A stretch of 64,000 nucleotides of DNA from positions 258,604-322,603 of the forward strand of contig CAZCYO010000002.1 of NCBI GenBank assembly GCA_964503265.1. Direction: 5' to 3'. Below the pieces are notes generated by a model, which saw only the letters and a list, made by a program, of their open reading frames with translations, ran no database searches and was not told where the DNA came from. This document shows, one piece after another, positions 1 through 64,000 of this stretch; positions within the stretch are counted from its first letter, which is position 1; every line of letters begins with the position of its first letter. A program made the translations under genes and the position numbers. This stretch comes from an uncultured Gammaproteobacteria bacterium. Lineage in GTDB: Bacteria > Patescibacteriota > Microgenomatia > Levybacterales > UBA12049.

Positions 1-355
1 CTCCCTTGTGAAATTTTTCAAGTTGTTGTTTCATTTTCTTAGAATCACCTGAATAATCTAGATATGTCTTATCATGAAAATATATTCGATAATATGGATT
101 AAGTGATGTAAGGGTTACATAATCGCTCAATTTTTTCCCAGCATTTGTAAATAATTCTTCGATAATTTCAGGTGCTGTAATAATTGATGGACCCATATCA
201 AATGTATATCCATTTTTTTTAAGTTGCGATGCATGCCCTCCAACCATGTTATTTTTCTCGTAGATTGTCACCTGATATCCTTTTAGCTGTAGCCGACAAG
301 CCAAAGTTAGCCCCCCAAATCCACTTCCGATAATCGTTATTGTTTTTTTATTCAT
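1..355 (-). CDS. FAD-dependent oxidoreductase (phytoene desaturase/amine oxidase family), N-terminal part; C-terminus beyond window edge
   Basis: Reverse-strand translation from ATG at 353-355 gives MNKKTITIIGSGFGGLTLACRLQLKGYQVTIYEKNNMVGGHASQL... with a classic GxGxxG dinucleotide-binding motif. The ORF runs off the window start. Confidence 0.6.
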   Translation of the reverse strand, partial: MNKKTITIIGSGFGGLTLACRLQLKGYQVTIYEKNNMVGGHASQLKKNGYTFDMGPSIITAPEIIEELFTNAGKKLSDYVTLTSLNPYYRIYFHDKTYLDYSGDSKKMKQQLEKFHKG

Positions 356-438
356 TTGCGTTCGCTCTTATATTAAGTAATCCAATCAAAAAAGGAAAGT
401 GCTTCCACTTTCCTTTTTTTGTTGAGAAAAAGTAATAA

Positions 439-945
439 TTACTCTGTAACAGTAATTTTCCCAACTTGTCCCTGCTTTCGATGTTGTCCGACTGAACAAT
501 AATATTCAAATGTTCCTACTTTACCAGCAGTAAATTCTATACTATTTGTTTCACCTGATTTGGTAATCGGTAATTTAACTCCTAGTTCATCGATATTTAA
601 ATCGTGCATCATGTCACGACTTGTCATGATGATTTTCACTTTCTCACCTTTCTTAACAGTAATTGTTTTGACAGAATAGTAAAAACTTCCTGCATCCATC
701 GTAATTACTTTTGCTGTTGAAGATTCAGCTGCCATAGCATTGCTTGGTGCAGCAGACGGAGCTACAGATGTCTCAGCTGTCATTTTTTGGTTTTCCATCG
801 CTTCGTCAGATGTAGGCTGAGTATTGTTATTAAGGAGTTTCATGCCAGCAAAACCGACGACCGCAAGTATAATAACCACACCAATAATCATCATCGACAT
901 CTTACTTCCTCCAGTTGACTGCACTTCTTGTTGTGTTTCTTCCAT
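439..945 (-). CDS. Cupredoxin-like (type-1 copper) protein with N-terminal TM anchor
   Basis: N-terminal hydrophobic helix and a C-terminal beta-rich domain with a Cys..His..Met pattern (EYYCSVGQHRKQGQVG) typical of plastocyanin/azurin-like copper sites. Good GAGGTGA RBS. Confidence 0.55.
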   Translation of the reverse strand: MEETQQEVQSTGGSKMSMMIIGVVIILAVVGFAGMKLLNNNTQPTSDEAMENQKMTAETSVAPSAAPSNAMAAESSTAKVITMDAGSFYYSVKTITVKKGEKVKIIMTSRDMMHDLNIDELGVKLPITKSGETNSIEFTAGKVGTFEYYCSVGQHRKQGQVGKITVTE

Positions 946-1019
946 ATATATTCACCTCTCATTCCTAGATTAATAATCTATAAATAGTATGTGATGCCGC
1001 ATTTCTAAAAGAAATGTGG

Positions 1020-1135
1020 CGCCTCACTTCCTTCGTATGCCCTGGAATCTTTATGATTCCAGGATCTTCGACTTATCTAAGTCTTGAGATCTCCGTTCGC
1101 CACCTGGCAAACTACGACCTCCCATTATGTTACGT
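1020..1135 (-). promoter_or_regulatory. Conserved 5' leader motif (copy A) upstream of cupredoxin gene
   Basis: Minus-strand sequence GGGAGGTCGTAGTTTGCCAGGTGGCGAACGGAGATC...CGAAGGAAGTGAGGC is about 85% identical to the element at 10955-11012 upstream of another exported-protein gene. It is followed by a hairpin (989-1018) and the RBS. Confidence 0.4.
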
Positions 1136-1365
1136 TTTTATCTACCAATTCTACTAGTAACGAATATGTATATATTGAATTATTTGTAGTATTTGATATT
1201 GGTAGTATTCGAACTTATCCTCATTCTATACTTCATAAAGTAAAGTATCAAGAGTCAACTAATGCTAAGGAACTTTCCTGAAATAATGCTGAAAGCGGAT
1301 TGAATAAAGCTCTCTCTTTACAGCATGTAAACAAACCCCACTTACTCTAAACCTCAACAATTATC

Positions 1366-2421
1366 TCAAGTTCGTGAAGAACTATTCTTTGAAAGAGGTA
1401 GATGGATGATGAATGTCGTACCTTCATCAGTCTTACTTTTTACAGAAATTGTTCCTTTATGCAAATCTACAACTTTTTTCGCAATAGATAATCCAAGCCC
1501 AAATCCTTCTGTTGTTTTCGAACGAGATTGATCTGCCCGATAAAATCTATCAAAAATATGCGGTAAGTCTTCTTTATCAATTCCTATCCCTTCATCTTTT
1601 ACTTCAATCACTGCCATATTCCCGGTAGTTTTCCCAGTCACGAGTACAGTACTTTTCTCAGGACTATATTTAATCGCATTATCAAGTAAAATGGTAAATA
1701 ATTCTCGTAAATGTGTTCTACTTCCAAATAGTGATAATGCAACTACCTCTGATGAGATAGTTATTTTCTTCTGTTTAGCAATCGGTTGAACCATTTTAAC
1801 TGTTTCTTCAAGCACCTCAGTTAAAGAAAATGTCGTAAATTTCGATCTATTTTGAGACTTTTCATATTGTGTTAATTCAAGTAAATTATCTGAAAGAGAC
1901 TGTAACTTCACTACCTCTTCTAAATTACTTTCTATTACTTTTTTGGCATCCGTTAACTGAAGATTTTTATTCGCGAGACTCACTTCTATTTCTGATCGAA
2001 GTGCAGTAAGTGGTGTCCGCAATTCATGAGATGCATCGGATACGAAACGACTTAATTCATCTACCATTTCACTAATCGGACGCAGCGTTCTCCCTGCTAA
2101 AAAATATCCAGCGCCACCTGAGATAACAAGAATCATCATATTAAGCACGCCAAGAGTAGTAATAACTCTTGTCCTTGCTTCTGTTATCATCTCTGGTTCG
2201 ACATGAGAATTAAATAGTGAACGAGGAATGGGAAGACCTTGATCCATGCGAGATTGAATGAAGTCATCAATTTGCTCAAGTCGTTGAAACTCACTATTCA
2301 CACTTGTATAAATAAACCCACTAAAAAGAAGTGAGATCGCCATAATGATGAGCAGATACCAAGTAGTTAACGTAATTCGAGCGGATTGAAACATAGTTTT
2401 AAGACAAAGAGCCAAGTACAA
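1366..2421 (-). CDS. Two-component sensor histidine kinase
   Basis: H-box ASHELRTPLTAL, HATPase_c G-boxes (DEGIGI, GLGLSIAKK), two N-terminal TM segments. Confidence 0.85.
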   Translation of the reverse strand: MYLALCLKTMFQSARITLTTWYLLIIMAISLLFSGFIYTSVNSEFQRLEQIDDFIQSRMDQGLPIPRSLFNSHVEPEMITEARTRVITTLGVLNMMILVISGGAGYFLAGRTLRPISEMVDELSRFVSDASHELRTPLTALRSEIEVSLANKNLQLTDAKKVIESNLEEVVKLQSLSDNLLELTQYEKSQNRSKFTTFSLTEVLEETVKMVQPIAKQKKITISSEVVALSLFGSRTHLRELFTILLDNAIKYSPEKSTVLVTGKTTGNMAVIEVKDEGIGIDKEDLPHIFDRFYRADQSRSKTTEGFGLGLSIAKKVVDLHKGTISVKSKTDEGTTFIIHLPLSKNSSSRT

Positions 2422-2473
2422 AGAACATAGAATAATATTATATTATTATCATAGTATAAATCATTTCTTTGCC

Positions 2474-3157
2474 CTAGGCTCTATGCCCTTCGCTGATTTT
2501 ATATCCGAACCCTCTGACTGTGTGGATAAGCGGATGTTTCTTATCAAGAGAATCCACTTTATCCCGCAAATGTTTTATGTATACTTCGACAGAATTAGGG
2601 AGTACATTCGCATCATAGTTCCAGACATTATTAATAATTTGTTCTTTGGTGACAACCTGGTTTGAGTGACGCATGAGATATTCAAGTAATGTATATTCTT
2701 TACTCGAAAGTGGAATAACTGTTTTTCCACGTTTTACTTCAAATGTTTTTGTATCGAGTGTAACATCACTAACAGTTAACAGCGTTTGAATCGTAACTTT
2801 TGGTCGTCGACTAATAGCTCGAATGCGTGCTATCAACTCTGAAAAAGCAAACGGTTTAACCATATAATCATCAGCTCCAGAATCCAGACCTTCTACCCTA
2901 TCTTCAATTTGCCCTTTTGCAGTAAGCATAAGAATAGGTGTATGAATTTGTTTCTTTCGAAGATTTTGAGCAACAGTTACCCCGTCCATTCCAGGAAGTA
3001 GTCTATCTAAAATAATCAAATCATACTCTTCACTTGAAGCCATGTCATACCCACTCGTCCCGTCATACATAACATCAACAGTGAAATTCTCCTGCTCAAG
3101 CCCCTGTTTGAGTGCATTGGCAATCTTATGCTCATCCTCCACCACTAATACTTTCAT
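2474..3157 (-). CDS. Response regulator, OmpR/PhoB family (receiver + winged helix)
   Basis: MKVLVVEDE... receiver domain with phospho-acceptor Asp region (LIILDRLLPGMDG), C-terminal winged-helix (VRGFGYKI). Directly downstream partner of the kinase. Confidence 0.9.
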   Translation of the reverse strand: MKVLVVEDEHKIANALKQGLEQENFTVDVMYDGTSGYDMASSEEYDLIILDRLLPGMDGVTVAQNLRKKQIHTPILMLTAKGQIEDRVEGLDSGADDYMVKPFAFSELIARIRAISRRPKVTIQTLLTVSDVTLDTKTFEVKRGKTVIPLSSKEYTLLEYLMRHSNQVVTKEQIINNVWNYDANVLPNSVEVYIKHLRDKVDSLDKKHPLIHTVRGFGYKISEGHRA

Positions 3158-3442
3158 AAGGATGATTATACTCCTAGACCTTAATTCCAGCTGAAAATAC
3201 TTATTAAGTAACTTTTATATTCAAAATACGTAGCTAAATCGTTCGTTTGAGCATTGTGTTAAGAAAATCTTGTGGAATGAGCGTTAAAAAACTGTAAGGC
3301 GAAGCGTAGCGTAGTCCGGAGTTTTAGCCCCGATTTAATCGGGGTTAGCGAATGAAAGTAACTTTTTAGCAAAGTGGAACCTAGAACGAGACCCGCCTGC
3401 ATCGCTATGCGAAGCATTGCGGGCAGGGTTTTGGTTCTTTGT

Positions 3443-3467
3443 CGGCACAAAGAACAGAGTAAGAAAT
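3443..3467 (-). terminator. Perfect 9-bp stem hairpin (GTTCTTTGTCGGCACAAAGAAC) downstream of MFS transporter stop
   Basis: Stem ttctttgtc/gacaaagaa seen directly, immediately 3' of the minus-strand stop at 3477. Confidence 0.4.
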
Positions 3468-3476
3468 AATTAATTC

Positions 3477-4700
3477 TTAAAACTCAGAAGCTTTGTGTGC
3501 TGGAGAGGCAGTAATCTTAAATGATAAGAAGTAACAGAGAAACGCGATAATTCCCCCTGCTAGAAAAGGAAATGGAACACCTGCCATCGCGATAGCTCCC
3601 CCAGCAATTGGTCCTGCGATTTGACCGATACTTTGATAGGACGAATTGATTCCCATAATAGATCCCTGTGATTTCGCATCTGTTTCTTGGGAAAGAATGG
3701 TCTGAATAACAGGCGGAACAAATGCATTTGCAAAACTAAGAAGTACTGATACTACGATAAAAAAGAATAAAGACGTCGATAAGAACATAAGTACAAATGC
3801 AACCGCTGTACCTAGAAGCGCATAGGACAGTAACTGTTTTACTCCTAACCATTTCACAACTCGCTCAATAAGAAATGTTTGTGCCAGAAGTCCAACTAAT
3901 CCAAATAACACGAAGGTGAGTGCAATCTCTGCTGGTGTTAAGTGAAGTACTTTTACACAAAACGGTGAATATGCATAAACGAATAAGAAAAATGCGAAGA
4001 AATAAATAAGTGAAATAAGAAGCGATATATTTACTGCTTTATCAAAAAGCACATGATACAGTTTTCCAAAGTCAAATATTTTACCAGTTTGCACTTCTCC
4101 CATATGTTTATTCGTTTCAGGAAGAAACATCGCGGTGATAATAACTGAAATAACGGTAATAACTCCTGCGATAATAAAGGGATATTCAGGTCTAAGTCCG
4201 ACTGTGAGCCCTGCAATAGCTGGCCCGAAAACAAATCCGAAATTAAATGATGCCATGATGATGCCAAATCCACGAGCTCTTTCAGCCCCAGTTGTGGAAT
4301 CAGAAATTACTGCTGATGCGACAGAAAAATTCCCCGCGGTAATTCCATCAAGCGCACGTGCTGCAAAAAGCCAGTATGCATTCTGCGCAAAAGCCATCAT
4401 GAAAAATGATATTGCTGTGCCGATTAAAGAAATAATGAGAAGTGGCCGTCTTCCATATTTATCAGACATGCGACCAATAAGAGGTGTTGAGAAAAACTGA
4501 CAGAGTGAAAACATCGCAAAGAGTAATCCATTTTGAAAATCAGATAATCCAAAACGTTGAGAATACGTATATAGAATCGGAAAAACAATTCCATACCCGA
4601 TCGCACCTACAATCGCGACCAGTGCAATAATAAGAATATTTTTATTTTTAAGCATCCCACCATTTTCCCACACTGTAGCCACGAAAAGCAAGTCATTCAA
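3477..4700 (-). CDS. MFS transporter (drug/H+ antiporter-like)
   Basis: 12-TM architecture, MFS signature around GRMSDKYGRRPLLI. True start may be the internal Met (MLKNKN...). Confidence 0.8.
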   Translation of the reverse strand: MNDLLFVATVWENGGMLKNKNILIIALVAIVGAIGYGIVFPILYTYSQRFGLSDFQNGLLFAMFSLCQFFSTPLIGRMSDKYGRRPLLIISLIGTAISFFMMAFAQNAYWLFAARALDGITAGNFSVASAVISDSTTGAERARGFGIIMASFNFGFVFGPAIAGLTVGLRPEYPFIIAGVITVISVIITAMFLPETNKHMGEVQTGKIFDFGKLYHVLFDKAVNISLLISLIYFFAFFLFVYAYSPFCVKVLHLTPAEIALTFVLFGLVGLLAQTFLIERVVKWLGVKQLLSYALLGTAVAFVLMFLSTSLFFFIVVSVLLSFANAFVPPVIQTILSQETDAKSQGSIMGINSSYQSIGQIAGPIAGGAIAMAGVPFPFLAGGIIAFLCYFLSFKITASPAHKASEF

Positions 4701-4783
4701 GAATCAAGAAATTATGTTTGAAGCTTGAAGATTACATTTATTCAAAAAATCTCCTGTTGTTTTTTTAAAAACTTTGCGCTAGT

Positions 4784-5596
4784 ATGATTACTATGGCAGA
4801 AGTAATCGATCAATCTCCGAAACATTCAGATAACTATATCCGTATTCCGCTCCCTAGTAAAAATACCACAACCCCGGTTCTTATTATCTTACTTGCAATT
4901 GCTGCATTTTATAGTGGCTATGCAACATCAGAAATTAAAAATTTACGTGCAGGAACGACGACTAAACCGACCACTGCTGCTGCAAATATAAGCGGAGCTC
5001 CTGCAGCTGCTCCAACAGAAGACACTAGTCCGAAGAAAGTTGCTCTTAGTGATGCACCAATACTTGGAGATAAAAACGCGCCAGTTACAATTATTGAATT
5101 CTCAGATTACGAGTGTCCATTCTGTAAACAATACTTTACTCAGACATATTCTCAAATTCTTAAAGACTATGTCGATACAGGAAAAGTCAAAATTGCTTTT
5201 AGAAATCTTCCTCTCTCATTCCATCAGAATGCTCACAAAGAAGCCGAAGCTGCTCTTTGTGCAAGAGATCAAGGTGGAGATGAAGCATACTGGAAATTTC
5301 ATGATGAGATGTTCACAAAAACTACTTCTAATGGCCTTGGGTTAGCACTTACTGAACTTCCAAATATCGCAAATAATCTTGGATATAACGGAGATACATT
5401 ACAGAAATGCTTAGATGATGGTAAATACACGAAAACAGTTGACGATGATTTAGCATATTCATCGACAGTCGGTGCAAGTGCAACTCCTACCTTCTTCATT
5501 GGTAAATCAGACAGTAGTGGAACGATCACAGGCACACCACTCATCGGAGCACAGCCTTATTCCACCTTCAAATCCACCATCGACTCCTTGCTATAA
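4784..5596 (+). CDS. DsbA-family thiol:disulfide oxidoreductase, membrane-anchored
   Basis: CPFC thioredoxin active site (EFSDYECPFCKQYF), N-terminal TM, Thr/Ala-rich linker. Confidence 0.8.
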   Translation: MITMAEVIDQSPKHSDNYIRIPLPSKNTTTPVLIILLAIAAFYSGYATSEIKNLRAGTTTKPTTAAANISGAPAAAPTEDTSPKKVALSDAPILGDKNAPVTIIEFSDYECPFCKQYFTQTYSQILKDYVDTGKVKIAFRNLPLSFHQNAHKEAEAALCARDQGGDEAYWKFHDEMFTKTTSNGLGLALTELPNIANNLGYNGDTLQKCLDDGKYTKTVDDDLAYSSTVGASATPTFFIGKSDSSGTITGTPLIGAQPYSTFKSTIDSLL

Positions 5597-5621
5597 TCTA
5601 GCGGTTAGAAACATAAAATTA

Positions 5622-5653
5622 ATGTCATTCTGGAGCGTAGCGATAGAATCTCA
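5622..5653. repeat. MITE-like repeat fragment, family A (TGTCATTCTGGAGC...GATAGAATC)
   Basis: atgtcattctggagcgtagcgatagaatctc matches (inverted) the copy at 33805-33884 and the internal unit at about 22788-22830. Confidence 0.5.
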
Positions 5654-5713
5654 CACAAATACCTTTTTTACAGTTATTTCTAAACGCTAAACGCTTATTT
5701 CTAAACGCTCTCC

Positions 5714-7111
5714 CTACTTTCCTTTCAAAAACAGTAAAAATCCTTCCTGCATATTTTTTCTCTTCTCCTCATCCATACTCTTCAACTTACTCGTAGCATC
5801 AAAAGACTGCTGAATAAATTCTGAATCCATCTCTGATACCTCAGGATTTACCTGAAGTGCTATCTGATTCATCCCCATAAGTTTAAGCCCCGCAAGGCTT
5901 CGAACTCGTGATAACGCCACATACCCCTGTCCTGGAACAAAAGAACGAGAGAGATCTATCTCTGCAGCATCAAGCGTCATTCCCTGACTTTTATGAACCG
6001 TGATCGCCCATGCGAGTCGAAGTGGCAACTGACTGATCGCTGCCTTCACTTGTCCTTCCGAAGATTCATGCGAAGGAGAATCTTCCTTCACTTCCCAACT
6101 TGCTTGTTTAACCGTTATCTCAGCCCCATCAAACGTCCGGACTATTGGAGAGTCTTCCCCGATATCATTTTTAAAAAATCCGATAACTTCACCCAGCGTC
6201 CCGTTTACATACCCTTCATCGTAATTATTTTTGACGAACATCACTTGTGCACCAATCTTGAGATATAATTTTTCAGGAGCGAGACAACTCTTCTTAAGCG
6301 TTTCTGTAAGTGCGAGACTTCCTCGCCAATTCATGAAATATTCTTTCTGTTCACCAAGAAGTGCGTCTAAATGTGCTTTATTTATCGCATCGACATCTGC
6401 GTTATGAGTAAAGAGTCTTGTGGCTCTGGCATATCCTTTTATCTCTTTATTTAATCGTTCAGATAAATATTCGACAGTCATTTCTGTTACCTCATTATTT
6501 CGAATATCGTTAAGAACACGAAGAAACGACCTATCATCTTGTCTGAACTGTTCATCCAAATAACAAATTTGAATATTCATCTGCTCCCACGCATCTGATT
6601 TAACGACAAAATCCGATGACTCATCTTTCTTAGCTACTGGAGGAAGTTGAAAAAAATCCCCACAAAGAATAACTTGTAGTCCCCCAAACGGGAGATCGTT
6701 TCCTTTAAATGTTTTAAGAATCTTATTAACGATATCCAGTTGATGTGCATGTAACATTGATATCTCGTCGATGATCAGTACTTTTGTATGAAGAAATCGA
6801 TTGCGAAGATACTGCCTTTTAAAAAGCTCTCCCATATCGCGAGGAGTCATCTCATCACGAATCCCCATCCCACTCCAACTATGAATCGTCGTTCCACCCA
6901 TATGTGTGGCAGCAATTCCAGTTGATGCCGTAATACCGACCGGAATGTTATGTGATTTAAGATACGCGATGTACTGATTAAGCAGATATGTCTTTCCACT
7001 CCCAGCAGGCCCAGTTAAAAAAACATTATGTCCAAGTTTGAGAATTTCAAGCGCTTCTTTTTGTGTCATGTCGAGGTGATTTATCTTATGTGTTATATAA
7101 CACAAATGCAA
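5714..7111 (-). CDS. PIF1/RecD-like ATP-dependent DNA helicase (AAA_30 family)
   Basis: Walker A GPAGSGKT, Walker B LIIDEISM, helicase motifs; C-terminal RecD-like SH3/2B region (VHKSQGMTLD). Confidence 0.8.
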   Translation of the reverse strand: MHLCYITHKINHLDMTQKEALEILKLGHNVFLTGPAGSGKTYLLNQYIAYLKSHNIPVGITASTGIAATHMGGTTIHSWSGMGIRDEMTPRDMGELFKRQYLRNRFLHTKVLIIDEISMLHAHQLDIVNKILKTFKGNDLPFGGLQVILCGDFFQLPPVAKKDESSDFVVKSDAWEQMNIQICYLDEQFRQDDRSFLRVLNDIRNNEVTEMTVEYLSERLNKEIKGYARATRLFTHNADVDAINKAHLDALLGEQKEYFMNWRGSLALTETLKKSCLAPEKLYLKIGAQVMFVKNNYDEGYVNGTLGEVIGFFKNDIGEDSPIVRTFDGAEITVKQASWEVKEDSPSHESSEGQVKAAISQLPLRLAWAITVHKSQGMTLDAAEIDLSRSFVPGQGYVALSRVRSLAGLKLMGMNQIALQVNPEVSEMDSEFIQQSFDATSKLKSMDEEKRKNMQEGFLLFLKGK

Positions 7112-7144
7112 GATGACGTAAGAAAAATTATGTCATTGCGAAGC

Positions 7145-7756
7145 TTAAATATCTCTAACATAATATCTAATCTCTTCGTTCTCTGGGTCAAGGAGCTGAA
7201 AAAGCATCGTAATATCTGCATCTGTATGCCGAATACAGCCAGAACTCCCTGCATTATCCGTTCCTAATCTCGCTAAGTCTCCATTCACCCCGTGTAACCC
7301 AAAGCTACCTGGCAGAACCCAATTACATTGTCCGTTACATTCAGTATATGGACTCGGGCCATATGGCTCTTGCTCAATGCCTGGCACGTTTAACTCGAGA
7401 AAGTATGGAGCTGTCTCAGGATTATCGCTACTATATTTTTTCGTTAGTAACCAGTACTCTCGATGGACAAACTGCGGCAGTGGTGTGGGTCTCTCTTTAG
7501 GAATTCCTGATTTAACCAAAAACGTTTTAATTAATTTACTCATAGTTTTATCCCCAGGATTCCCAATATATAAATATTCAATATTGCTCGAGCGCTGTAA
7601 TAAAAACCAATACAACTGTTTTTCAGAACGATATGATACATGTTCTTTCCCGTAAAGCATGGCGGACATAACACCCCCGCCAGTAATACTGCCAAGAAAA
7701 AAAATAAGTAACAGTATACTTTTCTCTTGCCAGCTCGTGGTAAAATAAGAACCCAT
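7145..7756 (-). CDS. L,D-transpeptidase (YkuD domain) with N-terminal TM
   Basis: Catalytic His...Cys signature (FGLHG...SSGCIRH). Start set at the internal Met (MGSYF) because the longer ORF overlaps the divergent neighbour. Confidence 0.7.
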   Translation of the reverse strand: MGSYFTTSWQEKSILLLIFFLGSITGGGVMSAMLYGKEHVSYRSEKQLYWFLLQRSSNIEYLYIGNPGDKTMSKLIKTFLVKSGIPKERPTPLPQFVHREYWLLTKKYSSDNPETAPYFLELNVPGIEQEPYGPSPYTECNGQCNWVLPGSFGLHGVNGDLARLGTDNAGSSGCIRHTDADITMLFQLLDPENEEIRYYVRDI

Positions 7757-8873
7757 GAAATCTAAGAAACTACGAAAACGATATGGTCTTATTCGCATTG
7801 GAGTAGTTATGGTTATTTTTTCTCTTCTTTTCTTTTTCATACTAGTTCTCCGCGATAGGAGTAAGCTTACCGATAATAACACATCAATTCTAACTCAACC
7901 AAAAACCATACCTACTCCTCAATCAATTCTTCCTTCACTACCTACGAGCAAAATACTTCAGACGTCGTATCACATTTTTCAAACATTTAACAATTGTGGT
8001 CCTGCATCACTTTCTATGACACTCGCATTTTACGGCATTTCTGTTTCACAAGAAGAATTAGGAAAAGCTATCAGACCATACCAAGTAGTAAATGGCGACA
8101 ACGACGATAAATCAGTAACACTTGATGAATTAGCTGATAAAGCAAAAGAATATGGATTTATCCCATATCACAGACCTAATGGATCGGTAACACTCATGAA
8201 ACAATTTATTGCAAACGATATTCCAGTTATTACGAGAACATGGCTCCATAAAGATGATGATATCGGACATTTCAGGGTAGTAAAAGGATATGATGAAAAT
8301 ACTAAGCAACTTATCCAAGATGACTCATTTCAAAATAAAAACCTCTGGTATTCATATGACGACTTTACTGATATTTGGAAGAAATTTAACAACGAGTATC
8401 TCGTACTTATTCCAAAAAACAAAGAAGAAGTTGCCAAACAAATTTTAGGAGATAATTTTGATGAAAAAAGTTCTTGGGATCATGCTGTCACAACAATTAC
8501 ATCTGAAATAGAAAAAGATCCAAATGATATCTATAATCATTTCAACCTTTCGGTAGCCTACTATCACACAGAGAATTTTAGAGAAGCAATCGTAGAGTAT
8601 GAAAAAGTGGCTGATAAACTTCCCTTTCGAACACTCTGGTATCAAATAGAACCTATCCAAGCATATTACGAAGTCGGGAATTATAAAAAAGTATTTGAGA
8701 TTACGGATACTATTCTAAATAATCAAAACCGAGCATTTTCTGAGCTCTATATAATTCGAGGAGATATTTATAAGAAACAAGGAAATATGACGGCCTCAAA
8801 AGCAGAGTATGAAAAAGCAGTCTATTATAATCAAAACCTCAAAGAAGCTAAGAATGCACTTAACTCACTGTAA
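7755..8873 (+). CDS. Membrane-anchored C39-like cysteine peptidase domain fused to TPR repeats
   Basis: N-terminal TM; NNCGPASLSMTL catalytic-Cys motif typical of Peptidase_C39_2; C-terminal TPR-like repeats (AYYHTENFREAIVEYEKV..., YIIRGDIYKKQGNMTASKAEYEKAVYYNQ). Confidence 0.6.
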   Translation: MKSKKLRKRYGLIRIGVVMVIFSLLFFFILVLRDRSKLTDNNTSILTQPKTIPTPQSILPSLPTSKILQTSYHIFQTFNNCGPASLSMTLAFYGISVSQEELGKAIRPYQVVNGDNDDKSVTLDELADKAKEYGFIPYHRPNGSVTLMKQFIANDIPVITRTWLHKDDDIGHFRVVKGYDENTKQLIQDDSFQNKNLWYSYDDFTDIWKKFNNEYLVLIPKNKEEVAKQILGDNFDEKSSWDHAVTTITSEIEKDPNDIYNHFNLSVAYYHTENFREAIVEYEKVADKLPFRTLWYQIEPIQAYYEVGNYKKVFEITDTILNNQNRAFSELYIIRGDIYKKQGNMTASKAEYEKAVYYNQNLKEAKNALNSL

Positions 8874-8975
8874 ATTCCATTAATTCTCCTTCCGACTGGT
8901 TGCACCAACAACCCCATTTGGCAACACCACAAGAAGGAAAATATAATTAACTGGATTATATGTGCACCGAGTTAG

Positions 8976-10304
8976 TTAGTGCAAGGAGAATTTTTCGTAG
9001 TGAATGCTGGTTTGGTCGACTCCCACAGATAATAATACTTGTTTCAACCCTTCCATCATAGGAACCGGTCCACAAATATAGATTTCTCTTTTTTTAACAT
9101 CTGGAACCAACCGTTTGATTTTTGCTTCATCGATTCGTCCAATTTCACCTTTATATGTAGGTTCTTGTGTCACGATATAGGTCACAGGAAAAGCGAATTG
9201 TTTAGATAGCAGGTCAATTTCTTTTTGTAACGTAAACTCATTTGATAATTTACTACTATAAAGGAGTACGACGTTATTATGTGGTGCGAGTTGTTCGATC
9301 AGAGATCTGATGGGAGTAATCCCTATTCCTCCTGCGATAAAAAGATACATCTTTTTCTCTGTAGGTAAAACAGTAAATGTCCCATACGGTCCATCTATCA
9401 AAACTGGCGTTCCCTTTTTAATACTGCTAATATCACCGGTAAAATCTCCTGAGTTTTTAACAGTAATTCTGAGCATGTTATTTTTCGGAATATATGAAGC
9501 AGAAAATGGATGATGCTGCCACCAGTATGTTTTATTTAAAAATCTAAAGATAAGAAATTGTCCGGGCTTTACCTGAAAGTTCATGAGATTGCGTCCAGTA
9601 ATATATACAGAAATTGCATCGCCTGATTCCTTCTCCATGTGATCGATTCGAAATTGAAAACGCACAAAGTTGAATACAATTCTCCCAAATCGAAATATCA
9701 ATGTATGACCAAAAACAAATGTATAGATAAAGTACCAGTAATAGACAAAGAGTGTATTAACTGCGAAATCGCCGCCATACGTTAGTTGGTGCCCAAAAGC
9801 AAACAGTACAGCGATATATGTGAGCAGGTGAATCCCATACCACCATTCATATTTCAAATGTTTCCGCGCAACGTAAATAGATGAAAAAACGACAAACACA
9901 AAAAGCCCAACAGCAATTTGAGCTTTTAACATATCATCATAGGTAAATGCGAAATCTAGTTCTTGTTTAAGAAGTGAAACCTGAGCTGTCATCGCATATG
10001 AGATCAAAACAAGTGTCGGATGAATGAGAATACATGTTAAGACTGCATAGCCATTCCAATGATGAAATTGTGATAATTTATCGAGTCCAAATACTTTCTC
10101 AATCCATGGAGCTCTTCCCATGAGCATAAACTGTAACAGGACAAATACAACCGCTAAGATACCAAAAAGTCTTCCAAATGCAAGTAATGTTCCATCTACA
10201 CCGTTTCCAATTAATGCATGTGAGCCACTCCACCAAAAAAAGAGAACGACGCAAACATGTACACCAAAAAATCCATAGATTGTAGCCTTTTGCGTAGTCA
10301 TCAT
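8976..10304 (-). CDS. Ferric-reductase-like transmembrane flavocytochrome (FRE/NOX-type: heme TM domain + FAD + NAD(P)H domains)
   Basis: His-rich TM helices, HPFS FAD-binding motif (HPFSASYIP), NAD-binding GGIGITP motif, C-terminal CGP motif. Confidence 0.75.
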   Translation of the reverse strand: MMTTQKATIYGFFGVHVCVVLFFWWSGSHALIGNGVDGTLLAFGRLFGILAVVFVLLQFMLMGRAPWIEKVFGLDKLSQFHHWNGYAVLTCILIHPTLVLISYAMTAQVSLLKQELDFAFTYDDMLKAQIAVGLFVFVVFSSIYVARKHLKYEWWYGIHLLTYIAVLFAFGHQLTYGGDFAVNTLFVYYWYFIYTFVFGHTLIFRFGRIVFNFVRFQFRIDHMEKESGDAISVYITGRNLMNFQVKPGQFLIFRFLNKTYWWQHHPFSASYIPKNNMLRITVKNSGDFTGDISSIKKGTPVLIDGPYGTFTVLPTEKKMYLFIAGGIGITPIRSLIEQLAPHNNVVLLYSSKLSNEFTLQKEIDLLSKQFAFPVTYIVTQEPTYKGEIGRIDEAKIKRLVPDVKKREIYICGPVPMMEGLKQVLLSVGVDQTSIHYEKFSLH

Positions 10305-10348
10305 GATGTAGTTAGTATACCACTGTAGCAGTACAAAAAAGAGAAGAC

Positions 10349-10828
10349 TTATGTATTAAGTAGTACTATCGAAATATTTAAGACTGTCGCAAAACTTACC
10401 CATAATAGATATGGAATTTGTAGTAGTCCTGAAAATTTACGAATTGAATAAAATTTTATAATCATCGATAAAATACTTGCCCATAACAATAAAATGATGA
10501 CGAGTGCTAATAGTGGATATTTAAAACCAAAAAATACAATTGACCATACCGTATTCAGAAGTAGTTGCACTATAAAAAGTAAGACAGCATTCTTTTTCTT
10601 TTTTTTCTCTCCTTTACTAATCCAAATAGAATAAAACGAAATCGCCATTAGAAAATATAATGTCGTCCACACCGGACCAAAAATCCAATTAGGAGGATTA
10701 AAAAACGGTTTATTTAGTGCAGCATACCATGTCGGAATTGATGATGCAGTAAAAACCGATCCAATTCCTCCAGCGAGAAAACATACTACGATCGATATGA
10801 GTAACTTCTTCAAATCAATAGTTTTCAT
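10349..10828 (-). CDS. tspO: TspO/MBR (tryptophan-rich sensory protein) family
   Basis: Five TM helices, WYAALNKPFFNPPNWIFGPVWTTLY signature. Confidence 0.8.
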   Translation of the reverse strand: MKTIDLKKLLISIVVCFLAGGIGSVFTASSIPTWYAALNKPFFNPPNWIFGPVWTTLYFLMAISFYSIWISKGEKKKKKNAVLLFIVQLLLNTVWSIVFFGFKYPLLALVIILLLWASILSMIIKFYSIRKFSGLLQIPYLLWVSFATVLNISIVLLNT

Positions 10829-10954
10829 ATAAAAAGTATAGCAAGTTAGGCAGACTAATACTAATCATCATACAAATCTTACACTACTCATAAGTTGTTC
10901 TTGCTTTTAACTAGTATAGTTAGAAGCTCGTGGTAACCCTACCATGAATAGATT

Positions 10955-11018
10955 TTAAAATAACGGGAGGTCGTAGTCCGCCAGGTGGCGAACGAAGATC
11001 CCCGAACGAAGTGAGGGG
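10955..11018 (+). promoter_or_regulatory. Conserved 5' leader motif (copy B) with possible SD-sequestering hairpin
   Basis: GGGAGGTCGTAGTCCGCCAGGTGGCGAACGAAGATCCCCGAACGAAGTGAGGGGGTGAAatatATG. CCCC can pair with the GGGGG of the RBS. Homologous to 1020-1135. Confidence 0.4.
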
Positions 11019-11225
11019 GTGAAATATATGAATAAAGTAATAACAACAGGTATGGTTATTGGAGGATTAGTTTCTGCTATCGGATTTACGTCTGTGGCAT
11101 TTGGACAAACTGCTACCCCTTCTCCAACCCCAACAGTTACGACTACTGTTACGCCAACAGTAACACCGACTACGACAGTCACAGTTCCGACAGGAGCACC
11201 TAAAACGGGATACGGGAGTAACTAA
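11019..11225 (+). CDS. Small secreted Thr/Pro-rich protein (68 aa) ending ...GAPKTGYGSN
   Basis: Signal peptide/TM (VITTGMVIGGLVSAIGF), TPTVT repeats. Sits directly upstream of a sortase but lacks a canonical LPXTG-TM-tail sorting signal. Confidence 0.45.
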   Translation: MKYMNKVITTGMVIGGLVSAIGFTSVAFGQTATPSPTPTVTTTVTPTVTPTTTVTVPTGAPKTGYGSN

Positions 11226-11281
11226 CGAATGAATTTTCCATATCCTGGGGTACTGTTCGTACCCCAGGATATCGTTATCTT

Positions 11282-11890
11282 ATGAAAAAACTCTTTTTCT
11301 TATTTGTAATAATCCTTTTAGCAGTTGGAGTAGTAATGTATAGGAAACCTCTCGTTTCAACTGCAATCCCCACTGGTGTCGCTGTACAAAAATCACTTAT
11401 TTCACCAACTATTGGGGTCCAAGCAGTTACTATCCAAGAATCTAAGTCAGTCACCCCCAGACGACTTATTATTTCGAAACTACATGTTGACGCAGCAATC
11501 GAATCAGTAGGAATGGATTCCAAGGGTAATATGGATGTTCCGAAAGATTCAGATAACGCAGCCTGGTATAACCTTGGGTATAAACCAGGAGAAAACGGTA
11601 GTGCTGTCATTGACGGACATTTTGATAAACAGTCAGGCGCACCAGCAGTCTTTTATGAATTAGGATCGCTTAACAGTGGAGATACTATTCAGATCGAACA
11701 AAGTGATGGTAAACGGCTTACCTTTGAAGTAACCAAGTCTGACATGTATGCATATGATAAACTTCCACTTCAAGAAATATTTAATACGTCAGGTAAACCA
11801 GTTCTAAATCTTATAACTTGTAACGGTACATTTGATACATCAGCAAAAAATTATTCAAAACGATTAGTAGTTCAAGCTGTCTTGCAGTAA
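11282..11890 (+). CDS. Sortase family transpeptidase
   Basis: N-terminal TM, His (VIDGHFD), TLxTC catalytic Cys (LNLITCNG), conserved Arg (RLVVQA). Confidence 0.8.
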   Translation: MKKLFFLFVIILLAVGVVMYRKPLVSTAIPTGVAVQKSLISPTIGVQAVTIQESKSVTPRRLIISKLHVDAAIESVGMDSKGNMDVPKDSDNAAWYNLGYKPGENGSAVIDGHFDKQSGAPAVFYELGSLNSGDTIQIEQSDGKRLTFEVTKSDMYAYDKLPLQEIFNTSGKPVLNLITCNGTFDTSAKNYSKRLVVQAVLQ

Positions 11891-11900
11891 TGGTACATGA

Positions 11901-12183
11901 TTATAAAGCGAGGTTCTTATCTGACCAGTTCCACCATTTCAACTTTTCTGGATCTGGATTTTGTGTCGTGGCGAAGTAGACAGCACACCGGAATGTATAA
12001 AGAACACATCGATCAATATGCATCCCCCGAAGTTCACAGTGTTTATCATACAGTTGTTGCGGATCTTTCCCTACTAAATCACGAACTGACCGAATCCCTA
12101 ACTCATACAAATCCAAAGCAAGTGATTTCCCAATCCCAGGAATAACCTGTAATCCTTTTAGTATCTCCTTCTCTATTTTCATA
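11901..12183 (-). CDS. Helix-hairpin-helix domain protein (Cdd1/'pathogenicity locus' family)
   Basis: IPGIGKSLALDLYELGI HhH motif and ...CVLYTFRCAVYFA pattern. The longer 122-aa ORF uses a TTG start and is unlikely. Confidence 0.6.
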
Positions 12184-12533
12184 CTATTTATATAGCATAA
12201 CTCATAAAGATTGTAACTATTATGTCTTCTATAATATAAATAACTCCTTATATTTTGTAATTGAAACAAAGAACGTTAAGTTTTTGCGGAGTGAATGTTC
12301 AGGGGGAATCCGGCGTACTGCCGAAGGGGGCGGACAATCCCCCGATAAATGAACGAAGCAAAAATAGTCCGCAGGTGCCCTTTGGGTATCGACTTTCACT
12401 TACAAAAGAGTTTTGGTACTTTTTCGGCAAAAAGTACGATAATGAAAACTACTAATAGGATTTATCTAATAGATCCTCAATCTAGTTGAGGATGACAAGT
12501 AATAGATAGTCACAAATAACAGAGTGAAAGAGA

Positions 12534-13010
12534 TTATGCTATCGATACTACCTTATACTCCACATTCCCTTTAGGTGTCTCAATCACAATTGAATCTCCA
12601 ACACTTTTTTTAAGTAACGCTTTTCCGATTGGAGATTCAACAGATATTTTTGCATCTGCTGGATTTGCTTCAAATTTACTGACAATCATCACCGTACGTG
12701 TAACATCTGCATTCGCAAAAGTCACAGTATTTCCCACTTGAACGACATCACTTTGTACAGACTCAATTACTTTTCCATATTTGAGTAGTTCATTAATTCG
12801 ATAGAGTAAACTATCGATATGGTTGAGTCGAGCCTTTGACGCTTTGTATAATCCATTTTCAGATAAATCACCCATCTCGCGAGCTTTTTGGACTTGTGCA
12901 ATCGTCTCAACTCGTTCTGCGAGTAAGTCATCTTTCTCTTTTTGAAGAGAAATGAATTTTTCTTTGGTTAGTGGAACACTTGGAATAGTTGCCATCCGCC
13001 TATTATACAC
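12534..13010 (-). CDS. greA: Transcription elongation factor GreA
   Basis: Coiled-coil N-domain plus FKBP-like C-domain (GDLSENGLYKASKARL...). Confidence 0.85.
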   Translation of the reverse strand: MYNRRMATIPSVPLTKEKFISLQKEKDDLLAERVETIAQVQKAREMGDLSENGLYKASKARLNHIDSLLYRINELLKYGKVIESVQSDVVQVGNTVTFANADVTRTVMIVSKFEANPADAKISVESPIGKALLKKSVGDSIVIETPKGNVEYKVVSIA

Positions 13011-13381
13011 GATAATTGCGAACTCTTATCAAACTCTACAGTAATTCACACATATTTCTTATATAGCGGTGTAATAATAGTCGTAGAAAGGCGTCGCGAA
13101 TCTAACGACATCGCGATATCCCCTGATATGTTTAATTAAATAATAATCAGGGAAAGAGGAGGTGAAAACGTATGAACTTAAGCATTACAGCATTTAATCC
13201 ACTTGTTTCACTTATTTTTGGAGTACTTATACTAGTATTCCCAAAATTTCTCAATTACCTTATCGCATTTTATCTCATTCTGAACGGAATTCTTGGATTG
13301 GGATTAATTAAATAATTTGTAATGTATGGTGTACTTTAGTTACCACCTCAAGTACACCTAGATCGCATCTATTTTTCTTGC

Positions 13382-13409
13382 TTGACAGACTATTTTATTT
13401 TTATATATA
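13382..13409 (+). promoter_or_regulatory. Sigma70-like promoter (TTGACA-16-TATATA) for CAP-domain gene
   Basis: TTGACA at 13382-13387, TATATA at 13404-13409, ATG at 13420. Confidence 0.4.
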
Positions 13410-13419
13410 GTGTCTCTTA

Positions 13420-14025
13420 ATGCTCATATCCACTACATACCTTGTGTTTGTACTAGCGCTTATTTCTTGGTCAACTATTATTCCTTCGCAATTTCAAATC
13501 CCACAATTCATCTGGCCGACACCTATGCAAATACAGTCACCTATCCCTAGTACAACAATCCCTCCACAACAATCTCCCTCCCCAACTCCAACGATAAAAC
13601 CAACAAGTACGCCAACACCAACTCTACGCCCCACAAATACCCCCTCACCTACACCTAAAATTACAAGCCTTCTTAATGCAAAACAGCAATACATTCTTTC
13701 CCAAATAAATGACTATAGAATAAGTCTCGGTCTATCCCAAGTCACTGCAAATAAAGCTACCTGCAGTTTCGCACAAACACGAGCAACTGAGATTAGTACA
13801 AATTTTACACATGACGGATTCACATCACGAATAAACGCGCATACGCTCCCCTATGCTTCGTACCATAATGTAACAGAAAACATTGCAATGACCAGTGATT
13901 ATAAACAGGTCGTACAGATGTGGAAAAATTCTAGTGGACATGCCGCAAATATGAGATCAGATACTACATATGTCTGTGTCGCATATTCGGGAAGTTATTA
14001 TGCATATGAAGGTTGGAAACCATAG
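13420..14025 (+). CDS. CAP/SCP (PR-1-like, YkwD-type) domain secreted protein with Pro/Thr-rich linker
   Basis: Signal/TM, PTPT linker, CAP motifs (GHAANMRSD, YVCVAYSGSYYAYEGW). Confidence 0.7.
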   Translation: MLISTTYLVFVLALISWSTIIPSQFQIPQFIWPTPMQIQSPIPSTTIPPQQSPSPTPTIKPTSTPTPTLRPTNTPSPTPKITSLLNAKQQYILSQINDYRISLGLSQVTANKATCSFAQTRATEISTNFTHDGFTSRINAHTLPYASYHNVTENIAMTSDYKQVVQMWKNSSGHAANMRSDTTYVCVAYSGSYYAYEGWKP

Positions 14026-14243
14026 GTTTTTGAGTCCTATAGTTTGCGTTTTACTGTTATTTATTATATAATCCCCTCTAGCTATAGCCTCTAACCTTCT
14101 TCTTTTTTAGACATGCGTTAGCTCTATAGTTTTTTTGCACTTTTACAACACGACGAAATAATTTACGAATGTGTCCTATTAGGAAGCGATTGTTCGCTTT
14201 CTTATTGGGCACATTCAATGAATTGAAAGAACTGGAGGATAGG

Positions 14244-15410
14244 ATGATTCGCACAGTCGGGATTGCTCTACTCGTTGGTGGCTTGCTTAATAGCATTATC
14301 ACACACGGTGAAGGAGTTGCTGCATTTGGAGGACTCATCGTCTTCCTGCCAAAAATTCTTGAAGCGCTAGTTGCCCTTGGTATCGAAACCGAGGCACAAT
14401 TTAGTGGGTTTCACACGGCACGACATCACTGGCGACAGTACTGGAAGAGGCTTGTACTCTTTCTAACAGTCGCCCTCGCCATGAGGGGAGTTGCGATCTA
14501 CATCGCCACTCGTATCATGGACATCCCTAATGGACATTTAATCGCCACTGGCTTAACAGCCACGGACCCAGCTGCTATCGGCATCGCACTTGCGATGGTC
14601 CGAGCTCGGCGGTTAGAGGGACTTTTCTGGCTTCTGACAGTCGAATCGCTTCTCAACGATGCGATCGGCTTGGTTGCATTCTCAACAGCTCGCGGAGAAG
14701 ATATCTGGTCAATCGTTGCAACGATTTTCCTAACGATTCTCGCAGCTATCCTACTTGCGATCGCAGACGCAGGCGTCCGGTGGATGATCCGTCTTCGGTT
14801 CTTCCGCAATCACCGCTATGAAGCTCGGGCAGAAGTCCTAGCTGCCTTTTGTGTCTATGTAGCGTTCGTGTTACTAGGCGTTAAGGCAGGACTATCACTC
14901 ATTGGCTTAACAGCTGTGGGTGCAATTCTGGGAGATATCATTCTCCCCCAGATTCCTCACGAACGTGATCACCACGTCGAACTTGAGCGCACGCACTTAC
15001 ACGAACTGTGGAGTATGATTGGCTTAGGGACGGTACTCGGAGTTGTAACTCTGATTATGCCGTTTCGAGCTATCTTCGCATCAGTGTATGTACTGTATGC
15101 AGCGGCAGGTATTCTGGCAGCGATCATAATCGCTCGGACATTGCACGATATCGCCTTCGCGGTGATCGCAGAGTTCCGAGCGACAAGAGAAGTGTCAGAG
15201 TTAAAGCCGGCAACAGTCTCAATTTTGGCCGCAACGTGCTTACTGGGTGTGCCGTCGATCGTAGCTACCGAGATGTTTCACGAAGGACGTAGCGAGGCGA
15301 TCATCGTTTATGCGGCAGTACTTCTATCGTGGTCCACAGTCGTGCCGACAGTACTACTGATTCGGCGTGTGGAACGAAGCTTGAGCCGACCTAAGCGAAC
15401 CAATCCATAA
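14244..15410 (+). CDS. CPA1-type Na+(K+)/H+ antiporter (NhaP-like), located in a high-GC patch
   Basis: TDP motif (TATDPAAIG) and ND motif (ESLLNDAIGLVAF), multiple TM helices. GC about 52% versus about 35% in flanks. The ORF tracker start at 14169 is probably too early; MIRTVG... is chosen. Confidence 0.65.
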   Translation: MIRTVGIALLVGGLLNSIITHGEGVAAFGGLIVFLPKILEALVALGIETEAQFSGFHTARHHWRQYWKRLVLFLTVALAMRGVAIYIATRIMDIPNGHLIATGLTATDPAAIGIALAMVRARRLEGLFWLLTVESLLNDAIGLVAFSTARGEDIWSIVATIFLTILAAILLAIADAGVRWMIRLRFFRNHRYEARAEVLAAFCVYVAFVLLGVKAGLSLIGLTAVGAILGDIILPQIPHERDHHVELERTHLHELWSMIGLGTVLGVVTLIMPFRAIFASVYVLYAAAGILAAIIIARTLHDIAFAVIAEFRATREVSELKPATVSILAATCLLGVPSIVATEMFHEGRSEAIIVYAAVLLSWSTVVPTVLLIRRVERSLSRPKRTNP

Positions 15411-15417
15411 GTAAATT

Positions 15418-15457
15418 GAGGAGGGGGCACAGTGCCTCCTCCTCTTCTCTCTTTTTA
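15418..15457 (+). terminator. Rho-independent terminator (GC hairpin + T-tract), probably bidirectional
   Basis: GAGGAGGGGGCACAGTGCCTCCTCCTC followed by TTCTCTCTTTTT, between convergent genes. Confidence 0.6.
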
Positions 15458-15532
15458 CAAAAGTTAAACATATGCGTTTGAACTAACAAAAAAAGAAGAA
15501 ATCTTCGTCGTGTTGAATACTCAATATAGAAA

Positions 15533-16855
15533 TTACTTCAGTCCGTAGCGAAGATAGAGGATACCAAATGTGACAAGTCCATTAATAACGACGAGAGGTA
15601 CCCCAACCGCTAAATATTTCATGAAGTTCACATGGATATGTTCCTTTTCAGCTTGTCCCAGTGCCACTACATTACATGCCGCTCCAATTGGTGATCCAGC
15701 ACCACCAAGTGATGTTCCTAGATTTAACGCCCACCATAATGGATATACCACAATACCTGCTTTTTCCATCGCTTGAATAGCGCCCACCATAGTAATGTTA
15801 TACGGAACATTATCAATAAATACTGAAAGAAGCCCAGAACCAAGGGTGATCAAAAACTGTAATACAGTACCATTTCCACCAGAAAGAGATACTAACCCTT
15901 GTCCAAGAGCTTGTACCACATGAGTATGTTCAAGTGCCCCTACTACGACAAATAATCCCATAAAGAAAAAGATAATTTCCCAGTCAACTAATGTAATAAA
16001 AATATCTCTCGGATTTTTCTTAAATAAGAAAAGAGCTAGAAATGAGGCAGAAAGAGTAATTGTCGCGTTATCAAGGGTAATTCCAAGAAGCTGTGTCACA
16101 TATTCTTTTCCAACCATAAGAAGAATTGTAATAACAAGTAACGGCATACCGATATATAATATTCTTCGATTTTGAATCGCCGCTGCTGGTTTAAATGCTG
16201 CTACATCTTTTTCTTTCACGATAACTGTAGAAAGTTCTTTTCTAAACAATACATATATATAGATCATTGAAACAACTGAAAGTACAAGTACAATTAGGCC
16301 TGAATTGCTGATAACTTCTAAAAATGAAAGTCCGACTGTTTTTGCTTGATAGTATGTTGTTGGATCGGAAATTGGAGTTGTAGCTCCTCCGATATTTGCC
16401 ATAACAATGACAGAAAAAAGATAAGGAAAATAAGGAAGCTTTAATTCTTTAATAAGCACGAGCAGTACGGGTAGCATAATGAGCACTGTCGGAATATTTG
16501 AAAGAAACATCGTCATAATAAGCGTCATATAACTAATCGCTATTAAAAGTTTCACGGGGTTTCCTTTTACTTTTTTAACCAGCCAAATCGCTATTGCTTC
16601 AAAAAAACCAGATTCTTTAACGATACCTACCAGAATCATCATGCCAATAATAAAAAAAAGAACATCGAGATTGTGTCCAATAAAATGAAAGGCTTCTTCT
16701 TGTGATGAGGTATCTGCAGTACGAAATACTTGCACAATGATTAAAAACATCGCTCCAAGTATCGCTACGATGACTTTATTTACTTTTTCAGTAATTAGAA
16801 AGAAGTACACGACGGCCAAAACCGCGATAGAAATAAATGAATAGAGTGTTAACAT
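15533..16855 (-). CDS. Anion permease, ArsB/NhaD (CitMHS) superfamily
   Basis: 440 aa, about 12 TM, internal repeat architecture typical of the ArsB/NhaD permease family. Confidence 0.6.
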   Translation of the reverse strand: MLTLYSFISIAVLAVVYFFLITEKVNKVIVAILGAMFLIIVQVFRTADTSSQEEAFHFIGHNLDVLFFIIGMMILVGIVKESGFFEAIAIWLVKKVKGNPVKLLIAISYMTLIMTMFLSNIPTVLIMLPVLLVLIKELKLPYFPYLFSVIVMANIGGATTPISDPTTYYQAKTVGLSFLEVISNSGLIVLVLSVVSMIYIYVLFRKELSTVIVKEKDVAAFKPAAAIQNRRILYIGMPLLVITILLMVGKEYVTQLLGITLDNATITLSASFLALFLFKKNPRDIFITLVDWEIIFFFMGLFVVVGALEHTHVVQALGQGLVSLSGGNGTVLQFLITLGSGLLSVFIDNVPYNITMVGAIQAMEKAGIVVYPLWWALNLGTSLGGAGSPIGAACNVVALGQAEKEHIHVNFMKYLAVGVPLVVINGLVTFGILYLRYGLK

Positions 16856-16868
16856 AGAAAATGATAAT

Positions 16869-17327
16869 TTATTTAACGGAGATATCTAGGGCCAAGGCGA
16901 GAGCTTTTTTTATCTCAGATCGAGTAATAATTCCGACAATATCTCCTTTTTCAACCACTGGAACTATATATAAATCATTATGGAGAAAATCTGCAGCAAT
17001 TTCCATCAAGCTATCGTCAAGATCTGCTACGATAAACTCACGGCGCATAATTTGTTTCACGAGTTTATCACCAACTTCAACACATTGCTCTTTAAAAAAG
17101 CCAGGAATATACATTGAACTTGCTAGGTTCGAATGTTCCTGCATTTCTTTAGGGACAATGTGACCAACAATATCTTGCAGTGAAAGAACTCCAACAAGCT
17201 TCTCTTTTTCGTTTGTTACCAGTAACCCATTATAATCATTTGAAATAAGCCGCTCGATAACATCACGGATGGTAAGATTTTCCGCAATGACATTCGGATT
17301 ACTAGTGTAAATATCTCGTACTAACAC
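16869..17327 (-). CDS. CBS-domain pair protein
   Basis: Two CBS motifs (GLLVTNEKEKLVGVLSLQDIV; YIVPVVEKGDIVGIITRSEI). Confidence 0.75.
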   Translation of the reverse strand: MLVRDIYTSNPNVIAENLTIRDVIERLISNDYNGLLVTNEKEKLVGVLSLQDIVGHIVPKEMQEHSNLASSMYIPGFFKEQCVEVGDKLVKQIMRREFIVADLDDSLMEIAADFLHNDLYIVPVVEKGDIVGIITRSEIKKALALALDISVK

Positions 17328-17443
17328 AACTATAGTAAGTATAATATAACTTTTTGTAAAAAACCATCCTCAGCTTTACGTAGTAAACAGGTCGAACATA
17401 TAGAAAACTTGACAGATTTAATTATCATGTGTAGGCTAATTAT

Positions 17444-18193
17444 ATGATGCAAAAATTACCTGTCATTATTGTTTCATTGTCTCTTCTTGCAACATCACTC
17501 ACTCCAGCTTTCGCACAAGAAGCTACTCCAACCACATACGTTACACCTACAGCTACCGTAACCTCCCCTCCTTCTTTGAAAACGAATGCTAAAGCCACAG
17601 CAACTGCACTTCGTGAAACGATGCAAACAGCAAAAATGGAATTAAAAGATAAAATCCAAGCAGCACGCGACGCGATGAAAGATAAAATAGCAGCTGAAAA
17701 AGCAGCATTCCAGACGAAAGTAGCAACCATTAAAGATACACAAAAACAAACAGTCGTATCTGATATCGACACGAAGATCTCAACAATGAACCAAACACGA
17801 ACTGACGAAATGGTTGCAAATCTCACTCGTCTTTCACAAATTTTAGATTCTATCTCAACGAGGTCTGCTGCAGCTAAAGCAGCTGGTCAAAATACAGCCA
17901 CAGTAGATAGTGACGTCACCTCCGCACGTTCTGCAATTGCACTTGCACAAACTGCAGTTACAACTCAAGCAGCAAAATCATATACGATTACTATAACTAC
18001 AGACACAAAACTTCGAACAAATGTGATGACGACTCTCGCACAGTTTAGAAAAGATATTAATGCTACACATAAGACTGTTGTAACAGCAAGAGATGGTGTT
18101 CGAGTAGCGGCTATTGATCTGGAAAAATTAACAAGTGTAAATGTAACGACGACACCAGCTCCAACAGCATCAGGAGCAGCAGCTAACCAATAA
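17444..18193 (+). CDS. Hypothetical secreted alpha-helical/coiled-coil protein
   Basis: Signal peptide ending AFAQEA, Thr/Ala-rich, no recognisable domain. Confidence 0.45.
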   Translation: MMQKLPVIIVSLSLLATSLTPAFAQEATPTTYVTPTATVTSPPSLKTNAKATATALRETMQTAKMELKDKIQAARDAMKDKIAAEKAAFQTKVATIKDTQKQTVVSDIDTKISTMNQTRTDEMVANLTRLSQILDSISTRSAAAKAAGQNTATVDSDVTSARSAIALAQTAVTTQAAKSYTITITTDTKLRTNVMTTLAQFRKDINATHKTVVTARDGVRVAAIDLEKLTSVNVTTTPAPTASGAAANQ

Positions 18194-18197
18194 CTAT

Positions 18198-18887
18198 ATG
18201 GATCCAAATAAACCAATCTCACCACCTAGCCAACCACTAACACCACCAGATCCTATGGCTACAGTTCCTGTGCCTCAGGCACCAACAATGCCGGTTGCAC
18301 CAACTCCTCCTGCAGACATAGCACAACCATCTGTGTCTGAACCACAAATGACTCCTCCACCGATTAACATACCTCCTATAACACCAGAGGAAATTAAACC
18401 AGAAGAACCTACCATTGAAGAAACGAAGCCTGTTGAAGAAATAAAAGAAGAACAACCAGTAGAATCAGTATCACAACCAGTTGCTCCATCATCAGAACCT
18501 ACAGCACCAGAGGCTCCAGCTACTATGCCGACGATGGAAGCATCTATTCCCGGTGCACCTGTGACACCAAGCGTTGATGCGCCTGTGTACCCACCTCCTA
18601 CTGAACCAGCAGGTGGAAAAAAGATGTTGACAGTTGTCTTAAGTATTCTTCTTTTAGCGGTAATTGGTGGTGGTGGTGTTTATCTGTACGGAATGATGAT
18701 GAAATCAGTAACTCCTGTAGACACGACGACGACAGCAGACTCAAAACTCACACCTACTGCATATGAAACACCTGCCATTTCTGTCACTCCGACACCAATT
18801 AGTGCAGTAGATGAAGTCAATTCAGTGACCGTTACCGACCCTGCTTCAGAGCTTGATCAAATGGACCAAAGTGCTTCCTCACTATAA
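18198..18887 (+). CDS. Hypothetical Pro/Glu-rich protein with single TM
   Basis: Pro-rich N-terminal half, TM helix (LTVVLSILLLAVIGGGGVYLYGMMM). Confidence 0.45.
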   Translation: MDPNKPISPPSQPLTPPDPMATVPVPQAPTMPVAPTPPADIAQPSVSEPQMTPPPINIPPITPEEIKPEEPTIEETKPVEEIKEEQPVESVSQPVAPSSEPTAPEAPATMPTMEASIPGAPVTPSVDAPVYPPPTEPAGGKKMLTVVLSILLLAVIGGGGVYLYGMMMKSVTPVDTTTTADSKLTPTAYETPAISVTPTPISAVDEVNSVTVTDPASELDQMDQSASSL

Positions 18888-18902
18888 GAGAACAACACAA
18901 GA

Positions 18903-19154
18903 CTAATTTTTATCTATTTTCTTCTTTTCCTCTGTCGTAATTGCGAGTAAATTTGCGAGTTCTTCGACAAATTTCTTAGCATGTGTTCGACTCATTCCAA
19001 TTCGTGAGACAACTCTGAGCTGATCCCCGACTTTCTGTCCTACATCAAGCGTAACTCCATCATCATTTGCTACCATCATGATAGAATCCGTATAAAGTAT
19101 CGGAGTCGTATCGAGGTTTATTGTAACCGAAACATCCTTTTTCTTATCCATAAC
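18903..19154 (-). CDS. DUF3467-like small protein
   Basis: Pattern ...YTDSIMMVANDDGVTLDVGQ...RIGMSRTHAKKFVEEL resembles the DUF3467 family. Start set at the internal Met. Confidence 0.45.
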   Translation of the reverse strand, partial: VMDKKKDVSVTINLDTTPILYTDSIMMVANDDGVTLDVGQKVGDQLRVVSRIGMSRTHAKKFVEELANLLAITTEEKKKIDKN

Positions 19155-19286
19155 AATACTCCTTTCGCAGTATATACTACCAATTGCATATATTGAATGC
19201 AATAATGCTTAATCAAATCTGTCATCCTCGACCTGATCGAGGATATATACAATAGATTCCTACATTATAACTGCTATAATACTCAA

Positions 19287-19916
19287 ATGAAAAAAATAAA
19301 AAAGTTCCCCAACGATGATCTCATCAAAAACACCCGTATTTTCCATGAATACATAAACGACCTCGGCATGGATAATGGCTGGGATGATGGCAACCAAATT
19401 GAGAATTTCCAATATCTCAGTCGCATTGAAGAATTAACAGAAAAGCCATTTAATGGAGCATCGATCCTTGATGTGGGATGTGGTACAGGAGATCTCTCAG
19501 CATTTTTACGAGAAAAAGGGATTTCAGATTATGTCGGAATCGATATTTATGAGCCATCTCTTGAAAGAGCCAGGGAGAGATACCCTCAAGAAACATTTAT
19601 TAATGGAGATTTACTCACCATGAAATTTGAAAAAGAATTTGACTACGCTTTCTGTTCAGGAGGATTCACCCTTAACCTCACCATTGATAACTATGATTTC
19701 CTTTACTCGATGATTAGTGCTATGTGGGAATTAACGACAGTAGGCATAGCATTTAACTTCTTATCAGATGATGACCCAGACCCCGATCACGATTTATTTT
19801 TCTATGACCCAGAAAAGGTAATTGAAATATGCCAGAATATTGCACCTGAAGCTGTAATTAGCGCTGTAGTATCTCCCAATGAATATCAAGTACATGTCTA
19901 TATGTACCAGCCTTAA
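19287..19916 (+). CDS. Class I SAM-dependent methyltransferase
   Basis: Motif I ILDVGCGTGDLSAFL, motif post-I (VGIDI). Confidence 0.8.
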   Translation: MKKIKKFPNDDLIKNTRIFHEYINDLGMDNGWDDGNQIENFQYLSRIEELTEKPFNGASILDVGCGTGDLSAFLREKGISDYVGIDIYEPSLERARERYPQETFINGDLLTMKFEKEFDYAFCSGGFTLNLTIDNYDFLYSMISAMWELTTVGIAFNFLSDDDPDPDHDLFFYDPEKVIEICQNIAPEAVISAVVSPNEYQVHVYMYQP

Positions 19917-21604
19917 GCTGCATCTCTTTTGATAGGAGTAAATGTTAACTTTGGCCCTTTCGGCACTATCGGAATTACTTCTGGTTTTTTATCTGTGTTT
20001 ATATAATCTGAACCTTCTTTTACTGGTAACCGTTTTACTAGACTATCCCACTGGGACACCGGACAAAATGTTAAAAGTCCGAGGATTTCTTGTTTACTAT
20101 ACTTCTTCACTTGTAGATCCCAGATCGCTGTCGTCCAGTGGAGCAAATCTTGCTTATACCCTGTTTTAAACACATCAGACAACTTTCCATGTAACTCTTC
20201 TTGAGACATTGTATGTTGACCAATTCCTCGTGTTTTTAATTCATCGAATGCATCAGTAGTCATTAGCGCCATATATTCCTCAAAATCATCTAAAAACGCT
20301 TGTGGAACCTTATCAATTTCCTCAGCAAATATGGTAAAAAAATCATAAAGAGAACTTTGATCCATTTTCTGCCATATGGCAGAAGGAACACTTCCATCCA
20401 TATAACTCGCTAAGATTTCATCCCTAGCGTGAGCGTCAATTCCTATTTCTTTTCTTTGTAGCTTCATGTAGCGCCGATATAACGCATTCATAACCTGTTC
20501 TGTTGATCCTTGTTCATGAAGTGTTGCAAATACTCCTTCGTGTGTTAACTGATATTCGACAGGGGTGAATAGTTTATTAAATTGATGTCTTGCTTCATGC
20601 ATTTGCAGTGATTTCCTCCACTCTGCATTCTGAGACGTCACTAATCCTTTTTCAAGAACCACAGCTGCCTCAAGTGTTGGAATTTGCACTTTTCTTAGTG
20701 CAACACCTCCACTATCCATAGCTCGAATTTTCATATCGAGTGGGATGCCTTTTTCTGTTTTTAAGTACGTCCAGTTATGAGCGTTCATATAATCTGCAGT
20801 ATTCTCACATTCAAAATGGAGCGAAAATGGTGTTTTTTTGACAACTACCGTTCCCGTAGGTTCAACTCCGAAACAATCACGGAAAAAATCTGCTGGTCTT
20901 CCTTCATAGTGAACCACGTGTGCAGTTATCAAGTCTCTTTTTGTCTGGAATTTTAAAAGTGATTCGTCTATCGCAATCAATTGCTCCATCGTAAATCTTC
21001 CTTTTGGAGCTTTCGCCATGACTAACCGATTGAGTTCTTCTCGTCCTACTGCTGGGTGAGCCTCAATATGAGAACAAAGATCTTCTATGACATTACCGAG
21101 GACACGTTGTTGATTAAGAAGATTTTCTTTATACCACTTTGTTCGTGTGTCACGAACTACCCTATCTTCTGAAGTAGTCCCTTTTCGAAGAGCTTTGAGA
21201 GCTTCTGTAGGGTTAAAAGGCTCATATCCTAACTCTTTTGCTTCATCTATAGCATCGTTACGTAAATATGGTCTGCCAGGCTCAAGCACAGACAGGTCCC
21301 AATCATCCCAATTACTAACTATTTCCTCGTAAACATCTTTTTCATCTTCATAGTCTTCAAGCCCCATTCGAATTTCCTGTTTATAAAAATAGGTAGTATC
21401 TTTTTCTTCATCCGCTACTTCTTTGCTCTTGTCTCCTTTAGTATTATCTATTTGTCGTACTGCCGGATGACGTATTTCTTTTTTTTGTACGCGTGAGTTA
21501 CGTTCATCGACAGAAGGTTGAGTTGTCCTCTGAATATGTTCAATATCACTGATCGTTTTTTCTAAAGAGAATTCTGGATCCCCACCACTTCCCTCATTGT
21601 TCAT
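19913..21604 (-). CDS. Hypothetical protein (563 aa), acidic N-terminus, contains HEARH (HExxH) motif
   Basis: Long ORF with good codon structure and no recognisable domain. The HExxH at LQMHEARHQF may or may not indicate a zincin fold. Confidence 0.45.
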   Translation of the reverse strand: MNNEGSGGDPEFSLEKTISDIEHIQRTTQPSVDERNSRVQKKEIRHPAVRQIDNTKGDKSKEVADEEKDTTYFYKQEIRMGLEDYEDEKDVYEEIVSNWDDWDLSVLEPGRPYLRNDAIDEAKELGYEPFNPTEALKALRKGTTSEDRVVRDTRTKWYKENLLNQQRVLGNVIEDLCSHIEAHPAVGREELNRLVMAKAPKGRFTMEQLIAIDESLLKFQTKRDLITAHVVHYEGRPADFFRDCFGVEPTGTVVVKKTPFSLHFECENTADYMNAHNWTYLKTEKGIPLDMKIRAMDSGGVALRKVQIPTLEAAVVLEKGLVTSQNAEWRKSLQMHEARHQFNKLFTPVEYQLTHEGVFATLHEQGSTEQVMNALYRRYMKLQRKEIGIDAHARDEILASYMDGSVPSAIWQKMDQSSLYDFFTIFAEEIDKVPQAFLDDFEEYMALMTTDAFDELKTRGIGQHTMSQEELHGKLSDVFKTGYKQDLLHWTTAIWDLQVKKYSKQEILGLLTFCPVSQWDSLVKRLPVKEGSDYINTDKKPEVIPIVPKGPKLTFTPIKRDAA

Positions 21605-21745
21605 TTATCTATCGTAACATATAAAGATTTGCTATTTCGATATGTATATCAAAGACTATTTGCATGGAGAAAAAAATATAACACGCACTCTGCCTTGCGC
21701 TGTTACCGTGGATTCCAATTACGTTTTTAGTGGGTATATTGTTAC

Positions 21746-22663
21746 TTACGAAATAGAAGCAAATCGTTCTGGGTGTTCTGCCTTATAATCCCGACATCCC
21801 ATGGGGCATAACATCGTTTCTTCACCTTTTAGACAATCCTTACACGCGATAAAGTGGCGGTGACAGAAATTGAAGCTACAATTTATATAATTTTCACTTG
21901 GTTTATGACATACAACACATGTTCCAATTATTTTTCGATTCGGATCATCCATATTAAATGACATCACGAGACGACTATCAAACACATAGAGCGATCCCTG
22001 AAAATCTTCACCAGGATATTTTTCCATATATGTCACAATTCCGCCATAGAGTTGATACACATCGTTAAAACCATGTTTTACTAAAAATCCTGATGCTTTC
22101 TCACACCGCACGCCACCAGTACAGACAGTTACAATTGTTTTATCTTTTAAATTATCGAGAACTGATACTTTTTCTTTCAAATCGCGAAAATTATTAAAAT
22201 CAGGAAAAATCGAATTCTCAAATTTCCCGACATTAAATTCATAATCGTTTCGCATATCGACGATCACGAACTCCTTTTCTGAATGAATCCATTCGTGTAG
22301 TTCTTCTGCTTGAATATATTTCCCTGTCGTCTTCGTCGGATCGACATCATCTTCACCCAGATGTGTCGCAACGATTTCAGGGCGAACTTTAATCGAAAGT
22401 TTTGGAAACGCATTTCCCGTTCCTTCACTTCTTTTTATATGCACATCTGAAAACCTTGGATCTTTCAGTAGCTTCTCGACATACAGTTCGACTTGCTTCG
22501 CTGTTCCTTCAAATGTCCCATTAATTCCTTCATGTGCGATAATCATTCGCCCCTTGAGATTTAGTTTTTCCGCCAAGACACGCTGAGAAATCCGAAGCAA
22601 TTCTGGATTATCAATCTGGATATATTTATAAAATAAAATAATAGTATATTTCTCCTGTTTCAT
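21746..22663 (-). CDS. trhO: Rhodanese-domain tRNA U34 hydroxylase TrhO (UPF0176/YceA family)
   Basis: UPF0176 N-domain (MIIAHEGINGTFEG), rhodanese Cys loop CTGGVRCEKA, C-terminal Cys-rich tail. Confidence 0.8.
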   Translation of the reverse strand: MKQEKYTIILFYKYIQIDNPELLRISQRVLAEKLNLKGRMIIAHEGINGTFEGTAKQVELYVEKLLKDPRFSDVHIKRSEGTGNAFPKLSIKVRPEIVATHLGEDDVDPTKTTGKYIQAEELHEWIHSEKEFVIVDMRNDYEFNVGKFENSIFPDFNNFRDLKEKVSVLDNLKDKTIVTVCTGGVRCEKASGFLVKHGFNDVYQLYGGIVTYMEKYPGEDFQGSLYVFDSRLVMSFNMDDPNRKIIGTCVVCHKPSENYINCSFNFCHRHFIACKDCLKGEETMLCPMGCRDYKAEHPERFASIS

Positions 22664-22671
22664 ACAGTTTC

Positions 22672-22870
22672 GTCATTCTGGAAAGTAAGCAGAACCAGGT
22701 ATAGGCTTGTACTTGGCGAAGCGCTCTTTACCAGAATCATTGTATTTTACTATGGAATGCGATCCTGAGCAATGATCTAGACCTTGTCATTCTGGAGCAA
22801 GTATTAACGCAGCTATAGAATCCCAATTTAGTGTAAGATCCTATCGTGATAGTTTCCACTCCAGGATGAC
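22672..22870. repeat. Composite MITE-like element, family A (terminal GTCATTCTGG / CCAGGATGAC inverted repeats, internal second unit)
   Basis: Starts cgtcattctggaaagtaagc..., contains ttgtcattctggagcaagt...ctatagaatccc, ends ccaggatgac. Related copies at 25252-25338, 5622-5653, 33805-33884. Confidence 0.6.
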
Positions 22871-22877
22871 ATTAAAT

Positions 22878-23216
22878 CTACTTCTTTGCAGTCATACTAA
22901 CAGCTACTGCTTTTTCTACCCACTCACCTATTTCTTCTCTATTTTCTAGGATCTCTGATGGAAGAATATAGTAATTAAGGGAAACTTGTTTTTTATTTTT
23001 CCCTTCATACATAAATGGTGTACTTCCCCTATCAATATATTCTTTTCGTGTTGAATCATTCACTTTAAAATATAGTTGATCTTCAATAATCATCCCGAAA
23101 ATGATTCCATCTTTATATAACCCAAACCCGCCAAACATCCCCCGACTTGTTATTCCAGGTACATCTGTCAGCACTTCTTCAAGAATATATTGTAAAAATC
23201 CAGTATCTCGACTCAT
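22878..23216 (-). CDS. TfoX/Sxy N-terminal-domain protein
   Basis: MFGGFGLYKDGIIFGMIIEDQLYFKV pattern characteristic of the TfoX N-terminal domain. Confidence 0.7.
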   Translation of the reverse strand: MSRDTGFLQYILEEVLTDVPGITSRGMFGGFGLYKDGIIFGMIIEDQLYFKVNDSTRKEYIDRGSTPFMYEGKNKKQVSLNYYILPSEILENREEIGEWVEKAVAVSMTAKK

Positions 23217-23250
23217 CTATAGAGTATAGCAAAGTAGCTTTGTCTGTCTT

Positions 23251-24072
23251 CTATGCAGCAATCTGTCGGAAGGCAGCTGCATGATGACCGCGGAGTCTGA
23301 GATGTGGGGAGATCGTAGATATAAATCTCTGTGATTCTCGCCCGTAAACCCGCCACTGAAATGAATCATGCTGTGTACGACGCACCTGACCATCGATGAC
23401 AATTTCAGAACCACTTGGTTTTGTCATCTCGACAGTTCCACCAAACCGATTTGCCATAACACGAAGCAGGTCTTCTTTCGTCGATGAAATTCCATTCCCA
23501 AGTCCGGAAGGGTGATTTGGATTAGTTGGATTATGGATTGAACCACGAGCATCGTAAATACCTGCTACCCATGTATCGAGTAACACTAATCGCTCATAGT
23601 CGCTACTCCCTGAAACTTCTTCTTCATATTCTCCATTTTTATAGGCATGATATATCTCCATTTTTTCTTCATTTGAATTAGCATCACGTATATCTCTATA
23701 TGCTCTAAGTATTCCTTTTCTTCCAGGTGTGAAGTTATCAATACCTTCGACAAATACACCCGCACGTTTCCCTTGCACTTCAATTCGCACTGACTCTCCT
23801 CTTCTTCTCATGCTGATTTCGTTTCCACCTTGTTGAAACATGGGCATGAGGTTGGCAATAACGAGTGGGTCATCATCTGAATATCGCACCGCTAATGAAG
23901 GATATGTATAGATATTCCCGTAGTCGAGTTTGGATTTTTGCACTAAACTAAGTTCTCCAGCAATTGATAACATTCCCCCACGGTGTTCGGAGGGAGAAAG
24001 TCTTAGCGTTTCTTTCGTTTCAGGGATAATTACTTCATGTGGTATTGGAAGTGGTCCATGTTCACGAGGCAT
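23251..24072 (-). CDS. High-GC hypothetical protein with C-terminal LAGLIDADG-like homing-endonuclease fold (second acidic residue replaced: VAGIYDARGS)
   Basis: LLDTWVAGIYDARGSIH... plus downstream KEDLLRVMANRFGGTV...WRVYGRESQRFISTISPHLRL resemble single-motif LAGLIDADG domains. N-terminal 150 aa unknown. GC about 50% versus about 35% host. Confidence 0.5.
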   Translation of the reverse strand: MPREHGPLPIPHEVIIPETKETLRLSPSEHRGGMLSIAGELSLVQKSKLDYGNIYTYPSLAVRYSDDDPLVIANLMPMFQQGGNEISMRRRGESVRIEVQGKRAGVFVEGIDNFTPGRKGILRAYRDIRDANSNEEKMEIYHAYKNGEYEEEVSGSSDYERLVLLDTWVAGIYDARGSIHNPTNPNHPSGLGNGISSTKEDLLRVMANRFGGTVEMTKPSGSEIVIDGQVRRTQHDSFQWRVYGRESQRFISTISPHLRLRGHHAAAFRQIAA

Positions 24073-24192
24073 ACACTCACACTATAGTTCTGTTACAGAT
24101 AAATTTCAAGTCGATATTCCGGAGTCACAGTATAACGGTGATCTGAGCATGCTTTAATCTCGATTACTATCCTAATAACAACGAATTAAATG

Positions 24193-24277
24193 CGGAGAGG
24201 GCGAGATTCGGACTCGCGAAACCTTGCGGTTCGGCGGTTTAGTAAACCGCTGCACTCGACCACTATGCGACCTCTCC
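24193..24277 (-). tRNA. tRNA-Ser-like (type II, long variable arm, G73), anticodon loop UUACUAA (anticodon ACU), atypical C55 in T-loop
   Basis: Minus strand GGAGAGG-UC-GCA-UAGUGGUCGAG-UGC-A-GCGGU-UUACUAA-ACCGC-CGAACCGCAAGGUUUC-GCGAG-UCCGAAU-CUCGC-CCUCUCC-G folds as a cloverleaf closely parallel to E. coli tRNA-Ser. A34 and C55 are unusual, so it may be a pseudo-tRNA. Confidence 0.55.
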
Positions 24278-24369
24278 TTAATAAATTGTTCTAACGTTCT
24301 TATTATTCTGTTTTCCGTGATGTTGCCTCCGGCTCGACCAACCCTAAAGGGTCTCGCTTCGCTCGATAT

Positions 24370-24426
24370 GCGACCTCTCCATAATTTACTTAAGTTTTAG
24401 GTCGTCCTGTTGAGGGCGACCTCTCC
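24370..24426 (-). repeat. Two partial duplications of the tRNA 5' end (GGAGAGGTCGC)
   Basis: GCGACCTCTCC recurs at 24370-24380 and 24416-24426 (and at the tRNA itself, 24267-24277). The intervening sequence contains tRNA-like fragments (GGUCGAG). Confidence 0.55.
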
Positions 24427-24451
24427 GAGTCACGATATTGTAGCAGAAAAT

Positions 24452-25258
24452 CTATATTTGACCAAGAAGATATGCCTTTCGTTCTTCCTTTGTGAATCGT
24501 TCAATAGCATAACGAAGCATGGTTCTTGGCATAGTTTTATAATATTTATTTAGAAATTCTTTTTCTGCTTTTTCTGAAACTCTTTTTCCAACTTCTCGAA
24601 GCAACCATCCTACTGCTTTATGGATAAGGTCATGCGTATCATGAAGAAGGATCTCAGCGATTGTAAATGTAATATCTGATTCTCCATTCATAATAAAGGG
24701 AAAGGTAGCGATAATGGAAATTCTTCTCTCCCAAAGATTTTCTGAATAAGCAAGTTTCGTTAATACCTCTGTATGTTTGTCATTCCCGTGAAAATCACGA
24801 TCCTCCGAAGGGGGACGGGAATCTATTTGAAGAGATCCCGTGTCTCGTCGAGGATGACATTGAGTGTAGAGATATCCTCCCACAATATACCCAGCTGAGC
24901 TGTCGATTAAATCCCAGTTATTAATATAGACAGTATTTGCTAGATATAGATCGTATATCTCTTTTTTAACTGTCTCATCTCCTTTTTGGAATTGATGAAT
25001 AAGAATAAAAAGCGCGATAAGACGTTCTTCGTGATATTTCGACTGGAGCAATGATAGAACATCTGTGCGCGAAAGCTCGAAATAGCGTTTAGCAACCGCT
25101 CGAGATTGTGGAACAGTAAGTCCTACAAAAACATCTCCATATCCGTACTCTCCTTCTTTTGTTTTAAAAAACCTCTGTGAAGCTTTCGCTTTTTCAAGAC
25201 TTCCAAGTGTATGAATTTCTTCTTTAATATTTTCTAATGTGTTCATAGATGATGTCAT
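24452..25258 (-). CDS. DNA alkylation repair glycosylase, AlkD/HEAT-like repeat family, carrying an in-frame 85-bp repeat insertion
   Basis: AlkD-like helices (WDLIDSSAGYIVG, KAVGWLLREVGK). Residues about 131-160 (YTQCHPRRDTGSLQIDSRPPSEDRDFHGND) are encoded by a copy of the family-B palindromic repeat. Confidence 0.7.
   Translation of the reverse strand: MTSSMNTLENIKEEIHTLGSLEKAKASQRFFKTKEGEYGYGDVFVGLTVPQSRAVAKRYFELSRTDVLSLLQSKYHEERLIALFILIHQFQKGDETVKKEIYDLYLANTVYINNWDLIDSSAGYIVGGYLYTQCHPRRDTGSLQIDSRPPSEDRDFHGNDKHTEVLTKLAYSENLWERRISIIATFPFIMNGESDITFTIAEILLHDTHDLIHKAVGWLLREVGKRVSEKAEKEFLNKYYKTMPRTMLRYAIERFTKEERKAYLLGQI
24778..24862. repeat. MITE-like palindromic repeat, family B, inserted in-frame within the alkD-like CDS
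   Basis: tgtcattcccgtgaaaatcacgatcctccgaagggggacgggaatctatttgaagagatcccgtgtctcgtcgaggatgacattg is about 85% identical to the intergenic copy at 63783-63866. Confidence 0.75.
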
Positions 25259-25338
25259 TCTGGAAAGTAAGCGGAGCGCTCTTTACCAGAATCGATTCCG
25301 GACCACGATTTAATCGGTGCGGATGAGCCGGAATGACA
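25252..25338. repeat. MITE-like element family A with 12-bp TIRs (ATGTCATTCTGG / CCGGAATGACAT)
   Basis: Intergenic between the alkD-like gene and the FKBP gene. Internal CGATTTAATCGG motif shared with the element at about 3320-3345. Confidence 0.6.
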
Positions 25339-25454
25339 TTACACATTATAACCCATTTCTTACTCGACAAAGTCTGTTTTGTCTGATAAGGTATGTCTAT
25401 ATTCTTCGAGCAAAGAGAGAAGTAGTTCTCATTTCATTCGAACGATAATCATAC

Positions 25455-25781
25455 ATGGATAAATTAAAAATTGAAGAAATAAAAATAGGAAAAGGCGAAG
25501 TGGTCAAAGAAGGCGACCATGTCATCATGCACTATACAGGCTGGCTTGAGGATGGCACGAAATTTGATTCATCATATGATCGTGATCAAGCATTTGAAAC
25601 AGCTATCGGTGTCGGATACGTTATTAAAGGCTGGGATATGGGAGTACCTGGAATGAAAGTTGGAGGGAAAAGAAAACTTACTATTCCCCATCATTTAGGA
25701 TACGGTAAATATGGCGTTGAACCTTCCATTCCTCCCCTAGCAACGCTCATTTTTGAAGTAGAACTCCTCGGAAAGAAATAA
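25455..25781 (+). CDS. FKBP-type peptidyl-prolyl cis-trans isomerase
   Basis: FKBP signature ([21 protein letters not shown]...[27 protein letters not shown]...LIFEVELL). Confidence 0.9.
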
Positions 25782-25855
25782 GTATTCTCTGTAGGTTTCC
25801 GAGAGGCAGAAAAGCGTTCGCTTCTCCACCCCTCGGTATTGTCGTCTTCTGTAAG

Positions 25856-26674
25856 CTACGGCATCACCCTTCGTACATGGCTCAAAGATCCAAACATGCC
25901 AGTGCGAACAAGGTGTGCCGGAATAACGAAGTCACCGTTCATAAGTTTGCCTGTAACTTCCATGCCGAGCACTTGCGTAGGCAAGAAAGCCCGCAGTTGA
26001 GGACTCAGCGAGTCCTCATACCAGACTGGACAGCCAGCGTCTTCAGGAAGCTGGAACGAGCTGAAGAAGATCCAGTGATCCACGTCAACGAGTCCCCTCT
26101 GCGGGATGCCACCAGTATGAGCATCGATCCCCGGCAGCCGGAAGACGTTAGGTTCGGATGTGCGATACCACACCATGATCGGTGTAGCTTTCATCGCCTC
26201 GTAGTTGTCAAAGCAACACAGTGCGAACGAAAACCCCGGATAGCTCTCCGCGTAGAACGAGACGAGCTCTGGGCTAATCTTCGGCCGCTGGTTCTCAGGG
26301 ACCTGCAGAAGCGCTGCCGGGATGAGAGTCGGATCAGAGGTCAGAAGCACGGTATAGATACCATGCCTGAAGACCTCAACAGATTTCGCCCCACTCGAAC
26401 GAGTCGAGAACCCAAGTGACCTCAAAGGAGGAGAGATGGCATACCGCATATCACGCATGATACGTGGACAACTTTCCGTCGGGATGAAGTTCGCCTGCGT
26501 CACCGGCTCACCACCCGGGATATGCAGAAGCATACAGTTGGGACCGTAGGGAGAGAGATTCTTGGCAGAGTTCTCATACACCATAACACGGATCTCTCCG
26601 AGTGTGGGATGATTGACTTCACCGAGAAATACGGATGTTCCGCTCAATTGTGCTGGAGCACTCGTAACACACAT
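25856..26674 (-). CDS. High-GC hypothetical protein (272 aa)
   Basis: Longest ORF spanning an about 0.85 kb patch of about 55% GC. No recognisable domain. The overlapping plus-strand ORF 25877-26419 is Arg-rich and looks antisense. Confidence 0.35.
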   Translation of the reverse strand: MCVTSAPAQLSGTSVFLGEVNHPTLGEIRVMVYENSAKNLSPYGPNCMLLHIPGGEPVTQANFIPTESCPRIMRDMRYAISPPLRSLGFSTRSSGAKSVEVFRHGIYTVLLTSDPTLIPAALLQVPENQRPKISPELVSFYAESYPGFSFALCCFDNYEAMKATPIMVWYRTSEPNVFRLPGIDAHTGGIPQRGLVDVDHWIFFSSFQLPEDAGCPVWYEDSLSPQLRAFLPTQVLGMEVTGKLMNGDFVIPAHLVRTGMFGSLSHVRRVMP

Positions 26675-26918
26675 GGGATAGTTCTCCTTCTTGCGTTCGA
26701 GGCCATCTATCTCGAGTCATTCATCAGTCTCTCGGCGTTGCAGTAACTGGCATTCCTCCTTATGCCTGTACTACGTATAAGACTGATTGATGGCTTTCTA
26801 TTTCGATCATGTCGAAACAGAAAATCACCAACCAATCGTTGGTATACAGACAAAGGATAGCTATTAAAGAGCGACGCGAGAATTTTATCAAACCAAGAAG
26901 TAAATATCAACTATAGGG

Positions 26919-27485
26919 TTATTTTCCCGCGAATGGATTATGAATGATTTCGAAGTCCTTTGTCGGCCAGAAACGAACCATTGATCGTCCCACAATGTTT
27001 ATTTTTCTAAGCGGTCCCCATTCTCTTGAATCAGAACTATTTGGTCTATTATCTCCCATCACAAAAAACGTATCTTCTGGAACACTGACAGTATCTCCAT
27101 CACGCATAAACGATTCACCATATGTCATAACTTCAGGTTTTAAATAGGAACTTTCATCAAAGAGCACTCCATTTACAAACACATGACCATCTGCTATCTG
27201 CACTGTTTCTCCAGGAAGTGCAATAATTCGTTTAATATATAACTTATCTTGTTCAACTGGCGAATGGAATACGATGACATCTCCCCTCACTAATTTATTC
27301 TGTTTTACTGCAAATAAATTACTGAGCAGTAAATCCTGATCATGAAATGTTGGATACATCGATAACCCACTGACTTGATGCGGTTGTATAATAAAAACAT
27401 AGAGAAAAAGAAAAAAAGAAATAACAAGTAACACTGCTTGAAACGAATCGAGAAAAAATAAAAAAATTCTGCGTGCAACACTCAT
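26919..27485 (-). CDS. lepB: Signal peptidase I (S26)
   Basis: Catalytic Ser (GLSMYPT), Lys (YIKRIIALPGE), box E GDNRPNSSDSR. Confidence 0.9.
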   Translation of the reverse strand: MSVARRIFLFFLDSFQAVLLVISFFLFLYVFIIQPHQVSGLSMYPTFHDQDLLLSNLFAVKQNKLVRGDVIVFHSPVEQDKLYIKRIIALPGETVQIADGHVFVNGVLFDESSYLKPEVMTYGESFMRDGDTVSVPEDTFFVMGDNRPNSSDSREWGPLRKINIVGRSMVRFWPTKDFEIIHNPFAGK

Positions 27486-27563
27486 AGGTATAGTCTATTT
27501 TGAGCTAAATACAAACACCTTGTCAAATTAAAATAATCACTATTCCCAAGTAACACTTACGGA

Positions 27564-28844
27564 GTGGAGCAATTGAACAATGTATTAATAATTCCTGCTA
27601 CAATAATTTCCATGGCAGAAAAAACCTCTCGTTATCCCGCATTTAACTATCATGATTTTCGCTTGCTCTGGACTGGTCAACTAGTATCAAATATGGGTAC
27701 TCAGATGCAGTTCACGGCGTTAAATTGGCATATCTATTTACTCACACACTCCGCATTCGCACTCGGCTTAATCGGACTCGCAAGATTTGTTCCGATCCTT
27801 ATATTTTCACTTTTCGGCGGCGTAACTGCTGATGCATTTAATAGAAAGAAAACACTTTTGATAACACAAATTATTTTAACATTTCTCGCAAGTATTCTCG
27901 CGTTGACTACACTGAGTGGCCATATCACCCCAACACTTATTTATGTCATCACGCTACTTTCAACTGTTGTCTTTGCTTTTGATGGACCGACGAGACAAGC
28001 ATTTTTCCCTAGTCTTGTTGATCGAGAACATTTACCAAATGCTGTAAGTCTTAACTCTGTGATGTTTCAAACCTCTACAATTGTCGGACCAGGACTTGCT
28101 GGATTTATTATTGCGAGTATGGGTATTGGAAGTGTCTATGCGATTAACGCGATTTCTTATCTCGCAGTGATCACAGCACTTCTCATGATGTTTGCGACTG
28201 GTGAGATAGCTGGTGAAAAAACGAAAATTGCTTTTTCTTCAATTATTGAAGGATTTGTGTTCGTTAAATCCCAAACACTGATTTGGTCAACGATGCTCCT
28301 TGATTTCTTTAGTACATTTTTTGCATCTGCGACTGCGCTCCTTCCTGTTTTTGCGAAAGATGTGCTCAATGTCGGACCTGAAGGATTTGGTATTTTGTCA
28401 GCAGCTCCAGCCATTGGAGCAGTCTTAGCTGGATTTGCGATAGCACATATGAAACAAATGAAAAAACAGGGATATATATTACTAACTGCTGTTACTTGTT
28501 ATGCTTTAGGGACTATTTTATTTGGCGTATCACATATTTTTATTCTTTCTTTTATCGGACTTTTTATCGTCGGTGCTGGAGATAGTGTCAGTACAATTAT
28601 TCGTAACACAATTCGCCAGCTAGCAACTCCTGATTACATACGTGGTCGAATGACTGGGATTAACATGATTTTCTTTATGGGAGGACCGCAACTCGGCGAA
28701 TTTGAAGCTGGTGTACTTGCATCTGCTATCGGTGGACCACTTTCTGTCGTTATTGGTGGTATCGGAACACTATTCGCCATTGGGGCGATGGCGGTGCTAG
28801 TCCCAACACTGAGAAAATTTGATTTCCACGAAGAATTCAAATAG
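27564..28844 (+). CDS. MFS transporter
   Basis: 12 TM helices, MFS-type loops (FNRKKTLLITQ). Confidence 0.75.
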   Translation: MEQLNNVLIIPATIISMAEKTSRYPAFNYHDFRLLWTGQLVSNMGTQMQFTALNWHIYLLTHSAFALGLIGLARFVPILIFSLFGGVTADAFNRKKTLLITQIILTFLASILALTTLSGHITPTLIYVITLLSTVVFAFDGPTRQAFFPSLVDREHLPNAVSLNSVMFQTSTIVGPGLAGFIIASMGIGSVYAINAISYLAVITALLMMFATGEIAGEKTKIAFSSIIEGFVFVKSQTLIWSTMLLDFFSTFFASATALLPVFAKDVLNVGPEGFGILSAAPAIGAVLAGFAIAHMKQMKKQGYILLTAVTCYALGTILFGVSHIFILSFIGLFIVGAGDSVSTIIRNTIRQLATPDYIRGRMTGINMIFFMGGPQLGEFEAGVLASAIGGPLSVVIGGIGTLFAIGAMAVLVPTLRKFDFHEEFK

Positions 28845-28854
28845 TAACATTTTC

Positions 28855-28897
28855 TGTCATCCTGGAGACCCGATGAACATCGGGACGATAGGATCTC
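28855..28897. repeat. MITE-like repeat fragment (TGTCATCCTGGAGACCCGATGAACATCGGGACGATAGGATCTC)
   Basis: Shares TGTCATYCTGGAG start and GATAGRATC end with family A. Internal hairpin CCCGATG...CATCGGG. Confidence 0.5.
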
Positions 28898-28947
28898 ACA
28901 ACAAATGGGATGTTACCACTTCATGTTCATGTTAGAATGACAACATC

Positions 28948-29895
28948 TTAGAACGTCGAGAAATAATTATAAAAATTTTTTGAAAGTATCGCAGTATTCT
29001 CGGCAGCAGATTGAGGATTTGCTGAATCAGTCATCACGACAAAAATATAATCACCAGTCGGAGCATAGACTATCCCTGCATCATGCTTCACACGATCAAG
29101 CTCACCTGTTTTATGTGCTACAGGAATTCCAAGGGGAAGATATTTGGGAATTCTGTCATTTAGTTGTTGTTTTTTAAGAAGCGAAATCATTTCATCAGAA
29201 TAAAATTTATTTACAATTTCTCCCCGATATAATTTTTCATAAAAAACCATGACATCATGCGGAGTTGTTTGAGGGAGGCTCGTCCCGACTTTTGATTCTG
29301 TAAGACCATATTTGCGTAAAAACCGCTGAAGACCTGAGATTTTTATCTTTGAAGTAAGTAACAATGCAGAATAATTATCTGAAACAGTAATCATCCGTTC
29401 CAGGGCGCGCTGAACAGGAACATCAAGTGCACCGTCAGTCAGCTCTGCTTCTTCACTCGCTATATTAAATGAGTCATTTAAGCGAGCGATATTTCCGGTT
29501 AACTGATCGGTTAGATTCATCTTCCCATCATTTATGAGTTCATATACCTCTCCCATAACCCAGAGTTTATATAAACTCGCACTATTAAATACACGATGAC
29601 TATCGAGTTCGTATGCTTTTCCATCTTTAAAACGCTTAACAGCTATTCCATATAACCCACTTGTTCCCTGCAAATCATTTTCAACAATTCTATTAAGCTC
29701 TGAATATGATGTTGTCGAAACTCCCATGACAGAAGTTGAGGACATTTGAAGAGGAGAAAGTATTTTTTTAGGTGTCTGAGTGTTATGAATGTTATTAAAT
29801 ATATATAACAATAAAAAAAATACGACCACAAGAAATATAAATGGCCGAACAGGTGATTTTCTTTTGAGACGTGTTCTTTTGTAATAGATCGGCAT
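28948..29895 (-). CDS. Class A beta-lactamase-like serine hydrolase (penicillin-binding fold) with N-terminal TM
   Basis: SxxK (SLYK), SDN (VSDNYS), KTG (AHKTGEL) motifs in the correct order. Confidence 0.7.
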   Translation of the reverse strand: MPIYYKRTRLKRKSPVRPFIFLVVVFFLLLYIFNNIHNTQTPKKILSPLQMSSTSVMGVSTTSYSELNRIVENDLQGTSGLYGIAVKRFKDGKAYELDSHRVFNSASLYKLWVMGEVYELINDGKMNLTDQLTGNIARLNDSFNIASEEAELTDGALDVPVQRALERMITVSDNYSALLLTSKIKISGLQRFLRKYGLTESKVGTSLPQTTPHDVMVFYEKLYRGEIVNKFYSDEMISLLKKQQLNDRIPKYLPLGIPVAHKTGELDRVKHDAGIVYAPTGDYIFVVMTDSANPQSAAENTAILSKNFYNYFSTF

Positions 29896-30074
29896 ATACG
29901 TGAAATTAAACTAAGAATGCGAGCGTTAAGCAGGAGTTATGGCTCTAAGTATGAAATAGTGTTCTTGGTTTTCTCTTACACTAAAACCACGAATTTCATA
30001 CTGTATATCATATATAGTTAACAAGTGAAAAGTAAACAGTTATCTTCACCTAGTGCCGAAGAATTTCTTAAACT

Positions 30075-30482
30075 CTATCTATTCTCCACAAATACATGCG
30101 TATGCCAAATCTCAGGCATTGATTTAATTTCACTCTCTACAGCAATCCATCTTTGATGTGGGAATTTTTCTGAAACGATTTTTTTGATCTCTTCATCAGA
30201 AAGTACTGATGTTTTACTCCAGAGTGACCAATGTTTAACATAAGGCAAATTACTTAACAGTCGTGAATAAGGATATCGATTTACAAGTATTGCATGATCA
30301 AGCTCCCCTATTTGTTTGAGTATAAGTTCTATTTGAAGCTCTCGTGGAATTACCTGACGAAAAATAGTATAGTCATCAGCTTCTTCATTAAAACGGAGAA
30401 AATCACGATCTGCAGTTTTTAAATAATCTTTAATGGCTTCTAGTTCTTCCCAGGTTTGTGGTATGGTAATGGTATCACTCAT
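30075..30482 (-). CDS. Hypothetical protein, translationally coupled to cysS (8-nt overlap)
   Basis: 135-aa ORF with no recognisable domain. Confidence 0.4.
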   Translation of the reverse strand: MSDTITIPQTWEELEAIKDYLKTADRDFLRFNEEADDYTIFRQVIPRELQIELILKQIGELDHAILVNRYPYSRLLSNLPYVKHWSLWSKTSVLSDEEIKKIVSEKFPHQRWIAVESEIKSMPEIWHTHVFVENR

Positions 30483-31929
30483 CGCTTATGACATCTTCTG
30501 CTCTCATAATTTCAGTACCATGAATTGTATCTTTAATTTCATATCCAAATTTTCTGATCTTATTTCGATAGTGATCAGCTGCTGAGAAATGCTTTGCTTT
30601 GCGTAGTCGTTCTCGCTCTGCGACTAATTCATGAACTTCTGCTGGAATTTTTTCAGCCGGTCGATGTCGCTGTTCTTCATAATACGCTTTTAAATTAAGT
30701 CCAAGTACTTCGTCCATCATAAAAAGTGTTGCTAGTTTTCGTCCATTATCTTCATGTGAATTCATCATTTCCCACACTACAGCCAGTGCTTGTGCAGTAT
30801 TCAAGTCATCTGTTAAAGAATCGACAAATTTTTTATAAAAGAACTCACTTTTACCTTGTGCATCTTTTAATTTCAGCATTTCTTTGCGTAAATTAGTGAG
30901 AGCATTCTGTGCTGCATCTAGCCCACCAAATGTAAAGTTCATTTCTTGTCGGTAATGTGTTTGGAGATAGAGATATCGAAGCGCTAATGGGTCATACCCT
31001 TCTTTAATGAGATCATAAACCCGGTACACATTATCTTTTGATTTACTCATTTTCTCACCATTAACGAGTAAAAATGTCACGTGCATCCAGTAGTTAACAA
31101 ATTTCTTTCCCGTAACTGCTTCTGATTGCGCGATTTCATTTGGATGGTGTGTTTCTTTTAAGTCCATACCACCAGTATGAATATCAAATGTTTCACCTAA
31201 ATATTTCATACTCATCGCCGAACATTCGATATGCCATCCTGGAAATCCGACACCCCATGGACTCTTCCACTCCATTTGGCGACGTGTAACGGAGCCATCC
31301 TCAGCATTAGCGTAGGATGACGCATTTTTTTTCTCTGAAAATTTCCATAAGGCAAAATCTCGTGGATTTCTTTTTTCCGGATTAATTTCTACTCGTGCGC
31401 CCTCTTTAATTTGATCAAGCGATGATAATTCTCCATATGTCGCAAATCGAGATGTGTCAAAATAGATACCATCTGATGTTTCGTACGTAAATCCTTTTTG
31501 TTCAAGTTTTTTGACAAGTTCAATTTGTTCTGCGATATGATCTGTCGCTTTTGCGAATTTTTCAGGCTTAGTTAAATTAAGTTTTTCAAAATCTGATATA
31601 AATGCATCGGTATAAAACTCAGCCACTTCCCATGCGGTTCTTCCTTCTTTTGTAGCCGTTTTTTCCATGCGATCCTCGCCAGTATCAGCATCTCCGAGAT
31701 TGTCCCCTGTTAAATGTCCGACATCAGTAATATTCATGAGGTAGTCGACGTTATATCCCTGGATTTTTAGTGTTCGAAGTAAGAAATCTACAGCTGTATA
31801 TGTGCGAAAATTACCAATAGTAGCAAAACTATAAACGGTCGGTCCACACGTATACATGCGAACTGTATAAGGATCGATTGAATTAAAATCTTCAATTTTT
31901 TTAGTAAGAGAATTAAATAAACGTAACAT
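30475..31929 (-). CDS. cysS: Cysteine--tRNA ligase
   Basis: HIGH-region (CGPTVYSFATIGNFRT), KMSKS (GEKMSKSKDN), Zn-binding Cys residues. Confidence 0.95.
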   Translation of the reverse strand: MLRLFNSLTKKIEDFNSIDPYTVRMYTCGPTVYSFATIGNFRTYTAVDFLLRTLKIQGYNVDYLMNITDVGHLTGDNLGDADTGEDRMEKTATKEGRTAWEVAEFYTDAFISDFEKLNLTKPEKFAKATDHIAEQIELVKKLEQKGFTYETSDGIYFDTSRFATYGELSSLDQIKEGARVEINPEKRNPRDFALWKFSEKKNASSYANAEDGSVTRRQMEWKSPWGVGFPGWHIECSAMSMKYLGETFDIHTGGMDLKETHHPNEIAQSEAVTGKKFVNYWMHVTFLLVNGEKMSKSKDNVYRVYDLIKEGYDPLALRYLYLQTHYRQEMNFTFGGLDAAQNALTNLRKEMLKLKDAQGKSEFFYKKFVDSLTDDLNTAQALAVVWEMMNSHEDNGRKLATLFMMDEVLGLNLKAYYEEQRHRPAEKIPAEVHELVAERERLRKAKHFSAADHYRNKIRKFGYEIKDTIHGTEIMRAEDVISDE

Positions 31930-32119
31930 ATGAGTGGATTATAGCTTACTCTGCTGAAAATTCAAAATATTTGCAGGAAATACGAAATAAGAATATCGAA
32001 ATTCGAAACAATTCGAACTCCTTGGACTTCGTCAGGAAAAATTGGTGATCTTGTTATAACGAAGTAAAGAATGTCAAAGCATTTCGCATTTCGTGCTTCG
32101 ATATTCTTATTTTCACTAC

Positions 32120-32704
32120 TTAGCCAGATGCTCCTGGGCTTCCTTCTGTTTTAGTCTGTGCACGTTGCAGCGCAAAGTCTGGTTTTTTCTTTTGTTTTTC
32201 AAATTCCTCAAACTTTTTCTCCTGTTCTTCCCGTTCATTTTTATCTACTACAGATTCTTCTCCCTGGTGCTGACTACGATTAAATGTGGGGTTAAAATAA
32301 CTATCCATGTGTTGTTGTTTCATCAGTGCATCAAGTTGGTGACGAGTTGAAGCGAGTTTATGCTGATCTTCCTGCATAACTAGACTTGGTTGTGGAGACA
32401 TCTGTTGAGGAGGGGCACTAGCATGAGCGGCATTGGGCTGTGTTTGTTGGTTATGTTCCGCTCCATAGAGTTCACGAACAAACTCGTCATTGTCAGTTGG
32501 AGGTGGAGTAAATGCGGCACTGTCATGTGATACCATCGAGATTGCAGCGTCGGTAACTTTCCCAAAACTTGCCCCAGTCAACTGTGCCGCAGCAGTTTGA
32601 GCAGTAACCTTAACTCCTTGAGCAGCAGTGTCTCCTACTTTTTTAACGACACTAACTCCCTGCTCAAGTAACGATTCCCCAGTAAACGACCCAAGTGGAT
32701 TCAT
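32120..32704 (-). CDS. Hypothetical low-complexity (Gln/Ala/Pro-rich) protein
   Basis: ORF only; charged KE-rich C-terminus. Confidence 0.35.
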   Translation of the reverse strand: MNPLGSFTGESLLEQGVSVVKKVGDTAAQGVKVTAQTAAAQLTGASFGKVTDAAISMVSHDSAAFTPPPTDNDEFVRELYGAEHNQQTQPNAAHASAPPQQMSPQPSLVMQEDQHKLASTRHQLDALMKQQHMDSYFNPTFNRSQHQGEESVVDKNEREEQEKKFEEFEKQKKKPDFALQRAQTKTEGSPGASG

Positions 32705-32723
32705 AGATTAATAATACTACAAA

Positions 32724-33181
32724 GTATCACGGGTATCACGGGTATCACAAGTATCACTGGCTTAAAGGTGATATTGTAATACTATATGGATAAATCCACA
32801 AAGAGCTATCATAAATTGATTCTCTGGCATAAAATGAAAGACTTGATCACTCTTACATATACCTTAACAGATAAGCTGCCTAAATCAGAAATATTTGGAT
32901 TAACATCTCAAATGAGGAGAGCGATGGTTTCTGTCCTGTCAAACTTTGTGGAAGGGTATCTTAAAAAAAGTACTAAAGAAAAGCTGCATTTTATGGAAAT
33001 TGCTGAGACATCATTGCTAGAATTAGAGGCACAGAGCGAAATTTGCCAAATTCTAGAATACTGGGGAGAGGAAGAATATCAATTGTTCGATAAAAAACGA
33101 TCTGAAGTTGGATATTTTTTACACCAATATATTAGTAAAATCTCCTCGTGATACTTGTGGTACCCATGCTACCCGTGGTAC
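32724..33181. mobile_element. Inverted-repeat-flanked cassette carrying four-helix-bundle (IVS-protein) gene, copy 1
   Basis: Left arm gtatcacgggtatcacgggtatcacaagtatcactgg (contains a 9-bp tandem repeated 4 times). Right arm is its about 85% reverse complement (cgtgatacttgtggtacccatgctacccgtggtac). Confidence 0.55.
32786..33151 (+). CDS. Four-helix-bundle protein (23S rRNA intervening-sequence protein family, PF05635/TIGR02436)
   Basis: Characteristic pattern ...SQMRRAMVSVLSNFVEGY...EIAETSLLELEAQSEIC... Paralogs at 46039-46407 and 57283-57558. Confidence 0.75.
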   Translation: MDKSTKSYHKLILWHKMKDLITLTYTLTDKLPKSEIFGLTSQMRRAMVSVLSNFVEGYLKKSTKEKLHFMEIAETSLLELEAQSEICQILEYWGEEEYQLFDKKRSEVGYFLHQYISKISS

Positions 33182-33185
33182 TTTC

Positions 33186-33794
33186 CTAATAGTTGCTTCT
33201 TCCCTCCATCGCTCGATCAAGGGTCGTGCTGTCTGCATATTCCAGGTCTGCTCCTATTGGAAGTCCCCGTCCAATGCGAGTAATTTTGAGATCAGGATGT
33301 TGTAGTTTAAGCTGTTTCGCAATATACATCGCCGTTCCCTCCCCTTCCATCGTCGGATTTGTCGCTAAAATTACTTCCATAATTCTTGATTCATTATTCT
33401 TGATTCTATTAAAAAGTTGTGCGATATAAATTTCATCTGGTCCGATGTTATTAAGTGGGTCAATTTTTCCGTGAAGAACGTGATATACGCCGTGGTATTT
33501 TCCACTTTTTTCAAGTGCCAGCACGTCAAGTGCCTGCTCGACGACACAGACGACTTCTTGATCTCGTTTCGTGTCACTACAAATACTACACGGATCAATT
33601 TCATCAATTGAAAGACAGATCGAACAAAGTTTCGTGCCTTTTTTAAGTTGTTCAAAAGAAGCTGCCATACGATCGAGTTCGCTCTGTGGGACATGGAGTA
33701 AATAAAATGTTAACCGCTGAGCACTTTTCGGACCGATACCAGGAAGTTTTTCAAACGTTTCAATGACATCTTGGATAGCTTTAGGAATTCTCAT
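33186..33794 (-). CDS. recR: Recombination protein RecR
   Basis: HhH (LPGIGPKSAQRL), C4 zinc finger (CSICLSI...CSICSD), Toprim domain. Confidence 0.95.
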   Translation of the reverse strand: MRIPKAIQDVIETFEKLPGIGPKSAQRLTFYLLHVPQSELDRMAASFEQLKKGTKLCSICLSIDEIDPCSICSDTKRDQEVVCVVEQALDVLALEKSGKYHGVYHVLHGKIDPLNNIGPDEIYIAQLFNRIKNNESRIMEVILATNPTMEGEGTAMYIAKQLKLQHPDLKITRIGRGLPIGADLEYADSTTLDRAMEGRSNY

Positions 33795-33804
33795 AATAAA
33801 AATT

Positions 33805-33884
33805 AGTCATCCTGGAAGGAGGCGAAGACGACTGATAAGATCTCATAAAAGTGGGATTCTATCGCTCTGCTCCAGAATGACAAT
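33805..33884. repeat. MITE-like element family A (inverted orientation)
   Basis: gtcatcctggaaggaggcg...gggattctatcgctctgctccagaatgaca. The second half is the reverse complement of the 5622-5653 unit. Confidence 0.55.
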
Positions 33885-33939
33885 AATCAAGTTATTGTAA
33901 CTCTTTTATGCTAAGTGGTGCAAATATAATTATATGATT

Positions 33940-34060
33940 ACTTTCTTATTTGTAATATGTGATCTGTGTAAAATTGGTATGTATTTGTAGTATTTGAGGT
34001 TGGTAGTATTGGATATTTGTAATATTGGTACGTATTTAATATGGTATGTTTGTGAGAGAG
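33940..34060. repeat. Iteron-like array of degenerate direct repeats (core TTGGTAYGTATTTG, 4 copies) at the low-GC border of the high-GC island
   Basis: ttggtatgtatttgtagtatttgaggttggtagtattggatatttgtaatattggtacgtatttaatatggtatgtttgtg. A 28-nt stretch (atttgtagtatttga--ttggtagtatt) recurs at 1171-1200. Confidence 0.5.
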
Positions 34061-34178
34061 GGATACACTTTTTCGTTTACATTCTTTTTTATCCTTATCG
34101 CAATTGATAAGGTAAAGCAGAATCTACACGAGTAGTGTTTGAGCCGGAAGCGCACTGTGCGCTCCCGGCCCGGGTGGT

Positions 34179-34955
34179 CTAGCTTTCCAGGGACGATCCC
34201 CAGGAAGTGACCGTTTGCTCCATCTCGGCCGCGCGTGTCGCGAACTGCGTCACTGCAACGAGATTGAGAACCTGCTTGCCAGGCTTCTTGCCATGCAGCT
34301 CTTCGCCCGCAGATGCGAGCTTCAGCCGAGCGACGGCTTCCTTCAGCTGCTTGTAGAAGTGTGGCAAATCCTTGCCAAGGGTGGTTTGCACCGATCCCTG
34401 GCCGCCACGGGCAATTTTGACTTCCTGCCACCCATCCGGGTAGACAGCCGTCAACGCGTCAAGCAGGTTGGCCTCGGGCTGATGCCCATTGCCGAACTGC
34501 TTACTCAGGACGAGATTAGCCAGCCAGTAGACACCGTATGTGTCACGTGGTGGCTGCTTCGCCTTGCGCTTCGCTTTGCCTTTCCCGTTAGACGGGACGG
34601 CAACCGGAGCCGGTGGGGGGAGCACAGCGTTGGGCTGACTCGGTGTAGTCGGAACAGCGTCCTGCTGTGCCTGACGACGAGTAGTCCGAGGCTTGGTTGC
34701 CACAACCGCCGTCTCGACCTTGTTGCGAGCCTTCTTAGGCTCGGTAGAAGGCGCAAGCGGATGTAGTTCCGCGAGCTGCGCACGCAGGAAGCGGCGCAGT
34801 GGTTCGGGGACTTCCATGTTGTTCATCGTTTTCCGGACGAAGTCCGGATCATCGCGCACCAACTTGGAAAATCCGTGAACCAGACGAAGGAGCTTCGATG
34901 AGCTCCCCACCAGTTGGCCAAAAACCTTGTCGGTCTGCTCAGAGATTGTAGCCAT
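34179..34955 (-). CDS. Island gene 3: hypothetical basic protein (258 aa) with Pro-rich linker and KGKAKRKAK patch
   Basis: High-GC ORF. Start at ATG 34953-34955 preceded by GAGGGGAG RBS. No recognisable domain. GC hairpin (34147-34171) after the stop. Confidence 0.5.
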   Translation of the reverse strand: MATISEQTDKVFGQLVGSSSKLLRLVHGFSKLVRDDPDFVRKTMNNMEVPEPLRRFLRAQLAELHPLAPSTEPKKARNKVETAVVATKPRTTRRQAQQDAVPTTPSQPNAVLPPPAPVAVPSNGKGKAKRKAKQPPRDTYGVYWLANLVLSKQFGNGHQPEANLLDALTAVYPDGWQEVKIARGGQGSVQTTLGKDLPHFYKQLKEAVARLKLASAGEELHGKKPGKQVLNLVAVTQFATRAAEMEQTVTSWGSSLES

Positions 34956-35053
34956 TGCTTCTCCCCTCTGACAGTAGTCCACAATTCCCAAGTCCAACTT
35001 GAACTCAGGGTGGTTGTCGACATGCTCGTATACAGAGCATCTAGTCCTCCTTA

Positions 35054-37048
35054 CTATACTCGCTTCTTGGCGAGTGATGTTCGGCGCTTACGATTCTTCT
35101 TCTTCTGAAGGTAGTTCGCGTGCAGCCGATCAAAGAGTAGTTCTTCTTGTTCCTCACGGTAGTCTTCCGACGCATGTGAGAAACAGAAGCGAGTAACAGC
35201 CCGCGCAACGATATGCGCGATATTTGCTTCGAAACGTGCTTCGTCCCCTGCCGCATACGATTCTGCAATCGTTGGAAACAGCGTATTGACGACGAGACGT
35301 CCGATGTGAAGCCGCTCTTCATACGGCCGATCCGGCCGCCGATAAAGCGGCGATGGTGTGATGTCCAGGCGTGTTAGCCTGTGACTCTCGTGTGGTGGTC
35401 GGCCTGTCAAGATACGAAACTCGATCTGCTGAGTGGGTTGCCCCTCTCGCAGTTGGAATTCTTCCTCGAGAATCGTTTCTTTCTTGAACTGAACTTTCGG
35501 AGTTATCATCACCTTTAGCGACACGCCGTGAGGCGCTTGCTGCCGGGTGAAACTTACCCGTCCACTCAGACCAGTGTTTCGACTGACCAGCACTTGATGA
35601 ATATCCATGAGATCCACATTGACATCTACCATGCCTTGGCCGTATTCGTTAACGACCTTGACTGAGATTGCCTGTGGATCACGAGGCGAACGAGATTGAT
35701 CCGTCGATCGCTTGGTGGATGTTTGCCGAGACGGCCGCGCAGTCGTGAGATCATGCTCATTATAAGCAGGAATCTCACTAATCGCTTCCATTGCCGCACT
35801 CGACATGTCAGTCATCGTAGCACGAAGGCTCGCATTTTCCAGACGCTCTTCAGCATCTTGGATAGCCTGCACGACGAGAGGTGTGAGCTTATCGTTAATC
35901 ACCTTTACCCAGTCGAGCATGTACTTGGTTGGCCTCAGCGCAGTTTTCGGTGCATTCCAGATAGTATTATCCGAGACGCCGACGAACGATGGGAAGACTA
36001 TGTATCCGCGGATCTTTCCAAGATTCCACGGCTCCTTATTCAACCCAGTGATCGTTGTGATCTCGAACTTGTCGGAACCCTTGAAACGCAGTTGGGGAGC
36101 CAGATTGACTCCCTTTACGTCGTAGAAGAGTTCGACAGAAATACTATCTGGTTCTGTATCGTATTCACCCCAGATCAACTCACCCCGGTAAAGCGGGATC
36201 CCTAGGTTGGCCGGAGCCTGAACAGGGATCTCGATCTGCTTTGCAGTAGACCGTTTCGCTTCGGGGGAGATCCGATCGAAGATGCTTATCTTGAATCCGA
36301 TCCGAAGATCTTCAGCGAACATGCTAGTGAGCATAGACGCCAGAGCCTTCGGACGTAGCTGGTCTTTCTCGCCTGGATCCAGATCGGAGACAGTGACACA
36401 CGTGCCATGCTCCATAACCTTTCCCCAGGCATCGTGGAGCGATTCTCCACGACCCGCGATGTCGTACTCGTAAGTTAGATCACCACGCGAGATGCTAGTG
36501 CGCGTAGGTGGCAGTAGAACGATAGTCGGATTTTCCGACTCAGTCATCGTTTCATCTTGCCATGCTTGGCGCATGCGATCCAGGTGAGCTCGCGTCAAAA
36601 GCGTCAGGCGATCAGCGTACTGACAGTATGCCAGAAAACCGATACCTTTCACTCCACGCTGGCTAGAAGACTTGCCACTGATCCCAATTCGTCGCATAAC
36701 CCATTCGATGGAGTAGCGACTAATCGAGTCCAGAGGCACAGCCTTTTCCAGGCTTGTTTCGTAGTCAGCGTCCAGATTACCTTGCGCGATGCTCTCTGCG
36801 AACTGTGTCAACCGTTGCCGGTCGACCTCGAGCATCTCAGGTACCATACCGTGACCGTTGCCGATCACGATCAATTTATTCTCCTCGATAACGATATGAA
36901 GCCAGGTTGCCCCGGCATCACGCTCGTTTTCGATGAGTTGTGCGAACGCTTGGACAGTCGATGCATAGATAGTGGCCAAGTGCAGGATTGCCTGATTGGC
37001 AAAGACCCGCATTACGCCACTCTTTGAGTGCTGTGGCTGCGAAGTCAT
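35054..37048 (-). CDS. Island gene 2: MutL/MORC-like GHKL (Bergerat-fold) ATPase with about 470-aa C-terminal extension and basic tail
   Basis: N-box LIENERDAGAT (compare MutL ELVENSLDAGAT), G1 region IVIGNGHGM (D-to-G variant of DNGxG), G2 lid SQRGVKGIGF. C-terminal KKKNRKRRTSLAKKRV. AAGGAG RBS 10 nt upstream. Stop of the upstream gene abuts the start. Confidence 0.6.
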   Translation of the reverse strand: MTSQPQHSKSGVMRVFANQAILHLATIYASTVQAFAQLIENERDAGATWLHIVIEENKLIVIGNGHGMVPEMLEVDRQRLTQFAESIAQGNLDADYETSLEKAVPLDSISRYSIEWVMRRIGISGKSSSQRGVKGIGFLAYCQYADRLTLLTRAHLDRMRQAWQDETMTESENPTIVLLPPTRTSISRGDLTYEYDIAGRGESLHDAWGKVMEHGTCVTVSDLDPGEKDQLRPKALASMLTSMFAEDLRIGFKISIFDRISPEAKRSTAKQIEIPVQAPANLGIPLYRGELIWGEYDTEPDSISVELFYDVKGVNLAPQLRFKGSDKFEITTITGLNKEPWNLGKIRGYIVFPSFVGVSDNTIWNAPKTALRPTKYMLDWVKVINDKLTPLVVQAIQDAEERLENASLRATMTDMSSAAMEAISEIPAYNEHDLTTARPSRQTSTKRSTDQSRSPRDPQAISVKVVNEYGQGMVDVNVDLMDIHQVLVSRNTGLSGRVSFTRQQAPHGVSLKVMITPKVQFKKETILEEEFQLREGQPTQQIEFRILTGRPPHESHRLTRLDITPSPLYRRPDRPYEERLHIGRLVVNTLFPTIAESYAAGDEARFEANIAHIVARAVTRFCFSHASEDYREEQEELLFDRLHANYLQKKKNRKRRTSLAKKRV

Positions 37049-37049
37049 G

Positions 37050-38162
37050 CTAGATAGCTCCTTTCATCCTTATGATGTTCTCCCTGTCTCCCGGGCTTTT
37101 GGTCAACGTATCGACGAGATCGAACAGCTCGCTCAGAGCATGTCCATACTTGATGACCAACGTATTTCGTCCTTCCGCATTCCCATCGAAATAGGGTTGC
37201 AGCAGGATAGTCAGTTGGCCAATCAGAGTCCCGATGTCGATAGGCATCTCAGTAGTCACTGTTTCCTGTCGCTCAGGTGTAACCCTAAGCAGCAGGACGA
37301 ACAGCTGATGGAGTTGATCGAAGTTCGGGCTCAGCGATTGCTGATCCTCCATCTCGATCTTCTTTTTCAACTGATCGATGACGAAGCTGAGTGCTTCCTC
37401 GAGAGTCGGTTCAGCGGGTTGCAGCTTTGTAGCTGCATTCCTCTGTCCCTCATCTACTTTGAAAGAAAGCGCCCCAACCAGATCGGTGAGGTGTCGGACT
37501 TGATTCTGTGTCTCACTCAGTTGTGCGTTGAGTTCTGCCACAATGCCATTACTGGCTTGCGTCAGTGACGCTAACAGCGGAGCAGCAACGGTATTGGCAA
37601 CTTGCGAAGCCATCGATGCTGCCCAGTTATCCATCCATCCATTGATGTAATCTCCGGGTGTCGGGAATGGAGACGCGGGAATCCGTCCAGCAGTAGCCGG
37701 TGAAGGCTGTGACTGAATGGGCGGCGTTGGCTGTGTTGGAGCCGTAGAAAGACGATGGTCTGGCCGACTTGCCGGCTCTTGCGGAACCTGTTGCGGTTGT
37801 GCCGTAGCATGGCCATTTCGCGTAAAGATCTCCGGTAGTGGTTGCTGCCTTGTGAGCCACTGGGTGTACTTCTGCGGAGTCCATGCACGGATAATTTCCT
37901 TGCGAACTCCACGAGTCTCAGTGATCCGTGGCGGAATCTTGGTAGGATCTGCAGACACGATGCCGATACGAAAAAGTTTCGCATAGGCTTCGACATCAGA
38001 CGAGATCGCTTCGGCGATCGAGATCCCATTGAAAGATTTACCGATTCCTAGCAACTCGCCAATCTCAGACTTGAACTTCAAGCCGAGCTGCTGGCGTTTT
38101 GCTTGGATCTCATCCCGAATTGGGTGAGTCCACCACTCGTAGGGTGACTTGGCGCGCACCAT
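37050..38162 (-). CDS. Island gene 1: hypothetical protein (370 aa), ordered N-terminal domain, Pro/Gln-rich linker, alpha-helical C-terminal domain
   Basis: Start MVRAKSPYEWW preceded by a perfect AGGAGG RBS 7 nt upstream. No recognisable domain. Stop TAG overlaps the RBS region of the GHKL gene (operon). Confidence 0.5.
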   Translation of the reverse strand: MVRAKSPYEWWTHPIRDEIQAKRQQLGLKFKSEIGELLGIGKSFNGISIAEAISSDVEAYAKLFRIGIVSADPTKIPPRITETRGVRKEIIRAWTPQKYTQWLTRQQPLPEIFTRNGHATAQPQQVPQEPASRPDHRLSTAPTQPTPPIQSQPSPATAGRIPASPFPTPGDYINGWMDNWAASMASQVANTVAAPLLASLTQASNGIVAELNAQLSETQNQVRHLTDLVGALSFKVDEGQRNAATKLQPAEPTLEEALSFVIDQLKKKIEMEDQQSLSPNFDQLHQLFVLLLRVTPERQETVTTEMPIDIGTLIGQLTILLQPYFDGNAEGRNTLVIKYGHALSELFDLVDTLTKSPGDRENIIRMKGAI

Positions 38163-38399
38163 GATGTACCTCCTGATATATATGAAACGTTCAGTAACCG
38201 CGGTACCTAAGTACCTCCTTTTTCCCCTTACGGGGAACTTGTAGTAACTCCCAAAGAATGGGAGTTTTCCCTCTCTCACTTGTCAATGATCCTAACCCCC
38301 TGACAGTACTTTTCAGTACGCCAAACGTTATTTGTCTAGCTAAGAGGGAAAGTGCGGAAATTATAGCAGATTTTTAACTTATAGTAAACAAATGCGAGG

Positions 38400-39296
38400 C
38401 TATTTAAGTTCTTGAGCGATAAGTGAGGAAAGAGTGAGTATTTCTAATTTTTCAAATCGCTTTTCTTCAGGGACATAGACGCTGTCTGTAACATAGACTT
38501 TTTTAACTAGAGATTCTTGGAGAATTTTCGGTGCTTCGGCCGAAAATACTGGATGTGTAGCAAATACGTATATCTCCTCTGCCCCATTTTTATGCAGTAA
38601 TTCTGCAGCTTTTGCGATAGTTCCACCACTTGAAATCATATCATCGACGATAAGCGCACGTTTTTGTATCGTTCCTTCAAAACTTGCAGCCTCAACAAAT
38701 CCCGTCGCGAGATCACGTTTTTTTGTAATAGTTACATATGGCATGTCCCCAAGTAAATGTGAGAGTATTTCAATTCTTCGAATACCACCGACATCTGGGG
38801 TGATAAGTACTGTATCTTTCTGAGTCCAACCTTCTTTTCTAATCGTCTGGGCAAAAAGAGAAAGTGCAGATAAATGAAGTACCGGGATATGGAAAAGTTC
38901 GGGGATACGAATCGTATGTAAATCACATGCAATAATACACTCAATTCCAAGTGACTCGAGCGTGGTAATGATTACTTGCATCGAGACTGCTTCTCCATCT
39001 CGGAATACATGATCTTGTCGTTGGTAGCCGACATATGGCATCACGACTTTTACACTTCTGGCGCCACTTCGTTTTGCAGCATCAATAAGAAAAAATAATT
39101 CGAGATAATTCTGATCGACAGGCGTAGATGTCGATTGCACGATTATTACGTCTTCATCTAACACTGGTTCTTGGATTTGTATGCGTCGTTCCCCATCTGG
39201 GAAAATAAATATTTCACGAGAAGAAAGAGTCGTACTCAGTGCTGAAGCAATTTTTTTAGCAAGCGGTTGATTTGAAGAGCCACTAAAGATTTTCAC
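38400..39296 (-). CDS. prs: Ribose-phosphate pyrophosphokinase
   Basis: PRPP synthetase motifs (VVMPYVGYQRQD, DLHTIRIPELF, PRPP-binding ALIVDDMISSGGT). Confidence 0.95.
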   Translation of the reverse strand: MKIFSGSSNQPLAKKIASALSTTLSSREIFIFPDGERRIQIQEPVLDEDVIIVQSTSTPVDQNYLELFFLIDAAKRSGARSVKVVMPYVGYQRQDHVFRDGEAVSMQVIITTLESLGIECIIACDLHTIRIPELFHIPVLHLSALSLFAQTIRKEGWTQKDTVLITPDVGGIRRIEILSHLLGDMPYVTITKKRDLATGFVEAASFEGTIQKRALIVDDMISSGGTIAKAAELLHKNGAEEIYVFATHPVFSAEAPKILQESLVKKVYVTDSVYVPEEKRFEKLEILTLSSLIAQELK

Positions 39297-39390
39297 TACG
39301 ATAAATTTACACTATTCCCAGTGTTTTGTACATCATAATTGTTGAGTTTCTTCACTAGTGAAACTCTGAATCTTTGCATTTTGAAACTTT

Positions 39391-39681
39391 CTACTTTCCC
39401 CCAAGTAAGCCACCGAGGCCTCCCATTCCACCACTCATTGATTGCAACTTTTTCGCCGCAACTTCTTGTGATTTCTTGATCGCTTCATTGATAGCATCCT
39501 TGATATCATTATCTGATCGACCTTGTGCTGAAATAGATTTGATTTTCTGATCTCCAGTAATAACTACTTTAATACCATACTTATCAACTTCTATTTCTTC
39601 AGCTGCCAATTGTCGCTGAATCATCAGCGCCTGATCACGCATTTTTTTAAGCTCACCTAATTGTCCAAATGGATTATTCAT
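39391..39681 (-). CDS. ybaB: Nucleoid-associated protein YbaB/EbfC
   Basis: 96 aa, MNNPFGQLGELKKM...GGMGGLGGLLG signature. Confidence 0.85.
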   Translation of the reverse strand: MNNPFGQLGELKKMRDQALMIQRQLAAEEIEVDKYGIKVVITGDQKIKSISAQGRSDNDIKDAINEAIKKSQEVAAKKLQSMSGGMGGLGGLLGGK

Positions 39682-39704
39682 TTTATTTCACCACCTTTCA
39701 CATC

Positions 39705-39794
39705 TGTCATTGCGAGGAACGAAGTCGAAGATCCTCGAACGGGGCAATCTCTTATTATTTTCTATAAGATCGCCGCGCTTCGCTCGCGATGACA
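39705..39794. repeat. MITE-like element family C (TGTCATTGCGAGG...CTCGCGATGACA termini)
   Basis: tgtcattgcgaggaacgaagtcgaagatcctcgaacgg...cgcgcttcgctcgcgatgaca. Half-copies at about 7128-7145, 19214-19240, 12470-12500. Confidence 0.55.
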
Positions 39795-39801
39795 AAGATT
39801 T

Positions 39802-40245
39802 CTAATTTTCAAACCCATACTCCGAAAAGTATATGTTTTCTTGATAATTCTTGAGTGCTTGTCTTACAGACGGCGTCATATTATCAGGCAGTTCATTTAG
39901 AGAGAACCACTGCAAATCATCACATTTATCTGCTTCCATAACCCGTGGTATCCCAATCCACTTTGTCGCTTGGAAAAATATTTCCATACATTCAATATTT
40001 GATCGTGTATGCATGACATGGACCACTGTTAAATCTTTTTCAGCAATCGTAATATCTGCTTCTTCTTTTGCTTCACGAATGATTGAGTCGATTAAGCTCA
40101 CATCTCCATCGTGATGTCCAGCAATTAGGCCATAATTGCCATCTTCATACCCAGTGTTATATCTACGAGAAAGAAGCACTTCGTTATTTTTAACGAGAAT
40201 CAAATGAACACCAATTCTAAATGTAACACGTTCTTGAGTCGGCAT
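39802..40245 (-). CDS. NUDIX hydrolase
   Basis: Nudix box GHHDGDVSLIDSIIREAKEEADI. Confidence 0.85.
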   Translation of the reverse strand: MPTQERVTFRIGVHLILVKNNEVLLSRRYNTGYEDGNYGLIAGHHDGDVSLIDSIIREAKEEADITIAEKDLTVVHVMHTRSNIECMEIFFQATKWIGIPRVMEADKCDDLQWFSLNELPDNMTPSVRQALKNYQENIYFSEYGFEN

Positions 40246-40270
40246 ACTTCAGCTATAATACCAAATCTTA

Positions 40271-41875
40271 CTAACTTTTCAAAACGATTGAAATAGCCAC
40301 AGGACTTCCCGTTAATTCGCGACACACTTTTTCAAGTGATTCCATAGTCGCACCATGGTCTAATTTTTCTTTATGGAATTTATATGCAGTCTCAATGATA
40401 AGTGTTTTTCTATCAAAACTTTTAATAAAACAGCCACGGAGTACTCCTGCAATCGTATGATTATGTGCTTTCATTTCAGAGATAATACATTTCCAAAACG
40501 TATCCATCCATTCTTTTGTAATTTCCCCATCGTTACCTAAGTGTGCCAATTGCAAATCAGTCGTTCGAATCGGTTCGACCACTTCTTCGGGCTCTTTCGA
40601 TTCACCATACAGCGCTTTAATTTTCGCGATATTTCCCACCTGTTTTCGCATTGAGGAAATCGTCACCCCTTCATCTTTTATCATATTCCCATGTTCTACA
40701 ACTTTTTTTTCAACAACGTCAATCTCCTTATTTGAAGCTTGAGGCTTTGAGCTTGCAACTTCACCATGCCCACACCATTCAAATAACGCGAGCTCAAGCG
40801 GTAACTGTACTAATACCGTATTCTTCATTTCCCCATGTGCTTTTGAAAGTATCATTAAGATCTGAGATAACTCTTGTTTCGATAATAATGCGTCTTGAGT
40901 CTTGGGGCTTGAAACTTGTGAAAGCAGCAGGTCATGGAATGCTTCTGTGAGCTGCAGCATAAAAAATCGCATCTCAATCCCCTGACTAATAACTGTCTGA
41001 ATAGCTTGTAATCCTTTTTGAATATCCTTTGTTTCAAATGAAGCAATCAAATCCAGAATAAGTCGTCCAGTATGTTGTGTATGATATTTCTCCTCAACTA
41101 ACTCTTTCGTAATTTTTTTCCCTGCAGTCAGTGAAACGATCTCTTCAAGTAATTTTGCTCCATCTCGAAATCCTCCATCTGACATCTTCGCAATTTCAAA
41201 AAGTGCATCATCATCTGCCTCTAATTTCTCTCCAATTATAATGCGCTTAAATGAACGCACAAGCTCTTCTGGTGTCGCTTTGGTAAATGACACATGAAAG
41301 CATCGTGAAAAAATAGTTGCAGGGACTTTATGCGTTTCTGTCGTACAGAGAATAAACATCGCATGTGTTGGTGGCTCTTCAAGCGTTTTGAGAAGTGCGT
41401 TAAACGCTTCTGTCGTTAACATGTGGACTTCATCAATAATGTAAATTTTCTTTTTTGCGTTAACTGGGGAAAGTTTAATTTTTTCTTTTAGGTCACGAAT
41501 CTCATCAATACCTCGATTAGAAGCAGCATCGATTTCCATAACATCTAAATTATTTCCACTTGTAATCGAAATACACTGTTCACAGACATTACACGGCTCG
41601 ATTGAATTGCCTAGAGCATAGGGCATAGAGCTAAGAGTCTCCTCTTCATTTTTACCCTTTGCTCTTTGCGCTTCGCTTTTTTCCTTTCCCGTACAATTAA
41701 CCACCTTCGCAACAATTCTTGCACTAGATGTTTTACCAAGTCCCTTAGGTCCAGTAAATAAAAATGCATGAGGAATTGATTCGGGCGTAGCTAAAATAGC
41801 AGTAAGACTTTCACGAACCTGAGCGTTATCAAGTTCGCCGATTGTTTGATTACGATATTTTCGATAAAAAACCAT
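40271..41875 (-). CDS. dnaX: DNA polymerase III subunit gamma/tau
   Basis: Walker A GPKGLGKTS, Zn module CNVCEQC, DEVHML Walker B, sensor motifs. About 25-aa Lys/Glu-rich insertion before the zinc module. Confidence 0.9.
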   Translation of the reverse strand: MVFYRKYRNQTIGELDNAQVRESLTAILATPESIPHAFLFTGPKGLGKTSSARIVAKVVNCTGKEKSEAQRAKGKNEEETLSSMPYALGNSIEPCNVCEQCISITSGNNLDVMEIDAASNRGIDEIRDLKEKIKLSPVNAKKKIYIIDEVHMLTTEAFNALLKTLEEPPTHAMFILCTTETHKVPATIFSRCFHVSFTKATPEELVRSFKRIIIGEKLEADDDALFEIAKMSDGGFRDGAKLLEEIVSLTAGKKITKELVEEKYHTQHTGRLILDLIASFETKDIQKGLQAIQTVISQGIEMRFFMLQLTEAFHDLLLSQVSSPKTQDALLSKQELSQILMILSKAHGEMKNTVLVQLPLELALFEWCGHGEVASSKPQASNKEIDVVEKKVVEHGNMIKDEGVTISSMRKQVGNIAKIKALYGESKEPEEVVEPIRTTDLQLAHLGNDGEITKEWMDTFWKCIISEMKAHNHTIAGVLRGCFIKSFDRKTLIIETAYKFHKEKLDHGATMESLEKVCRELTGSPVAISIVLKS

Positions 41876-41879
41876 AATT

Positions 41880-42019
41880 GAAAGTTAAAAGTGAGAAGCA
41901 AAAAGGCAAAAGCACAATTAAAAATTACGAACTAGATCCTGAATCAAGTTCAAGATGACAAGTCAGTTTTTACTTTTGAACTGTATTTTTGAGTTTTGAC
42001 TTTTACTTTTTGCATTCCT
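41880..42019. repeat. Palindromic intergenic repeat (AAAGTTAAAAGTGAGAAGCAAAA...TTTTGACTTTTACTTTTTGC), family D
   Basis: Related palindromic copy at 44397-44490 (aaaagttagaagtcaaaa...ttttgacttttcagtttttacttct). Confidence 0.5.
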
Positions 42020-42406
42020 CTATCTGTGGTGAATCCCCATGAGGTGGAGTAATCCATGGCGAACTAATTCATCCACTTTGTCATCAACCAGCATTTCATC
42101 CCGAGCAGCATCACGAATAACCTGAGGATACGCTAATATAATATCTCCAAGGCGAATAATGTCTTGAGGTAAATGGGTATCTTCTCCTTCAGCGAGCGGA
42201 AATGACAGTACATTGGTCGTACCTTCTTTATTACGATATTTCTTATTTAGTACTGCCATTTTCCTATCTCCGACAATAGCGACAGAAACTTCTGTATCAC
42301 TTTGAACCTTATGTTCTCCAAGCACTTCGGCAATACTTTTTTTAATTCGCTTTCTGTCTACTTTATATCTACTTTCGACGAAAATAAGCACATCTAACTT
42401 TCCCAT
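42020..42406 (-). CDS. ybeY: rRNA maturation endoribonuclease YbeY
   Basis: HGLLHLMGIHH His-triad motif at the C-terminus. Confidence 0.8.
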   Translation of the reverse strand: MGKLDVLIFVESRYKVDRKRIKKSIAEVLGEHKVQSDTEVSVAIVGDRKMAVLNKKYRNKEGTTNVLSFPLAEGEDTHLPQDIIRLGDIILAYPQVIRDAARDEMLVDDKVDELVRHGLLHLMGIHHR

Positions 42407-42597
42407 TACATGGTTCGTCTCCTTGCTTTTCGTAATTCTTGTAGTTCTGCTTTTCGGCGTTGTGATGGTTTAAGATAGAATTGTCGCTGTTTTGCTTGCT
42501 GAATAATTCCAGCATCCATTACTTTACGAGAAAACTTTCGAATAATCGAATCATCACTATCTCCTGGCATCTTCTTAACATGTACCATAAAAAACAC
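42406..42597 (-). CDS. rpsU: 30S ribosomal protein bS21
   Basis: Basic 60-aa protein (IRKFSRKVMDAGIIQQAKQRQFYLKPSQRRK pattern). Confidence 0.75.
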   Translation of the reverse strand: MFFMVHVKKMPGDSDDSIIRKFSRKVMDAGIIQQAKQRQFYLKPSQRRKAELQELRKARRRTM

Positions 42598-42705
42598 CCC
42601 CCTTCAGGATAACTAAGTACTTATTTTACTCTAAATGAGCCCGTAAGTAAACAGCACCCGTGCCTGATCAGTTACAGAAGCCCAAACGTAGTAGCATCAC
42701 TATAA

Positions 42706-42734
42706 TTGACACAAAAATAACTAATTGATATACT
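42706..42734 (+). promoter_or_regulatory. Sigma70-like promoter TTGACA-17-TATACT
   Basis: TTGACA 42706-42711, TATACT 42729-42734, ATG 42748. Confidence 0.4.
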
Positions 42735-42747
42735 ACAGGCTATTATT

Positions 42748-44079
42748 ATGCCTGGGCAAGAAACTGATCACCGTAGAGAAAAATCGCCTATTCTTTTTCA
42801 TCCAGATACTGGATATGTTTTTGTCGACGATAGAATGGGACAACTTCCATCAGGACCTAAAAAAGATGTTACCCATACCTTCGCATTAACCGGAAGAGTT
42901 ACAGGAAAAGACATAAAACAAATTATTGCAGAAAGCGGTTCAACAAGGAGTACAGGCACTGTTATGCGCGAATTAAATATATGGTATGCTGGCAAAACTC
43001 CCGACGAATACGAACCTGCAGATGCTACCTTTGTTCACGATAGACATACTGCTTCAGATGGTATCGAATACCAAACCACAAGAGAAATACAAATTATTAC
43101 AGACGATCAATTAGACGGATTAGCAAACGTGAGAGGTGCTAACCGTATTAAAACACCCCGAGGTGGTGCACAAATACGAAATAGCGAACAGACAAATAAT
43201 AAAGAGACGTCGGCTGAGAAAAAAATTAAAATACTCAGTGAAAATTTTGGTATTTATGAATATAAGGGAAGAAAAATCAAAATTCCAAATGGAATACAGC
43301 TAGCTCAACTTATGCTGTTATCTACGAATCCGATGCTTTGGCTGCCAGAAGACGTACTCCTCTCAATTACTCCAGGTGAAACTGATGAACAAAAAGGGAA
43401 AACACTCGCATATGCACTAAATAATATTCGGGAACAATTTCGTGGAGGACCCGCGACCACTGATCCTGATAAGCAACTCATTCAAAGTAGACGTGCAGAT
43501 ATCCCTGGAGAGCGAAAGTATGAATATAGATTAGGCATACCAATCGAGAAAGAAAAACCAAAACACCCATCTATGATTTCAGCGTATCAAGCATCTGTAG
43601 TGAGTAACTTATTAGTGCTTCGCAACGGTATAGATATCAAGATCGGAAATGATCAGGGGACATTTTCTGTAAATGGTCTTGGAGAAATTAAGAAAAAACT
43701 AGATGATGATCTAGCAACCCCAGTTCAAACCATTTCAATTGAAAAACAACGGCAAGACGCATTTATGAACATTGAATTATTTTTAAAAGTTGGTTCAGTT
43801 GAACAAGAACAATTTATTAGACGACATGATAACCCTGAAGTAAGAGAACTACTACGATGGATTCGTGACGAAAACGAACGGGGAAGTTTACAGGGGACAG
43901 TTTACTACTTTCTAACAATCGAACCAAGTACGATTACCAGAACAGAACTCTATCAAAATCCTCAAACTAACAGAAAATGGGTTGCACCACCTGAAGCAAT
44001 CGCTGCACAATATATTAAAAGAAAACAAAGAGAACAAAAATCTGACGACAGTCAACAACTGTTAGTTGCATTTACCTAA
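42748..44079 (+). CDS. Hypothetical protein (443 aa)
   Basis: Long ORF with own promoter. No recognisable domain. Confidence 0.45.
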   Translation: MPGQETDHRREKSPILFHPDTGYVFVDDRMGQLPSGPKKDVTHTFALTGRVTGKDIKQIIAESGSTRSTGTVMRELNIWYAGKTPDEYEPADATFVHDRHTASDGIEYQTTREIQIITDDQLDGLANVRGANRIKTPRGGAQIRNSEQTNNKETSAEKKIKILSENFGIYEYKGRKIKIPNGIQLAQLMLLSTNPMLWLPEDVLLSITPGETDEQKGKTLAYALNNIREQFRGGPATTDPDKQLIQSRRADIPGERKYEYRLGIPIEKEKPKHPSMISAYQASVVSNLLVLRNGIDIKIGNDQGTFSVNGLGEIKKKLDDDLATPVQTISIEKQRQDAFMNIELFLKVGSVEQEQFIRRHDNPEVRELLRWIRDENERGSLQGTVYYFLTIEPSTITRTELYQNPQTNRKWVAPPEAIAAQYIKRKQREQKSDDSQQLLVAFT

Positions 44080-44081
44080 CG

Positions 44082-44396
44082 CTATTTCATAGGTCCTAAG
44101 AGGTGAATATGTAAATGGTCAACGTCTTGAAATCCCCCACCATTTATTTGAATTCGATAACCCTTATTTTCTAGTGCTTTTTCTGTAATCATTTTTTGAA
44201 TTACAATACTTATTTCTTTCATAAGATGCATATCTTCGATAGCGACAAATTCTGATACATGTTTTTTAGGAACGATGAGTAAGTGTACTGGTTTTTGTGG
44301 ATGAATATCAGGAAATACCATTACAGCTTCGTCCTGATAAACGAAATCTGCTGGAATTTTCCCGTCTCTGATTTTACAAAATAAACAATCTGACAT
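44082..44396 (-). CDS. HIT-family (histidine triad) nucleotide hydrolase
   Basis: C-terminal HLHIHLLG triad. Confidence 0.9.
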   Translation of the reverse strand: MSDCLFCKIRDGKIPADFVYQDEAVMVFPDIHPQKPVHLLIVPKKHVSEFVAIEDMHLMKEISIVIQKMITEKALENKGYRIQINGGGFQDVDHLHIHLLGPMK

Positions 44397-44490
44397 AAAT
44401 TAAAAGTTAGAAGTCAAAATCACAAGTAAAATGTGAAAACTTTTGCTTTTTTAGATGTGCTTTTGACTTTTCAGTTTTTACTTCTCAATC
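44397..44490. repeat. Palindromic intergenic repeat, family D
   Basis: See 41880-42019. Confidence 0.5.
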
Positions 44491-45408
44491 TTAGTATAAC
44501 TCTTTCAAAACCTCAATAATTCTCTGCAAACTAAGATTGGTTGGAACTTGATTGGGATTTTTCGATCCTCCATTTAGTAACATTTTCTTTGAAACATGAA
44601 GAAACCACGTCGCATCGGGATCCATTTTCGAAAATCGTTCATATGCGAGAGTCAGATCAATATCAGTAGTTTTGTTTTCTGGAGGACGGACTTTAATACG
44701 GACAAATCCACCTTTAGGATCTTTTCGAACAACCAAATGATACCCCATTTTTTGTGCAAGTTTTAATACTGAGTCATTTGCGGTATCGAACCCTACCCCT
44801 TTTCCCCTCTTCGTTTCAAAGACTATTCCTTTACCATCAATCTCTTCTTCAGCAGATATTCTATTTTCAAATGTATGAAAAAGCGAATCAAGCACCTCGC
44901 GTCCAAATTCCACATAATAATCATGCTCTTCAGGTTTAAGTAATTTTAGTCCTTCAAGAACTCCCAGTATGGTAAACTCATACCGATCGGCAGCGGCTTC
45001 GGGCCAAAATACTTCTTTAAAATGATCTGTTTCAACAATAAATTGTACAACACGTGATACCGCCTTTTTATGAACATCTGTCATAGAAGATCCATGTGCT
45101 TCAATGGTAGTTTTTACATAATCCCATGCACGACTAGTCCCCGATACACTCGAATCAGATGTTTCATGATGATCAAGTGGTCCAAGTCCTGTATCTACAT
45201 GAATTACTTCATCTTTTCCTTGTACTTCAATCGTTTCAGTATTCTCACCTAGTTTCGCCATTTGATATTTGCCAGGTCCTGTTCTTCTCCCACCTGCCGG
45301 AACAAATTCGACAGCAGCATCTCCCCACCCAGAAAGAAACTTTTTAATAACCCAAACTCCGCCAATTGCATCCCAATCGGGGGAAATATGTGTAACAATA
45401 ATTTTCAT
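44491..45408 (-). CDS. DHH-family phosphoesterase
   Basis: Motif I HISPDWDAIGG, DHH motif (GLGPLDHHE). Confidence 0.7.
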   Translation of the reverse strand: MKIIVTHISPDWDAIGGVWVIKKFLSGWGDAAVEFVPAGGRRTGPGKYQMAKLGENTETIEVQGKDEVIHVDTGLGPLDHHETSDSSVSGTSRAWDYVKTTIEAHGSSMTDVHKKAVSRVVQFIVETDHFKEVFWPEAAADRYEFTILGVLEGLKLLKPEEHDYYVEFGREVLDSLFHTFENRISAEEEIDGKGIVFETKRGKGVGFDTANDSVLKLAQKMGYHLVVRKDPKGGFVRIKVRPPENKTTDIDLTLAYERFSKMDPDATWFLHVSKKMLLNGGSKNPNQVPTNLSLQRIIEVLKELY

Positions 45409-45508
45409 TATGGCAAGTATAGCGAATTATGACTCAGTTGCAAAGCTGCAAGCCTCAAGTTGCAAGATCTTATGAAGCTTGAATCTTGCGACTTGAGGCT
45501 AGTATGGC

Positions 45509-46009
45509 TTGACAAACTTTTCTGAATCTACCATCATGGTAGTAGCTACTAAAGTATTTATGGATCCAAAAACCTTCGCTAAATTAGATCCGAAATTAAG
45601 AGAAACATATGAACGTGTGATGGGAACATCTGTGCCACAAAAACCAACTATTATTCCAGCTCCTCAAACAAATACGACACCTCCACCTGCTACCACCCAG
45701 GCTACACCAGTAGAAACTGCAACAAACGCTGTTGAACATACATCATCACCTCCACCAGTAACCGTTCCAGTAGTAACCAAAGAAACAACCGAAGGTCAAT
45801 CTACTACTCCCACTCGAACGCATAACACAATTGCAGTTCATACTGCTGTATCAACACCCTCACATCACGACGAAAAAACTGAAATATATGAACCAACAAC
45901 AGGAGTTCCTGCATGGAAAAAAATTCTCTTTATCGTTTTGGGGATTATCTTTTTCGGCACCTACGCGACTTTTTGGCTACTCTTCTTTAAAGTAAAACTC
46001 CCGTTCTAG
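45509..46009 (+). CDS. Hypothetical Thr/Pro-rich protein with C-terminal TM
   Basis: ORF preceded by a strong 17-bp hairpin (45446-45493). C-terminal hydrophobic helix. Confidence 0.45.
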   Translation: MTNFSESTIMVVATKVFMDPKTFAKLDPKLRETYERVMGTSVPQKPTIIPAPQTNTTPPPATTQATPVETATNAVEHTSSPPPVTVPVVTKETTEGQSTTPTRTHNTIAVHTAVSTPSHHDEKTEIYEPTTGVPAWKKILFIVLGIIFFGTYATFWLLFFKVKLPF

Positions 46010-46447
46010 AAGTTAGTAGATAATAGTTAGAAGATAGAATGAATAAGATTAATTCATTTAAAGATCTTTATGCTTGGCAAAAAGGACACGCTCTTGTACT
46101 CCTTGTCTATCAAATCACTAACCATTTACCTCAACGAGAACAATTTGCACTTATCAGCCAAATGCAACGCGGAGCAATTTCAATAATAAGTAATTTAGCT
46201 GAAGGATTCTCAAGAAGAGGAATCAAAGATAAAATGCATTTCTATTATATAGCTCTTGGATCTACTACAGAAATTGAAAACCAATTGTTAGTTTGTAAAG
46301 ATCTAGGTTATATTAATGAAATTATATTCAACGATGCAGATTTATTAATAACCGAGGTAAAAAAATTAATAAATGGACTAGTTAAAAGCACCAAAAATCG
46401 TAGTTAACCACTATCTCCTAACTCCTATCTTTTAACTACTCTTCCTA
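46008..46447. mobile_element. Inverted-repeat-flanked cassette carrying four-helix-bundle gene, copy 2
   Basis: Left arm gaagttagtagataatagttagaagatag versus right arm reverse complement gaagagtagttaaaagataggagttaggagatag. The right arm overlaps the proS stop region. Confidence 0.45.
46039..46407 (+). CDS. Four-helix-bundle protein (23S rRNA IVS protein family), paralog 2
   Basis: ...SQMQRGAISIISNLAEGFSR...LGSTTEIENQLLVCKDLGYI pattern. Confidence 0.75.
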   Translation: MNKINSFKDLYAWQKGHALVLLVYQITNHLPQREQFALISQMQRGAISIISNLAEGFSRRGIKDKMHFYYIALGSTTEIENQLLVCKDLGYINEIIFNDADLLITEVKKLINGLVKSTKNRS

Positions 46448-47630
46448 TCACTTCGTCTAAACTAACTAATTCTATCTTTTCTTCGACTCTTTTCTTCCAT
46501 TCTATCTGCTCGCCGGTTTTATTACTTACAACAAGGCGAACTGGTATTCCTAGTAAATCTGCGTCTGCAAATTTCTCACCAGCGCCTATATCTCGATCAT
46601 CAAAAAGCACTTCTATACCCGCTTTTTGTAACTGATCATATACTTCATTTGCCTTCTCATTAAGACCAACTAAATGAACTTGAAAAGGCGCGACACTTTC
46701 AGGCCAGATAATTCCTTTTTCGTCATGTGATGCCTCTACAATCGCTCCGACTAGTCTCGTCATGCCAATACCATAACTTCCAAACCACACAGGCTTTTTG
46801 CTTCCTCCGGAATCTGTGTAGTATGCTCCCATTTTCTCAGCGTACGTTGTACCAAGTGGGAAAATGTTTCCAACCTCAATTGATTTAACTGATTCAAGTG
46901 TTGGATTATTCATGTCTTCATCGGTCATAATTTCTTTATTTTTCCAGAACTTCCATCCATCAGCGTAATAAATCACGTCTTCTCCCGCATCAGTTTTGAG
47001 TTGATATTCATGAGTATGATTTTTAGTAAAGACACCACCATCTGCTTCTGCTATTACAACATCAAGTCCCATTCGTTTAAATGAAGCCATATATGCATCA
47101 GATACCTCCCAATAATATTTCATGAGATCTTCTTCAGTTGCGTGAGCACTATATAGATCTTTCATGAGAAATTCTCGACCACGTAAAATTCCAGATTTTG
47201 CTCGAAGTTCTTGACGAAATTTTGTTGAGAAATGATAGAGTTTTATTGGAAGATCTTTATAACTATTTAAATGTTTACGAATTAAATCCATGACGATTTC
47301 TTCATGAGTAAATGACAGGGCATATTCTCTCTCCTCTTTTTTAAATTGATACATTACTTCAGCAGCACTGTCCCATCGCCCTGTTTCATTCCAGATCTCT
47401 TTAGGATGCAGTAATGGCATGAGAACTTCCTGTGCTCCAGTCAGATCCATTTCTTCACGAACAATTTGTTCGATTTTTCGCTCCACACGGCGCCCAAGTG
47501 GAAGCAGGGTGAATGAACCCGCCATTAATTTATCAATATATCCCCCTCGCATGAGAAGTTGTGCATTAATCGCGACTTCTTCAGCAGGTGCACTTCTTAC
47601 TGTTTTTGCAAATGATTGTGAATATTTCAT
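46425..47630 (-). CDS. proS: Proline--tRNA ligase (bacterial type lacking editing insertion)
   Basis: Class II motifs (FRQELRAKSGILRGREFLMKD), strong similarity to the ProRS N-terminus (HEEIVMDLIR). Confidence 0.85.
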   Translation of the reverse strand: MKYSQSFAKTVRSAPAEEVAINAQLLMRGGYIDKLMAGSFTLLPLGRRVERKIEQIVREEMDLTGAQEVLMPLLHPKEIWNETGRWDSAAEVMYQFKKEEREYALSFTHEEIVMDLIRKHLNSYKDLPIKLYHFSTKFRQELRAKSGILRGREFLMKDLYSAHATEEDLMKYYWEVSDAYMASFKRMGLDVVIAEADGGVFTKNHTHEYQLKTDAGEDVIYYADGWKFWKNKEIMTDEDMNNPTLESVKSIEVGNIFPLGTTYAEKMGAYYTDSGGSKKPVWFGSYGIGMTRLVGAIVEASHDEKGIIWPESVAPFQVHLVGLNEKANEVYDQLQKAGIEVLFDDRDIGAGEKFADADLLGIPVRLVVSNKTGEQIEWKKRVEEKIELVSLDEVIGRVVKR

Positions 47631-47858
47631 AAAAAAACCTCGTCACTGCATTCCACAATTACTATGTGAAATACAAGGACGAGGCAATCTCGTGGTACCA
47701 CCTTGTTTTTCCGCCAGTTGGCGGACTCATTACTCTTTTACGGTTTTTGCTCCGTACTGCTTCTCGCAGTCAGCCCCGATGTAAATTCGGGATCCCGTAT
47801 GAAAACTATCATCGAGACTCATCTGGTAGGATGCCAGACTATAACGCTTTATAAATTT
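47631..47858 (-). promoter_or_regulatory. T-box riboswitch leader (tRNA-Pro responsive) with terminator
   Basis: Minus strand contains the T-box sequence AAGGUGGUACCACGAG (forward 47689-47704). Terminator CCTCGTC...GACGAGG + U7 (47631-47684). Candidate specifier AUCCUACC (CCU Pro codon). Confidence 0.7.
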
Positions 47859-47886
47859 ATTATACAGTCAATTCATTGTTTGTCAA
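47859..47886 (-). promoter_or_regulatory. Extended -10 promoter (TTGACA-16-TGnTATAAT) driving the T-box leader/proS
   Basis: Minus strand TTGACAaacaatgaattgacTGTATAAT. Confidence 0.55.
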
Positions 47887-47928
47887 TCTACGCTTTACAT
47901 TTATATTATTACCGCTATAATTCGTTCC

Positions 47929-48282
47929 ATGTCAGAGAAAGTAAAATTTAATTTTCTTGAATTTGAAAGTGCAGAAGATGGCGAAGGCAGAAATGGCTAT
48001 AGCCTGCAAGCCACTCCAGGTTTAATGAAAGATATTCCTCTCATGACAGAGTATTTAAAATATGGTGTTGGCAATGGAAGAGAAATAACAGTAAAGCAAG
48101 GTCCTGAATTAACGACTCTTCTTAAGGTCGAAGAACTAGATGTTTATGGTGATGCTCCATCTAATACGAAGATAGATATCGCAAGACAAATCGCAGAAGG
48201 ACTTATCAAATATCATAACCAAAATCCTTTTGACGAAATTCGAATTGAATATCCTCACCGTTCGATTACACCTCAGAAATAA
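47929..48282 (+). CDS. Hypothetical small protein (117 aa)
   Basis: ORF only. Confidence 0.4.
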   Translation: MSEKVKFNFLEFESAEDGEGRNGYSLQATPGLMKDIPLMTEYLKYGVGNGREITVKQGPELTTLLKVEELDVYGDAPSNTKIDIARQIAEGLIKYHNQNPFDEIRIEYPHRSITPQK

Positions 48283-48314
48283 CTAAAATGCGATGTGAAA
48301 GCATAGGAGAAACG

Positions 48315-49313
48315 CTACTCGTTTTTTTTCTTAACTGCATGCCCACCAAACTCTCTTCGTAGTGCAGCCACCATTTTCGCGGCAAATGAATCTCGAATGT
48401 TTGGGTCTATCTTTGATCTTCGTCTAAAATCAAGTGATTGCTCGATATTCTCAATCGGAACTCCTTCTTTTTTCGCTTCTTGAATCGTCCACTCACCTTC
48501 CCCTGTCGCATCAATCTCACCTATAATATCTGACAATGTATTATCTTTTTCAAGAGCATCTCGTGCACGATCAATGAGAAAGCTATCGACGATCGTTCCG
48601 TGCTGCCAGAGCTTTGATACTTCGAGTAAGTCTATATCATATGGAGCTTTCTCAAGTACACCAAACCCCTCTCCGATCGCTTGCATCATGCCATACTCAA
48701 TGCCATTATGCACCATCTTTACGAAATGTCCTGCTCCACCAGTTCCGAGATATGCATGCCCACCGTTTGGTTTCGCTAAACTATCAAGAAGAGAACTAAT
48801 CTCTTCATAAGCACTTTTATCCCCACCAACCATCATCGGATATCCTTCTTTCTCTGCAATTACTCCACCCGATACGCCAATTCCTAAAAATCGAACGTGT
48901 TTTTCTTTAAAAAGATTCGCGCGTCTTTCTGTATCATGAAAATTTGCATTCGCACCATCGATCACAATAGCTTCGTTATTTGTCATTCCGGTCCCGCCTG
49001 ACGGGATCAAGACTTCTCCGGAATCTTTTTCCGATGTAAGAATGCCAAGTGCTTCCTGAAGAATTTGCTCACTTGCATCACCTGATGGCAGCATGGACCA
49101 AATAACTTTTGGTGACTCAAGACATGAAACAGCATCTACAACTGTATCCTTCGCAGATAGCTTACCATCTAATTTCTTATCAGTCATACTCTTAAAAAAT
49201 TCTTCGACCACATCTTTTGAACGATTCCACACTACTACCTCATGTCCATCACGAAGTAACTTCTCAACCATCCGCGTTCCCATTTTTCCAAGCCCCAAAA
49301 ATCCTAGTTTCAT
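48315..49313 (-). CDS. gnd: 6-phosphogluconate dehydrogenase (decarboxylating), short YqeC-type
   Basis: N-terminal Rossmann GFLGLGKMG, 6PGDH C-domain (HFVKMVHNGIEYGMMQ). Confidence 0.85.
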   Translation of the reverse strand: MKLGFLGLGKMGTRMVEKLLRDGHEVVVWNRSKDVVEEFFKSMTDKKLDGKLSAKDTVVDAVSCLESPKVIWSMLPSGDASEQILQEALGILTSEKDSGEVLIPSGGTGMTNNEAIVIDGANANFHDTERRANLFKEKHVRFLGIGVSGGVIAEKEGYPMMVGGDKSAYEEISSLLDSLAKPNGGHAYLGTGGAGHFVKMVHNGIEYGMMQAIGEGFGVLEKAPYDIDLLEVSKLWQHGTIVDSFLIDRARDALEKDNTLSDIIGEIDATGEGEWTIQEAKKEGVPIENIEQSLDFRRRSKIDPNIRDSFAAKMVAALRREFGGHAVKKKNE

Positions 49314-49314
49314 A

Positions 49315-50253
49315 TTACTTATTCTGAACTTGTTTTACCGCATTTTCAAGTCCTACTAACGCGTTTGCAACTGTAGCTATTTCCTTATTTCGTTTAAATA
49401 GTTCTTGAACTACACCAATTCCTTGTCTAATATGTGCTGTTTGATACGAATTCTGAGGAGTATGAGTAGTTTGGCCATATGCAAAATATGTGATGGCCAT
49501 AATAACTTGTTGTATAGGAAGTGGAATATCGTTGGCAGATACAATATCAAAGCGACTGTTTCCAGCAATAATCTTGTTTGCTATTCCTAATGCATCTGCT
49601 CCCCATTCTTCTAAAAGTTGGACATCTTCAGTCTTTACTTTTGGAATTTTAAATTGATTGGGATCTTCTTTCAAACTAAGTGGAATTTCGTCAGGATTTT
49701 TGTCTTGATCCTCTAATACTGTTTCCTCATCAGTTTCTGTTTGTTCGGGCCAAACCTGTTGATACGATTCTTTCTTAATTTTTCTCAATGGTTTTACATC
49801 AATTTCTGTTGCGATACGAAGTGCTATTTCATGACCTGCTCCAAGCGCAAGAGAGGTAGTTCTTGCAATATCTCCCCATTCGTTTTTCTTACTTGGACTT
49901 TTATCTGCAATAGATGCTCCCCAAAATAACGCAGTAATTGCTTCAAGCTCGTCAGGGCCTACAACTCTAGTATTATTACTATTTTGTTCAAGTTCAACTA
50001 ACTTAAGTTTATATATATCTCCAACTAATCTTCTGCCATCAAATGGTGGCAACGATCCATATTCACCAATTAAATCACCAACTGCAATTCTGTCGGCTAT
50101 AGGAAATATAGTATTTCTTTCATTAACAAATTCACCAAGAGGAGATAAATATTGTTTTAATCTCGGATCTACAATTGAATCATATCGTTCAGAAGAAAAT
50201 GGTTTAGACTCTCGAGGTTGTGTTATTCCCAGTTCTGAATTTCTCGCACTCAT
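49315..50253 (-). CDS. Hypothetical protein between zwf and gnd (positional analogue of OpcA)
   Basis: 312-aa ORF tightly packed between zwf and gnd. No motif recognised. Confidence 0.4.
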   Translation of the reverse strand: MSARNSELGITQPRESKPFSSERYDSIVDPRLKQYLSPLGEFVNERNTIFPIADRIAVGDLIGEYGSLPPFDGRRLVGDIYKLKLVELEQNSNNTRVVGPDELEAITALFWGASIADKSPSKKNEWGDIARTTSLALGAGHEIALRIATEIDVKPLRKIKKESYQQVWPEQTETDEETVLEDQDKNPDEIPLSLKEDPNQFKIPKVKTEDVQLLEEWGADALGIANKIIAGNSRFDIVSANDIPLPIQQVIMAITYFAYGQTTHTPQNSYQTAHIRQGIGVVQELFKRNKEIATVANALVGLENAVKQVQNK

Positions 50254-50271
50254 TCGCGACCATTATACATT

Positions 50272-51741
50272 TTATAGCCATTTTTTGCCATCTTTTTTAA
50301 GTAACTCTTCGGCACTTTTGGGCCCCCATTCTGAATCTTTATAGATCTGCATCTTTGCACCATTTTTCTCCCATCCTTTGAGAATATTCGTGATAAATGT
50401 CCATGAGCTTTCTAATTCATCAGATCTATTAAATAACATTTGATCTTGAGCCAAAATATCGAGTAGTAATTTTTCGTATGCATCTGCCCCTTTTTCTCCA
50501 AATTCTTCTGCATATGAAAATTTCATGTCGACAGTTCCAAGTGCTAGTTTCGTCCCAGGTTTTTTCGCAATCACTTGCAGTCCAATACCTTCATCTGGTT
50601 GAATCCGAATCGTCAAAACATTTCCAATTTCTGGACAGCCATACTCTTTAAATAGTAAATGACATGTTTGAATAAATACTATTTTTATCTCAACGACGTC
50701 TGCTGGCATTTTCTTTCCTGCTCGCAGGTAAAATGGAACATGTTCAAAACGCTTCGTATCGACAAATAACTTCATAGCCATAAACGTCTCTGTATCAGAG
50801 TCTTTCGAAACATCCTCTTCCTCAGTATAGCCATCGTATTGTCCGCGAACGACAGATTCATCCACTTTTTCAGGATCGATACAGCGAATCGATTGAATCG
50901 CTTTGACCCGCGCATCACGGACACTTTCTTTCGAAAAGCCTTTGGGCTGCTCCATCGCAACTGCAGCAACAAGTTGAAGTAAATGATTCTGTGCAACATC
51001 ACGTAGTATTCCCACACCATCAAAAAACATTCCCCGTCCACTAACCCCTCGTTTCTCACCAAAGGTTATTTGTACTTGCTCAATATACGTATTATTCCAC
51101 ACTGGTTCAAAAATCCCATTTGCGAAACGGAATGCGATCATGTTCTGGACTGTTTCCTTCCCTAAATAGTGATCGACACGATAAATTTGTTTTTCTTCAA
51201 ATATTTCAGCGAGCATTCGGTCAAGTGATCTGGCAGTCTCTAAATCTTTTCCAAATGGTTTTTCAATTGCTACCCGTGTCCACTTAGAAATATCTTGTTT
51301 GCCCTGCGTGGCTTGGTCGAAGAGGGGTCCACATCCTTCTGAAAGTTTGGTCTTTTTTAAATGATCCAGAATGAAGGTATAGTTATCCGGAGGAGTAGCA
51401 AGATAAAAGAGTCGAGTGATACATGCGCCAATTTGCATATCAAATCCAGTTAATTTTTCAATAAGCTTTTCGTATCCTCCAACTTCATTGAACATTCCTT
51501 GTTGGTAATAAACATTTTGCATGAATTTTTCCCATAATTCTTTTTGAGTAGCAGATACAGGAATTTCTTTCGTTAAATATGCACGAAATGCTTCATAACT
51601 GAGATCACGACGAGAAAATCCAATAATAAAAAATGTTTCTGGAAGGAGTTTTTTAACGTAGAGTGAAAATAATGCAGGAAATAATTTGTGACGAGCCAGA
51701 TCGCCAGTCGCACCGAAGATGACCATAACAAATGGTGACAT
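50272..51741 (-). CDS. zwf: Glucose-6-phosphate 1-dehydrogenase
   Basis: GATGDLA NADP motif, RVDHYLGKE active-site motif. Confidence 0.95.
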   Translation of the reverse strand: MSPFVMVIFGATGDLARHKLFPALFSLYVKKLLPETFFIIGFSRRDLSYEAFRAYLTKEIPVSATQKELWEKFMQNVYYQQGMFNEVGGYEKLIEKLTGFDMQIGACITRLFYLATPPDNYTFILDHLKKTKLSEGCGPLFDQATQGKQDISKWTRVAIEKPFGKDLETARSLDRMLAEIFEEKQIYRVDHYLGKETVQNMIAFRFANGIFEPVWNNTYIEQVQITFGEKRGVSGRGMFFDGVGILRDVAQNHLLQLVAAVAMEQPKGFSKESVRDARVKAIQSIRCIDPEKVDESVVRGQYDGYTEEEDVSKDSDTETFMAMKLFVDTKRFEHVPFYLRAGKKMPADVVEIKIVFIQTCHLLFKEYGCPEIGNVLTIRIQPDEGIGLQVIAKKPGTKLALGTVDMKFSYAEEFGEKGADAYEKLLLDILAQDQMLFNRSDELESSWTFITNILKGWEKNGAKMQIYKDSEWGPKSAEELLKKDGKKWL

Positions 51742-51804
51742 AGAGATGATTATAGACTCCTTATACCCTAAACGCTAGACGCTAGTTTCTAATCAGTTGT
51801 TACG

Positions 51805-52146
51805 TTACTTTTTTGTACTTAAATATGCGGCAGGAAGAAGTCCGAGTAATGCACCACCACCGATGGCGAGTACTCCTGATAGAACGACAAGGAGAATAGG
51901 CCCGAAGTTATTCATAATGTTTTTTTTCTTAATTAACAGATATGAAACAGTAATACATGAAATAATTGAGACCAGCGAACCGACACGAACTCCCCCTTCA
52001 TATCCTTGGATTGAACTAATTATCGAACCTAAAATCCCAGCAGCTAACGCTCCAGCAAGTACTATCAGAATAAGATACGCAATGTAAAAGCCAAATGCTT
52101 CTTTAGAAGTACGTTTATATTTAAAATCAGTTAATTTCTTGAACAT
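51805..52146 (-). CDS. Small membrane protein (3 TM)
   Basis: Hydrophobic ORF. Confidence 0.4.
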   Translation of the reverse strand: MFKKLTDFKYKRTSKEAFGFYIAYLILIVLAGALAAGILGSIISSIQGYEGGVRVGSLVSIISCITVSYLLIKKKNIMNNFGPILLVVLSGVLAIGGGALLGLLPAAYLSTKK

Positions 52147-52206
52147 AGAATTATTGTAATTTTTTTTTGAAAAACAAACAAGAGAGAAAAATCATGTACA
52201 TACTAA

Positions 52207-52998
52207 CTATAGTATGTTCTGGTCAGTTATTAACACTGTTTTTTTTGCAATTTCTGGTCTTTTTAAAAAGCGTGAAGGGATATCTTCCTCAGGTCCATCA
52301 GAAAACATCATTCGTATCGCATCTTTTTTATCCTGACCAAAAACGAGTACAACGATAATATCCATCATTGATAGTCCAAGGAAAGTCATACTTATTCGCT
52401 CTCTAAATGTCCCAGATTCATCATTATATTCAGAAACTAATACATCCTTTTGTTCTGCATCGAACATCGGATTATGAAAAGCTTGTCCCGAACTTAATGA
52501 GGTATCACTTCTATTCCCAGCGATCCCAGCAGTGTGGCCATCAAGACCAATCCCAAGAGTCGCAATACTTTTTTGATATGTCGTATTTAAACTTCGCAAC
52601 TGTTCATCGTAGGAGTTAGCAGAATCACTACGACTCTTATTTTCCTGAAGTATCGGATAAAACGGTATCCCTCTCATTTCCGTATAGCGAAGAAGTCCTG
52701 TCTCTTTAAGCATTTTCTCATTACTTTTATCGTGAAACCTATCACCAAATCGTTCATCAACGAGTCCGATTGCTCCAGGCCTAAGTACTTCTTCGTGTGC
52801 AAGATCTTTATATAACTCTTTTGGTGTTCTTCCTCCAGATAAATATAAAACAGTTTTACTGTCAACGAGTGTATACAGAAGTTCTTTTGCGAGGGTAAAT
52901 CCTTTCGTCACAGTGGGGACAACTGAAATAATCATTCCAGATTGCTCATAAGTGTTTCGCTCTTTGTCTTTTACGATACTAAATAAAGATTTCTGCAT
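52207..52998 (-). CDS. pgl: 6-phosphogluconolactonase (NagB/RpiA/Pgl fold)
   Basis: LSGGRTP and GIGLDGHTAGI motifs. Confidence 0.8.
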   Translation of the reverse strand: MQKSLFSIVKDKERNTYEQSGMIISVVPTVTKGFTLAKELLYTLVDSKTVLYLSGGRTPKELYKDLAHEEVLRPGAIGLVDERFGDRFHDKSNEKMLKETGLLRYTEMRGIPFYPILQENKSRSDSANSYDEQLRSLNTTYQKSIATLGIGLDGHTAGIAGNRSDTSLSSGQAFHNPMFDAEQKDVLVSEYNDESGTFRERISMTFLGLSMMDIIVVLVFGQDKKDAIRMMFSDGPEEDIPSRFLKRPEIAKKTVLITDQNIL

Positions 52999-53043
52999 GG
53001 ATTAGCCATAAGTATACAGCATTTGAGGGATAATTTGTGAAGA

Positions 53044-55737
53044 TTAGTTAGGTGCGTGAACAGTATTCCCACCGTTATCGAAATCTCGCTGGAGAGCTCG
53101 ATCATTAAGGAAATTTGATGCACCATATAACTGTTGAATACGATATTGAACTGTTTGGATATCTGCTTCTACTGTAGATATTCGCTGTTTCAATCCTGAT
53201 GTAAATGGAGTTGTTACAGCATTACTTCCAAGTGGGTCTGTCCACCAAATCTCTGAGCCGCCATTATTAGAAACACGATTTCGGCCAAAATATGCTGTTC
53301 GATGAAGTCCTTTAAACGCTGCTTGAGGTGAATTCCATGCAGCGCCTTTCACTCCTTTGGCGCAGTTTCCTGAATATGGAAGACCTTGGTTGCATCGATC
53401 TTGATTATAGCCAATTCCGTTTGTTCCAGCTGGGTCTACGTATCGTACAGGATCGAGCACATCCCACTGTCTCCCGTGTTCTGCAATCATCTTTCCAGCC
53501 GGAGTCTGTATTCTTAGATCGCCTTCCCACAGTTCGTACGGATTAAAATAATTCACACCAGGATTTAAGGTAGCAAAATTATCTAAACAATACTTGTCGA
53601 CCATATTTCGTCCAAGTGAATCACTGTGAACTGCATTTGGTAATTTACTTATGAGAGGATCGGTAACGACACATGAGCCATTAGCATTTTTCCCATCAGG
53701 ACAAACGTTTGTCGATCGATCACTAAAGCAAAAGCGTTTAAATCCACCTGGTTCACCAAATGCCATCATTCCTGTCAGAAGTACTGTGTTCGTTGGATAA
53801 TACGCTGGAGCATTAATATTGTTTACGTTCACACTTTCACAAGTCGAGTGGAAAATAACTTCATGTAAATTATTTCTGACAGCATCAGCTGAATTGGTTC
53901 CTTGATGAAATTTATGAAGATGAGTACATACAACTCCCGTTGGTAAGTACGTATTAGAGTTAGCGGCACTATTATAGTAAGGAACGTTAACACCATTAGT
54001 TCCAGAAAGCTGCGCCATCGTATGAGTACTATTACCAGCCATTTCAGCTTCTGAATTTACAAACTCAATTTTATGTCCAACGTGATCTTCGTGTCTTACA
54101 AATAATGAGTCCCGGCCTTCTTGATTGTAGTATTGATCCATATGCTCATTCGCCATTCCAAATGGAATCCCAGCTCTGTCTCCCGGAGTGATTTTCCCAT
54201 CAGCAGCGATTGCTAATGGAGAGATAACACCATCACCATTGATATCTTTACCAAAGAATTTATAAATTTCATCCCAGTGCATATATGATTGTGGGTTCGA
54301 ACCATGTTCATGGCCAAAGTAACATTTACCAACACCAGTAACAGGGTTTGTTACAACTGCTGGATGCCATGTCGGATATTTTATGCCATCGTATGCGATT
54401 ACATAATATTGATTATGTGCAGTAACGACATCTGTACCATCATCACATTTGTCATAGAGAGGATTAGGTGCATTTTTACCTCCCACTTTCCATGCCATCA
54501 TAGACATACTTTCACCGTTCATAGTCATGCTTGGAACTGGAGTTGAATTACTAACTAGTGAAATCGTGCTAGAAAATACTTTTTCAGTTCCATTTGTTGA
54601 TCTAAATTTGACGTATAACGTTTTCATCCCAACAGTCGTATTACTAAATGTATATGATGCATAGGTAGGATTAGCTGTTATTGGAGCAATTGTGATAACG
54701 TTTTTTGTAAATCCAGCATCTTCAGCTAGAACTATATCTTTGGTGTATTCAGGCAGTGGAGTTGGTGTACTGGTTGCAGTTGGAATAAGTGTGGGTTTTA
54801 TCGTGGGGATAGCTGTGGGTGGAACTGAAGTTATCGCTGTTGTAGGTGTTGCTGCAACTGTTACAGTAGGAGTAGTCGATCCTGTTTCAAACGTTACCAG
54901 TAACTTTGGCGCGTTAGCAAGCCCGTTATCAATACTACTGACAAACTTACGGCCATATCCTGTCCCTTTACCTTTTAGAATAAGAGATAAATTATTTCCA
55001 GACTGCCAGGACGCCCCGTTAACAATCTCTTGAATGATTGGAGTAATAGAATCTAATTTATACGCAGTATTTGCTTTCCATTTCACATTTGAAGAATGAT
55101 TTACCCGAGCCGTTGTTAACACCCGACTTGAAGGAAGAGAGGTCGAGGTAAACGAAGCACTCGTCCCGCTTTTTTCTCCAGCATATTGAAATTGCATGGA
55201 TATCCATGCATCTTGAATAGAATAGACTTGCAGCGTTGCACTAATTATTTTCGCCCCTTTAGGAATTAATACTCCAGTAAAACGAAGCCCAGTATAACTT
55301 GCACCAGTCGGTCCTCCTGTTCCAAGCCAGACACTCTTACTTGAATCATCCAGTATTCCTTTTACTTCATTTACATCATCCGAAGAAGCATCACCTTGAA
55401 TACTAGCAGCTAATTGTCCAAGCACATTAGTAGTAGGGACTTTACTCATAGAAATATTTGGTTGGACAGCCCATGGAGATGTAAGAGCAACACGAACCAT
55501 TGATTGTGTGGTTTGTGTTATCAGATTATTTGCATCATCAATAAATGCTACTTCTTGACTAGCTGACGCATGTTGTCTGATATCCTGAGATGTTTTGGCT
55601 AAAATGAGAAAAAGAGGGAGAATTAGGATGAGAGAGAGTGTTATAAAAAGACTTACCGATTTTTTTCTTCGTAACAATTGATTAACAAAAGTTGCTGAAG
55701 AACGTATATATTCTTTCATATTATATGATATAAGCAT
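53044..55737 (-). CDS. Large exported hypothetical protein (897 aa) with N-terminal TM/signal and Thr/Pro linker
   Basis: Signal-anchor, TPT-rich linker (TVTVAATPTTAITSVPPTAIPTIKPTLIPTATSTPTP), Cys-containing C-terminal region. AT-rich promoter region upstream (55738-55943). Confidence 0.5.
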   Translation of the reverse strand: MLISYNMKEYIRSSATFVNQLLRRKKSVSLFITLSLILILPLFLILAKTSQDIRQHASASQEVAFIDDANNLITQTTQSMVRVALTSPWAVQPNISMSKVPTTNVLGQLAASIQGDASSDDVNEVKGILDDSSKSVWLGTGGPTGASYTGLRFTGVLIPKGAKIISATLQVYSIQDAWISMQFQYAGEKSGTSASFTSTSLPSSRVLTTARVNHSSNVKWKANTAYKLDSITPIIQEIVNGASWQSGNNLSLILKGKGTGYGRKFVSSIDNGLANAPKLLVTFETGSTTPTVTVAATPTTAITSVPPTAIPTIKPTLIPTATSTPTPLPEYTKDIVLAEDAGFTKNVITIAPITANPTYASYTFSNTTVGMKTLYVKFRSTNGTEKVFSSTISLVSNSTPVPSMTMNGESMSMMAWKVGGKNAPNPLYDKCDDGTDVVTAHNQYYVIAYDGIKYPTWHPAVVTNPVTGVGKCYFGHEHGSNPQSYMHWDEIYKFFGKDINGDGVISPLAIAADGKITPGDRAGIPFGMANEHMDQYYNQEGRDSLFVRHEDHVGHKIEFVNSEAEMAGNSTHTMAQLSGTNGVNVPYYNSAANSNTYLPTGVVCTHLHKFHQGTNSADAVRNNLHEVIFHSTCESVNVNNINAPAYYPTNTVLLTGMMAFGEPGGFKRFCFSDRSTNVCPDGKNANGSCVVTDPLISKLPNAVHSDSLGRNMVDKYCLDNFATLNPGVNYFNPYELWEGDLRIQTPAGKMIAEHGRQWDVLDPVRYVDPAGTNGIGYNQDRCNQGLPYSGNCAKGVKGAAWNSPQAAFKGLHRTAYFGRNRVSNNGGSEIWWTDPLGSNAVTTPFTSGLKQRISTVEADIQTVQYRIQQLYGASNFLNDRALQRDFDNGGNTVHAPN

Positions 55738-55943
55738 AACTCATCTGTACTATCTGTCAACAGATAATTTAAGTTTACTTAAATTTAAATTAATTATCCC
55801 TTAATGATAATTTAAATAAATATATACTCGTTTTTATCATATAGCAGATTAAAATTTAAAAAAAACTAATGTAGGCATCGACTCATATCATAACAGCTTA
55901 CAATAACAATGTAAAAAATAACACAAAGATAAACGAAAATAGT

Positions 55944-57125
55944 TTATTTGAAACTGTGGAAAACGTCTTTGAGGGTGATTAGTACAATAAGCGCAAGCAG
56001 GACAGTCATACCTATTTGATGGATATATCCTTCTATTCGAGGATTCATTTTCTTTCTGGTAATACCTTCAATCACGATAAAAAATAATCGTCCACCATCA
56101 AGAGCTGGAATAGGAAGAACATTAAAAATAGCCAGAGACATAGAAAGTAGCCCAGTTAAATTCAACAACTGGATTAATGCCTCTTTTGGAGGAAGGTGAA
56201 GAAGGCCACCAACAACCTGAAAAATCATCACTGGCCCACCTACTGCTTCACCTGCGATACTCGGATTTTTCTCTTTTACCGATACACTAATCAGGCTTTT
56301 TAACACATCGAAATTGTACGCAACTAAGTTCAATGGATGTGTTATACCTGAGAAAACTTTCTGTAATGGTGTTTCATACGTCAGTACCACGACAGGAATG
56401 CCGAAAGCAACTCCGAGCGCCCCCTGACCTACCGGTGGATTAGTACGAGGTGTAACATGAACAGTATACATAGTATTAGTCTGCATATTTTGTAACGTAA
56501 CATCTAGTTTTTTCCCTTTATTGAGTAAAATAATTTTTTGGAATGTTTCTACTGTTTTTATTTCTTTACCATCAACACTGATAACCTTTGAGAATTTTTT
56601 AATCCCTGACTGCTCTGCTGGAGATTTAGGTGCAACATCAGCAATTGTGGTATCTATTTTTTTAGTTTGATTAACACCAAAAAAATGGTAATTAGTTAAG
56701 AGTGGTAATTCTGTTTTAAATCCAGAAAGCCCCATAAAGAGATAGTAAACAAAAAATGCGAGAAATAAATTCATCACAACGCCAGCTACAACCACCAGTA
56801 ATCGCTGATAGACAGGACGTGTGAAAAATGCCCGTTCTAAATCTTTTTTATTGGTGGTTTGTGATTTGTTTTTTCCAGATGAAATACTTCCTCCACCGGC
56901 TTCGTCTTCTCCATATAATTTTACAAACCCACCAAATGGAAGCCAATTAATGGAATAAATTGTCTCACCAAACTTTTTCCCAAATGCTCGTGGTGGAATT
57001 CCCCATCCAAATTCTTCAACTTTAATCCCGTAAAATTTCGCAACAAAAAAATGTCCAGCTTCATGGATAAGCACGAGAATAGAAAGAATGAAAACAAAAA
57101 CAAGAATATTAATTATGATATCCAT
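55944..57125 (-). CDS. rseP: Site-2 (RIP) zinc metalloprotease RseP
   Basis: HEAGHFF HExxH in TM1, PDZ domain, LDGGRLFF motif. Confidence 0.9.
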   Translation of the reverse strand: MDIIINILVFVFILSILVLIHEAGHFFVAKFYGIKVEEFGWGIPPRAFGKKFGETIYSINWLPFGGFVKLYGEDEAGGGSISSGKNKSQTTNKKDLERAFFTRPVYQRLLVVVAGVVMNLFLAFFVYYLFMGLSGFKTELPLLTNYHFFGVNQTKKIDTTIADVAPKSPAEQSGIKKFSKVISVDGKEIKTVETFQKIILLNKGKKLDVTLQNMQTNTMYTVHVTPRTNPPVGQGALGVAFGIPVVVLTYETPLQKVFSGITHPLNLVAYNFDVLKSLISVSVKEKNPSIAGEAVGGPVMIFQVVGGLLHLPPKEALIQLLNLTGLLSMSLAIFNVLPIPALDGGRLFFIVIEGITRKKMNPRIEGYIHQIGMTVLLALIVLITLKDVFHSFK

Positions 57126-57145
57126 AGAGGAAGTTTATTATAACA

Positions 57146-57569
57146 AAGCAAAGGGCATAGAGCAAAGGGCTAAGAGTTTCTTACAAGAGAATTTCTAAAT
57201 GCTCTTATTTTGCGTGAAAGTATATCTGCTTTGTCGTATAACTCTTTAAGTTGCGTCGAAGAAATGTAATCTTGTTCTTTTGCTAATTGTAAGTGAGAAA
57301 CAGACCGTATAAGGATTTAATTGCTATTTCGAGGTAATGAGCAAAGTCTTTCTTTGAGCTACTCCCCGATCCTTCGGCTATGTTTGCAGCAATAGAGGCA
57401 GCACATCTTCTTAATTGATCTGTTAACGAAAAAAGCTCTCTAGAGGGAAATCGTTCTGTTAATTTATAAATAAGTTTTGCAAATAGGATTGCATCTCTCC
57501 AAATTTCTAGTTCTTCAAACCGAAAAGCCATATTGAATACTCTATGCTCTAAGCCCTTTGCTCTATGCA
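57146..57569. mobile_element. Inverted-repeat-flanked cassette carrying four-helix-bundle gene, copy 3
   Basis: Left arm aagcaaagggcatagagcaaagggctaagag (57146-57176). Right arm ctctatgctctaagccctttgctctatgc (57540-57569) is its reverse complement. Confidence 0.55.
57283..57558 (-). CDS. Four-helix-bundle protein (23S rRNA IVS protein family), paralog 3
   Basis: MAFRFEELEIWRDAILFAKLIYKLTERFPSRELFSLTDQLRRCAASIAANIAEG... The N-terminal extension of the longer ORF is encoded by the IR arm and overlaps frr. Confidence 0.7.
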   Translation of the reverse strand, partial: KGLEHRVFNMAFRFEELEIWRDAILFAKLIYKLTERFPSRELFSLTDQLRRCAASIAANIAEGSGSSSKKDFAHYLEIAIKSLYGLFLTYN

Positions 57570-57577
57570 ATGACTCG

Positions 57578-58132
57578 CTAGATCGCGAGTAATTCCTCTT
57601 CTTTTTGCTTTCCCATTCCGTCAATCGTACTCATCATCGCATCAACTGTTTTCTGTACTTCTTTTTCAATTCGTTCTACTTCATCTTCTGAAATACCTTC
57701 AAGTTTTTTAATATGATCCATCGCATCGTGTCGAGCTTGACGCGTCATGACTCTTCCATTTTCCAGTTTATGATGCATGAGTTTGATCAGTTCCTCGCGA
57801 CGTTCCTGAGAAAGAGGCTGGATACTGATTCGAACGACACCGCTATCTACCACTGGAGTAAGTCCAGTATTTGCATCTTGGATCCCTTTTTGAACTTCGT
57901 TAATAATTGATTGGTCAAAAGGTGTAATGACGATAGTCTGAGCATCGAGTGTGCCGATCGTCGCCAGTTCCATAATACGCATTTTCGCTGAACCACCATA
58001 CACAGAAATCGTGAGATTTTCGACAAGTGACGGAGCCGCACGACCAGTACGAATAGTGCCTAAATCTGTTTTAAGAACTTCCATTACTCTTTGGATTTGT
58101 TGGGTAAGGTTTTGTAAAATTTGATTATCCAT
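57578..58132 (-). CDS. frr: Ribosome recycling factor
   Basis: Typical 184-aa RRF (RTGRAAPSLVENLTISVYG...). Confidence 0.95.
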   Translation of the reverse strand: MDNQILQNLTQQIQRVMEVLKTDLGTIRTGRAAPSLVENLTISVYGGSAKMRIMELATIGTLDAQTIVITPFDQSIINEVQKGIQDANTGLTPVVDSGVVRISIQPLSQERREELIKLMHHKLENGRVMTRQARHDAMDHIKKLEGISEDEVERIEKEVQKTVDAMMSTIDGMGKQKEEELLAI

Positions 58133-58140
58133 AACAATGT

Positions 58141-58851
58141 TTATTTATTCGATTTTACCACAATTGGAAGACCTGTGTCAGGAACTTCTTGGACGATTCT
58201 GGTTTGCTTATCTGATCCTTCAGTAAGACCTGAAAGTGTACTTAGTGACTCTCCCACTCGATTATCATGATAAAATGAACTTACCCTCATCGCCTGAGTT
58301 AGTTGACCTTCAAGAGTAATTGAGCCTTCATTTGCTTTAGCCCACTCTTGATAAGCTTCATTATCACCCAAATATTTCCACCCACCTCGTTCACGTTGTC
58401 CATTATCGTCGTATGTTGGTTCTCCGGCTGCAGTATATTCAATATGCATCTTGTTCGCTTCATCTCGGATTACTCGTATTCCGTTTGATACCATTGGTCC
58501 CATCGATCCAAGCATGGTGTCATTCCATTCTCGTGACGGTCGAGCATGATATCTGATAGTTAGTGCACTTCCACCATTACTTAATAACGCTAGTTCCATT
58601 TGAGTAGTCGGGTCACTCGCATTTCTATTCCCTGCCCCAGTACGAAGTCGTCGTGCAATATCATTCATCGGTTGATAAATACCCGCTTCAACATATTCGT
58701 GAAGTTCAGCCCTGAGGTTACTTGTTACTTCTGTTTCTCTTCTGAGCGTATCTATTTGTTGCTGTTTGTGTGGGGATAATTTAGGAGTTTCAATAGGTTT
58801 CTTTACCAAAGCAAGAATGTCCTTAAAATAATCTGAAGAAGATTCAACCAT
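58141..58851 (-). CDS. Hypothetical protein in the position normally occupied by pyrH
   Basis: 236-aa ORF between tsf and frr. Lacks UMP-kinase motifs. GC slightly above local average. Confidence 0.45.
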   Translation of the reverse strand: MVESSSDYFKDILALVKKPIETPKLSPHKQQQIDTLRRETEVTSNLRAELHEYVEAGIYQPMNDIARRLRTGAGNRNASDPTTQMELALLSNGGSALTIRYHARPSREWNDTMLGSMGPMVSNGIRVIRDEANKMHIEYTAAGEPTYDDNGQRERGGWKYLGDNEAYQEWAKANEGSITLEGQLTQAMRVSSFYHDNRVGESLSTLSGLTEGSDKQTRIVQEVPDTGLPIVVKSNK

Positions 58852-58858
58852 TGTAATA

Positions 58859-59317
58859 CTACTCGCCTAGTTCAAATCGTGTAAATCGTTTGACAGTGAT
58901 GTTTTCACCGAGTGTTCCGATAACTCCTTTGATAAGTTGTTCGATCGTGTGTGATGCATCACGGATATATTCTTGTTTTAATAGGTCTTCCACATTTTCA
59001 GGATTCATTGCAGAAATTTGCATAGAGATCTCTCGTGCTAATTTCTTAAAGTCTTCAGTTCGTGCGACGAAATCTGTTTCACAAAGCATCTCAACGAGTA
59101 CTCCAATACGATTATTATGAACATAACTATCGATCATTCCCTGTGATGTTTCACGATCTGACTTTTTCTCAGCTTTCATGATCGCGTTTTTCTTGATCCA
59201 CTCTGCTGCTTTATCGTAGTTATTATCGTTCTCTTCAAGTGCACGTCGACAATCAGCTATCGATGCTGCTGTTTCGTTTCGGAGTTTTTTAAGTAATGTG
59301 ATGTCTACTTGTGCCAT
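58859..59317 (-). CDS. tsf: Elongation factor Ts (short form)
   Basis: N-terminal UBA-like LLKKLRNETAASIADCRRAL, dimerisation core. Confidence 0.85.
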   Translation of the reverse strand: MAQVDITLLKKLRNETAASIADCRRALEENDNNYDKAAEWIKKNAIMKAEKKSDRETSQGMIDSYVHNNRIGVLVEMLCETDFVARTEDFKKLAREISMQISAMNPENVEDLLKQEYIRDASHTIEQLIKGVIGTLGENITVKRFTRFELGE

Positions 59318-59387
59318 GGTTATTTATATTGTATCAAGTATTTAGTAGTAAGTATTATGAATTCAAATACATAATACTTGATACCTA

Positions 59388-60311
59388 CTACTTACTACTT
59401 GCCTTGGTTGCTTTTTCTTTCGCTGCTTTATTTTCTGCTTTAAGAGATGCGAGTTTATCCTGGGTATCTTTTTCTTTCTTTGCTACTGCTGCTTTTTCTG
59501 CTGCTACTTTTTCAGCTTCTGCTTTTGCGACTACTGCTGCTGCTGCTTTTGCGACTTTTTCTACTTCATCTTGAACTTTCTTCGCTTGATCAGCTACTTC
59601 TTTTCCTGCTTGTGTTCGTCCTTCGATCCATGCGTCTACGATATGACTTAAAATAAGTTTGATTGAACCAAGTGCGTCATCGTTTGCTGGAATAGCATAG
59701 TTAATAACTGTAGGATCAGCGTTTGTATCTGTAATTCCAACTGTTTTAATACCTGTCGTAAGTGATTCTCGAACAGCGATATCTTCCTGGTGTGTATCGA
59801 TAATAAATACTGCATCTGGAACCTTGGTCATATCAGCAACTCCACCATAGAAAATTTCTAGTTTTGAGATCTCACGCTCAAAAAGTGCAATTTCTTTTTT
59901 TGTATATTTTGCTTTTTCTTCTTTACTTTCAAGGGTTTTTTTCAGCGTATGGAGTTTTTTGAAATTCTTCATAACTTCTGGGAAATTAGTTAAAAGCCCA
60001 CCAATCCAACGATTCGTTACATGAAACATACCTGCAGCTCCAGCGTCTGTAGCTCTCTTCATTTCTTCTCGAACTGCTCCTTGAGCCTGTTTTTTTGATC
60101 CGAGAACGATCATTGTGCCGCCTTTTTTAGCGATATCACGCACGAAAACAGCAGCTTCTTCTAAGCCTTCTTTCGTTTTTGCTAAATCGATGATATGAAC
60201 GTTATCGCGAGCTTCGAAAATATAGTCGCGTGCTTTGGGGTTGGAACGAGTAACCTGATGCCCAAAATGGCATCCTGCTTCAAGTAATTCTTCAAGTGTA
60301 ATTGTTCGCAT
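59388..60311 (-). CDS. rpsB: 30S ribosomal protein uS2 with about 90-aa Lys/Ala/Glu-rich C-terminal extension
   Basis: TLEELLEAGCHFGHQ start region. Tail AKKVQDEVEKVAKAAAAVVAKAEAEKVAAEKAAVAKKEKD... Confidence 0.9.
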   Translation of the reverse strand: MRTITLEELLEAGCHFGHQVTRSNPKARDYIFEARDNVHIIDLAKTKEGLEEAAVFVRDIAKKGGTMIVLGSKKQAQGAVREEMKRATDAGAAGMFHVTNRWIGGLLTNFPEVMKNFKKLHTLKKTLESKEEKAKYTKKEIALFEREISKLEIFYGGVADMTKVPDAVFIIDTHQEDIAVRESLTTGIKTVGITDTNADPTVINYAIPANDDALGSIKLILSHIVDAWIEGRTQAGKEVADQAKKVQDEVEKVAKAAAAVVAKAEAEKVAAEKAAVAKKEKDTQDKLASLKAENKAAKEKATKASSK

Positions 60312-60422
60312 ATGGTTGTGTCCTTTATTCCTCCATCTAACAGTTCCCAATTATTGGGCAAGGACATCAATTAGATGTGTGAGATAGTGAGTATTATAGC
60401 TAATTTATTAACGAAACGCAAT

Positions 60423-61862
60423 CTATCGTTTTCTCTTAAATTGAGCACCTGAATCAGCATACATCGTATCGTATTCTTTATGATTATAAAATCCGCGATT
60501 ATCCAACACTACGAGATCTTTTCCTTTCTCTCTTACAAGAGAATAAACCATTCTCATATTTCCCACAATATTTGGATTGGCTAAATGCAGTCCGGGCCTA
60601 TTTGCAGGACGAACGCTTAGCAATGAGACCTTAACTGGTTTATTATCACTTCCTCTGAGTAATCGTTCACTATTCAGTTTTTTTATTCCAGGATTATCTG
60701 GGCCTGGATATGGATTATCCCGAACACTCTGAGCAATATTAGTAAAATCATCGAATAGTCTCCCACCTTTTCCTCCTAGCGCATCTGCTCTGTCTCTAAT
60801 GAACTTTTCTTTTTGTGCTTCAGTTAATTCTTTTACTTTAAAAATTCTTCCTTTAAGGGTAAGTTCGTCATATATAACACCAAAGCCAGAAGGGCCATTT
60901 GGATCTTTCTCTTTTGCTGAGTCTTCTTTACTCCCTGTTTCAACTGGAGAATAAGCAGGTACGAGTAAAGCACTCTCAGTAGTATTATCTTCAGCCGAAT
61001 CAATACCTATTTCTTCTTCTCTTCCTACGTAATTAAAATAATCAACAGCATCCGCAACTTCTTGACCAAATTCTTGTCTAAACTCATCTGTTACTGGAAT
61101 CGCATCTTCCTGCTGGTGAGCTATCCGTTGAGCAGCAAGTCTTTCAGCAGCTTTTTCACGGTCTGCTTCTTCATGTTTCTGCCGGGTTTCTCTAAATTGC
61201 CTTTCAAGTAATGCATCTCGTTCTACTTTAAGTTCTTCTAGTTCTTCTGCCGCATCAAGTGCTTTTGTTTGAGCAGCATCAACGCCATTCCACCATCTAA
61301 CAGCTTTATTACCAAGTGCAAAATCAAAGACAATACCTTTCATTCCCTTACCCCACTTAGCTCTCAGTTCTTCAAGTTTTCCCTCTTTAGAAAAGTATTC
61401 TGCATGAAGTTTGTTTGCTCTTTGTCGTTGTTCAGCTATCTGTCTTTTTAGCTCAGCAATTTTGTCTTCGACTGACTCTGTGGGTTGTGTTATTTCAAGG
61501 TTTTGAATAAGTTCAGATGAAGCTGCTTGGACAGGTATTGCTTCACGTGGGAGAGCGTTTTCTTCCTCTCCATGAGATAGAGATGGATTTAATAACTCTG
61601 AACGGACCGTACTAAGTGTTTGTTCGTCATGTAACGCTGCTGGTGTACTACCAATAAAACTATCTGCACCAGATAATGGTTCTGTGACAGGTGATGGTCT
61701 TGTCGCCGCATCTAATCGTCGAAGATATTGAGCATGTTTTTGCTCTTTAATTTTTTGGTCTACAATTTTGCGCTGCTCTGGAGAAAGTCGTTCTTTTAAT
61801 GCTCCAATCTCACCATGACCACGAGGGTGGCGGTGTGGTTGTTCATCGTGGTTGATGCTCAT
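60423..61862 (-). CDS. Hypothetical coiled-coil protein (479 aa)
   Basis: ORF with central coiled-coil (ELKRQIAEQRQRANKLHAEYF...). No recognisable domain. Confidence 0.45.
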   Translation of the reverse strand: MSINHDEQPHRHPRGHGEIGALKERLSPEQRKIVDQKIKEQKHAQYLRRLDAATRPSPVTEPLSGADSFIGSTPAALHDEQTLSTVRSELLNPSLSHGEEENALPREAIPVQAASSELIQNLEITQPTESVEDKIAELKRQIAEQRQRANKLHAEYFSKEGKLEELRAKWGKGMKGIVFDFALGNKAVRWWNGVDAAQTKALDAAEELEELKVERDALLERQFRETRQKHEEADREKAAERLAAQRIAHQQEDAIPVTDEFRQEFGQEVADAVDYFNYVGREEEIGIDSAEDNTTESALLVPAYSPVETGSKEDSAKEKDPNGPSGFGVIYDELTLKGRIFKVKELTEAQKEKFIRDRADALGGKGGRLFDDFTNIAQSVRDNPYPGPDNPGIKKLNSERLLRGSDNKPVKVSLLSVRPANRPGLHLANPNIVGNMRMVYSLVREKGKDLVVLDNRGFYNHKEYDTMYADSGAQFKRKR

Positions 61863-61908
61863 ACTAGTTGGTTAGTTGAGTATATCGTTAGAATTACTAT
61901 ACGTCAAT

Positions 61909-63231
61909 TTATGGGAGTGGATACTGTGACATGAATATTTTTACTTCTTTTCCAAGAATAGCGAGTTTTTTATTTTTTCTGATTTTCTCTCTATATTCTT
62001 TCATTAATACTGTTCGTTGTTCTTTATCATCTGCTGGAATCATGCATCCATTTACTTCTTCAATCGCTTTATTAATCCAGTCAGCTACTTTTTTCATATC
62101 TTTTTCCTTAAGTCCACGTGTGGTGATCGCGGGTGTTCCAAGTCTAATTCCTGAAGCAAATAATGGTGGCATATCATCATATGGCACACCGTTATAATTT
62201 AATACCACTCCAGCTTTCTCCAGCGCAATCGCAGCCACTCTTCCATTCACTTGTTTATTCTTCAGATCAATAAGAAGTAAATGATTCTCAGTTCCCCCAC
62301 TAATAAGATTAAACCCATATTCATTTAAATGCTTTGCTAGTGCCACAGCATTCTTGACTATCTGCTCACTATATTTTTTAAAACTCGCTGTATCTGCTTC
62401 TTTAAGAGCCACAGCGATCGCTGCTGTCTGATTATCATGAGGTCCACCCTGAAGCCCTGGGATGATCGCACTATCTACTTTCTTCCCTAAATCTGGATCT
62501 TTGGCGAGTCCCTTTTCAGTTACCATGATGAGTGCACCGCGAGGTCCACGAAGTGTTTTATGTGTCGTCGTCGTCACTATATGGGCATATGGTACTGGGC
62601 TTGGATGGACTCCAGTTGCGACGAGGCCTGCGATATGTGAAATATCTGCCATGAGGAACGCTCCGACTTTATCTGCAATGTTACCGAACTTTTCAAAGTC
62701 AACAATTCGAGGATATGCAGTAAATCCACAAATAATGAGCTGTGGCTTTTCGCGCATAGCTTGTTCTTCAATCGCTTTAAAATCGAGTTTTCCATCTTTT
62801 CCAAGCGTATACTGAACAGCTTTAAAAAAAGTACTGGAGAATGTCTTCGCTGCACCATGTGTTAAATGTCCTCCAAATGAGATAGCAAGTCCCATGAGTT
62901 TATCTCCAGGTTTTAACATAGCGAGCTGTGCAGCACTGTTAGCTGGAGCTCCTGACAATGCCTGAACATTTACATAGGGCACACCAAACAATTTCTTCGC
63001 GCGCTCTTGCGCAAGTATCTCTACCGCATCAGCAAATTCGTTTCCCTGGTAGTATCTTTTTTTCGGATATCCTTCTGAGTATTTATTATTGAGCACACTG
63101 CCAAGTGCCTCAAGCACTGAGGAAGAAGTGTAGTTCTCTGACGGAATCATCTCAAGCACTTCTTTTTGCCGCTTCGTCTCTCCCTTTATAATGTCAAAAA
63201 CTTCTTTATCTGTTTGTTTTAAATGTCGCAT
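61909..63231 (-). CDS. glyA: Serine hydroxymethyltransferase
   Basis: PLP-lysine motif TTTTHKTLRGPRG, SHMT signature. Confidence 0.95.
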   Translation of the reverse strand: MRHLKQTDKEVFDIIKGETKRQKEVLEMIPSENYTSSSVLEALGSVLNNKYSEGYPKKRYYQGNEFADAVEILAQERAKKLFGVPYVNVQALSGAPANSAAQLAMLKPGDKLMGLAISFGGHLTHGAAKTFSSTFFKAVQYTLGKDGKLDFKAIEEQAMREKPQLIICGFTAYPRIVDFEKFGNIADKVGAFLMADISHIAGLVATGVHPSPVPYAHIVTTTTHKTLRGPRGALIMVTEKGLAKDPDLGKKVDSAIIPGLQGGPHDNQTAAIAVALKEADTASFKKYSEQIVKNAVALAKHLNEYGFNLISGGTENHLLLIDLKNKQVNGRVAAIALEKAGVVLNYNGVPYDDMPPLFASGIRLGTPAITTRGLKEKDMKKVADWINKAIEEVNGCMIPADDKEQRTVLMKEYREKIRKNKKLAILGKEVKIFMSQYPLP

Positions 63232-63269
63232 GTTGGGATTACTATAATAGCTATTAATGCTATTTGCAA

Positions 63270-63758
63270 CTACTCTTTTTCAAGCGTTAGAAAGGTGTAC
63301 TGTTTCTCGCTAGACTGACCAGCTGTTTCAGCAATTTTTTTTGTGAATTTGTGATACTCCGGGAAAAATACGGAACTGTTGTGTGTTCCTTTCACCAGTG
63401 TCAGATATAAACGATCAACGATATCTACTGCTTCAGTAAAAATCTGTCCTCCTCCAATAATAAAAATTTCTTCTTGATCATGTTTGGACGCAAGAGCTAT
63501 AGCATCAGAAAGTGAATGTACTATTTCTGCTCCTTCAAGCACATATGATTCATCGCGCGTAATAATAATATTTACTCGCTTTGGAAGGAGTCGTCCGATT
63601 GATTCATATGTTTTTCTCCCCATAATAACTGGATGACCGGAGGTTATCTCTTTAAAATGTTTCAAATCTTCAGGGATATGCCAAGGAAGTGTATTTTCAC
63701 GCCCAATTCCCCGCTCATCATCTATCGCGACAATAATACTAATTCTTGGTTTGTTCAT
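63270..63758 (-). CDS. folA: Dihydrofolate reductase
   Basis: ISIIVAIDDERGIGRENTLPWHIPEDLKHFKEIT... DHFR signature. Confidence 0.9.
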   Translation of the reverse strand: MNKPRISIIVAIDDERGIGRENTLPWHIPEDLKHFKEITSGHPVIMGRKTYESIGRLLPKRVNIIITRDESYVLEGAEIVHSLSDAIALASKHDQEEIFIIGGGQIFTEAVDIVDRLYLTLVKGTHNSSVFFPEYHKFTKKIAETAGQSSEKQYTFLTLEKE

Positions 63759-63782
63759 ATATTTATATTATATTTTAAAATA

Positions 63783-63866
63783 TGTCATTCCCGCGAAGGT
63801 GACTATCCTCCGAAGGGGGACGGGAATCTATTGATAAGATCCCCGATCAAGCCGGGGATGACAATG
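63783..63866. repeat. MITE-like palindromic repeat, family B (intergenic copy)
   Basis: tgtcattcccgcgaaggtgactatcctccgaagggggacgggaatctattgataagatccccgatcaagccggggatgacaatg. Two internal hairpins (ATTCCCG/CGGGAAT, ATCCCCG/CGGGGAT). Confidence 0.7.
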
Positions 63867-63886
63867 AAAGCAAAATGCTTATACAG

Positions 63887-64000
63887 CAATCGGAGCTTTT
63901 ATTGATGGATGCGCTTCGTAGTTTTCAAGTGTAAAATCTTCAAACGTAAATTTGAAAATATCTTTCACCGTAGGATTTAATTTCATCGTTGGCATCGGTT
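63887..64000 (-). CDS. thyA: Thymidylate synthase, C-terminal end (partial, continues beyond window)
   Basis: Reverse translation ...[21 protein letters not shown] matches the canonical ThyA C-terminus (...YDPHPxIKAPVAV). Confidence 0.75.

Follow-up and report, generated by a model that had tools for sequence, protein, structure and literature searches.

The window, that is, the whole 64-kb stretch of DNA analysed, was found to carry approximately 20 oriented hairpin units of the form TGTC-AT-stem-loop-stem-AT-C, which are CGTC/TGTC-tagged palindromic repeats, also known as Ssn-related or NTS-like motifs. The best explanation as a whole, to which we assign a probability of about 0.7, is that these repeats are gene-less versions of a cassette, on which a nuclease of the Ssn type acts and which it spreads. 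This kind of repeat was described in 2013, and a likely protein partner for it followed in 2025; the window copies are additional members.

Elements of the window

Fourteen of the units are arranged as seven inverted pairs, all with the tags facing out (7/7), and because paired units point their tags outward, the pairs show TGTCAT...ATGACA termini. Dispersed REP/MITE-like families with such common ends had been proposed in a preliminary description of this DNA, and their existence is borne out by counts above those of shuffled sequences and by 80–90% identity between copies. The individual elements are as follows:

5622–5650, + strand: single family A unit, (A)TGTCATTCTGGAGCGTAGCGATAGAATC, with an 89% match to the 33851–33887 arm; located between the convergent genes of a DsbA-like protein (4784–5596, +) and a PIF1 helicase (5714–7111, −); fits the pattern seen at at least 120 loci.
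7131–7143, + strand: doubtful remnant TGTCATTGCGAAG of 13 nt, the family C head alone; no stem in two scans.
12472–12497, − strand: short canonical unit TGTC-ATCCTCAA-CTAGA-TTGAGGAT-C with an 8-bp stem and a 5-nt loop; 37 bp downstream of greA (12534–13010, −); DNA fold −6.4 kcal/mol, z = −3.4.
19220–19262, + strand: short unit TGTC-ATCCTCGA-CCTGA-TCGAGGAT-A plus spacer remnant (..CAATAGATTCC); DNA fold z = −4.3.
22671–22738, + strand: long-loop unit with a CGTC tag; arms are those of 25253–25293, with ~27 nt extra in the loop.
22785–22871, units 22785–22822 (+) and 22837–22871 (−): family A inverted pair, tags outside, from sequence and DNA fold; between tfoX-like and trhO-like genes.
24778–24859, pair: family B inverted pair inside alkD; 90% match to 63783–63832.
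25253–25338, units 25253–25293 (+) and 25294–25338 (−): inverted pair directly upstream of alkD, in a gap between divergent genes; DNA fold z = −3.3.
28855–28942, pair: inverted pair with a family A-like left unit carrying a CCCGATGAACATCGGG apical hairpin and a degenerate right arm; fills a 103-bp gap between convergent genes; whole-element DNA fold no better than shuffles (z = −0.5).
33805–33882, pair: family A inverted pair, 11 bp upstream of the recR start codon; its left tag is degenerate (AGTC), and its right unit, on the − strand, reads TTGTCA-16 nt-TAGAAT. A promoter-like match is also found at this element.
39705–39794, pair: family C inverted pair, TGTCATTGCGAGG...GCAATC / GATCGC...CGCGATGACA; fills a 120-bp gap from a ybaB-like to a NUDIX gene; DNA fold −21.7 kcal/mol, z = −4.1.
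41935–41960, − strand: short unit TGTC-ATCTTGAA-CTTGA-TTCAGGAT-C, absent from the preliminary description.
48981–49025, + strand: single unit of 45 nt, equal to 15 codons, inside a 6-phosphogluconate-dehydrogenase-like (6PGDH-like) gene; DNA fold z = −3.0.
63783–63863, pair: family B inverted pair, 25 bp upstream of a folA-like gene (63270–63758, −).

The sites reported previously each hold an element, with two reservations. The 7131 site has no partner arm and is therefore doubtful, and the supposedly related block at 3290–3440 is not demonstrably a member, as it has neither tag nor tail and only an 11-nt hairpin core in common with the 25294–25338 unit. The half-sites at 12470 and 19214, formerly ascribed to family C, correspond to the 8-bp-stem units at 12472 and 19220, which resemble the right arm of family B instead; the 19220 unit represents one half of a family B pair, in truncated form. 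An intragenic occurrence of TGTCATTC at 58518, which has no stem, was taken as chance.

Counts against chance and anatomy of the units

The octamer TGTCATYC occurs 16 times in the window, compared with 5.6 ± 2.4 times in shuffled sequences, none of which reached 16 (0/100), and TGTCATTCTGGAG, with up to two mismatches allowed, yielded 8 matches against 1.7 expected. A scan for stems of 7 or more pairs that come after GTCAT and have AT at both their opening and their close detected 14 units; third-order Markov simulations gave 2.96 (maximum 7). An anchor-only test of stem complementarity within the window gave 3 cases, too few for strength, against 0.25 expected (maximum 3), and a relaxed energy-based scan, which was noisy and served only to confirm known copies, gave 24 against 7.4 expected. 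Among the copies, identity amounts to 90% over 50 nt between 24778–24827 and 63783–63832, 89% over 37 nt between 5618–5654 and 33851–33887, and 80% over 41 nt between 19220–19260 and 63823–63863. The window elements are thus non-random and divided among several families.

The tag is TGTC in 18 of the 20 units, with CGTC at 22671 and AGTC at 33805, and the stem opens and closes with AT in every unit. GTC directly 5' of the palindrome and C directly 3' of it are likewise found throughout, except for the tail of the 19220 unit (A) and the degenerate right arm of 28855. The stem comprises 8 bp in units 12472, 19220, 41935 and 63838, and basal stems of 5–8 bp are found in the long-loop units; the loop spans 5 nt in the four short units and 13–49 nt between the basal arms in the others, often with a nested hairpin. 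Family A has a basal stem of only 5 bp, followed by a conserved non-Watson–Crick block (CTGGAG / CGATAG) and a variable apical hairpin. Rfam returned no family for the whole window at gathering thresholds. No presence/absence polymorphism of elements was found among the near-identical contigs compared (L001–L003, identical or 99% identical), L002 differing from the window by two substitutions and scaffolding Ns only, with the elements unchanged.

Assignment to a known class

CGTC-tagged REPs are defined by a CGTC or TGTC tag, stems of 8–9 bp starting with AT (the first two pairs being A-T and T-A), loops of 4–5 nt, with some exceptions in length allowed, and tails; their dimers predominantly have the tags outside ('HH'), and intragenic copies occur (PMC3733652). 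The window elements share the unpaired CGTC/TGTC tag, the AT-first stem, short units with an 8-bp stem and a 5-nt loop, a short unpaired tail that often reads C-C/T-C/T-A, tag-out dimers, several families per genome and intragenic copies, notably in DNA-repair genes. They differ in that the window host is CPR/Patescibacteria-like, a phylum outside the five listed (PMC3733652), that many loops are greatly expanded (13–49 nt), often with a nested hairpin, and that family A combines its 5-bp basal stem with a non-Watson–Crick block and a variable apical hairpin.

Neisseria dRS3 and Rickettsia RPE-4 and RPE-6 belong to the same superfamily (PMC3733652), the latter two as members of CGTC-4 and CGTC-1, respectively, according to Di Nocera, De Gregorio and Rocco 2013 (PMC3733652). 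The Neisseria NTS reads CGTCATTCCCGCG..CGCGGGAATC; cleavage requires its GTC, binding requires the C that follows the palindrome, its hairpin loop can be extended without loss of cleavage, and NTS motifs flank the ssnA gene (PMC11893778). It was in this context that Chenal et al. tied the CGTC/TGTC-tagged class to the small GIY-YIG single-strand nuclease Ssn in 2025 (PMC11893778). The left arm of family B, TGTC ATTCCCG...CGGGAAT C, corresponds to the NTS core with its loop lengthened, and the window units have kept both the GTC tag and the C that follows the stem. Unlike in Neisseria, no ssn gene was detected in the window, and its units are mostly paired rather than clustered. Class assignment rests on these individual defining features, since the published SRM pattern, HGTCWYN(0-2)YYVSBRHN(0-5)WNVSBRGN(0-2)RNCYNB, is strictly matched nowhere in the window (0 matches, compared with 0.13 in shuffles): 63838–63863, by our reading, departs from it only at the last base, and the other units do so in loop length, stem composition or tail.

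The elements are not confined to the window. The family A unit was found at at least 120 loci from many phyla, compared with ~7 expected by our own calculation, and its sequence (TGTCATYCTGGAG..GATAGRATC) is nearly identical from Fibrobacter to CPR and also occurs in MAGs labelled archaeal. The 33805 pair has 74–80% identity over 79–93 nt to pairs at seven other loci, of which six are labelled as CPR phyla and one as an uncultured Gammaproteobacteria MAG. Viral contigs carry almost none of these elements, and phage carriage was therefore rejected as the main cause of their wide distribution.

Association with GIY-YIG nuclease genes

No GIY-YIG gene was found in the 64-kb window with a relaxed regular expression and phmmer, and four were detected among the 120 genome loci. 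In a Saccharibacteria locus (L104), the gene has family A units on both sides, and a motif-flanked gene was likewise present in a partly syntenic CPR relative (L204). Across 80 metagenomic GIY-YIG loci, unit density fell from 0.97/kb within 100 bp of the gene to 0.10/kb at 2–5 kb. The small GIY-YIG genes have a TGTCAT hairpin on their upstream side and an ATGACA hairpin on their downstream side: the head motif was found upstream on the + strand in 44 of 72 metagenomic loci, the tail motif downstream in 54/72 and both in 35/72, whereas the reverse arrangement was seen in 7/72, with a background of 4.4% per 160 nt. Most metagenomic GIY-YIG genes are flanked by the ATTGCGAG type, as in the 39705 pair.

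The cassettes of related DNA, which are common in metagenomes and present in a CPR relative, comprise a gene for a single-domain GIY-YIG nuclease of ~95 aa (95–97 aa) between two inverted arms, as with the inverted motifs around ssnA. The Tyr-Tyr-Glu residues are at positions 7/18/65 in the protein of locus L074, compared with 6/17/64 in SsnA, and the GIY-YIG proteins are a likely partner of the elements and putatively of the Ssn type, the agreement with SsnA being in length and catalytic-residue spacing. A search of the PDB with the GIY-YIG protein gave nothing beyond a weak UPF0213 match, no solved structure of Ssn turned up, and a search of NCBIfam gave sub-threshold GIY-YIG-type matches only. 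Because related DNA has the same arrangement around a GIY-YIG gene, the window pairs look, by analogy, like gene-less (MITE/REPIN-like) versions of the cassette.

Elements within coding sequences

The elements had been described as intergenic throughout, which holds for most of them; two, however, lie within genes. The 24778–24859 pair is in frame within alkD (24452–25246, −), where it encodes ..CHPRRDTGSLQIDSRPPSEDRDFHGNDK.. and splits the Pfam DNA_alkylation match into two stretches. The closest alkD homologs lack the insert, which adds 84 nt compared with the 82-nt element, with AA on either side, a pattern unrepeated elsewhere. The loop concerned has 5 aa in 52 of 120 homologs and 18–56 aa in 25/120, and the insert-bearing homologs are scattered through the tree; in L204, L205 and L207 the insert is in each case a complete tagged pair, and the families differ. 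The 48981–49025 unit is in frame within the 6PGDH-like gene (48315–49313, −), whose product, compared with homologs of solved structure, has an insert of ~19 aa immediately ahead of the IIDGGN motif. The intact reading frames and the Pfam matches on both sides suggest that the host folds would be retained despite the inserts. Within the best explanation, insertion of the elements has been a repeated event, with in-frame entry into surface loops of AlkD and the 6PGDH-like protein among the cases. Rickettsia RPE-4 and RPE-6 are similar, by their description, in that palindromic repeats in frame in coding genes add 15–30 residues in surface loops; the host phylum and the host genes (alkD and 6PGDH-like) are different.

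Alternative explanations

The elements might instead act at the RNA level, as terminators, mRNA-stabilising hairpins or insulators selected at gene ends, with spread by a nuclease irrelevant today. Most copies occupy the short spaces that separate tandem or convergent genes, several fold significantly better as DNA than shuffles, and many REPs are transcribed, as argued by Di Nocera et al. (PMC3733652). Such a role is nevertheless unlikely to be the explanation, as none of the 13 terminator-like sites (stem plus T run) in 22001–42000 overlaps an element and such sites are no commoner there than in shuffles. Moreover, copies are also found at gene 5' ends, between divergent genes (19220 and 25253) and within two genes, and both orientations are present, so that the terminator function suggested in the preliminary description was not upheld. 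The conserved unpaired tag and tail and the conservation of sequence across phyla point to recognition by a protein rather than to mere stability.

Among protein-based systems, REPs and REPINs mobilised by a RAYT (TnpA-REP, an IS200/IS605-like tyrosine transposase) bear a general resemblance, with short tagged hairpins, inverted doublets, no target duplication and presumed recognition of single-stranded DNA, as do BIMEs, and REP-RAYT systems share this organisation (PMC3733652). We nonetheless consider a RAYT, the partner originally suggested, highly improbable: the tag is (C/T)GTC and not GTAG, CGTC REPs are reported to have no RAYT association and no flanking tyrosine transposase gene (PMC3733652), a Pfam scan of 20 window ORFs showed no Y1 transposase, and the gene bracketed by such units at 80 loci encodes a GIY-YIG nuclease and not an HUH tyrosine transposase.

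There is equally little probability that the elements are classical MITEs, i.e. deletion derivatives of an insertion sequence whose DDE transposase recognises terminal inverted repeats, even though the TGTCATYC/GRATGACA ends and sizes of 80–90 bp would suit them. Target-site duplications, which the preliminary description had proposed to look for, are absent, the flanking di- and trinucleotides differing at the seven window pairs and at three pairs in relatives; single units are found alone, no insertion sequence or transposase was detected among the 20 window ORFs scanned against Pfam, and one unit type spans Fibrobacter to CPR, unlike IS-specific MITEs. Chance palindromes or low-complexity sequence, which would suffice for sites 7131 and 58518, as these are no better than random, are already refuted for the whole by counts far above shuffles, copies 80–90% identical over 37–50 nt and recurrence of the unit at at least 120 loci.

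Proposed mechanism and implications

In the preferred reading of tagged repeats acted on by an Ssn-type nuclease, which follows the findings of Chenal et al. (2025), the hairpin would form where DNA is single-stranded, such as in replication or following uptake. A nuclease encoded elsewhere in the genome would bind it, with the C after the stem critical, and nick a few nucleotides 5' of the GTC tag, which would trim incoming single-stranded DNA or redirect its recombination. The earlier proposal that the elements serve as recombination substrates is plausible by analogy with the Neisseria NTS. The same nuclease would also be the leading candidate for the agent that spreads the elements and leaves no target duplication. 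To our knowledge, mobility driven by Ssn has not been demonstrated to date, even in Neisseria. The finding of a gene-less pair and a gene-bearing cassette with the same outward tags supports this still-unproven spread of repeats by a GIY-YIG nuclease.

More tentatively, the tag-outward pairs may be non-autonomous copies of a GIY-YIG (Ssn-type) cassette, the nuclease being the long-missing mobiliser of CGTC REPs, still active across CPR. Family A, with its extended and modular hairpin, would separately mark a variant that is recognised differently. The nuclease would then insert elements without target duplication and would have repeatedly colonised the same alkD loop in frame.

As the class and the likely partner are known, the main value of this analysis lies in the correct filing of the repeats. 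What goes beyond the cited papers is the repeat density in a CPR/Patescibacteria-like genome, the alkD loop series and the tag parity of pair and cassette. If the ~20 units in 64 kb were representative of the genome, the density would equal that of the repeat-rich symbionts of the Ssn paper (PMC11893778). The repeated entry of different families into the same alkD loop in CPR relatives provides a natural series for studies of insertion and protein tolerance. Genetic manipulation of Saccharibacteria reportedly relied on natural transformation. Since cultivated Saccharibacteria have been manipulated genetically (PMC10633639), trimming of incoming single-stranded DNA by a nuclease-plus-repeat system could matter for gene exchange in CPR and for their engineering. 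Should the more tentative reading be true, the small proteomes of CPR organisms would regularly gain new peptide segments from such elements.

Anatomy of the elements in the window

The window has a G+C content of 38%, small genes and a gene content resembling that of the candidate phyla radiation (CPR), and the named closest homologs of its AlkD protein belong to Microgenomates or 'Patescibacteria group' bacteria. The dispersed repeats of the preliminary description proved commoner than chance and mutually similar: there are 16 occurrences of TGTCATYC (5.6 ± 2.4 in dinucleotide shuffles) and eight of TGTCATTCTGGAG when up to two mismatches are allowed (1.7 expected), and copies share 80-90% identity across 37-50 nt. 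Every site was read, which upheld the reported coordinates and identified the basic unit as an oriented hairpin rather than an 80-90-bp element. In each unit, an unpaired TGTC tag is followed by a stem-loop, with AT opening and closing the stem, and then by an unpaired C. Scanning for this anatomy recovered 14 units; Markov simulations gave 3.0, with a maximum of 7. Seven elements are inverted pairs, whose TGTCAT...ATGACA termini arise because the paired units carry their tags outward. The elements are as follows.

22785, 24778, 25253, 28855, 33805, 39705 and 63783: tag-outward pairs
5622, 12472, 19220, 22671, 41935 and 48981: lone units (six)
24778-24859: family B pair, in frame inside alkD (24452-25246, minus strand), splitting the Pfam DNA_alkylation match in two
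48981-49025: single unit (45 nt), in frame within a 6PGDH-like gene

Single-stranded DNA folding gives the short units a stem of 8 bp and a loop of 5 nt, and several copies, though not others, fold better than their shuffles (z = -3 to -4). Inner hairpins are present in the loops of the units at 24778 and 48981, and AT-rich short tandem or dispersed repeats (TATTTGTAGTATTTGA.. and TTATTTCTAAACGCT..) adjoin some elements (1160-1212, 33947-34029 and 5650-5710).

Several details of the preliminary description required revision. Its sites hold, but the unit at 41935 had been overlooked, and those at 12472 and 19220, presented as family C half-sites, are like the family B right arm. The half-site at 7131 consists of a 13-nt head alone, and the supposedly related block at 3290-3440 lacks tag and tail and has no more than an 11-nt hairpin core in common with one unit. 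Not all sites are intergenic, as two copies sit within alkD and the 6PGDH-like gene.

Class assignment

Di Nocera et al. 2013 (PMC3733652) defined a superfamily of 'CGTC-tagged REPs' with a CGTC or TGTC tag, 8-9 bp stems starting with AT, 4-5 nt loops and short tails, whose dimers are mostly tags-outside and which include intragenic copies. Neisseria dRS3 and Rickettsia palindromic elements RPE-4/-6 are members, and a dedicated transposase was then unknown (PMC3733652). The older dRS3 repeat is contained in the Neisseria NTS repeat, CGTCATTCCCGCGMAVGCGGGAATCYRG (Chenal et al. 2025, PMC11893778), which is bound and cut solely as single-stranded DNA by SsnA, a 94-aa single-domain GIY-YIG nuclease. 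Cleavage is governed by GTC, the three bases preceding the palindrome, and persists when the loop is extended; the most critical base for SsnA binding is the C following the palindrome, and the ssnA gene typically has motifs on its flanks (PMC11893778).

The window units share the features of CGTC-tagged REPs one by one, but differ in the expanded loops of many copies. The left arm of family B (TGTC ATTCCCG...CGGGAAT C) corresponds to the core of NTS, but its loop is longer. The strict degenerate pattern for Ssn-related motifs (SRM) of Chenal et al. has no match in the window, so the elements were classed by features rather than by pattern. On these sequence features they are CGTC/TGTC-tagged REPs of the same class as NTS/SRM, with RPE-4/-6 as the intragenic form. 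The finding is real and well located, and its class already described; new are the CPR host group, the expanded-loop families (family A above all) and the recurrent alkD insertion site. In the literature collection that was searched, no paper describing such repeats in CPR was found.

Insertions inside genes

The loop of AlkD that holds the family B pair was surveyed in the 120 closest homologs.

5 aa: 52 homologs
18-56 aa: 25 homologs
33 aa: the window's protein

Many long inserts look like translated repeats, e.g. VIARSEA...KQS...ARND or CHPE...GND. Insert-bearing homologs are dispersed across a rough neighbour-joining tree, and the nearest relatives of the window's AlkD are without insert. 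In three relatives the DNA encoding the insert is a whole pair with outward tags, and the families differ; all four inserts have the same right junction, three codons ahead of the conserved VL.KLA. This pattern indicates repeated entry or replacement at a single alkD loop, a tolerant or preferred site. In the 6PGDH-like protein, comparison with solved structures places about 19 added residues just ahead of the IIDGGN motif. Target-site duplications, a check raised in the preliminary description, were not consistently present at any pair, either in the window or in the relatives.

A gene for a TfoX N-terminal domain lies near alkD both in the window (22878-23216) and in L205, a relative's locus (11317-11667). 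In other bacteria, TfoX proteins have a link to the regulation of competence, and this proximity could matter if incoming single-stranded DNA is what the repeats act upon.

Family A beyond the window

One genome per species was scanned with the family A query TGTCATYCTGGAG N6-30 GATAGRATC. The unit was found in at least 120 loci, against approximately 7 chance matches calculated for the collection, and the elements are hence not confined to the window. Hosts among the matches listed include Fibrobacter, many CPR phyla, Gammaproteobacteria MAGs, Clostridia and Bacteroidales, along with a few MAGs labelled archaeal (labels taken as given). The pair at 33805 shows 74-80% identity over 79-93 nt to pairs in seven further loci, six of which bear CPR labels (Curtiss-, Levy-, Roizman- and Daviesbacteria, Paceibacterota, Saccharibacteria), while the seventh, L069, is labelled as an uncultured Gammaproteobacteria MAG.

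Pairing of the kind found in the window is frequent among family A units of the CPR and Gammaproteobacteria loci examined; those of Fibrobacter are often single or nested inside another unit's loop. In the Fibrobacter loci L018, L022, L029, L033, L084, L088, L040 and L093, the family A unit lies exactly within the loop of another tagged hairpin, e.g. TGTCATCCTCGC[TGTCATTCTGGAGCGCAGCGATAGAATC]ACGAGGATC. Such nesting suggests either that the loop is favoured for entry or that hairpins are assembled from modules.

Association with small GIY-YIG genes

The 64-kb window contains no GIY-YIG ORF, and no transposase family was found among the 20 window ORFs scanned against Pfam. Within the 120 genome loci, four small GIY-YIG genes were present, three of them of one subfamily. 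The gene in L104, a Saccharibacteria locus, has family A units on both flanks, and the outermost bases of this cassette are TGTCAT...ATGACA. L204, a CPR relative's locus that has alkD and genes beside it in common with the window, likewise encodes a GIY-YIG gene flanked by TGTC hairpins. A follow-up sample comprised 80 metagenomic loci encoding this small GIY-YIG subfamily.

Units and motifs around GIY-YIG genes in the metagenomic loci
Unit density within 100 bp of the gene (80 loci): 0.97/kb
Unit density 2-5 kb from the gene (80 loci): 0.10/kb
YGTCATYS head, plus strand, within 150 nt upstream: 44/72 loci
SRATGACR tail, within 150 nt downstream: 54/72 loci
Upstream head and downstream tail together: 35/72 loci
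Opposite motif arrangement: 7/72 loci
Background rate of the motifs: 4.4% per 160-nt window

The flanking arms have stems of types ATTGCGAG, ATTCTGAG, ATTCCCG and ATCCCGAG, of which ATTGCGAG and ATTCCCG are also arm types of window families C and B, respectively. The upstream arm lies 30-50 nt ahead of the start codon. The encoded proteins agree with SsnA in length and in the spacing of two tyrosines and a glutamate alone. Since units bracket GIY-YIG genes in related DNA, the window pairs look like such a cassette without its gene.

Other features of the window

Three genes encode '23S rRNA-intervening-sequence (IVS) proteins' (four-helix-bundle; the one checked matched PF05635).

32721-33184: region of the first IVS-protein gene (gene 32786-33151)
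46039-46407: second IVS-protein gene
57283-57624: third IVS-protein gene

The first is flanked by 37-nt inverted repeats with heptamer runs (GTATCAC GG..), 89% complementary, and looks like a separate small cassette. A second short repeat, (GCAAAGGGCATAGAGCAAAGGGC)-like and unrelated to the TGTC units, recurs inverted at 2466-2494, 41655-41682 and 57142-57175, one copy adjoining the third IVS-protein gene. The isolated hairpin at 3321-3358 (minus strand) is similar to a CRISPR direct repeat, though its hit to Rfam CRISPR-DR52 (25 bits, E = 0.016) falls short of the family threshold; it occurs once in the window, with no cas genes nearby. Next to it, a very stable stem-loop at 3385-3440 (plus strand) is followed by a T-rich run (region z = -3.3), and this may be a small RNA gene. 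The segment 34000-38300 is an island of 53% G+C within a 38% genome, with three ORFs (272, 664 and 409 aa) that matched no Pfam family save for a weak HATPase_c_3 match in one, and is probably acquired DNA. The tRNA-Ser at 24192-24277 (minus strand) has the anticodon loop TT-ACT-AA, hence anticodon ACU instead of the usual GCU; A at position 34 is unusual in bacterial tRNA-Ser.

Function and mechanism

The TnpA(REP)/IS200-type (RAYT) partner envisaged in the preliminary description is unsupported, as the tag is wrong, the literature reports no association and the 20 window ORFs scanned against Pfam include no such gene. A role as terminators, likewise proposed for these hairpins at gene ends, is not indicated: no terminator-like site overlaps an element in the 20 kb with most copies, and elements are also located at the 5' ends of genes and in the gaps separating divergent genes. 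The minimal family A unit at 33856-33883 (minus strand), TTGTCA-16 nt-TAGAAT, matches the sigma-70 promoter consensus at 10/12 positions and is directed at recR, whose start codon lies 61 nt downstream; family A arms might, from this consensus match, supply promoters.

By analogy with the Neisseria work, an Ssn-type nuclease encoded elsewhere in the genome would read the hairpins on single-stranded DNA. It would nick 5' of the tag, affecting the recombination of incoming DNA. The same nuclease could, speculatively, also spread the elements.

Follow-up and report, generated by a model that had tools for sequence, protein, structure and literature searches.

A TGTC-tagged palindromic repeat dimer in the reading frame of an AlkD-like DNA repair gene from Patescibacteria

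How does a palindromic repeat come to lie inside a DNA repair gene that has kept its reading frame, and is such a case comparable with the palindromic elements known from Rickettsia? Both questions are raised by an alkD-like gene in a 64-kb stretch of Patescibacteria DNA, hereafter the window, for which a preliminary description had proposed that an intergenic repeat recurs in-frame within this gene. In the following, we describe the gene and its insert, and then place them within the family of tagged repeats to which the insert belongs.

The longest ORF at this locus spans 24452..25258 on the minus strand and codes for 268 aa. Its ATG at 25258 belongs to the repeat located upstream of alkD, and the likely true start is at 25246 (MNTLEN), which gives a product of 264 aa. 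This product is identical to a database protein (P0001) and is recorded in NCBI, ENA, and Logan. In addition, two independent assemblies, Logan SRR12487046 and ENA ERZ4216102, agree at every base of the gene and its insert, and therefore an assembly artefact is rejected as the source of the insert. The match of the protein to PF08713 (DNA alkylation repair enzyme; E 2.9e-56) is divided in two by the insert; the protein keeps all 30 of the 30 family-invariant alignment columns along with most of the near-invariant ones, and its residues W111, D115, and R175 align with W109, D113, and R148 of Bacillus cereus AlkD. Judged by its sequence and its predicted structure, the host protein is a member of the AlkD family, with the HEAT-like repeat fold and an active-site cleft that retains the conserved Trp/Asp and Arg.

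The insert comprises 82 nt, with the ends TGTCAT...ATGACA, and is contained within the minus-strand AlkD-like ORF, where the coding strand reads TGT CAT ... AAT GAC A and yields 27 residues, CHPRRDTGSLQIDSRPPSEDRDFHGND; these are residues 134-160 of the 268-aa ORF, or 130-156 of the 264-aa protein. The insert is organized as two tagged units arranged head to head (Table 1), and the 25-nt loop of the long one encloses a nested TCCTCC-GAAG-GGGGGA hairpin. An intergenic twin of the whole element matches it at 67 of 82 positions (82%) in a global alignment, and at 45 of 50 (90%) over the first 50 nt, while the best local score of the insert against the remaining window is 51, and 30 shuffles scored at most 19. 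Both copies retain the outer 7-bp stem of the long unit, ATTCCCG/CGGGAAT. They differ in the short hairpin, which the intergenic twin has in perfect form (-6.7 kcal/mol, z -3.0) and the alkD copy in eroded form (-2.2 kcal/mol, z +0.25), and the folding energies of the whole elements are unexceptional with respect to shuffles (z about -1 to -1.7). When placed in the frame of alkD, the intergenic twin would give a TAG stop; the genic copy has one additional spacer base.

Accordingly, the preliminary description was right that a repeat lies in-frame within an AlkD-like gene, as borne out by the twin alignment, the homologues discussed below, and the ORF, which stays open over its full length. Some of its details need amendment: the identity to the repeat that it placed at 63783-63866 is 82% and not about 85%; the in-frame addition is 27 residues and not about 29; and, of the internal hairpins which it took to be shared, the outer stem of the long unit is common to both copies, while the short hairpin is eroded in alkD.

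Table 1. Positions of the alkD host gene, its insert, and the tagged repeat loci in the 64-kb window
Feature	Position	Strand	Description
AlkD-like DNA alkylation repair gene (PF08713)	24452..25246	-	264 aa, intact
alkD insert	24778..24859	.	head-to-head dimer of TGTC-tagged palindromic units (REP/RPE-like), in-frame in alkD
Long unit of alkD insert	24778..24823	+	TGTC tag, stem ATTCCCG/CGGGAAT, tail C
Short unit of alkD insert	24834..24859	-	TGTC-ATCCTCG...CGGGAT-C; hairpin eroded relative to intergenic twin
Intergenic twin of alkD insert	63783..63863	.	81 nt, same ends, 82% identical; long unit 63783-63828, 9-nt spacer, short unit 63838-63863
Dimer	25253..25338	.	stems ATTCTGG / ATTCCGG; directly upstream of alkD start
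Dimer	22785..22871	.	intergenic (TGTCATTCTGGAG...CTCCAGGATGACA)
Dimer	28855..28942	.	fills gap between two convergent ORFs
Dimer	39705..39794	.	ATTGCGAG stem class; 8 nt downstream of ORF
Single unit	12472..12497	-	TGTC-ATCCTCAA-CTAGA-TTGAGGAT-C; 8-bp stem, 5-nt loop; downstream of ORF
Single unit	19220..19245	+	TGTC-ATCCTCGA-CCTG-ATCGAGGAT; intergenic
Single unit	41935..41960	-	TGTC-ATCTTGAA-CTTGA-TTCAGGAT-C; downstream of ORF
Single unit in 6-phosphogluconate-dehydrogenase-like ORF 48315..49313 (minus)	48981..49025	+	within 19-20 aa insert KDSGEVLIPSGGTGMTNNEA

Comparison with the best 120 AlkD homologues, which are 54-67% identical and come from Patescibacteria and relatives, confirms the proposal that the segment is an insertion in a loop between helices. 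The loop between the ...IVGxYL and VLxKLAxS motifs has a modal length of 7 residues (LxDKPKD), against 35 in the window protein. The closest homologue, P0002 (68% identity), has a 10-residue loop without REP-like sequence, and the nearest neighbours of the window protein in a neighbour-joining tree have no insert. Within the best 120 homologues, the peptide CHPRRDTGSLQIDSRPPSEDRDFHGND is found in none but the identical P0001. On these grounds, the reading of the segment as a native loop is rejected. The sequences searched included no close relative whose alkD site is empty, the most similar homologue being 68% identical, and metagenome scans returned no match for either the 23-nt core common to both copies or a codon-degenerate pattern for the alkD peptide (WDLIDSSAGYIVGGY).

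An AlphaFold (AF2) model built from 113 sequences (mean pLDDT 93.9, pTM 0.89) superimposes on crystal structures of B. cereus AlkD with TM 0.77-0.80 (Foldseek). The insert is the sole low-confidence part of this model, a coil (pLDDT 65-71) that separates helix 111-130 from helix 152-166, which agrees with the loop location previously suggested, the position being given by secondary structure and alignment. It aligns to B. cereus AlkD residues ~126-129, 13-16 residues past D113 on the same helix, and hence the insertion point lies in the turn just C-terminal to the helix that has the catalytic Trp/Asp at its N-terminus. Going by helix geometry, the insert would be located some 20 Å away from the active-site residues.

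The insert and its twin are members of a family with ten loci in the window, namely six dimers (81-90 nt) and four single units. In each unit, the TGTC tag is followed by an AT-initiated stem, a loop, and a complementary arm ending in AT, and then by C; in the dimers, both tags lie on the outside, and no flanking direct repeats are visible at any of the six, the alkD insert included. The stems vary among copies (ATTCCCG, ATCCCCG, ATTCTGG, ATTCCGG, ATCCTCAA, ATTGCGAG, and others) yet stay complementary, next to a tag and an AT that do not change. If a strict unit is defined as a TGTC tag plus a perfect 7-bp AT-initiated stem, the window contains 8 such units against 0.4 in dinucleotide-preserving shuffles, and all the DNA fetched contains 37 against 4.3. 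TGTC opens every strict unit of the window, the alkD insert is bounded by TGTCAT / ATGACA, and the base after the stem is C in seven of the eight (ATC), with the following bases being variable. The possibility that these elements are intrinsically ORF-friendly was considered and rejected (open frames in 22/60, or 9/36 for dimers, against 17% in random 81-mers). A gathering-threshold Rfam scan matched no family in the whole window, and an E-value scan of 24050-25500 retrieved only tRNA; having no Rfam family, the element is not a described RNA family. In addition, blastn of the intergenic twin against plasmids gave no match.

This unit plan recalls the CGTC-tagged REPs, for which Di Nocera, De Gregorio and Rocco (BMC Genomics 2013, 14:522; PMC3733652) defined the families CGTC-1 to CGTC-4. 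As reported in their work, five of the phyla surveyed were positive, with most of the repeats in Alphaproteobacteria; the tag is often altered to TGTC, and a CCTC variant exists too; the stems of 8-9 bp are "almost invariably" AT-initiated and close loops of 4-5 nt, with deviant loops in some species (PMC3733652). Most of these REPs form head-to-head dimers, with spacers of 1-5 or 20-100 nt and a short unpaired tail fitting CCA (PMC3733652). Regarding the copies inside genes, dimers code for 20-30 residues and are in excess in DNA synthesis and repair genes, and in-frame insertions, notably in DNA-repair genes, have been catalogued across several phyla; no dedicated transposase was assigned to the CGTC REPs, and their mode of movement was left unsolved (PMC3733652).

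The window repeats share with them the unpaired tag at the unit end, in its TGTC form, the AT-initiated stems, and a dispersed, mostly intergenic distribution, often just downstream of ORFs. The simple units at 12472, 19220, and 41935 combine 8-bp stems with 4-5 nt loops, head-to-head dimers occupy six of the ten window loci and also make up the inserts of the homologues, and the genic copies are in-frame, one of them in a DNA-repair gene; likewise, no dedicated transposase is known. The differences are the host, which belongs to the Patescibacteria, the presence of TGTC in every window unit, the spacers of 9-14 nt (9-10 nt in the alkD insert and its twin, outside the published modal values), the tail, where only the first base (C) of the CCA consensus matches, and the structure of many window dimers, in which the loop of one unit is long and encloses a GC-rich hairpin. 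In the alkD insert itself, the stem of the long unit is AT-initiated and 7 bp in length, but its 25-nt loop likewise falls outside the published modal values, and the hairpin of the short unit has eroded. Another sequence with an alkD locus, L030, contains at 3649-3724 a textbook CGTC-1-like dimer, TGTCATTCCCGCGAAAGCGGGAATC ... GATCCCCGCTTTCGCGGGGATGACA, with stem and loop sizes in the published range. In conclusion, the alkD element belongs to the CGTC/TGTC-tagged REP superfamily, which includes some RPEs; what is new is the host and the individual case, whereas the phenomenon was already known.

The likeness to Rickettsia palindromic elements, already pointed out in the preliminary description, is substantiated by this shared architecture and by the published equation of R. 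conorii RPE-6 with CGTC-1 and of RPE-4 with CGTC-4 (PMC3733652). The parallel is more than an analogy, as the architecture of the units matches that of the superfamily, RPE-6 and RPE-4 included; relatedness is traced through the published description and the peptides. In R. conorii, CGTC-1 dimers encode SFLRKQES...LDSRFRGND, and single units VIPAKAGI or SFPRKRES (PMC3733652). The alkD peptide ends in ...DRDFHGND, to be compared with ...LDSRFRGND, and shares the TGTCAT end, a resemblance to RPE-6 that rests on the same description and peptides. Like RPE-6 and RPE-4, the window elements are palindromic and occupy intergenic positions as well as, in-frame, conserved genes of a reduced genome, where they would add surface peptide segments at sites that fit the fold (alkD and a 6-phosphogluconate dehydrogenase, 6PGDH, in the window). 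In contrast, RPE-1 is a distinct and longer element (about 100-150 bp), and the internal sequence of the alkD copy, with its long nested loop, has no described counterpart in Rickettsia.

Two other types of mobile elements were considered. REPINs with their RAYTs (Bertels and Rainey 2011, PMC3116915) also pair two REP hairpins in inverted orientation across a short spacer, with a conserved tetranucleotide beside the hairpin, and they are dispersed as non-autonomous copies without target duplications. Membership in this group was rejected, as the window tag is TGTC and not GTAG, and no RAYT gene is present in the window, where tblastn with six RAYT/TIRYT sequences from the supplement of PMC3733652 found no match; moreover, the Y1_Tnp gene of contig L089, described later, has different flanking repeats. 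The MITEs of Coxiella burnetii (PMC5896051) are comparable in their small size, their inverted ends, and their ability to extend or interrupt ORFs, but the ends of the window elements are tagged hairpin units and not simple IS terminal inverted repeats. An IS-derived MITE was rejected as well, given six dimers without flanking direct repeats and no related IS in the window.

The AlkD loop is also occupied in other genomes. All seven long-loop homologue inserts examined as DNA are tagged dimers, one being a visibly decayed copy (P0099) and one having a degenerate left tag (AATC, in P0004), while the others carry TGTC or CGTC. They belong to several stem classes and lie 1 to 6 residues downstream of the conserved YL. 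A second ORF of contig L083 contains, in-frame, a near-identical twin of the long unit from that contig's alkD insert, and the twin encodes CHPEPDEGEARQGRLDSRSQGIPGQARND; the contig L084, syntenic with L083 (~72% nt identity), has a different stem class at a different offset in alkD. Among the best 120 homologues, this loop is the only internal site with insertions of at least 6 residues (38 sequences). With the insert-bearing protein as query, at least 6 extra residues occur in 33% of the homologues and at least 13 in 21%, against 20% and 10%, respectively, when the insert is deleted from the query. The insert-bearing query ranks insert-bearing matches higher, so that the 33% figure is inflated, and the true frequency of loop inserts is between the values of the two queries. 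By sequence comparison, we estimate that different REP dimers occupy the same loop in about 10-30% of the closest AlkD homologues. A scan of a genome collection with the AlkD alignment, from which the source genome was absent, returned 80 loci with matches of 666-732 nt, to be compared with the 792 nt of the window gene; these lengths leave no room for a full-size insert in those 80 loci, of which L009 and L030 have smaller loop inserts.

A second in-frame case is provided by the 6PGDH-like gene (PF03446/PF00393), whose insert is absent from more than 100 homologues. At this site, inserts are found in three of the 121 aligned sequences, namely the window gene, the 96%-identical P0121, and P0126, whose insert differs and is short. 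The contig L090, syntenic with 45227-55622 of the window (~78% nt identity), shows a 57-nt gap in the alignment at this site, and its empty site contains GTGACATT. Conversely, the strain L091, with a gene 93.7% identical, carries the insert with 75 of 75 bases identical, where ~4.7 differences would be expected. The tag of the 6PGDH insert is not adjacent to the native GACA position. Inserted AlkD peptides all end in xD (...ND/DD), encoded by the GAC of the tag, and the 6PGDH insert ends in ...MT; such endings are explained by the TGA that closes one of the three frames across GAATGACA.

We consider it very probable that the alkD segment is a non-autonomous REP dimer of the CGTC/TGTC type, which was inserted in-frame and is translated as a tolerated loop with no function of its own. 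According to this explanation, a copy of a tagged head-to-head dimer would have entered the alkD coding sequence at the turn between the catalytic Trp/Asp helix and the next HEAT-like helix, and the gene would have stayed open by gaining a whole number of codons and by using no frame with a stop. The repeat is presumably transcribed and translated as a ~27-residue hydrophilic surface loop, probably disordered, and is most likely a neutral passenger. Surviving copies may be those that fell in a permissive turn with a length and frame avoiding stops, a filter with which the TAG of the twin in the alkD frame and the extra spacer base of the genic copy are consistent. As for the movement of the repeat, a trans-acting enzyme of the HUH/Y1 type would recognize the hairpin and tag on single-stranded DNA, as proposed for REPs; this is suggested by the tag being constant next to stems that vary but remain complementary.

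Other explanations assign a different history or role to the loop. Occupation of the same loop in many lineages could descend from a single ancient insertion that diverged in place and was precisely lost many times; the short unit comes first on the coding strand in all three clear short-plus-long heterodimers (window, P0003, and P0017), and the P0099 copy is visibly decayed. The chance of such a history is slim indeed, however: the stem classes are discrete families, with intergenic members in the same contigs, rather than products of drift from one sequence; other classes occur in this window too (ATTGCGAG at 39705, and a ATCCTGAA-like one at 41935); the syntenic L083 and L084 differ in class and offset; the nearest tree neighbours of the window protein lack any insert; and dozens of precise losses would be needed. 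Since the stem classes are discrete families that are also found between genes, independent insertions in the AlkD loop appear much more likely than one ancient event, and in the neighbour-joining tree the carriers are scattered among proteins with 7-residue loops. Granted repeated insertion, the loop might be actively targeted, beyond mere tolerance, via a preference for sequence or structure, e.g., beside the loop-codon GACA/TGTC (Asp-Lys = GAC AAA). This is conceivable, though on balance unlikely. It would account for an AlkD loop that is the sole internal site with insertions of at least 6 residues among the 120 homologues, that has at least 13 extra residues in 10% (insert-deleted query) to 21% (insert-bearing query) of them, and whose carriers are scattered over the tree with different stem classes, when the 6PGDH site is filled in only 3/121 aligned sequences; it would also fit the xD endings derived from the GAC of the tag, at a position where uninserted loops often have Asp-Lys, and the GTGACATT in the empty 6PGDH site of L090. 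Yet insertion points in the loop differ by as many as 5 residues, GACA occurs too frequently for specificity, the xD ending is explained by the codon constraint of the TGA in one of three frames across GAATGACA, the 6PGDH tag is not next to the native GACA position, and selection alone, acting on a compact helical repeat protein with one permissive turn, gives the same picture.

The remaining alternatives concern the consequences of the insertion. The insert could have been co-opted, with the extra loop or the RNA/DNA hairpin serving as an interaction surface, a translational pause, or a regulatory structure, and the retention of the ORF and of all the invariant residues, the outer stem preserved in the genic copy, and the 6PGDH insert unchanged over 75 bases in strains whose genes are otherwise 93.7% identical (~4.7 differences expected) would all agree with a function. 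We nevertheless regard co-option as very unlikely: no other lineage has the peptide, the short hairpin of the alkD copy is decayed, AF2 assigns the insert low confidence and no secondary structure, inserts of homologues share no peptide beyond the residues imposed by the tag, and the conservation signal comes from one strain pair and a different gene. Equally, 27 residues added to a 237-residue enzyme could disturb its folding, and genomes of small populations fix slightly deleterious changes, so alkD might be turning into a pseudogene. With a full-length frame, 30/30 invariant residues and most near-invariant ones kept, a model that is confident outside the insert, and inserts in the same loop of many otherwise conserved homologues, such inactivation is highly improbable.

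Regarding the enzyme that may mobilize these repeats, the tblastn with RAYT/TIRYT sequences matched Y1_Tnp genes located near alkD in two other Patescibacteria contigs, L089 and L009. The one in L089 is flanked by unrelated GTAG-containing inverted repeats, not by TGTC hairpins, and the motif of these inverted repeats is absent from the window; it was thus rejected as the parent transposase, as nothing links it to the window repeats. A more far-reaching proposal is that TGTC/CGTC REPs are now mobile across Patescibacteria with a real target preference, in which case the AlkD turn would act as a landing pad, the terminal GACA would be partly derived from the target, and Y1 transposases like those of L089 and L009 would be candidates; single-strand insertion next to a tetranucleotide would then resemble that of IS200/IS605-type elements. 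We view this proposal as speculative and distinctly unlikely. If true, it would offer the first candidate mobilizing enzyme and a target rule for an orphan REP superfamily, and REP insertion could be measured as a source of new loops in the proteins of streamlined genomes.

In the literature searched, we found no earlier report of REPs, RPE-like elements, or REP-decorated proteins in Patescibacteria/CPR, and no description of repeated colonization of one AlkD turn. The membership of the alkD element in a superfamily with catalogued in-frame insertions in repair genes lowers its novelty; the phenomenon and the element type are already published, and the new parts are the host phylum and the recurrent insertion in one AlkD turn. 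With them, a repeat superfamily known mainly from Proteobacteria, including Rickettsia elements, is extended to the Candidate Phyla Radiation. Moreover, one turn of a DNA glycosylase repeatedly colonized by different repeat classes is a natural experiment on insertion bias versus selective tolerance, and the inserts in the AlkD loop also allow asking whether enzyme function is affected. Finally, these repeats matter for annotation, as they create spurious start codons, such as that at 25258 in alkD, odd "hypothetical" peptides, and length outliers among Patescibacteria proteins.

A second in-frame repeat insertion in the window, besides that of alkD, lies in a 6-phosphogluconate-dehydrogenase-like gene, where an insert of 19–20 residues includes a TGTC-tagged unit (table). 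The corresponding site is empty in the syntenic contig L090, and in strain L091 the insert is identical to that of the window at 75 of 75 positions, whereas the gene is otherwise only 93.7% identical.

Similar arrangements occur in the loci of other genomes. On contig L083, an in-frame dimer encodes the peptide CHPEPDEGEARQGRLDSRSQGIPGQARND within a second, 399-residue ORF; the long units of this dimer and of the alkD insert on that contig are nearly identical. Moreover, the genome collection contains two AlkD loci with a loop extended at the same turn as the alkD insert of the window, that of L009 reading HHSGKVSSGDCTRNPDSLNP and that of L030 having a tagged unit at 2000-2055.

Another dimer adjoins the start of alkD, in the divergent promoter region shared with the gene for an FKBP-type isomerase. 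The ATGACA at the end of this dimer contains an ATG (25258) that is in frame with alkD and lies upstream of its start, so that the longest alkD ORF (MTSSMNT...) exceeds the database protein (MNT...) by four codons.

Y1 transposase genes are found 1-2 kb or less from alkD on two other Patescibacteria contigs, L089 and L009. The gene on L089 has the inverted repeats AGAGGTGTAC..GTAGGACACCTCGGTAAT on its flanks, and not TGTC-tagged hairpins.

Features in the window and in loci of other genomes
Feature	Sequence	Position	Strand	Remarks
Repeat dimer	window	25253-25338		adjoins alkD start
Single TGTC-tagged unit, in-frame	window	48981-49025		within ORF 48315..49313 (minus strand)
272-aa ORF	window	25856..26674	minus	in GC-rich island; flanked by FKBP and signal-peptidase genes
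tRNA-Ser gene	window	24192-24277	minus	ARAGORN
In-frame repeat dimer	L083	2684-2771		within Peptidase_C39-like/TPR ORF
AlkD locus, extended loop	L009	8728-9474
AlkD locus, extended loop	L030	1622-2341
IS200-like Y1 transposase gene	L089	11231-11956		PF01797
IS200-like Y1 transposase gene	L009	6750-7484		PF01797

Near alkD, the stretch 25800-26700 has a GC content of 52–56%, compared with 39.6% window-wide, and its 272-residue ORF has no match in Pfam. The related contig L089 has the S26 peptidase, alkD and FKBP genes without this island, which is possibly foreign DNA.

The tRNA-Ser gene, to which ARAGORN assigns the unusual anticodon ACT, was detected at 50 bits when Rfam was scanned locally but is absent from the list of the whole-window gathering scan. 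Two further copies of its first 11 nt (GGAGAGGTCGC) lie a short distance upstream, at 24370-24380 and 24416-24426, one of these copies being contained in a 19-nt repeat of 95% identity. The adjoining 273-residue ORF (23251-24072, minus strand) matches no Pfam family at E <= 0.01. Finally, a repeat scan detected imperfect CTGCTGC/TTTTTC repeats with a 15-nt period at 59400-59575, inside a 320-residue ORF (59388..60350, minus strand), where they probably encode a low-complexity protein segment rich in Ala, Lys and Glu.

Follow-up and report, generated by a model that had tools for sequence, protein, structure and literature searches.

The 23S rRNA intervening sequences (IVSs) of Leptospira, Coxiella burnetii and Azospirillum lipoferum sit in helix 9, 25 or 45, and are defined by their excision by RNase III. 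A PF05635 open reading frame (ORF) fills the loop of a stem formed by terminal inverted repeats. The Coxiella IVS is 428–444 nt long, with a 28-bp stem of GACAGAT heptamers; the RNase III cut has been mapped at the first repeat, and the protein itself is apparently not made (PMC4990558). Excision without religation has been shown for rRNA IVSs only (PMC4990558). The origin and function of the rRNA IVS, and of the ‘four helix bundle’ proteins it encodes, have been in question for some 30 years. The protein family is very large: it is annotated in most phyla, often with many copies per genome.

Other described systems also bear comparison. Avd, the accessory variability determinant of diversity-generating retroelements (DGRs), has a homologous four-helix-bundle pentamer fold. 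Next to its gene is an RNA stem-loop to which the Avd pentamer binds, and the neighbouring template region is bracketed by a long-range duplex (10.1101/2023.10.23.563531). The short tandemly repeated repetitive sequences (STRRs) of cyanobacteria are tandem 7-bp intergenic units, capable of forming hairpins and of unknown function (PMC2670836). STRRs are described as ORF-less repeats, and no mention of a link between them and four-helix-bundle genes was found in the literature searched. Nor, in that literature (most subscription journals lie outside its coverage), did we find a description of inverted-repeat-flanked cassettes outside rRNA.

In this work, we describe three such cassettes in a 64,000-nucleotide stretch of DNA (‘the window’), which we judge to be a variant of the known IVS-type design, here outside rRNA. 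A preliminary description, made from the sequence, assigned three genes to the four-helix-bundle family of rRNA IVSs, and this assignment holds. The genes are as follows.

32786..33151, plus strand: c1 gene, 121-aa four-helix-bundle protein (PF05635/TIGR02436)
46039..46407, plus strand: c2 gene, 122-aa four-helix-bundle protein, matching PDB 2gsc by sequence (E 4e-16)
57177..57537, minus strand: c3 gene, four-helix-bundle protein with a broken frame, delimited by three-frame translation and alignment with the intact orthologue L089

All three ORFs match PF05635 (E 3e-27, 4e-33 and 5e-26; 95.5, 114.2 and 91.5 bits, cut-off 33.8) and TIGR02436 (95.5, 106.6 and 84.2 bits, cut-off 24), in every case above the curated cut-offs. 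A tblastn search of the window finds exactly three copies, 37–40% identical to one another. The motif quoted for the family, GxxRxxxSxxxNxxE(G) (PMC3936711), is present in each: QMRRAMVSVLSNFVEG in c1, QMQRGAISIISNLAEG in c2 and QLRRCAASIAANIAEG in c3. Q42, R45, S49, S52, E56 and G57 do not vary across 32 homologues, and N53 hardly does. In its AlphaFold2 model (pLDDT 95.6), c1 has four long helices, arranged in the up-down bundle of XCC0516 (2gsc) and BT_0352 (2rld). Foldseek matches this model best to 2gsc (TM 0.88–0.95, rmsd ~1 Å), and next to 2rld and 4dwl; the solved family members 2gsc and 4dwl are pentamers. The c1 protein has more than 400 homologues, and the best 120 of these, 64–78% identical, are in Microgenomates. 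An orthologue of c2 occupies the same proS-adjacent site in another genome (L115). The third gene was first placed at 57283–57558, and this had to be revised: it runs on the minus strand over the extent listed above, and a 1-nt deletion near 57306, relative to its orthologues (L089 included), shifts the frame. Its PF05635 match spans residues 8–77. This copy is either a pseudogene or the product of a sequencing error.

We rejected the identification of these genes as DGR Avd. The Avd model NF033474 scores 37.5, 19.9 and 18.8 bits for c1, c2 and c3 (cut-off 80), and PF22296 scores 33.3 bits for c1 and 22.5 for c2 (cut-off 40; no match is listed for c3). No reverse transcriptase adjoins them, and neither a reverse transcriptase nor template or variable repeats were found near the cassettes. 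The likeness to Avd is one of fold (Foldseek 4dwl and 8ub7, TM ~0.78); unlike the DGR duplex, which brackets the template region, the duplex in the window cassettes brackets the protein's own ORF.

Each gene is enclosed, as initially proposed, by a pair of imperfect inverted repeats.

32721..32757, plus strand: c1 5' arm, inverted repeat of tandem 9-mers GTATCACGG GTATCACGG GTATCACAA GTATCACTG (array 32724–32759)
33148..33184, plus strand: c1 3' arm, complementary 9-mers YCGTGRTAC
46008..46037, plus strand: c2 5' arm, heptamers GAAGTTA GTAGATA ATAGTTA GAAGATA
46411..46440, plus strand: c2 3' arm, inverted repeat
57547..57568, minus strand: c3 5' arm, in sense orientation GCATAGA GCAAAGG GCTTAGA G (periodic array reaching 57542)
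57155..57176, minus strand: c3 3' arm in sense orientation (periodic array 57147–57176, period 14 by TRF)

The repeats of c1, c2 and c3 are 37, 30 and 22 nt long and 89, 80 and 95% complementary, and the whole cassettes measure 414–464 bp. Smith–Waterman comparison of one flank with the other gives scores of 27, 15 and 19.5. For 590 pseudo-genes placed across the window, the mean is 8.0 (sd 1.1), and these scores are reached 0, 1 and 0 times, respectively; no other real gene in the window exceeds 13. The preliminary description had made its case depend on the stability of the stems, and stable they are: the arms form duplexes of −57.3, −24.4 and −38.7 kcal/mol (z −11.5, −5.0 and −7.8), and the terminal stem is closed in both the minimum-energy and the centroid folds of all three whole cassettes. 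All arms of all three copies are tandemly periodic. The 4 × 9-bp tandem repeat reported for the left arm of c1 is recovered by TRF (32724–32757, period 9, 3.8 copies, 92% matches); the right arm repeats with 9/18-nt spacing, and the arms of c2 and c3 have a period of 14, which is 2 × 7. The arms lie hard against the neighbouring genes. The 3' arm of c1 overlaps the TGA stop codon of c1, and terminates 2 nt before the stop of recR. The first bases of the c2 5' arm fall on the stop codon of the ORF upstream, and a single nucleotide separates the end of this arm from the ATG; the c2 3' arm reaches into the final codons of proS, which is convergent (46425–47630, minus strand). Of the c3 arms, the 5' one sits 10 nt past the frr stop and the 3' one ~30 nt upstream of the rseP start.

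Searches for other known signals were negative. Rfam, at the gathering threshold, has no match in the window, and none covering the arms in 20 related loci; the arms are explained by no described RNA family. Scans for promoters and terminators in the three cassettes give no excess over shuffled sequence, and PADLOC gives no defence-system match. A C-poor 5' arm and G-poor 3' arm were considered as an orientation signal and rejected, because both strands of any such hairpin have identical composition. The window also has ORF-less intergenic hairpins whose arms are heptamer-like (e.g. 31973–32112), and these may be analogous to STRRs.

There is no rRNA in the window by Rfam, or by blastn with the E. 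coli rrn operon, a search validated on a positive control. The cassettes lie, as first described, between protein-coding genes: c1 between recR and a hypothetical gene, c2 between a hypothetical gene and proS, and c3 between frr (RRF) and rseP. Their layout is nevertheless that of an ORF-bearing rRNA IVS, a resemblance proposed from the start and borne out by direct comparison with the helix-45 IVS of A. lipoferum (L119), which has 36-nt arms of GAGGACR ×5, a PF05635-type ORF and a length of 473 nt. The window cassettes thus share the design of a true 23S rRNA IVS: a terminal inverted-repeat stem of 22–37 bp, tandem heptamer-type units and 414–473 nt overall. They differ in location, lying outside helices 9, 25 and 45.

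The design extends across the gene family. We surveyed 84 homologous genes in 80 genomes and ~20 phyla, with 591 shifted positions as controls. The inverted-repeat score exceeds the 99th percentile of controls in 80% of the homologues and the 95th in 87%, and 28 of 37 clusters are positive after collapse at 60% amino acid identity. Flanking repeats are retained around homologues, the second point on which the preliminary description had staked its case. No rRNA was found at the surveyed loci (blastn as above; Rfam on 20 of them). The hairpin-plus-repeat-array design is the norm for the family outside rRNA. What the rRNA IVS seems to represent is a special case of a cassette that is both widespread and self-contained. 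The arm period is 7 in 33 loci, 8 in 16 and 9 in 5, with a median of 3.9 units per arm and equally regular arrays in both arms. About one-fifth of family members have no detectable inverted repeat; among these, the member on Nostoc plasmid pCC7120gamma lies between two heptamer arrays that are not complementary. Up to 14 GAGTGCT heptamers flank family members in Nostoc (L072)—tandem 7-bp units, as in STRRs, but accompanied by an ORF.

Arm sequence is specific to the protein subfamily. Five c1-type cassettes, in the window and four other genomes, lie in five different gene neighbourhoods, and all have the GTAYCACRR unit of the resulting logo at 9-nt spacing. Their arms are 77–92% identical, with four-fold sites saturated at ~33%. 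Among the cassettes compared, arm similarity follows protein identity, and is gone below ~50% amino acid identity; conservation is slightly higher in the left arm than in the right. Orthologous c3 arms, likewise, have a common GCWWAGN unit. The repeats were originally thought unique to each copy, which is true within the window; across genomes, they are conserved within each subfamily. Both in inheritance and in relocation, the arms and the ORF stay together as a unit, and the pairing of a cassette's own two arms is kept while their sequence drifts: own-arm complementarity stays at ~21 throughout, and that between cassettes drops, as they diverge, from 18 to 14 to 10.

Cassettes are usually co-oriented within strings of genes, with almost no spacer and without a promoter or terminator of their own. 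Both neighbours are co-oriented with the cassette in 25 of 32 clusters (p = 0.006, with an expectation of 0.55 that was assumed rather than measured). The median distance from the upstream stop to the 5' arm is 1.5 nt. The cassettes fill the whole intergenic spacer and overlap the neighbouring coding ends; one lies between carA and carB, its arms overlapping both. The start codon or ribosome-binding site falls inside the 5' arm or 0–30 nt away.

Empty sites were compared at the frr–rseP (c3) site only. It is filled in the window, L083, L087 and L089/L090, and cleanly empty in L091/L092, L085/L101 and L088, a pattern that is patchy on the Frr tree. Sister genomes L089 (filled) and L092 (empty) differ, and the flanks of filled and empty genomes are 83–87% identical. 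There is no target-site duplication at the L089/L092 junctions, and no transposase, integrase or reverse transcriptase among the neighbours of the cassettes, although a trans-acting enzyme may be encoded elsewhere in the genome. A scan of viral contigs with the alignment of the three proteins, and a tblastn search of phage records, found no relatives. The c3-type proteins are 63% identical and the flanking Frr proteins 59%; the divergence of c3 is thus similar to that of its host genes, in keeping with vertical descent and losses. The three genes are old residents of this genome, not recent insertions, and c3 is probably decaying. The suggestion that the cassettes are mobile is upheld in part, by the one cassette type in five neighbourhoods and the filled and empty frr–rseP sites. 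Against active mobility, the window copies are old paralogues with unrelated arms, c3 behaves as if vertically inherited, and target-site duplication and transposase are absent.

How are these observations to be explained? Probably, the three loci are IVS-type hairpin cassettes resident in operons; that RNase III processes them, and that the pentameric protein they encode binds the repeats, are inferences. The cassette would comprise a gene for a ~120-aa, pentamer-forming S23p/Avd-like protein, tightly bracketed by inverted arrays of 3–5 units of 7–9 nt. It would be transcribed by read-through within the host transcript; the two arrays would then pair into a stem of 22–37 bp that loops out the ORF, and RNase III would cut this stem, by analogy with rRNA IVSs. 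Insertion in essential units (rRNA, frr–rseP, carA–carB) would be tolerated, we propose, because the cassette is cut out, or insulated, at the level of RNA. More speculatively, the subfamily-specific units may be binding sites for the cassette's own ring protein, on the analogy of Avd, and such binding would link the protein with the transcript or DNA that encodes it, and so serve regulation or propagation. Several observations speak against this explanation: the weak stem of c2 (80% complementary, z −5), the lack of a detectable inverted repeat in about a fifth of the family, and the seeming absence of the Coxiella protein (PMC4990558). The c1 gene lies antisense to its two neighbours, and its sense expression by read-through is thus impossible. 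At the Y/R position of c1-type units, variation is uncompensated (T-G in the window, C-A in L112). G·U enrichment is normally expected where selection on stems is purely for sense RNA. Stem mismatches here are GT/TG in 63 cases and AC/CA in 75 (23 and 37 after dereplication); they have no sense-strand G·U preference, which is mild evidence against selection purely at the RNA level.

The same evidence can be turned to a DNA-level mobile element, with the inverted arrays as (sub)terminal repeats of a small non-autonomous or unconventional element, RNA pairing as incidental, and movement brought about either by the four-helix-bundle protein or by some host enzyme that acts on DNA hairpins. The ends of Tn7, Mu and Ac/Ds carry multiple protein-binding sites. 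The cassettes resemble these, and MITEs, in their terminal inverted repeats, their arrays of short inverted motifs and their presence/absence polymorphism. One cassette type in five unrelated neighbourhoods, clean presence and absence at closely similar flanks, the patchiness on the Frr tree, and the filling of spacers into coding ends all suit an element of this kind. So do motif arrays that match one another, inverted, on the two DNA strands and that combine a conserved core with a variable spacer of 2 nt, and mismatches that do not favour G·U over A·C, as expected of DNA-level constraint. We nonetheless consider this explanation unlikely. Insertion sequences and MITEs have target-site duplications, a transposase and near-identical copies; the cassettes have no duplication at the filled/empty pair and no transposase, integrase or reverse transcriptase beside them, and the window holds paralogues 37–40% identical with unrelated arms. 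Arm sequence co-diverges with the enclosed ORF, and the divergence of c3 fits old vertical residence with losses. Moreover, we know of no catalytic site for DNA strand transfer in a 120-aa helical bundle.

Less probable still is an autoregulatory RNA operator, in which a pentameric ring wraps the 5' array in competition with 3' pairing, and so controls the translation or stability of its own mRNA; TRAP, which binds spaced triplets, is the model. On this view, the arms would make the mRNA a closed ‘panhandle’ device, and would not be a signal for RNase III or mobility. The unit is subfamily-specific and conserved well beyond neutral sites, arms typically carry 2–5 units, solved relatives are pentamers, the start signals lie in or near the slightly better-conserved 5' arm, and the homologue Avd binds RNA next to its gene. 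Set against these, the arrays are equally regular in both arms, units of 7, 8 and 9 nt would need to fit one ring geometry, the c1 protein is not basic (pI 6.9), and the Coxiella protein is seemingly not expressed (PMC4990558). Chance association with ordinary intergenic hairpins (terminators or generic AT-rich stems), or descent from DGRs through an Avd gene, is very improbable and already largely refuted by the control distributions. The ORF-less hairpins of the window and the sub-threshold Avd matches lend these ideas what appeal they have. The inverted-repeat scores are far removed from the null distribution of the window, no other window gene is so bracketed, the association occurs in ~80% of homologues from ~20 phyla and in 1–5% of controls, and the cassettes have no intrinsic-terminator pattern; Avd scores of 19–38 bits fall below the 80-bit cut-off, and the neighbours are RecR, ProS, RRF and RseP.

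Returning to the IVS-type cassette that we favour, a broader proposal can be made, tentatively and with more doubt than conviction: S23p proteins and their flanking arrays may be cognate pairs, each ring protein recognizing its own 7–9-nt unit, 3–5 times on either side of the gene. Together they would form an autonomous, ancient and occasionally mobile module that survives in essential transcripts by RNA-level removal. The rRNA IVSs would be its rRNA-resident members, and ORF-less heptamer hairpins—STRRs and those of the window—its decayed derivatives.

These findings move the question of the IVS away from rRNA. The hairpin-plus-ORF design accompanies the gene wherever it is located, in operon-embedded cassettes whose arms of subfamily-specific tandem units are conserved beyond neutral expectation. 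There is a practical consequence for annotation: the arms can mislead gene callers, with starts falling inside them and adjoining ORFs being extended through them. Homology to the RNA-binding Avd of DGRs provides a mechanistic lead, and cultivable carriers of the cassettes exist in Flavobacterium, Bacteroides (Bacteroides thetaiotaomicron) and Nostoc. Three ideas can now be tested directly: that protein and repeat interact as cognates, that RNase III insulates an insertion within a polycistronic mRNA, and that the cassettes are related to STRR-type heptamer hairpins.

The window contains three genes of the four-helix-bundle family, and tblastn finds only these three in its 64 kb; they are 37-40% identical to one another. 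The preliminary description took all three ORFs for members of this family, and rightly so, for each scores far above the curated cut-offs of PF05635 and TIGR02436. Together with two inverted flanking arms (5' or left, and 3' or right), each forms what we term a 'cassette'.

The three cassettes of the window
Copy 1: gene 32786-33151, plus strand, PF05635/TIGR02436; arms 32721-32757 and 33148-33184, 37 nt, 89% complementary; inverted-repeat score 27, reached by 0/590 controls; duplex -57.3 kcal/mol (z -11.5); element 464 bp; neighbours RecR and a hypothetical protein
Copy 2: gene 46039-46407, plus strand, PF05635/TIGR02436; arms 46008-46037 and 46411-46440, 30 nt, 80% complementary; score 15, reached by 1/590; duplex -24.4 kcal/mol (z -5.0); element 433 bp; neighbours a hypothetical protein and ProS
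Copy 3: gene 57177-57537 (full extent), minus strand, frameshifted, PF05635/TIGR02436; arms 57155-57176 and 57547-57568, 22 nt, 95% complementary; score 19.5, reached by 0/590; duplex -38.7 kcal/mol (z -7.8); element 414 bp; neighbours RRF and RseP

Copy 3 had been placed wrongly, at 57283-57558; comparison with orthologues reveals a single-base deletion near 57306 that shifts the frame, so that the mechanical ORF ends at 57283. The AlphaFold2 model of copy 1 (pLDDT 95.6) has four long helices and superposes on XCC0516 (2gsc) with a TM score of 0.88-0.95 and an rmsd of about 1 Å; the next structural matches are BT_0352 (2rld) and the DGR protein Avd (4dwl, 8ub7). Where a source is named, the close homologues of the first two copies come from Microgenomates-group and other candidate-phyla-radiation (CPR) bacteria. 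Neither Rfam nor blastn with the E. coli rrn operon finds rRNA in the window, and the cassettes lie, as first described, among ordinary genes.

The inverted repeats are real and exceed chance. Scores were obtained by local alignment of the upstream flank to the reverse complement of the downstream flank; 590 pseudo-genes across the window give a mean of 8.0 (sd 1.1), and no other real gene of the window scores above 13. When each whole cassette is folded, as had been proposed, minimum-energy and centroid structures both close a terminal stem around the ORF. All six arms are tandem arrays. Those of copy 1 are built of 9-mers, with 3.8 copies on the left (the fourfold 9-bp repeat reported earlier) and a 9/18-nt spacing on the right; those of copies 2 and 3 have a period of 14, readable as 2 x 7.

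The window has further features outside the cassettes. ORF-less hairpins occur at 31973-32112, 41880-42017, 44396-44498, 59331-59401 and 45450-45500, with arms of 24-35 nt made of degenerate, heptamer-like tandem units (e.g. GAAATAC/GAAATAA and GTATCAA/GTATTTA/GTAGTAA). These look like the arms of the cassettes as well as the STRR hairpins of cyanobacteria, and might be ORF-less relatives of the cassettes or merely long terminators. A dispersed 32-nt repeat, TATTTGTAGTATTTGA..TTGGTAGTATT.GA, is present in two intergenic copies (1181-1212 and 33982-34013, 29/32 identical), each preceding the start of a minus-strand gene; the second lies inside a longer 9/16-nt tandem array (33947-34037) adjoining recR. 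Five intergenic regions (10829-11281, 12270-12533, 946-1365, 47631-47928 and 15411-15532, the last including a GC-rich terminator-like hairpin) fold far better than shuffled sequence (z -4 to -8), match nothing in Rfam at the gathering threshold, and may, in a CPR genome, encode ncRNAs that are either novel or divergent forms of housekeeping ones. At 24192-24277 (minus strand) ARAGORN predicts a tRNA-Ser whose anticodon is ACT. Serine tRNAs do not usually have an unmodified A as wobble base; possibly the anticodon loop is miscalled, or the tRNA is a CPR oddity.

The likeness of this stem-plus-ORF layout to the intervening sequences (IVSs) of 23S rRNA, pointed out at the start, is borne out by two genuine examples. 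One is an unannotated match on replicon AZO_p2 of Azospirillum lipoferum 4B, found by tblastn of plasmid records. It sits within a 23S rRNA gene (positions 2792-5990 of the retrieved locus, L119; Rfam), where alignment to E. coli is interrupted between 23S positions 1163 and 1186, that is, in helix 45. This IVS of 473 nt (3943-4415) encloses a PF05635-type ORF between 36-nt arms (3945-3980 and 4378-4413) composed of five GAGGACR heptamers and their complements. The other, from Coxiella, is 428-444 nt long, with a 28-bp stem and three or four GACAGAT heptamers ahead of the start codon; RNase III, which cleaves the stems of rRNA IVSs, cuts within the stem at the first repeat, and the encoded protein is apparently not expressed (PMC4990558 and works cited there). 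Since both match them, the window cassettes are built like an ORF-bearing IVS in all respects compared; only their location differs. In DGRs, the RNA stem-loop to which the Avd pentamer binds lies directly downstream of the template repeat, and more distant sequences flanking this repeat form a duplex with each other (10.1101/2023.10.23.563531).

The repeat-built hairpin characterizes the gene family. Scanning one genome per species yielded 80 loci with 84 genes, spread over about 20 phyla, among them Bacteroidota, Planctomycetota, Acidobacteriota, Cyanobacteriota, Verrucomicrobiota, Chloroflexota, Gemmatimonadota, Nitrospirota and several CPR groups. Inverted-repeat scores exceed the 99th percentile of 591 controls (the same gene-sized window shifted inside the same loci) in 80% of the genes, and the 95th in 87%; after collapsing at 60% protein identity, 28/37 clusters are positive. 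No rRNA was found in the 80 loci by blastn with the E. coli rrn operon, a query that detects the Azospirillum operon as a positive control, or by Rfam in 20 of them. Tandem arrays are nearly universal, with periods of 7 (33 loci), 8 (16) or 9 (5) and a median of 3.9 units per arm, seldom more than five. The 5' arm is poor in C (8%) and the 3' arm in G, a pattern that says nothing of gene orientation because it holds on both strands. In about a fifth of the family no inverted repeat is detectable. An exception to the inverted design is found on plasmid pCC7120gamma of Nostoc sp. PCC 7120 (L120 1400-1990; NC_003267.1 about 15000-15570), where non-complementary heptamers, CTTCAAA upstream and CTTCTGC/CCTCTGC downstream, border the gene and two IS transposase genes flank it; this is possibly a rearranged cassette.

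Cassettes fit closely among their neighbours. Both adjacent genes are co-oriented with the cassette in 25/32 dereplicated clusters (binomial p = 0.006, with an expectation of 0.55 that is assumed, not measured), and the upstream stop codon lies a median of 1.5 nt from where the 5' arm begins. One cassette encoding a relative of copy 2 (c2-type) occupies a carA-carB spacer, its arms overlapping both coding ends; copy 2 itself begins on the upstream stop codon and ends over the final proS codons. Copy 3 is in line with frr and rseP, between which it lies, and copy 1, antisense to both neighbours, is the exception. No promoter or terminator signals above chance were found in the three window cassettes. 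Arms also distort automatic annotation: family ORFs are called too far upstream, through the 5' arm (L112 2501-2533 and L119 3926-3955; products of 132 and 143 aa), and neighbouring ORFs end within arms (e.g. carA in L117).

Arms and ORF behave as a single inherited unit, and each subfamily has its own. The copy 1 subfamily is large and tightly conserved (>400 homologues, the best 120 at 64-78% identity), and five of its cassettes (c1-type), the one in the window and four retrieved from elsewhere, occupy five different neighbourhoods:

Neighbours of the c1-type cassettes
Window: recR and a hypothetical gene
L102: ykuD and rpoD-dnaG
L106: DUF8128 ATPase and PIN
L109: DUF8128 ATPase and integrase
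L112: HTH_17 and a hypothetical gene

All five share the unit GTAYCACRR, which recurs at a strict 9-nt interval, 3-4 times in each arm (35 in total; the background is 0.18 hits in 80 nt). Between these cassettes, substitution has reached saturation at four-fold degenerate sites (identity 9-57%, averaging about 33%), and the arms are 77-92% identical by local alignment, which raises the figure somewhat for tandem arrays, comparable to first and second codon positions. Cassettes of the c3 type likewise share the heptamer GCWWAGN, and c2-type relatives TAAGAA-like heptamers. The repeats described as unique to each copy are thus so within the window, but across genomes they belong to subfamilies. 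Over all loci, arm similarity follows protein identity, equalling that of shuffled sequence below about 50% and rising steeply above 60%. Pairing is kept independently of sequence: among 259 related, non-independent cassette pairs, complementarity between a cassette's own arms stays at 20.6-21.0, whereas that between one left arm and the other's right arm falls from 18.2 to 14.2 to 10.3 with protein divergence. Cassettes can also cluster, for L102 contains a second, unrelated one (1307-1663, minus strand, TTGATAA heptamer arms) some 0.8 kb away from its c1-type cassette and directly followed by a tRNA-gene-like sequence.

Empty sites, sought at the suggestion of the preliminary description, were found between frr and rseP in relatives gathered by a metagenome scan with Frr. 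L083, L087 and L089/L090 carry an orthologous cassette; in L091/L092, L085/L101 and L088 the two genes are 40-100 nt apart and the site is cleanly empty. Filled L089 and empty L092 come from one metagenome, have flanks 83-87% identical and are sisters on the Frr tree, in which filled L083 groups with empty L085. Filled and empty sites differ by the whole element, arms included, no target-site duplication was found at them, and, compared with L089, the c3-type protein (63%) and Frr (59%) have diverged to about the same extent. For these reasons we prefer the view that the cassette is an old resident, lost precisely and more than once; site-specific gain is possible. Two independent frameshifts mark these orthologues: the window copy lacks 1 nt, and L087 has 1 nt inserted within a run of A (about 1066-1075); the arms of L087 have decayed, and those of copy 3 are still 95% complementary despite the frameshift. 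Other insertions occur here: in two close relatives (L084 1514-2447, L100 133-1775) the spacer is occupied not by the cassette but by a different insert of ~1.6 kb, whose ORFs encode 73 and 308 aa, and L094 has about 350 nt of other sequence. The spacer thus looks like a hot spot for insertion.

Two other readings of the cassettes, as DNA-level mobile elements or with the arms as an autoregulatory operator, are live rivals, compatible with an RNA-level role rather than exclusive of it. Mobility, proposed at the outset, agrees with the five c1-type neighbourhoods and the filled or empty frr-rseP sites, but not with the missing target-site duplication or with the neighbours of the three window copies, none of which is a transposase or reverse transcriptase. 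Among stem mismatches on the sense strand, GT/TG do not exceed AC/CA (63 vs 75; dereplicated, 23 vs 37), and the Y/R position of the c1-type unit varies without compensation; constraint or homogenization at the DNA level fits these observations at least as well as RNA pairing. Together with the fifth of the family lacking the repeat, the Nostoc exception and the seemingly unexpressed Coxiella protein, they lead us to retain both rivals.

What was known already is the family itself, with its fold, its occurrence in rRNA IVSs and its homology to Avd. Two CRISPR-oriented surveys record it in the vicinity of cas loci or CRISPR arrays and do not mention flanking repeats (PMC3936711, PMC10910872). 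In the full-text literature searched, which covers subscription journals thinly and may miss an earlier description, we found none of a repeat-built hairpin accompanying the gene outside rRNA across phyla, of subfamily-specific tandem-array arms conserved beyond neutral sites, or of operon-embedded cassettes with clean filled and empty sites. We infer that cassettes would be transcribed along with their host operons and that the two arms would then pair into a stem. This stem may insulate or excise the insert, allowing it to persist inside essential transcripts. More speculatively, the repeated units, each a conserved core with a variable spacer, may be recognition sites for the cassette's own protein.
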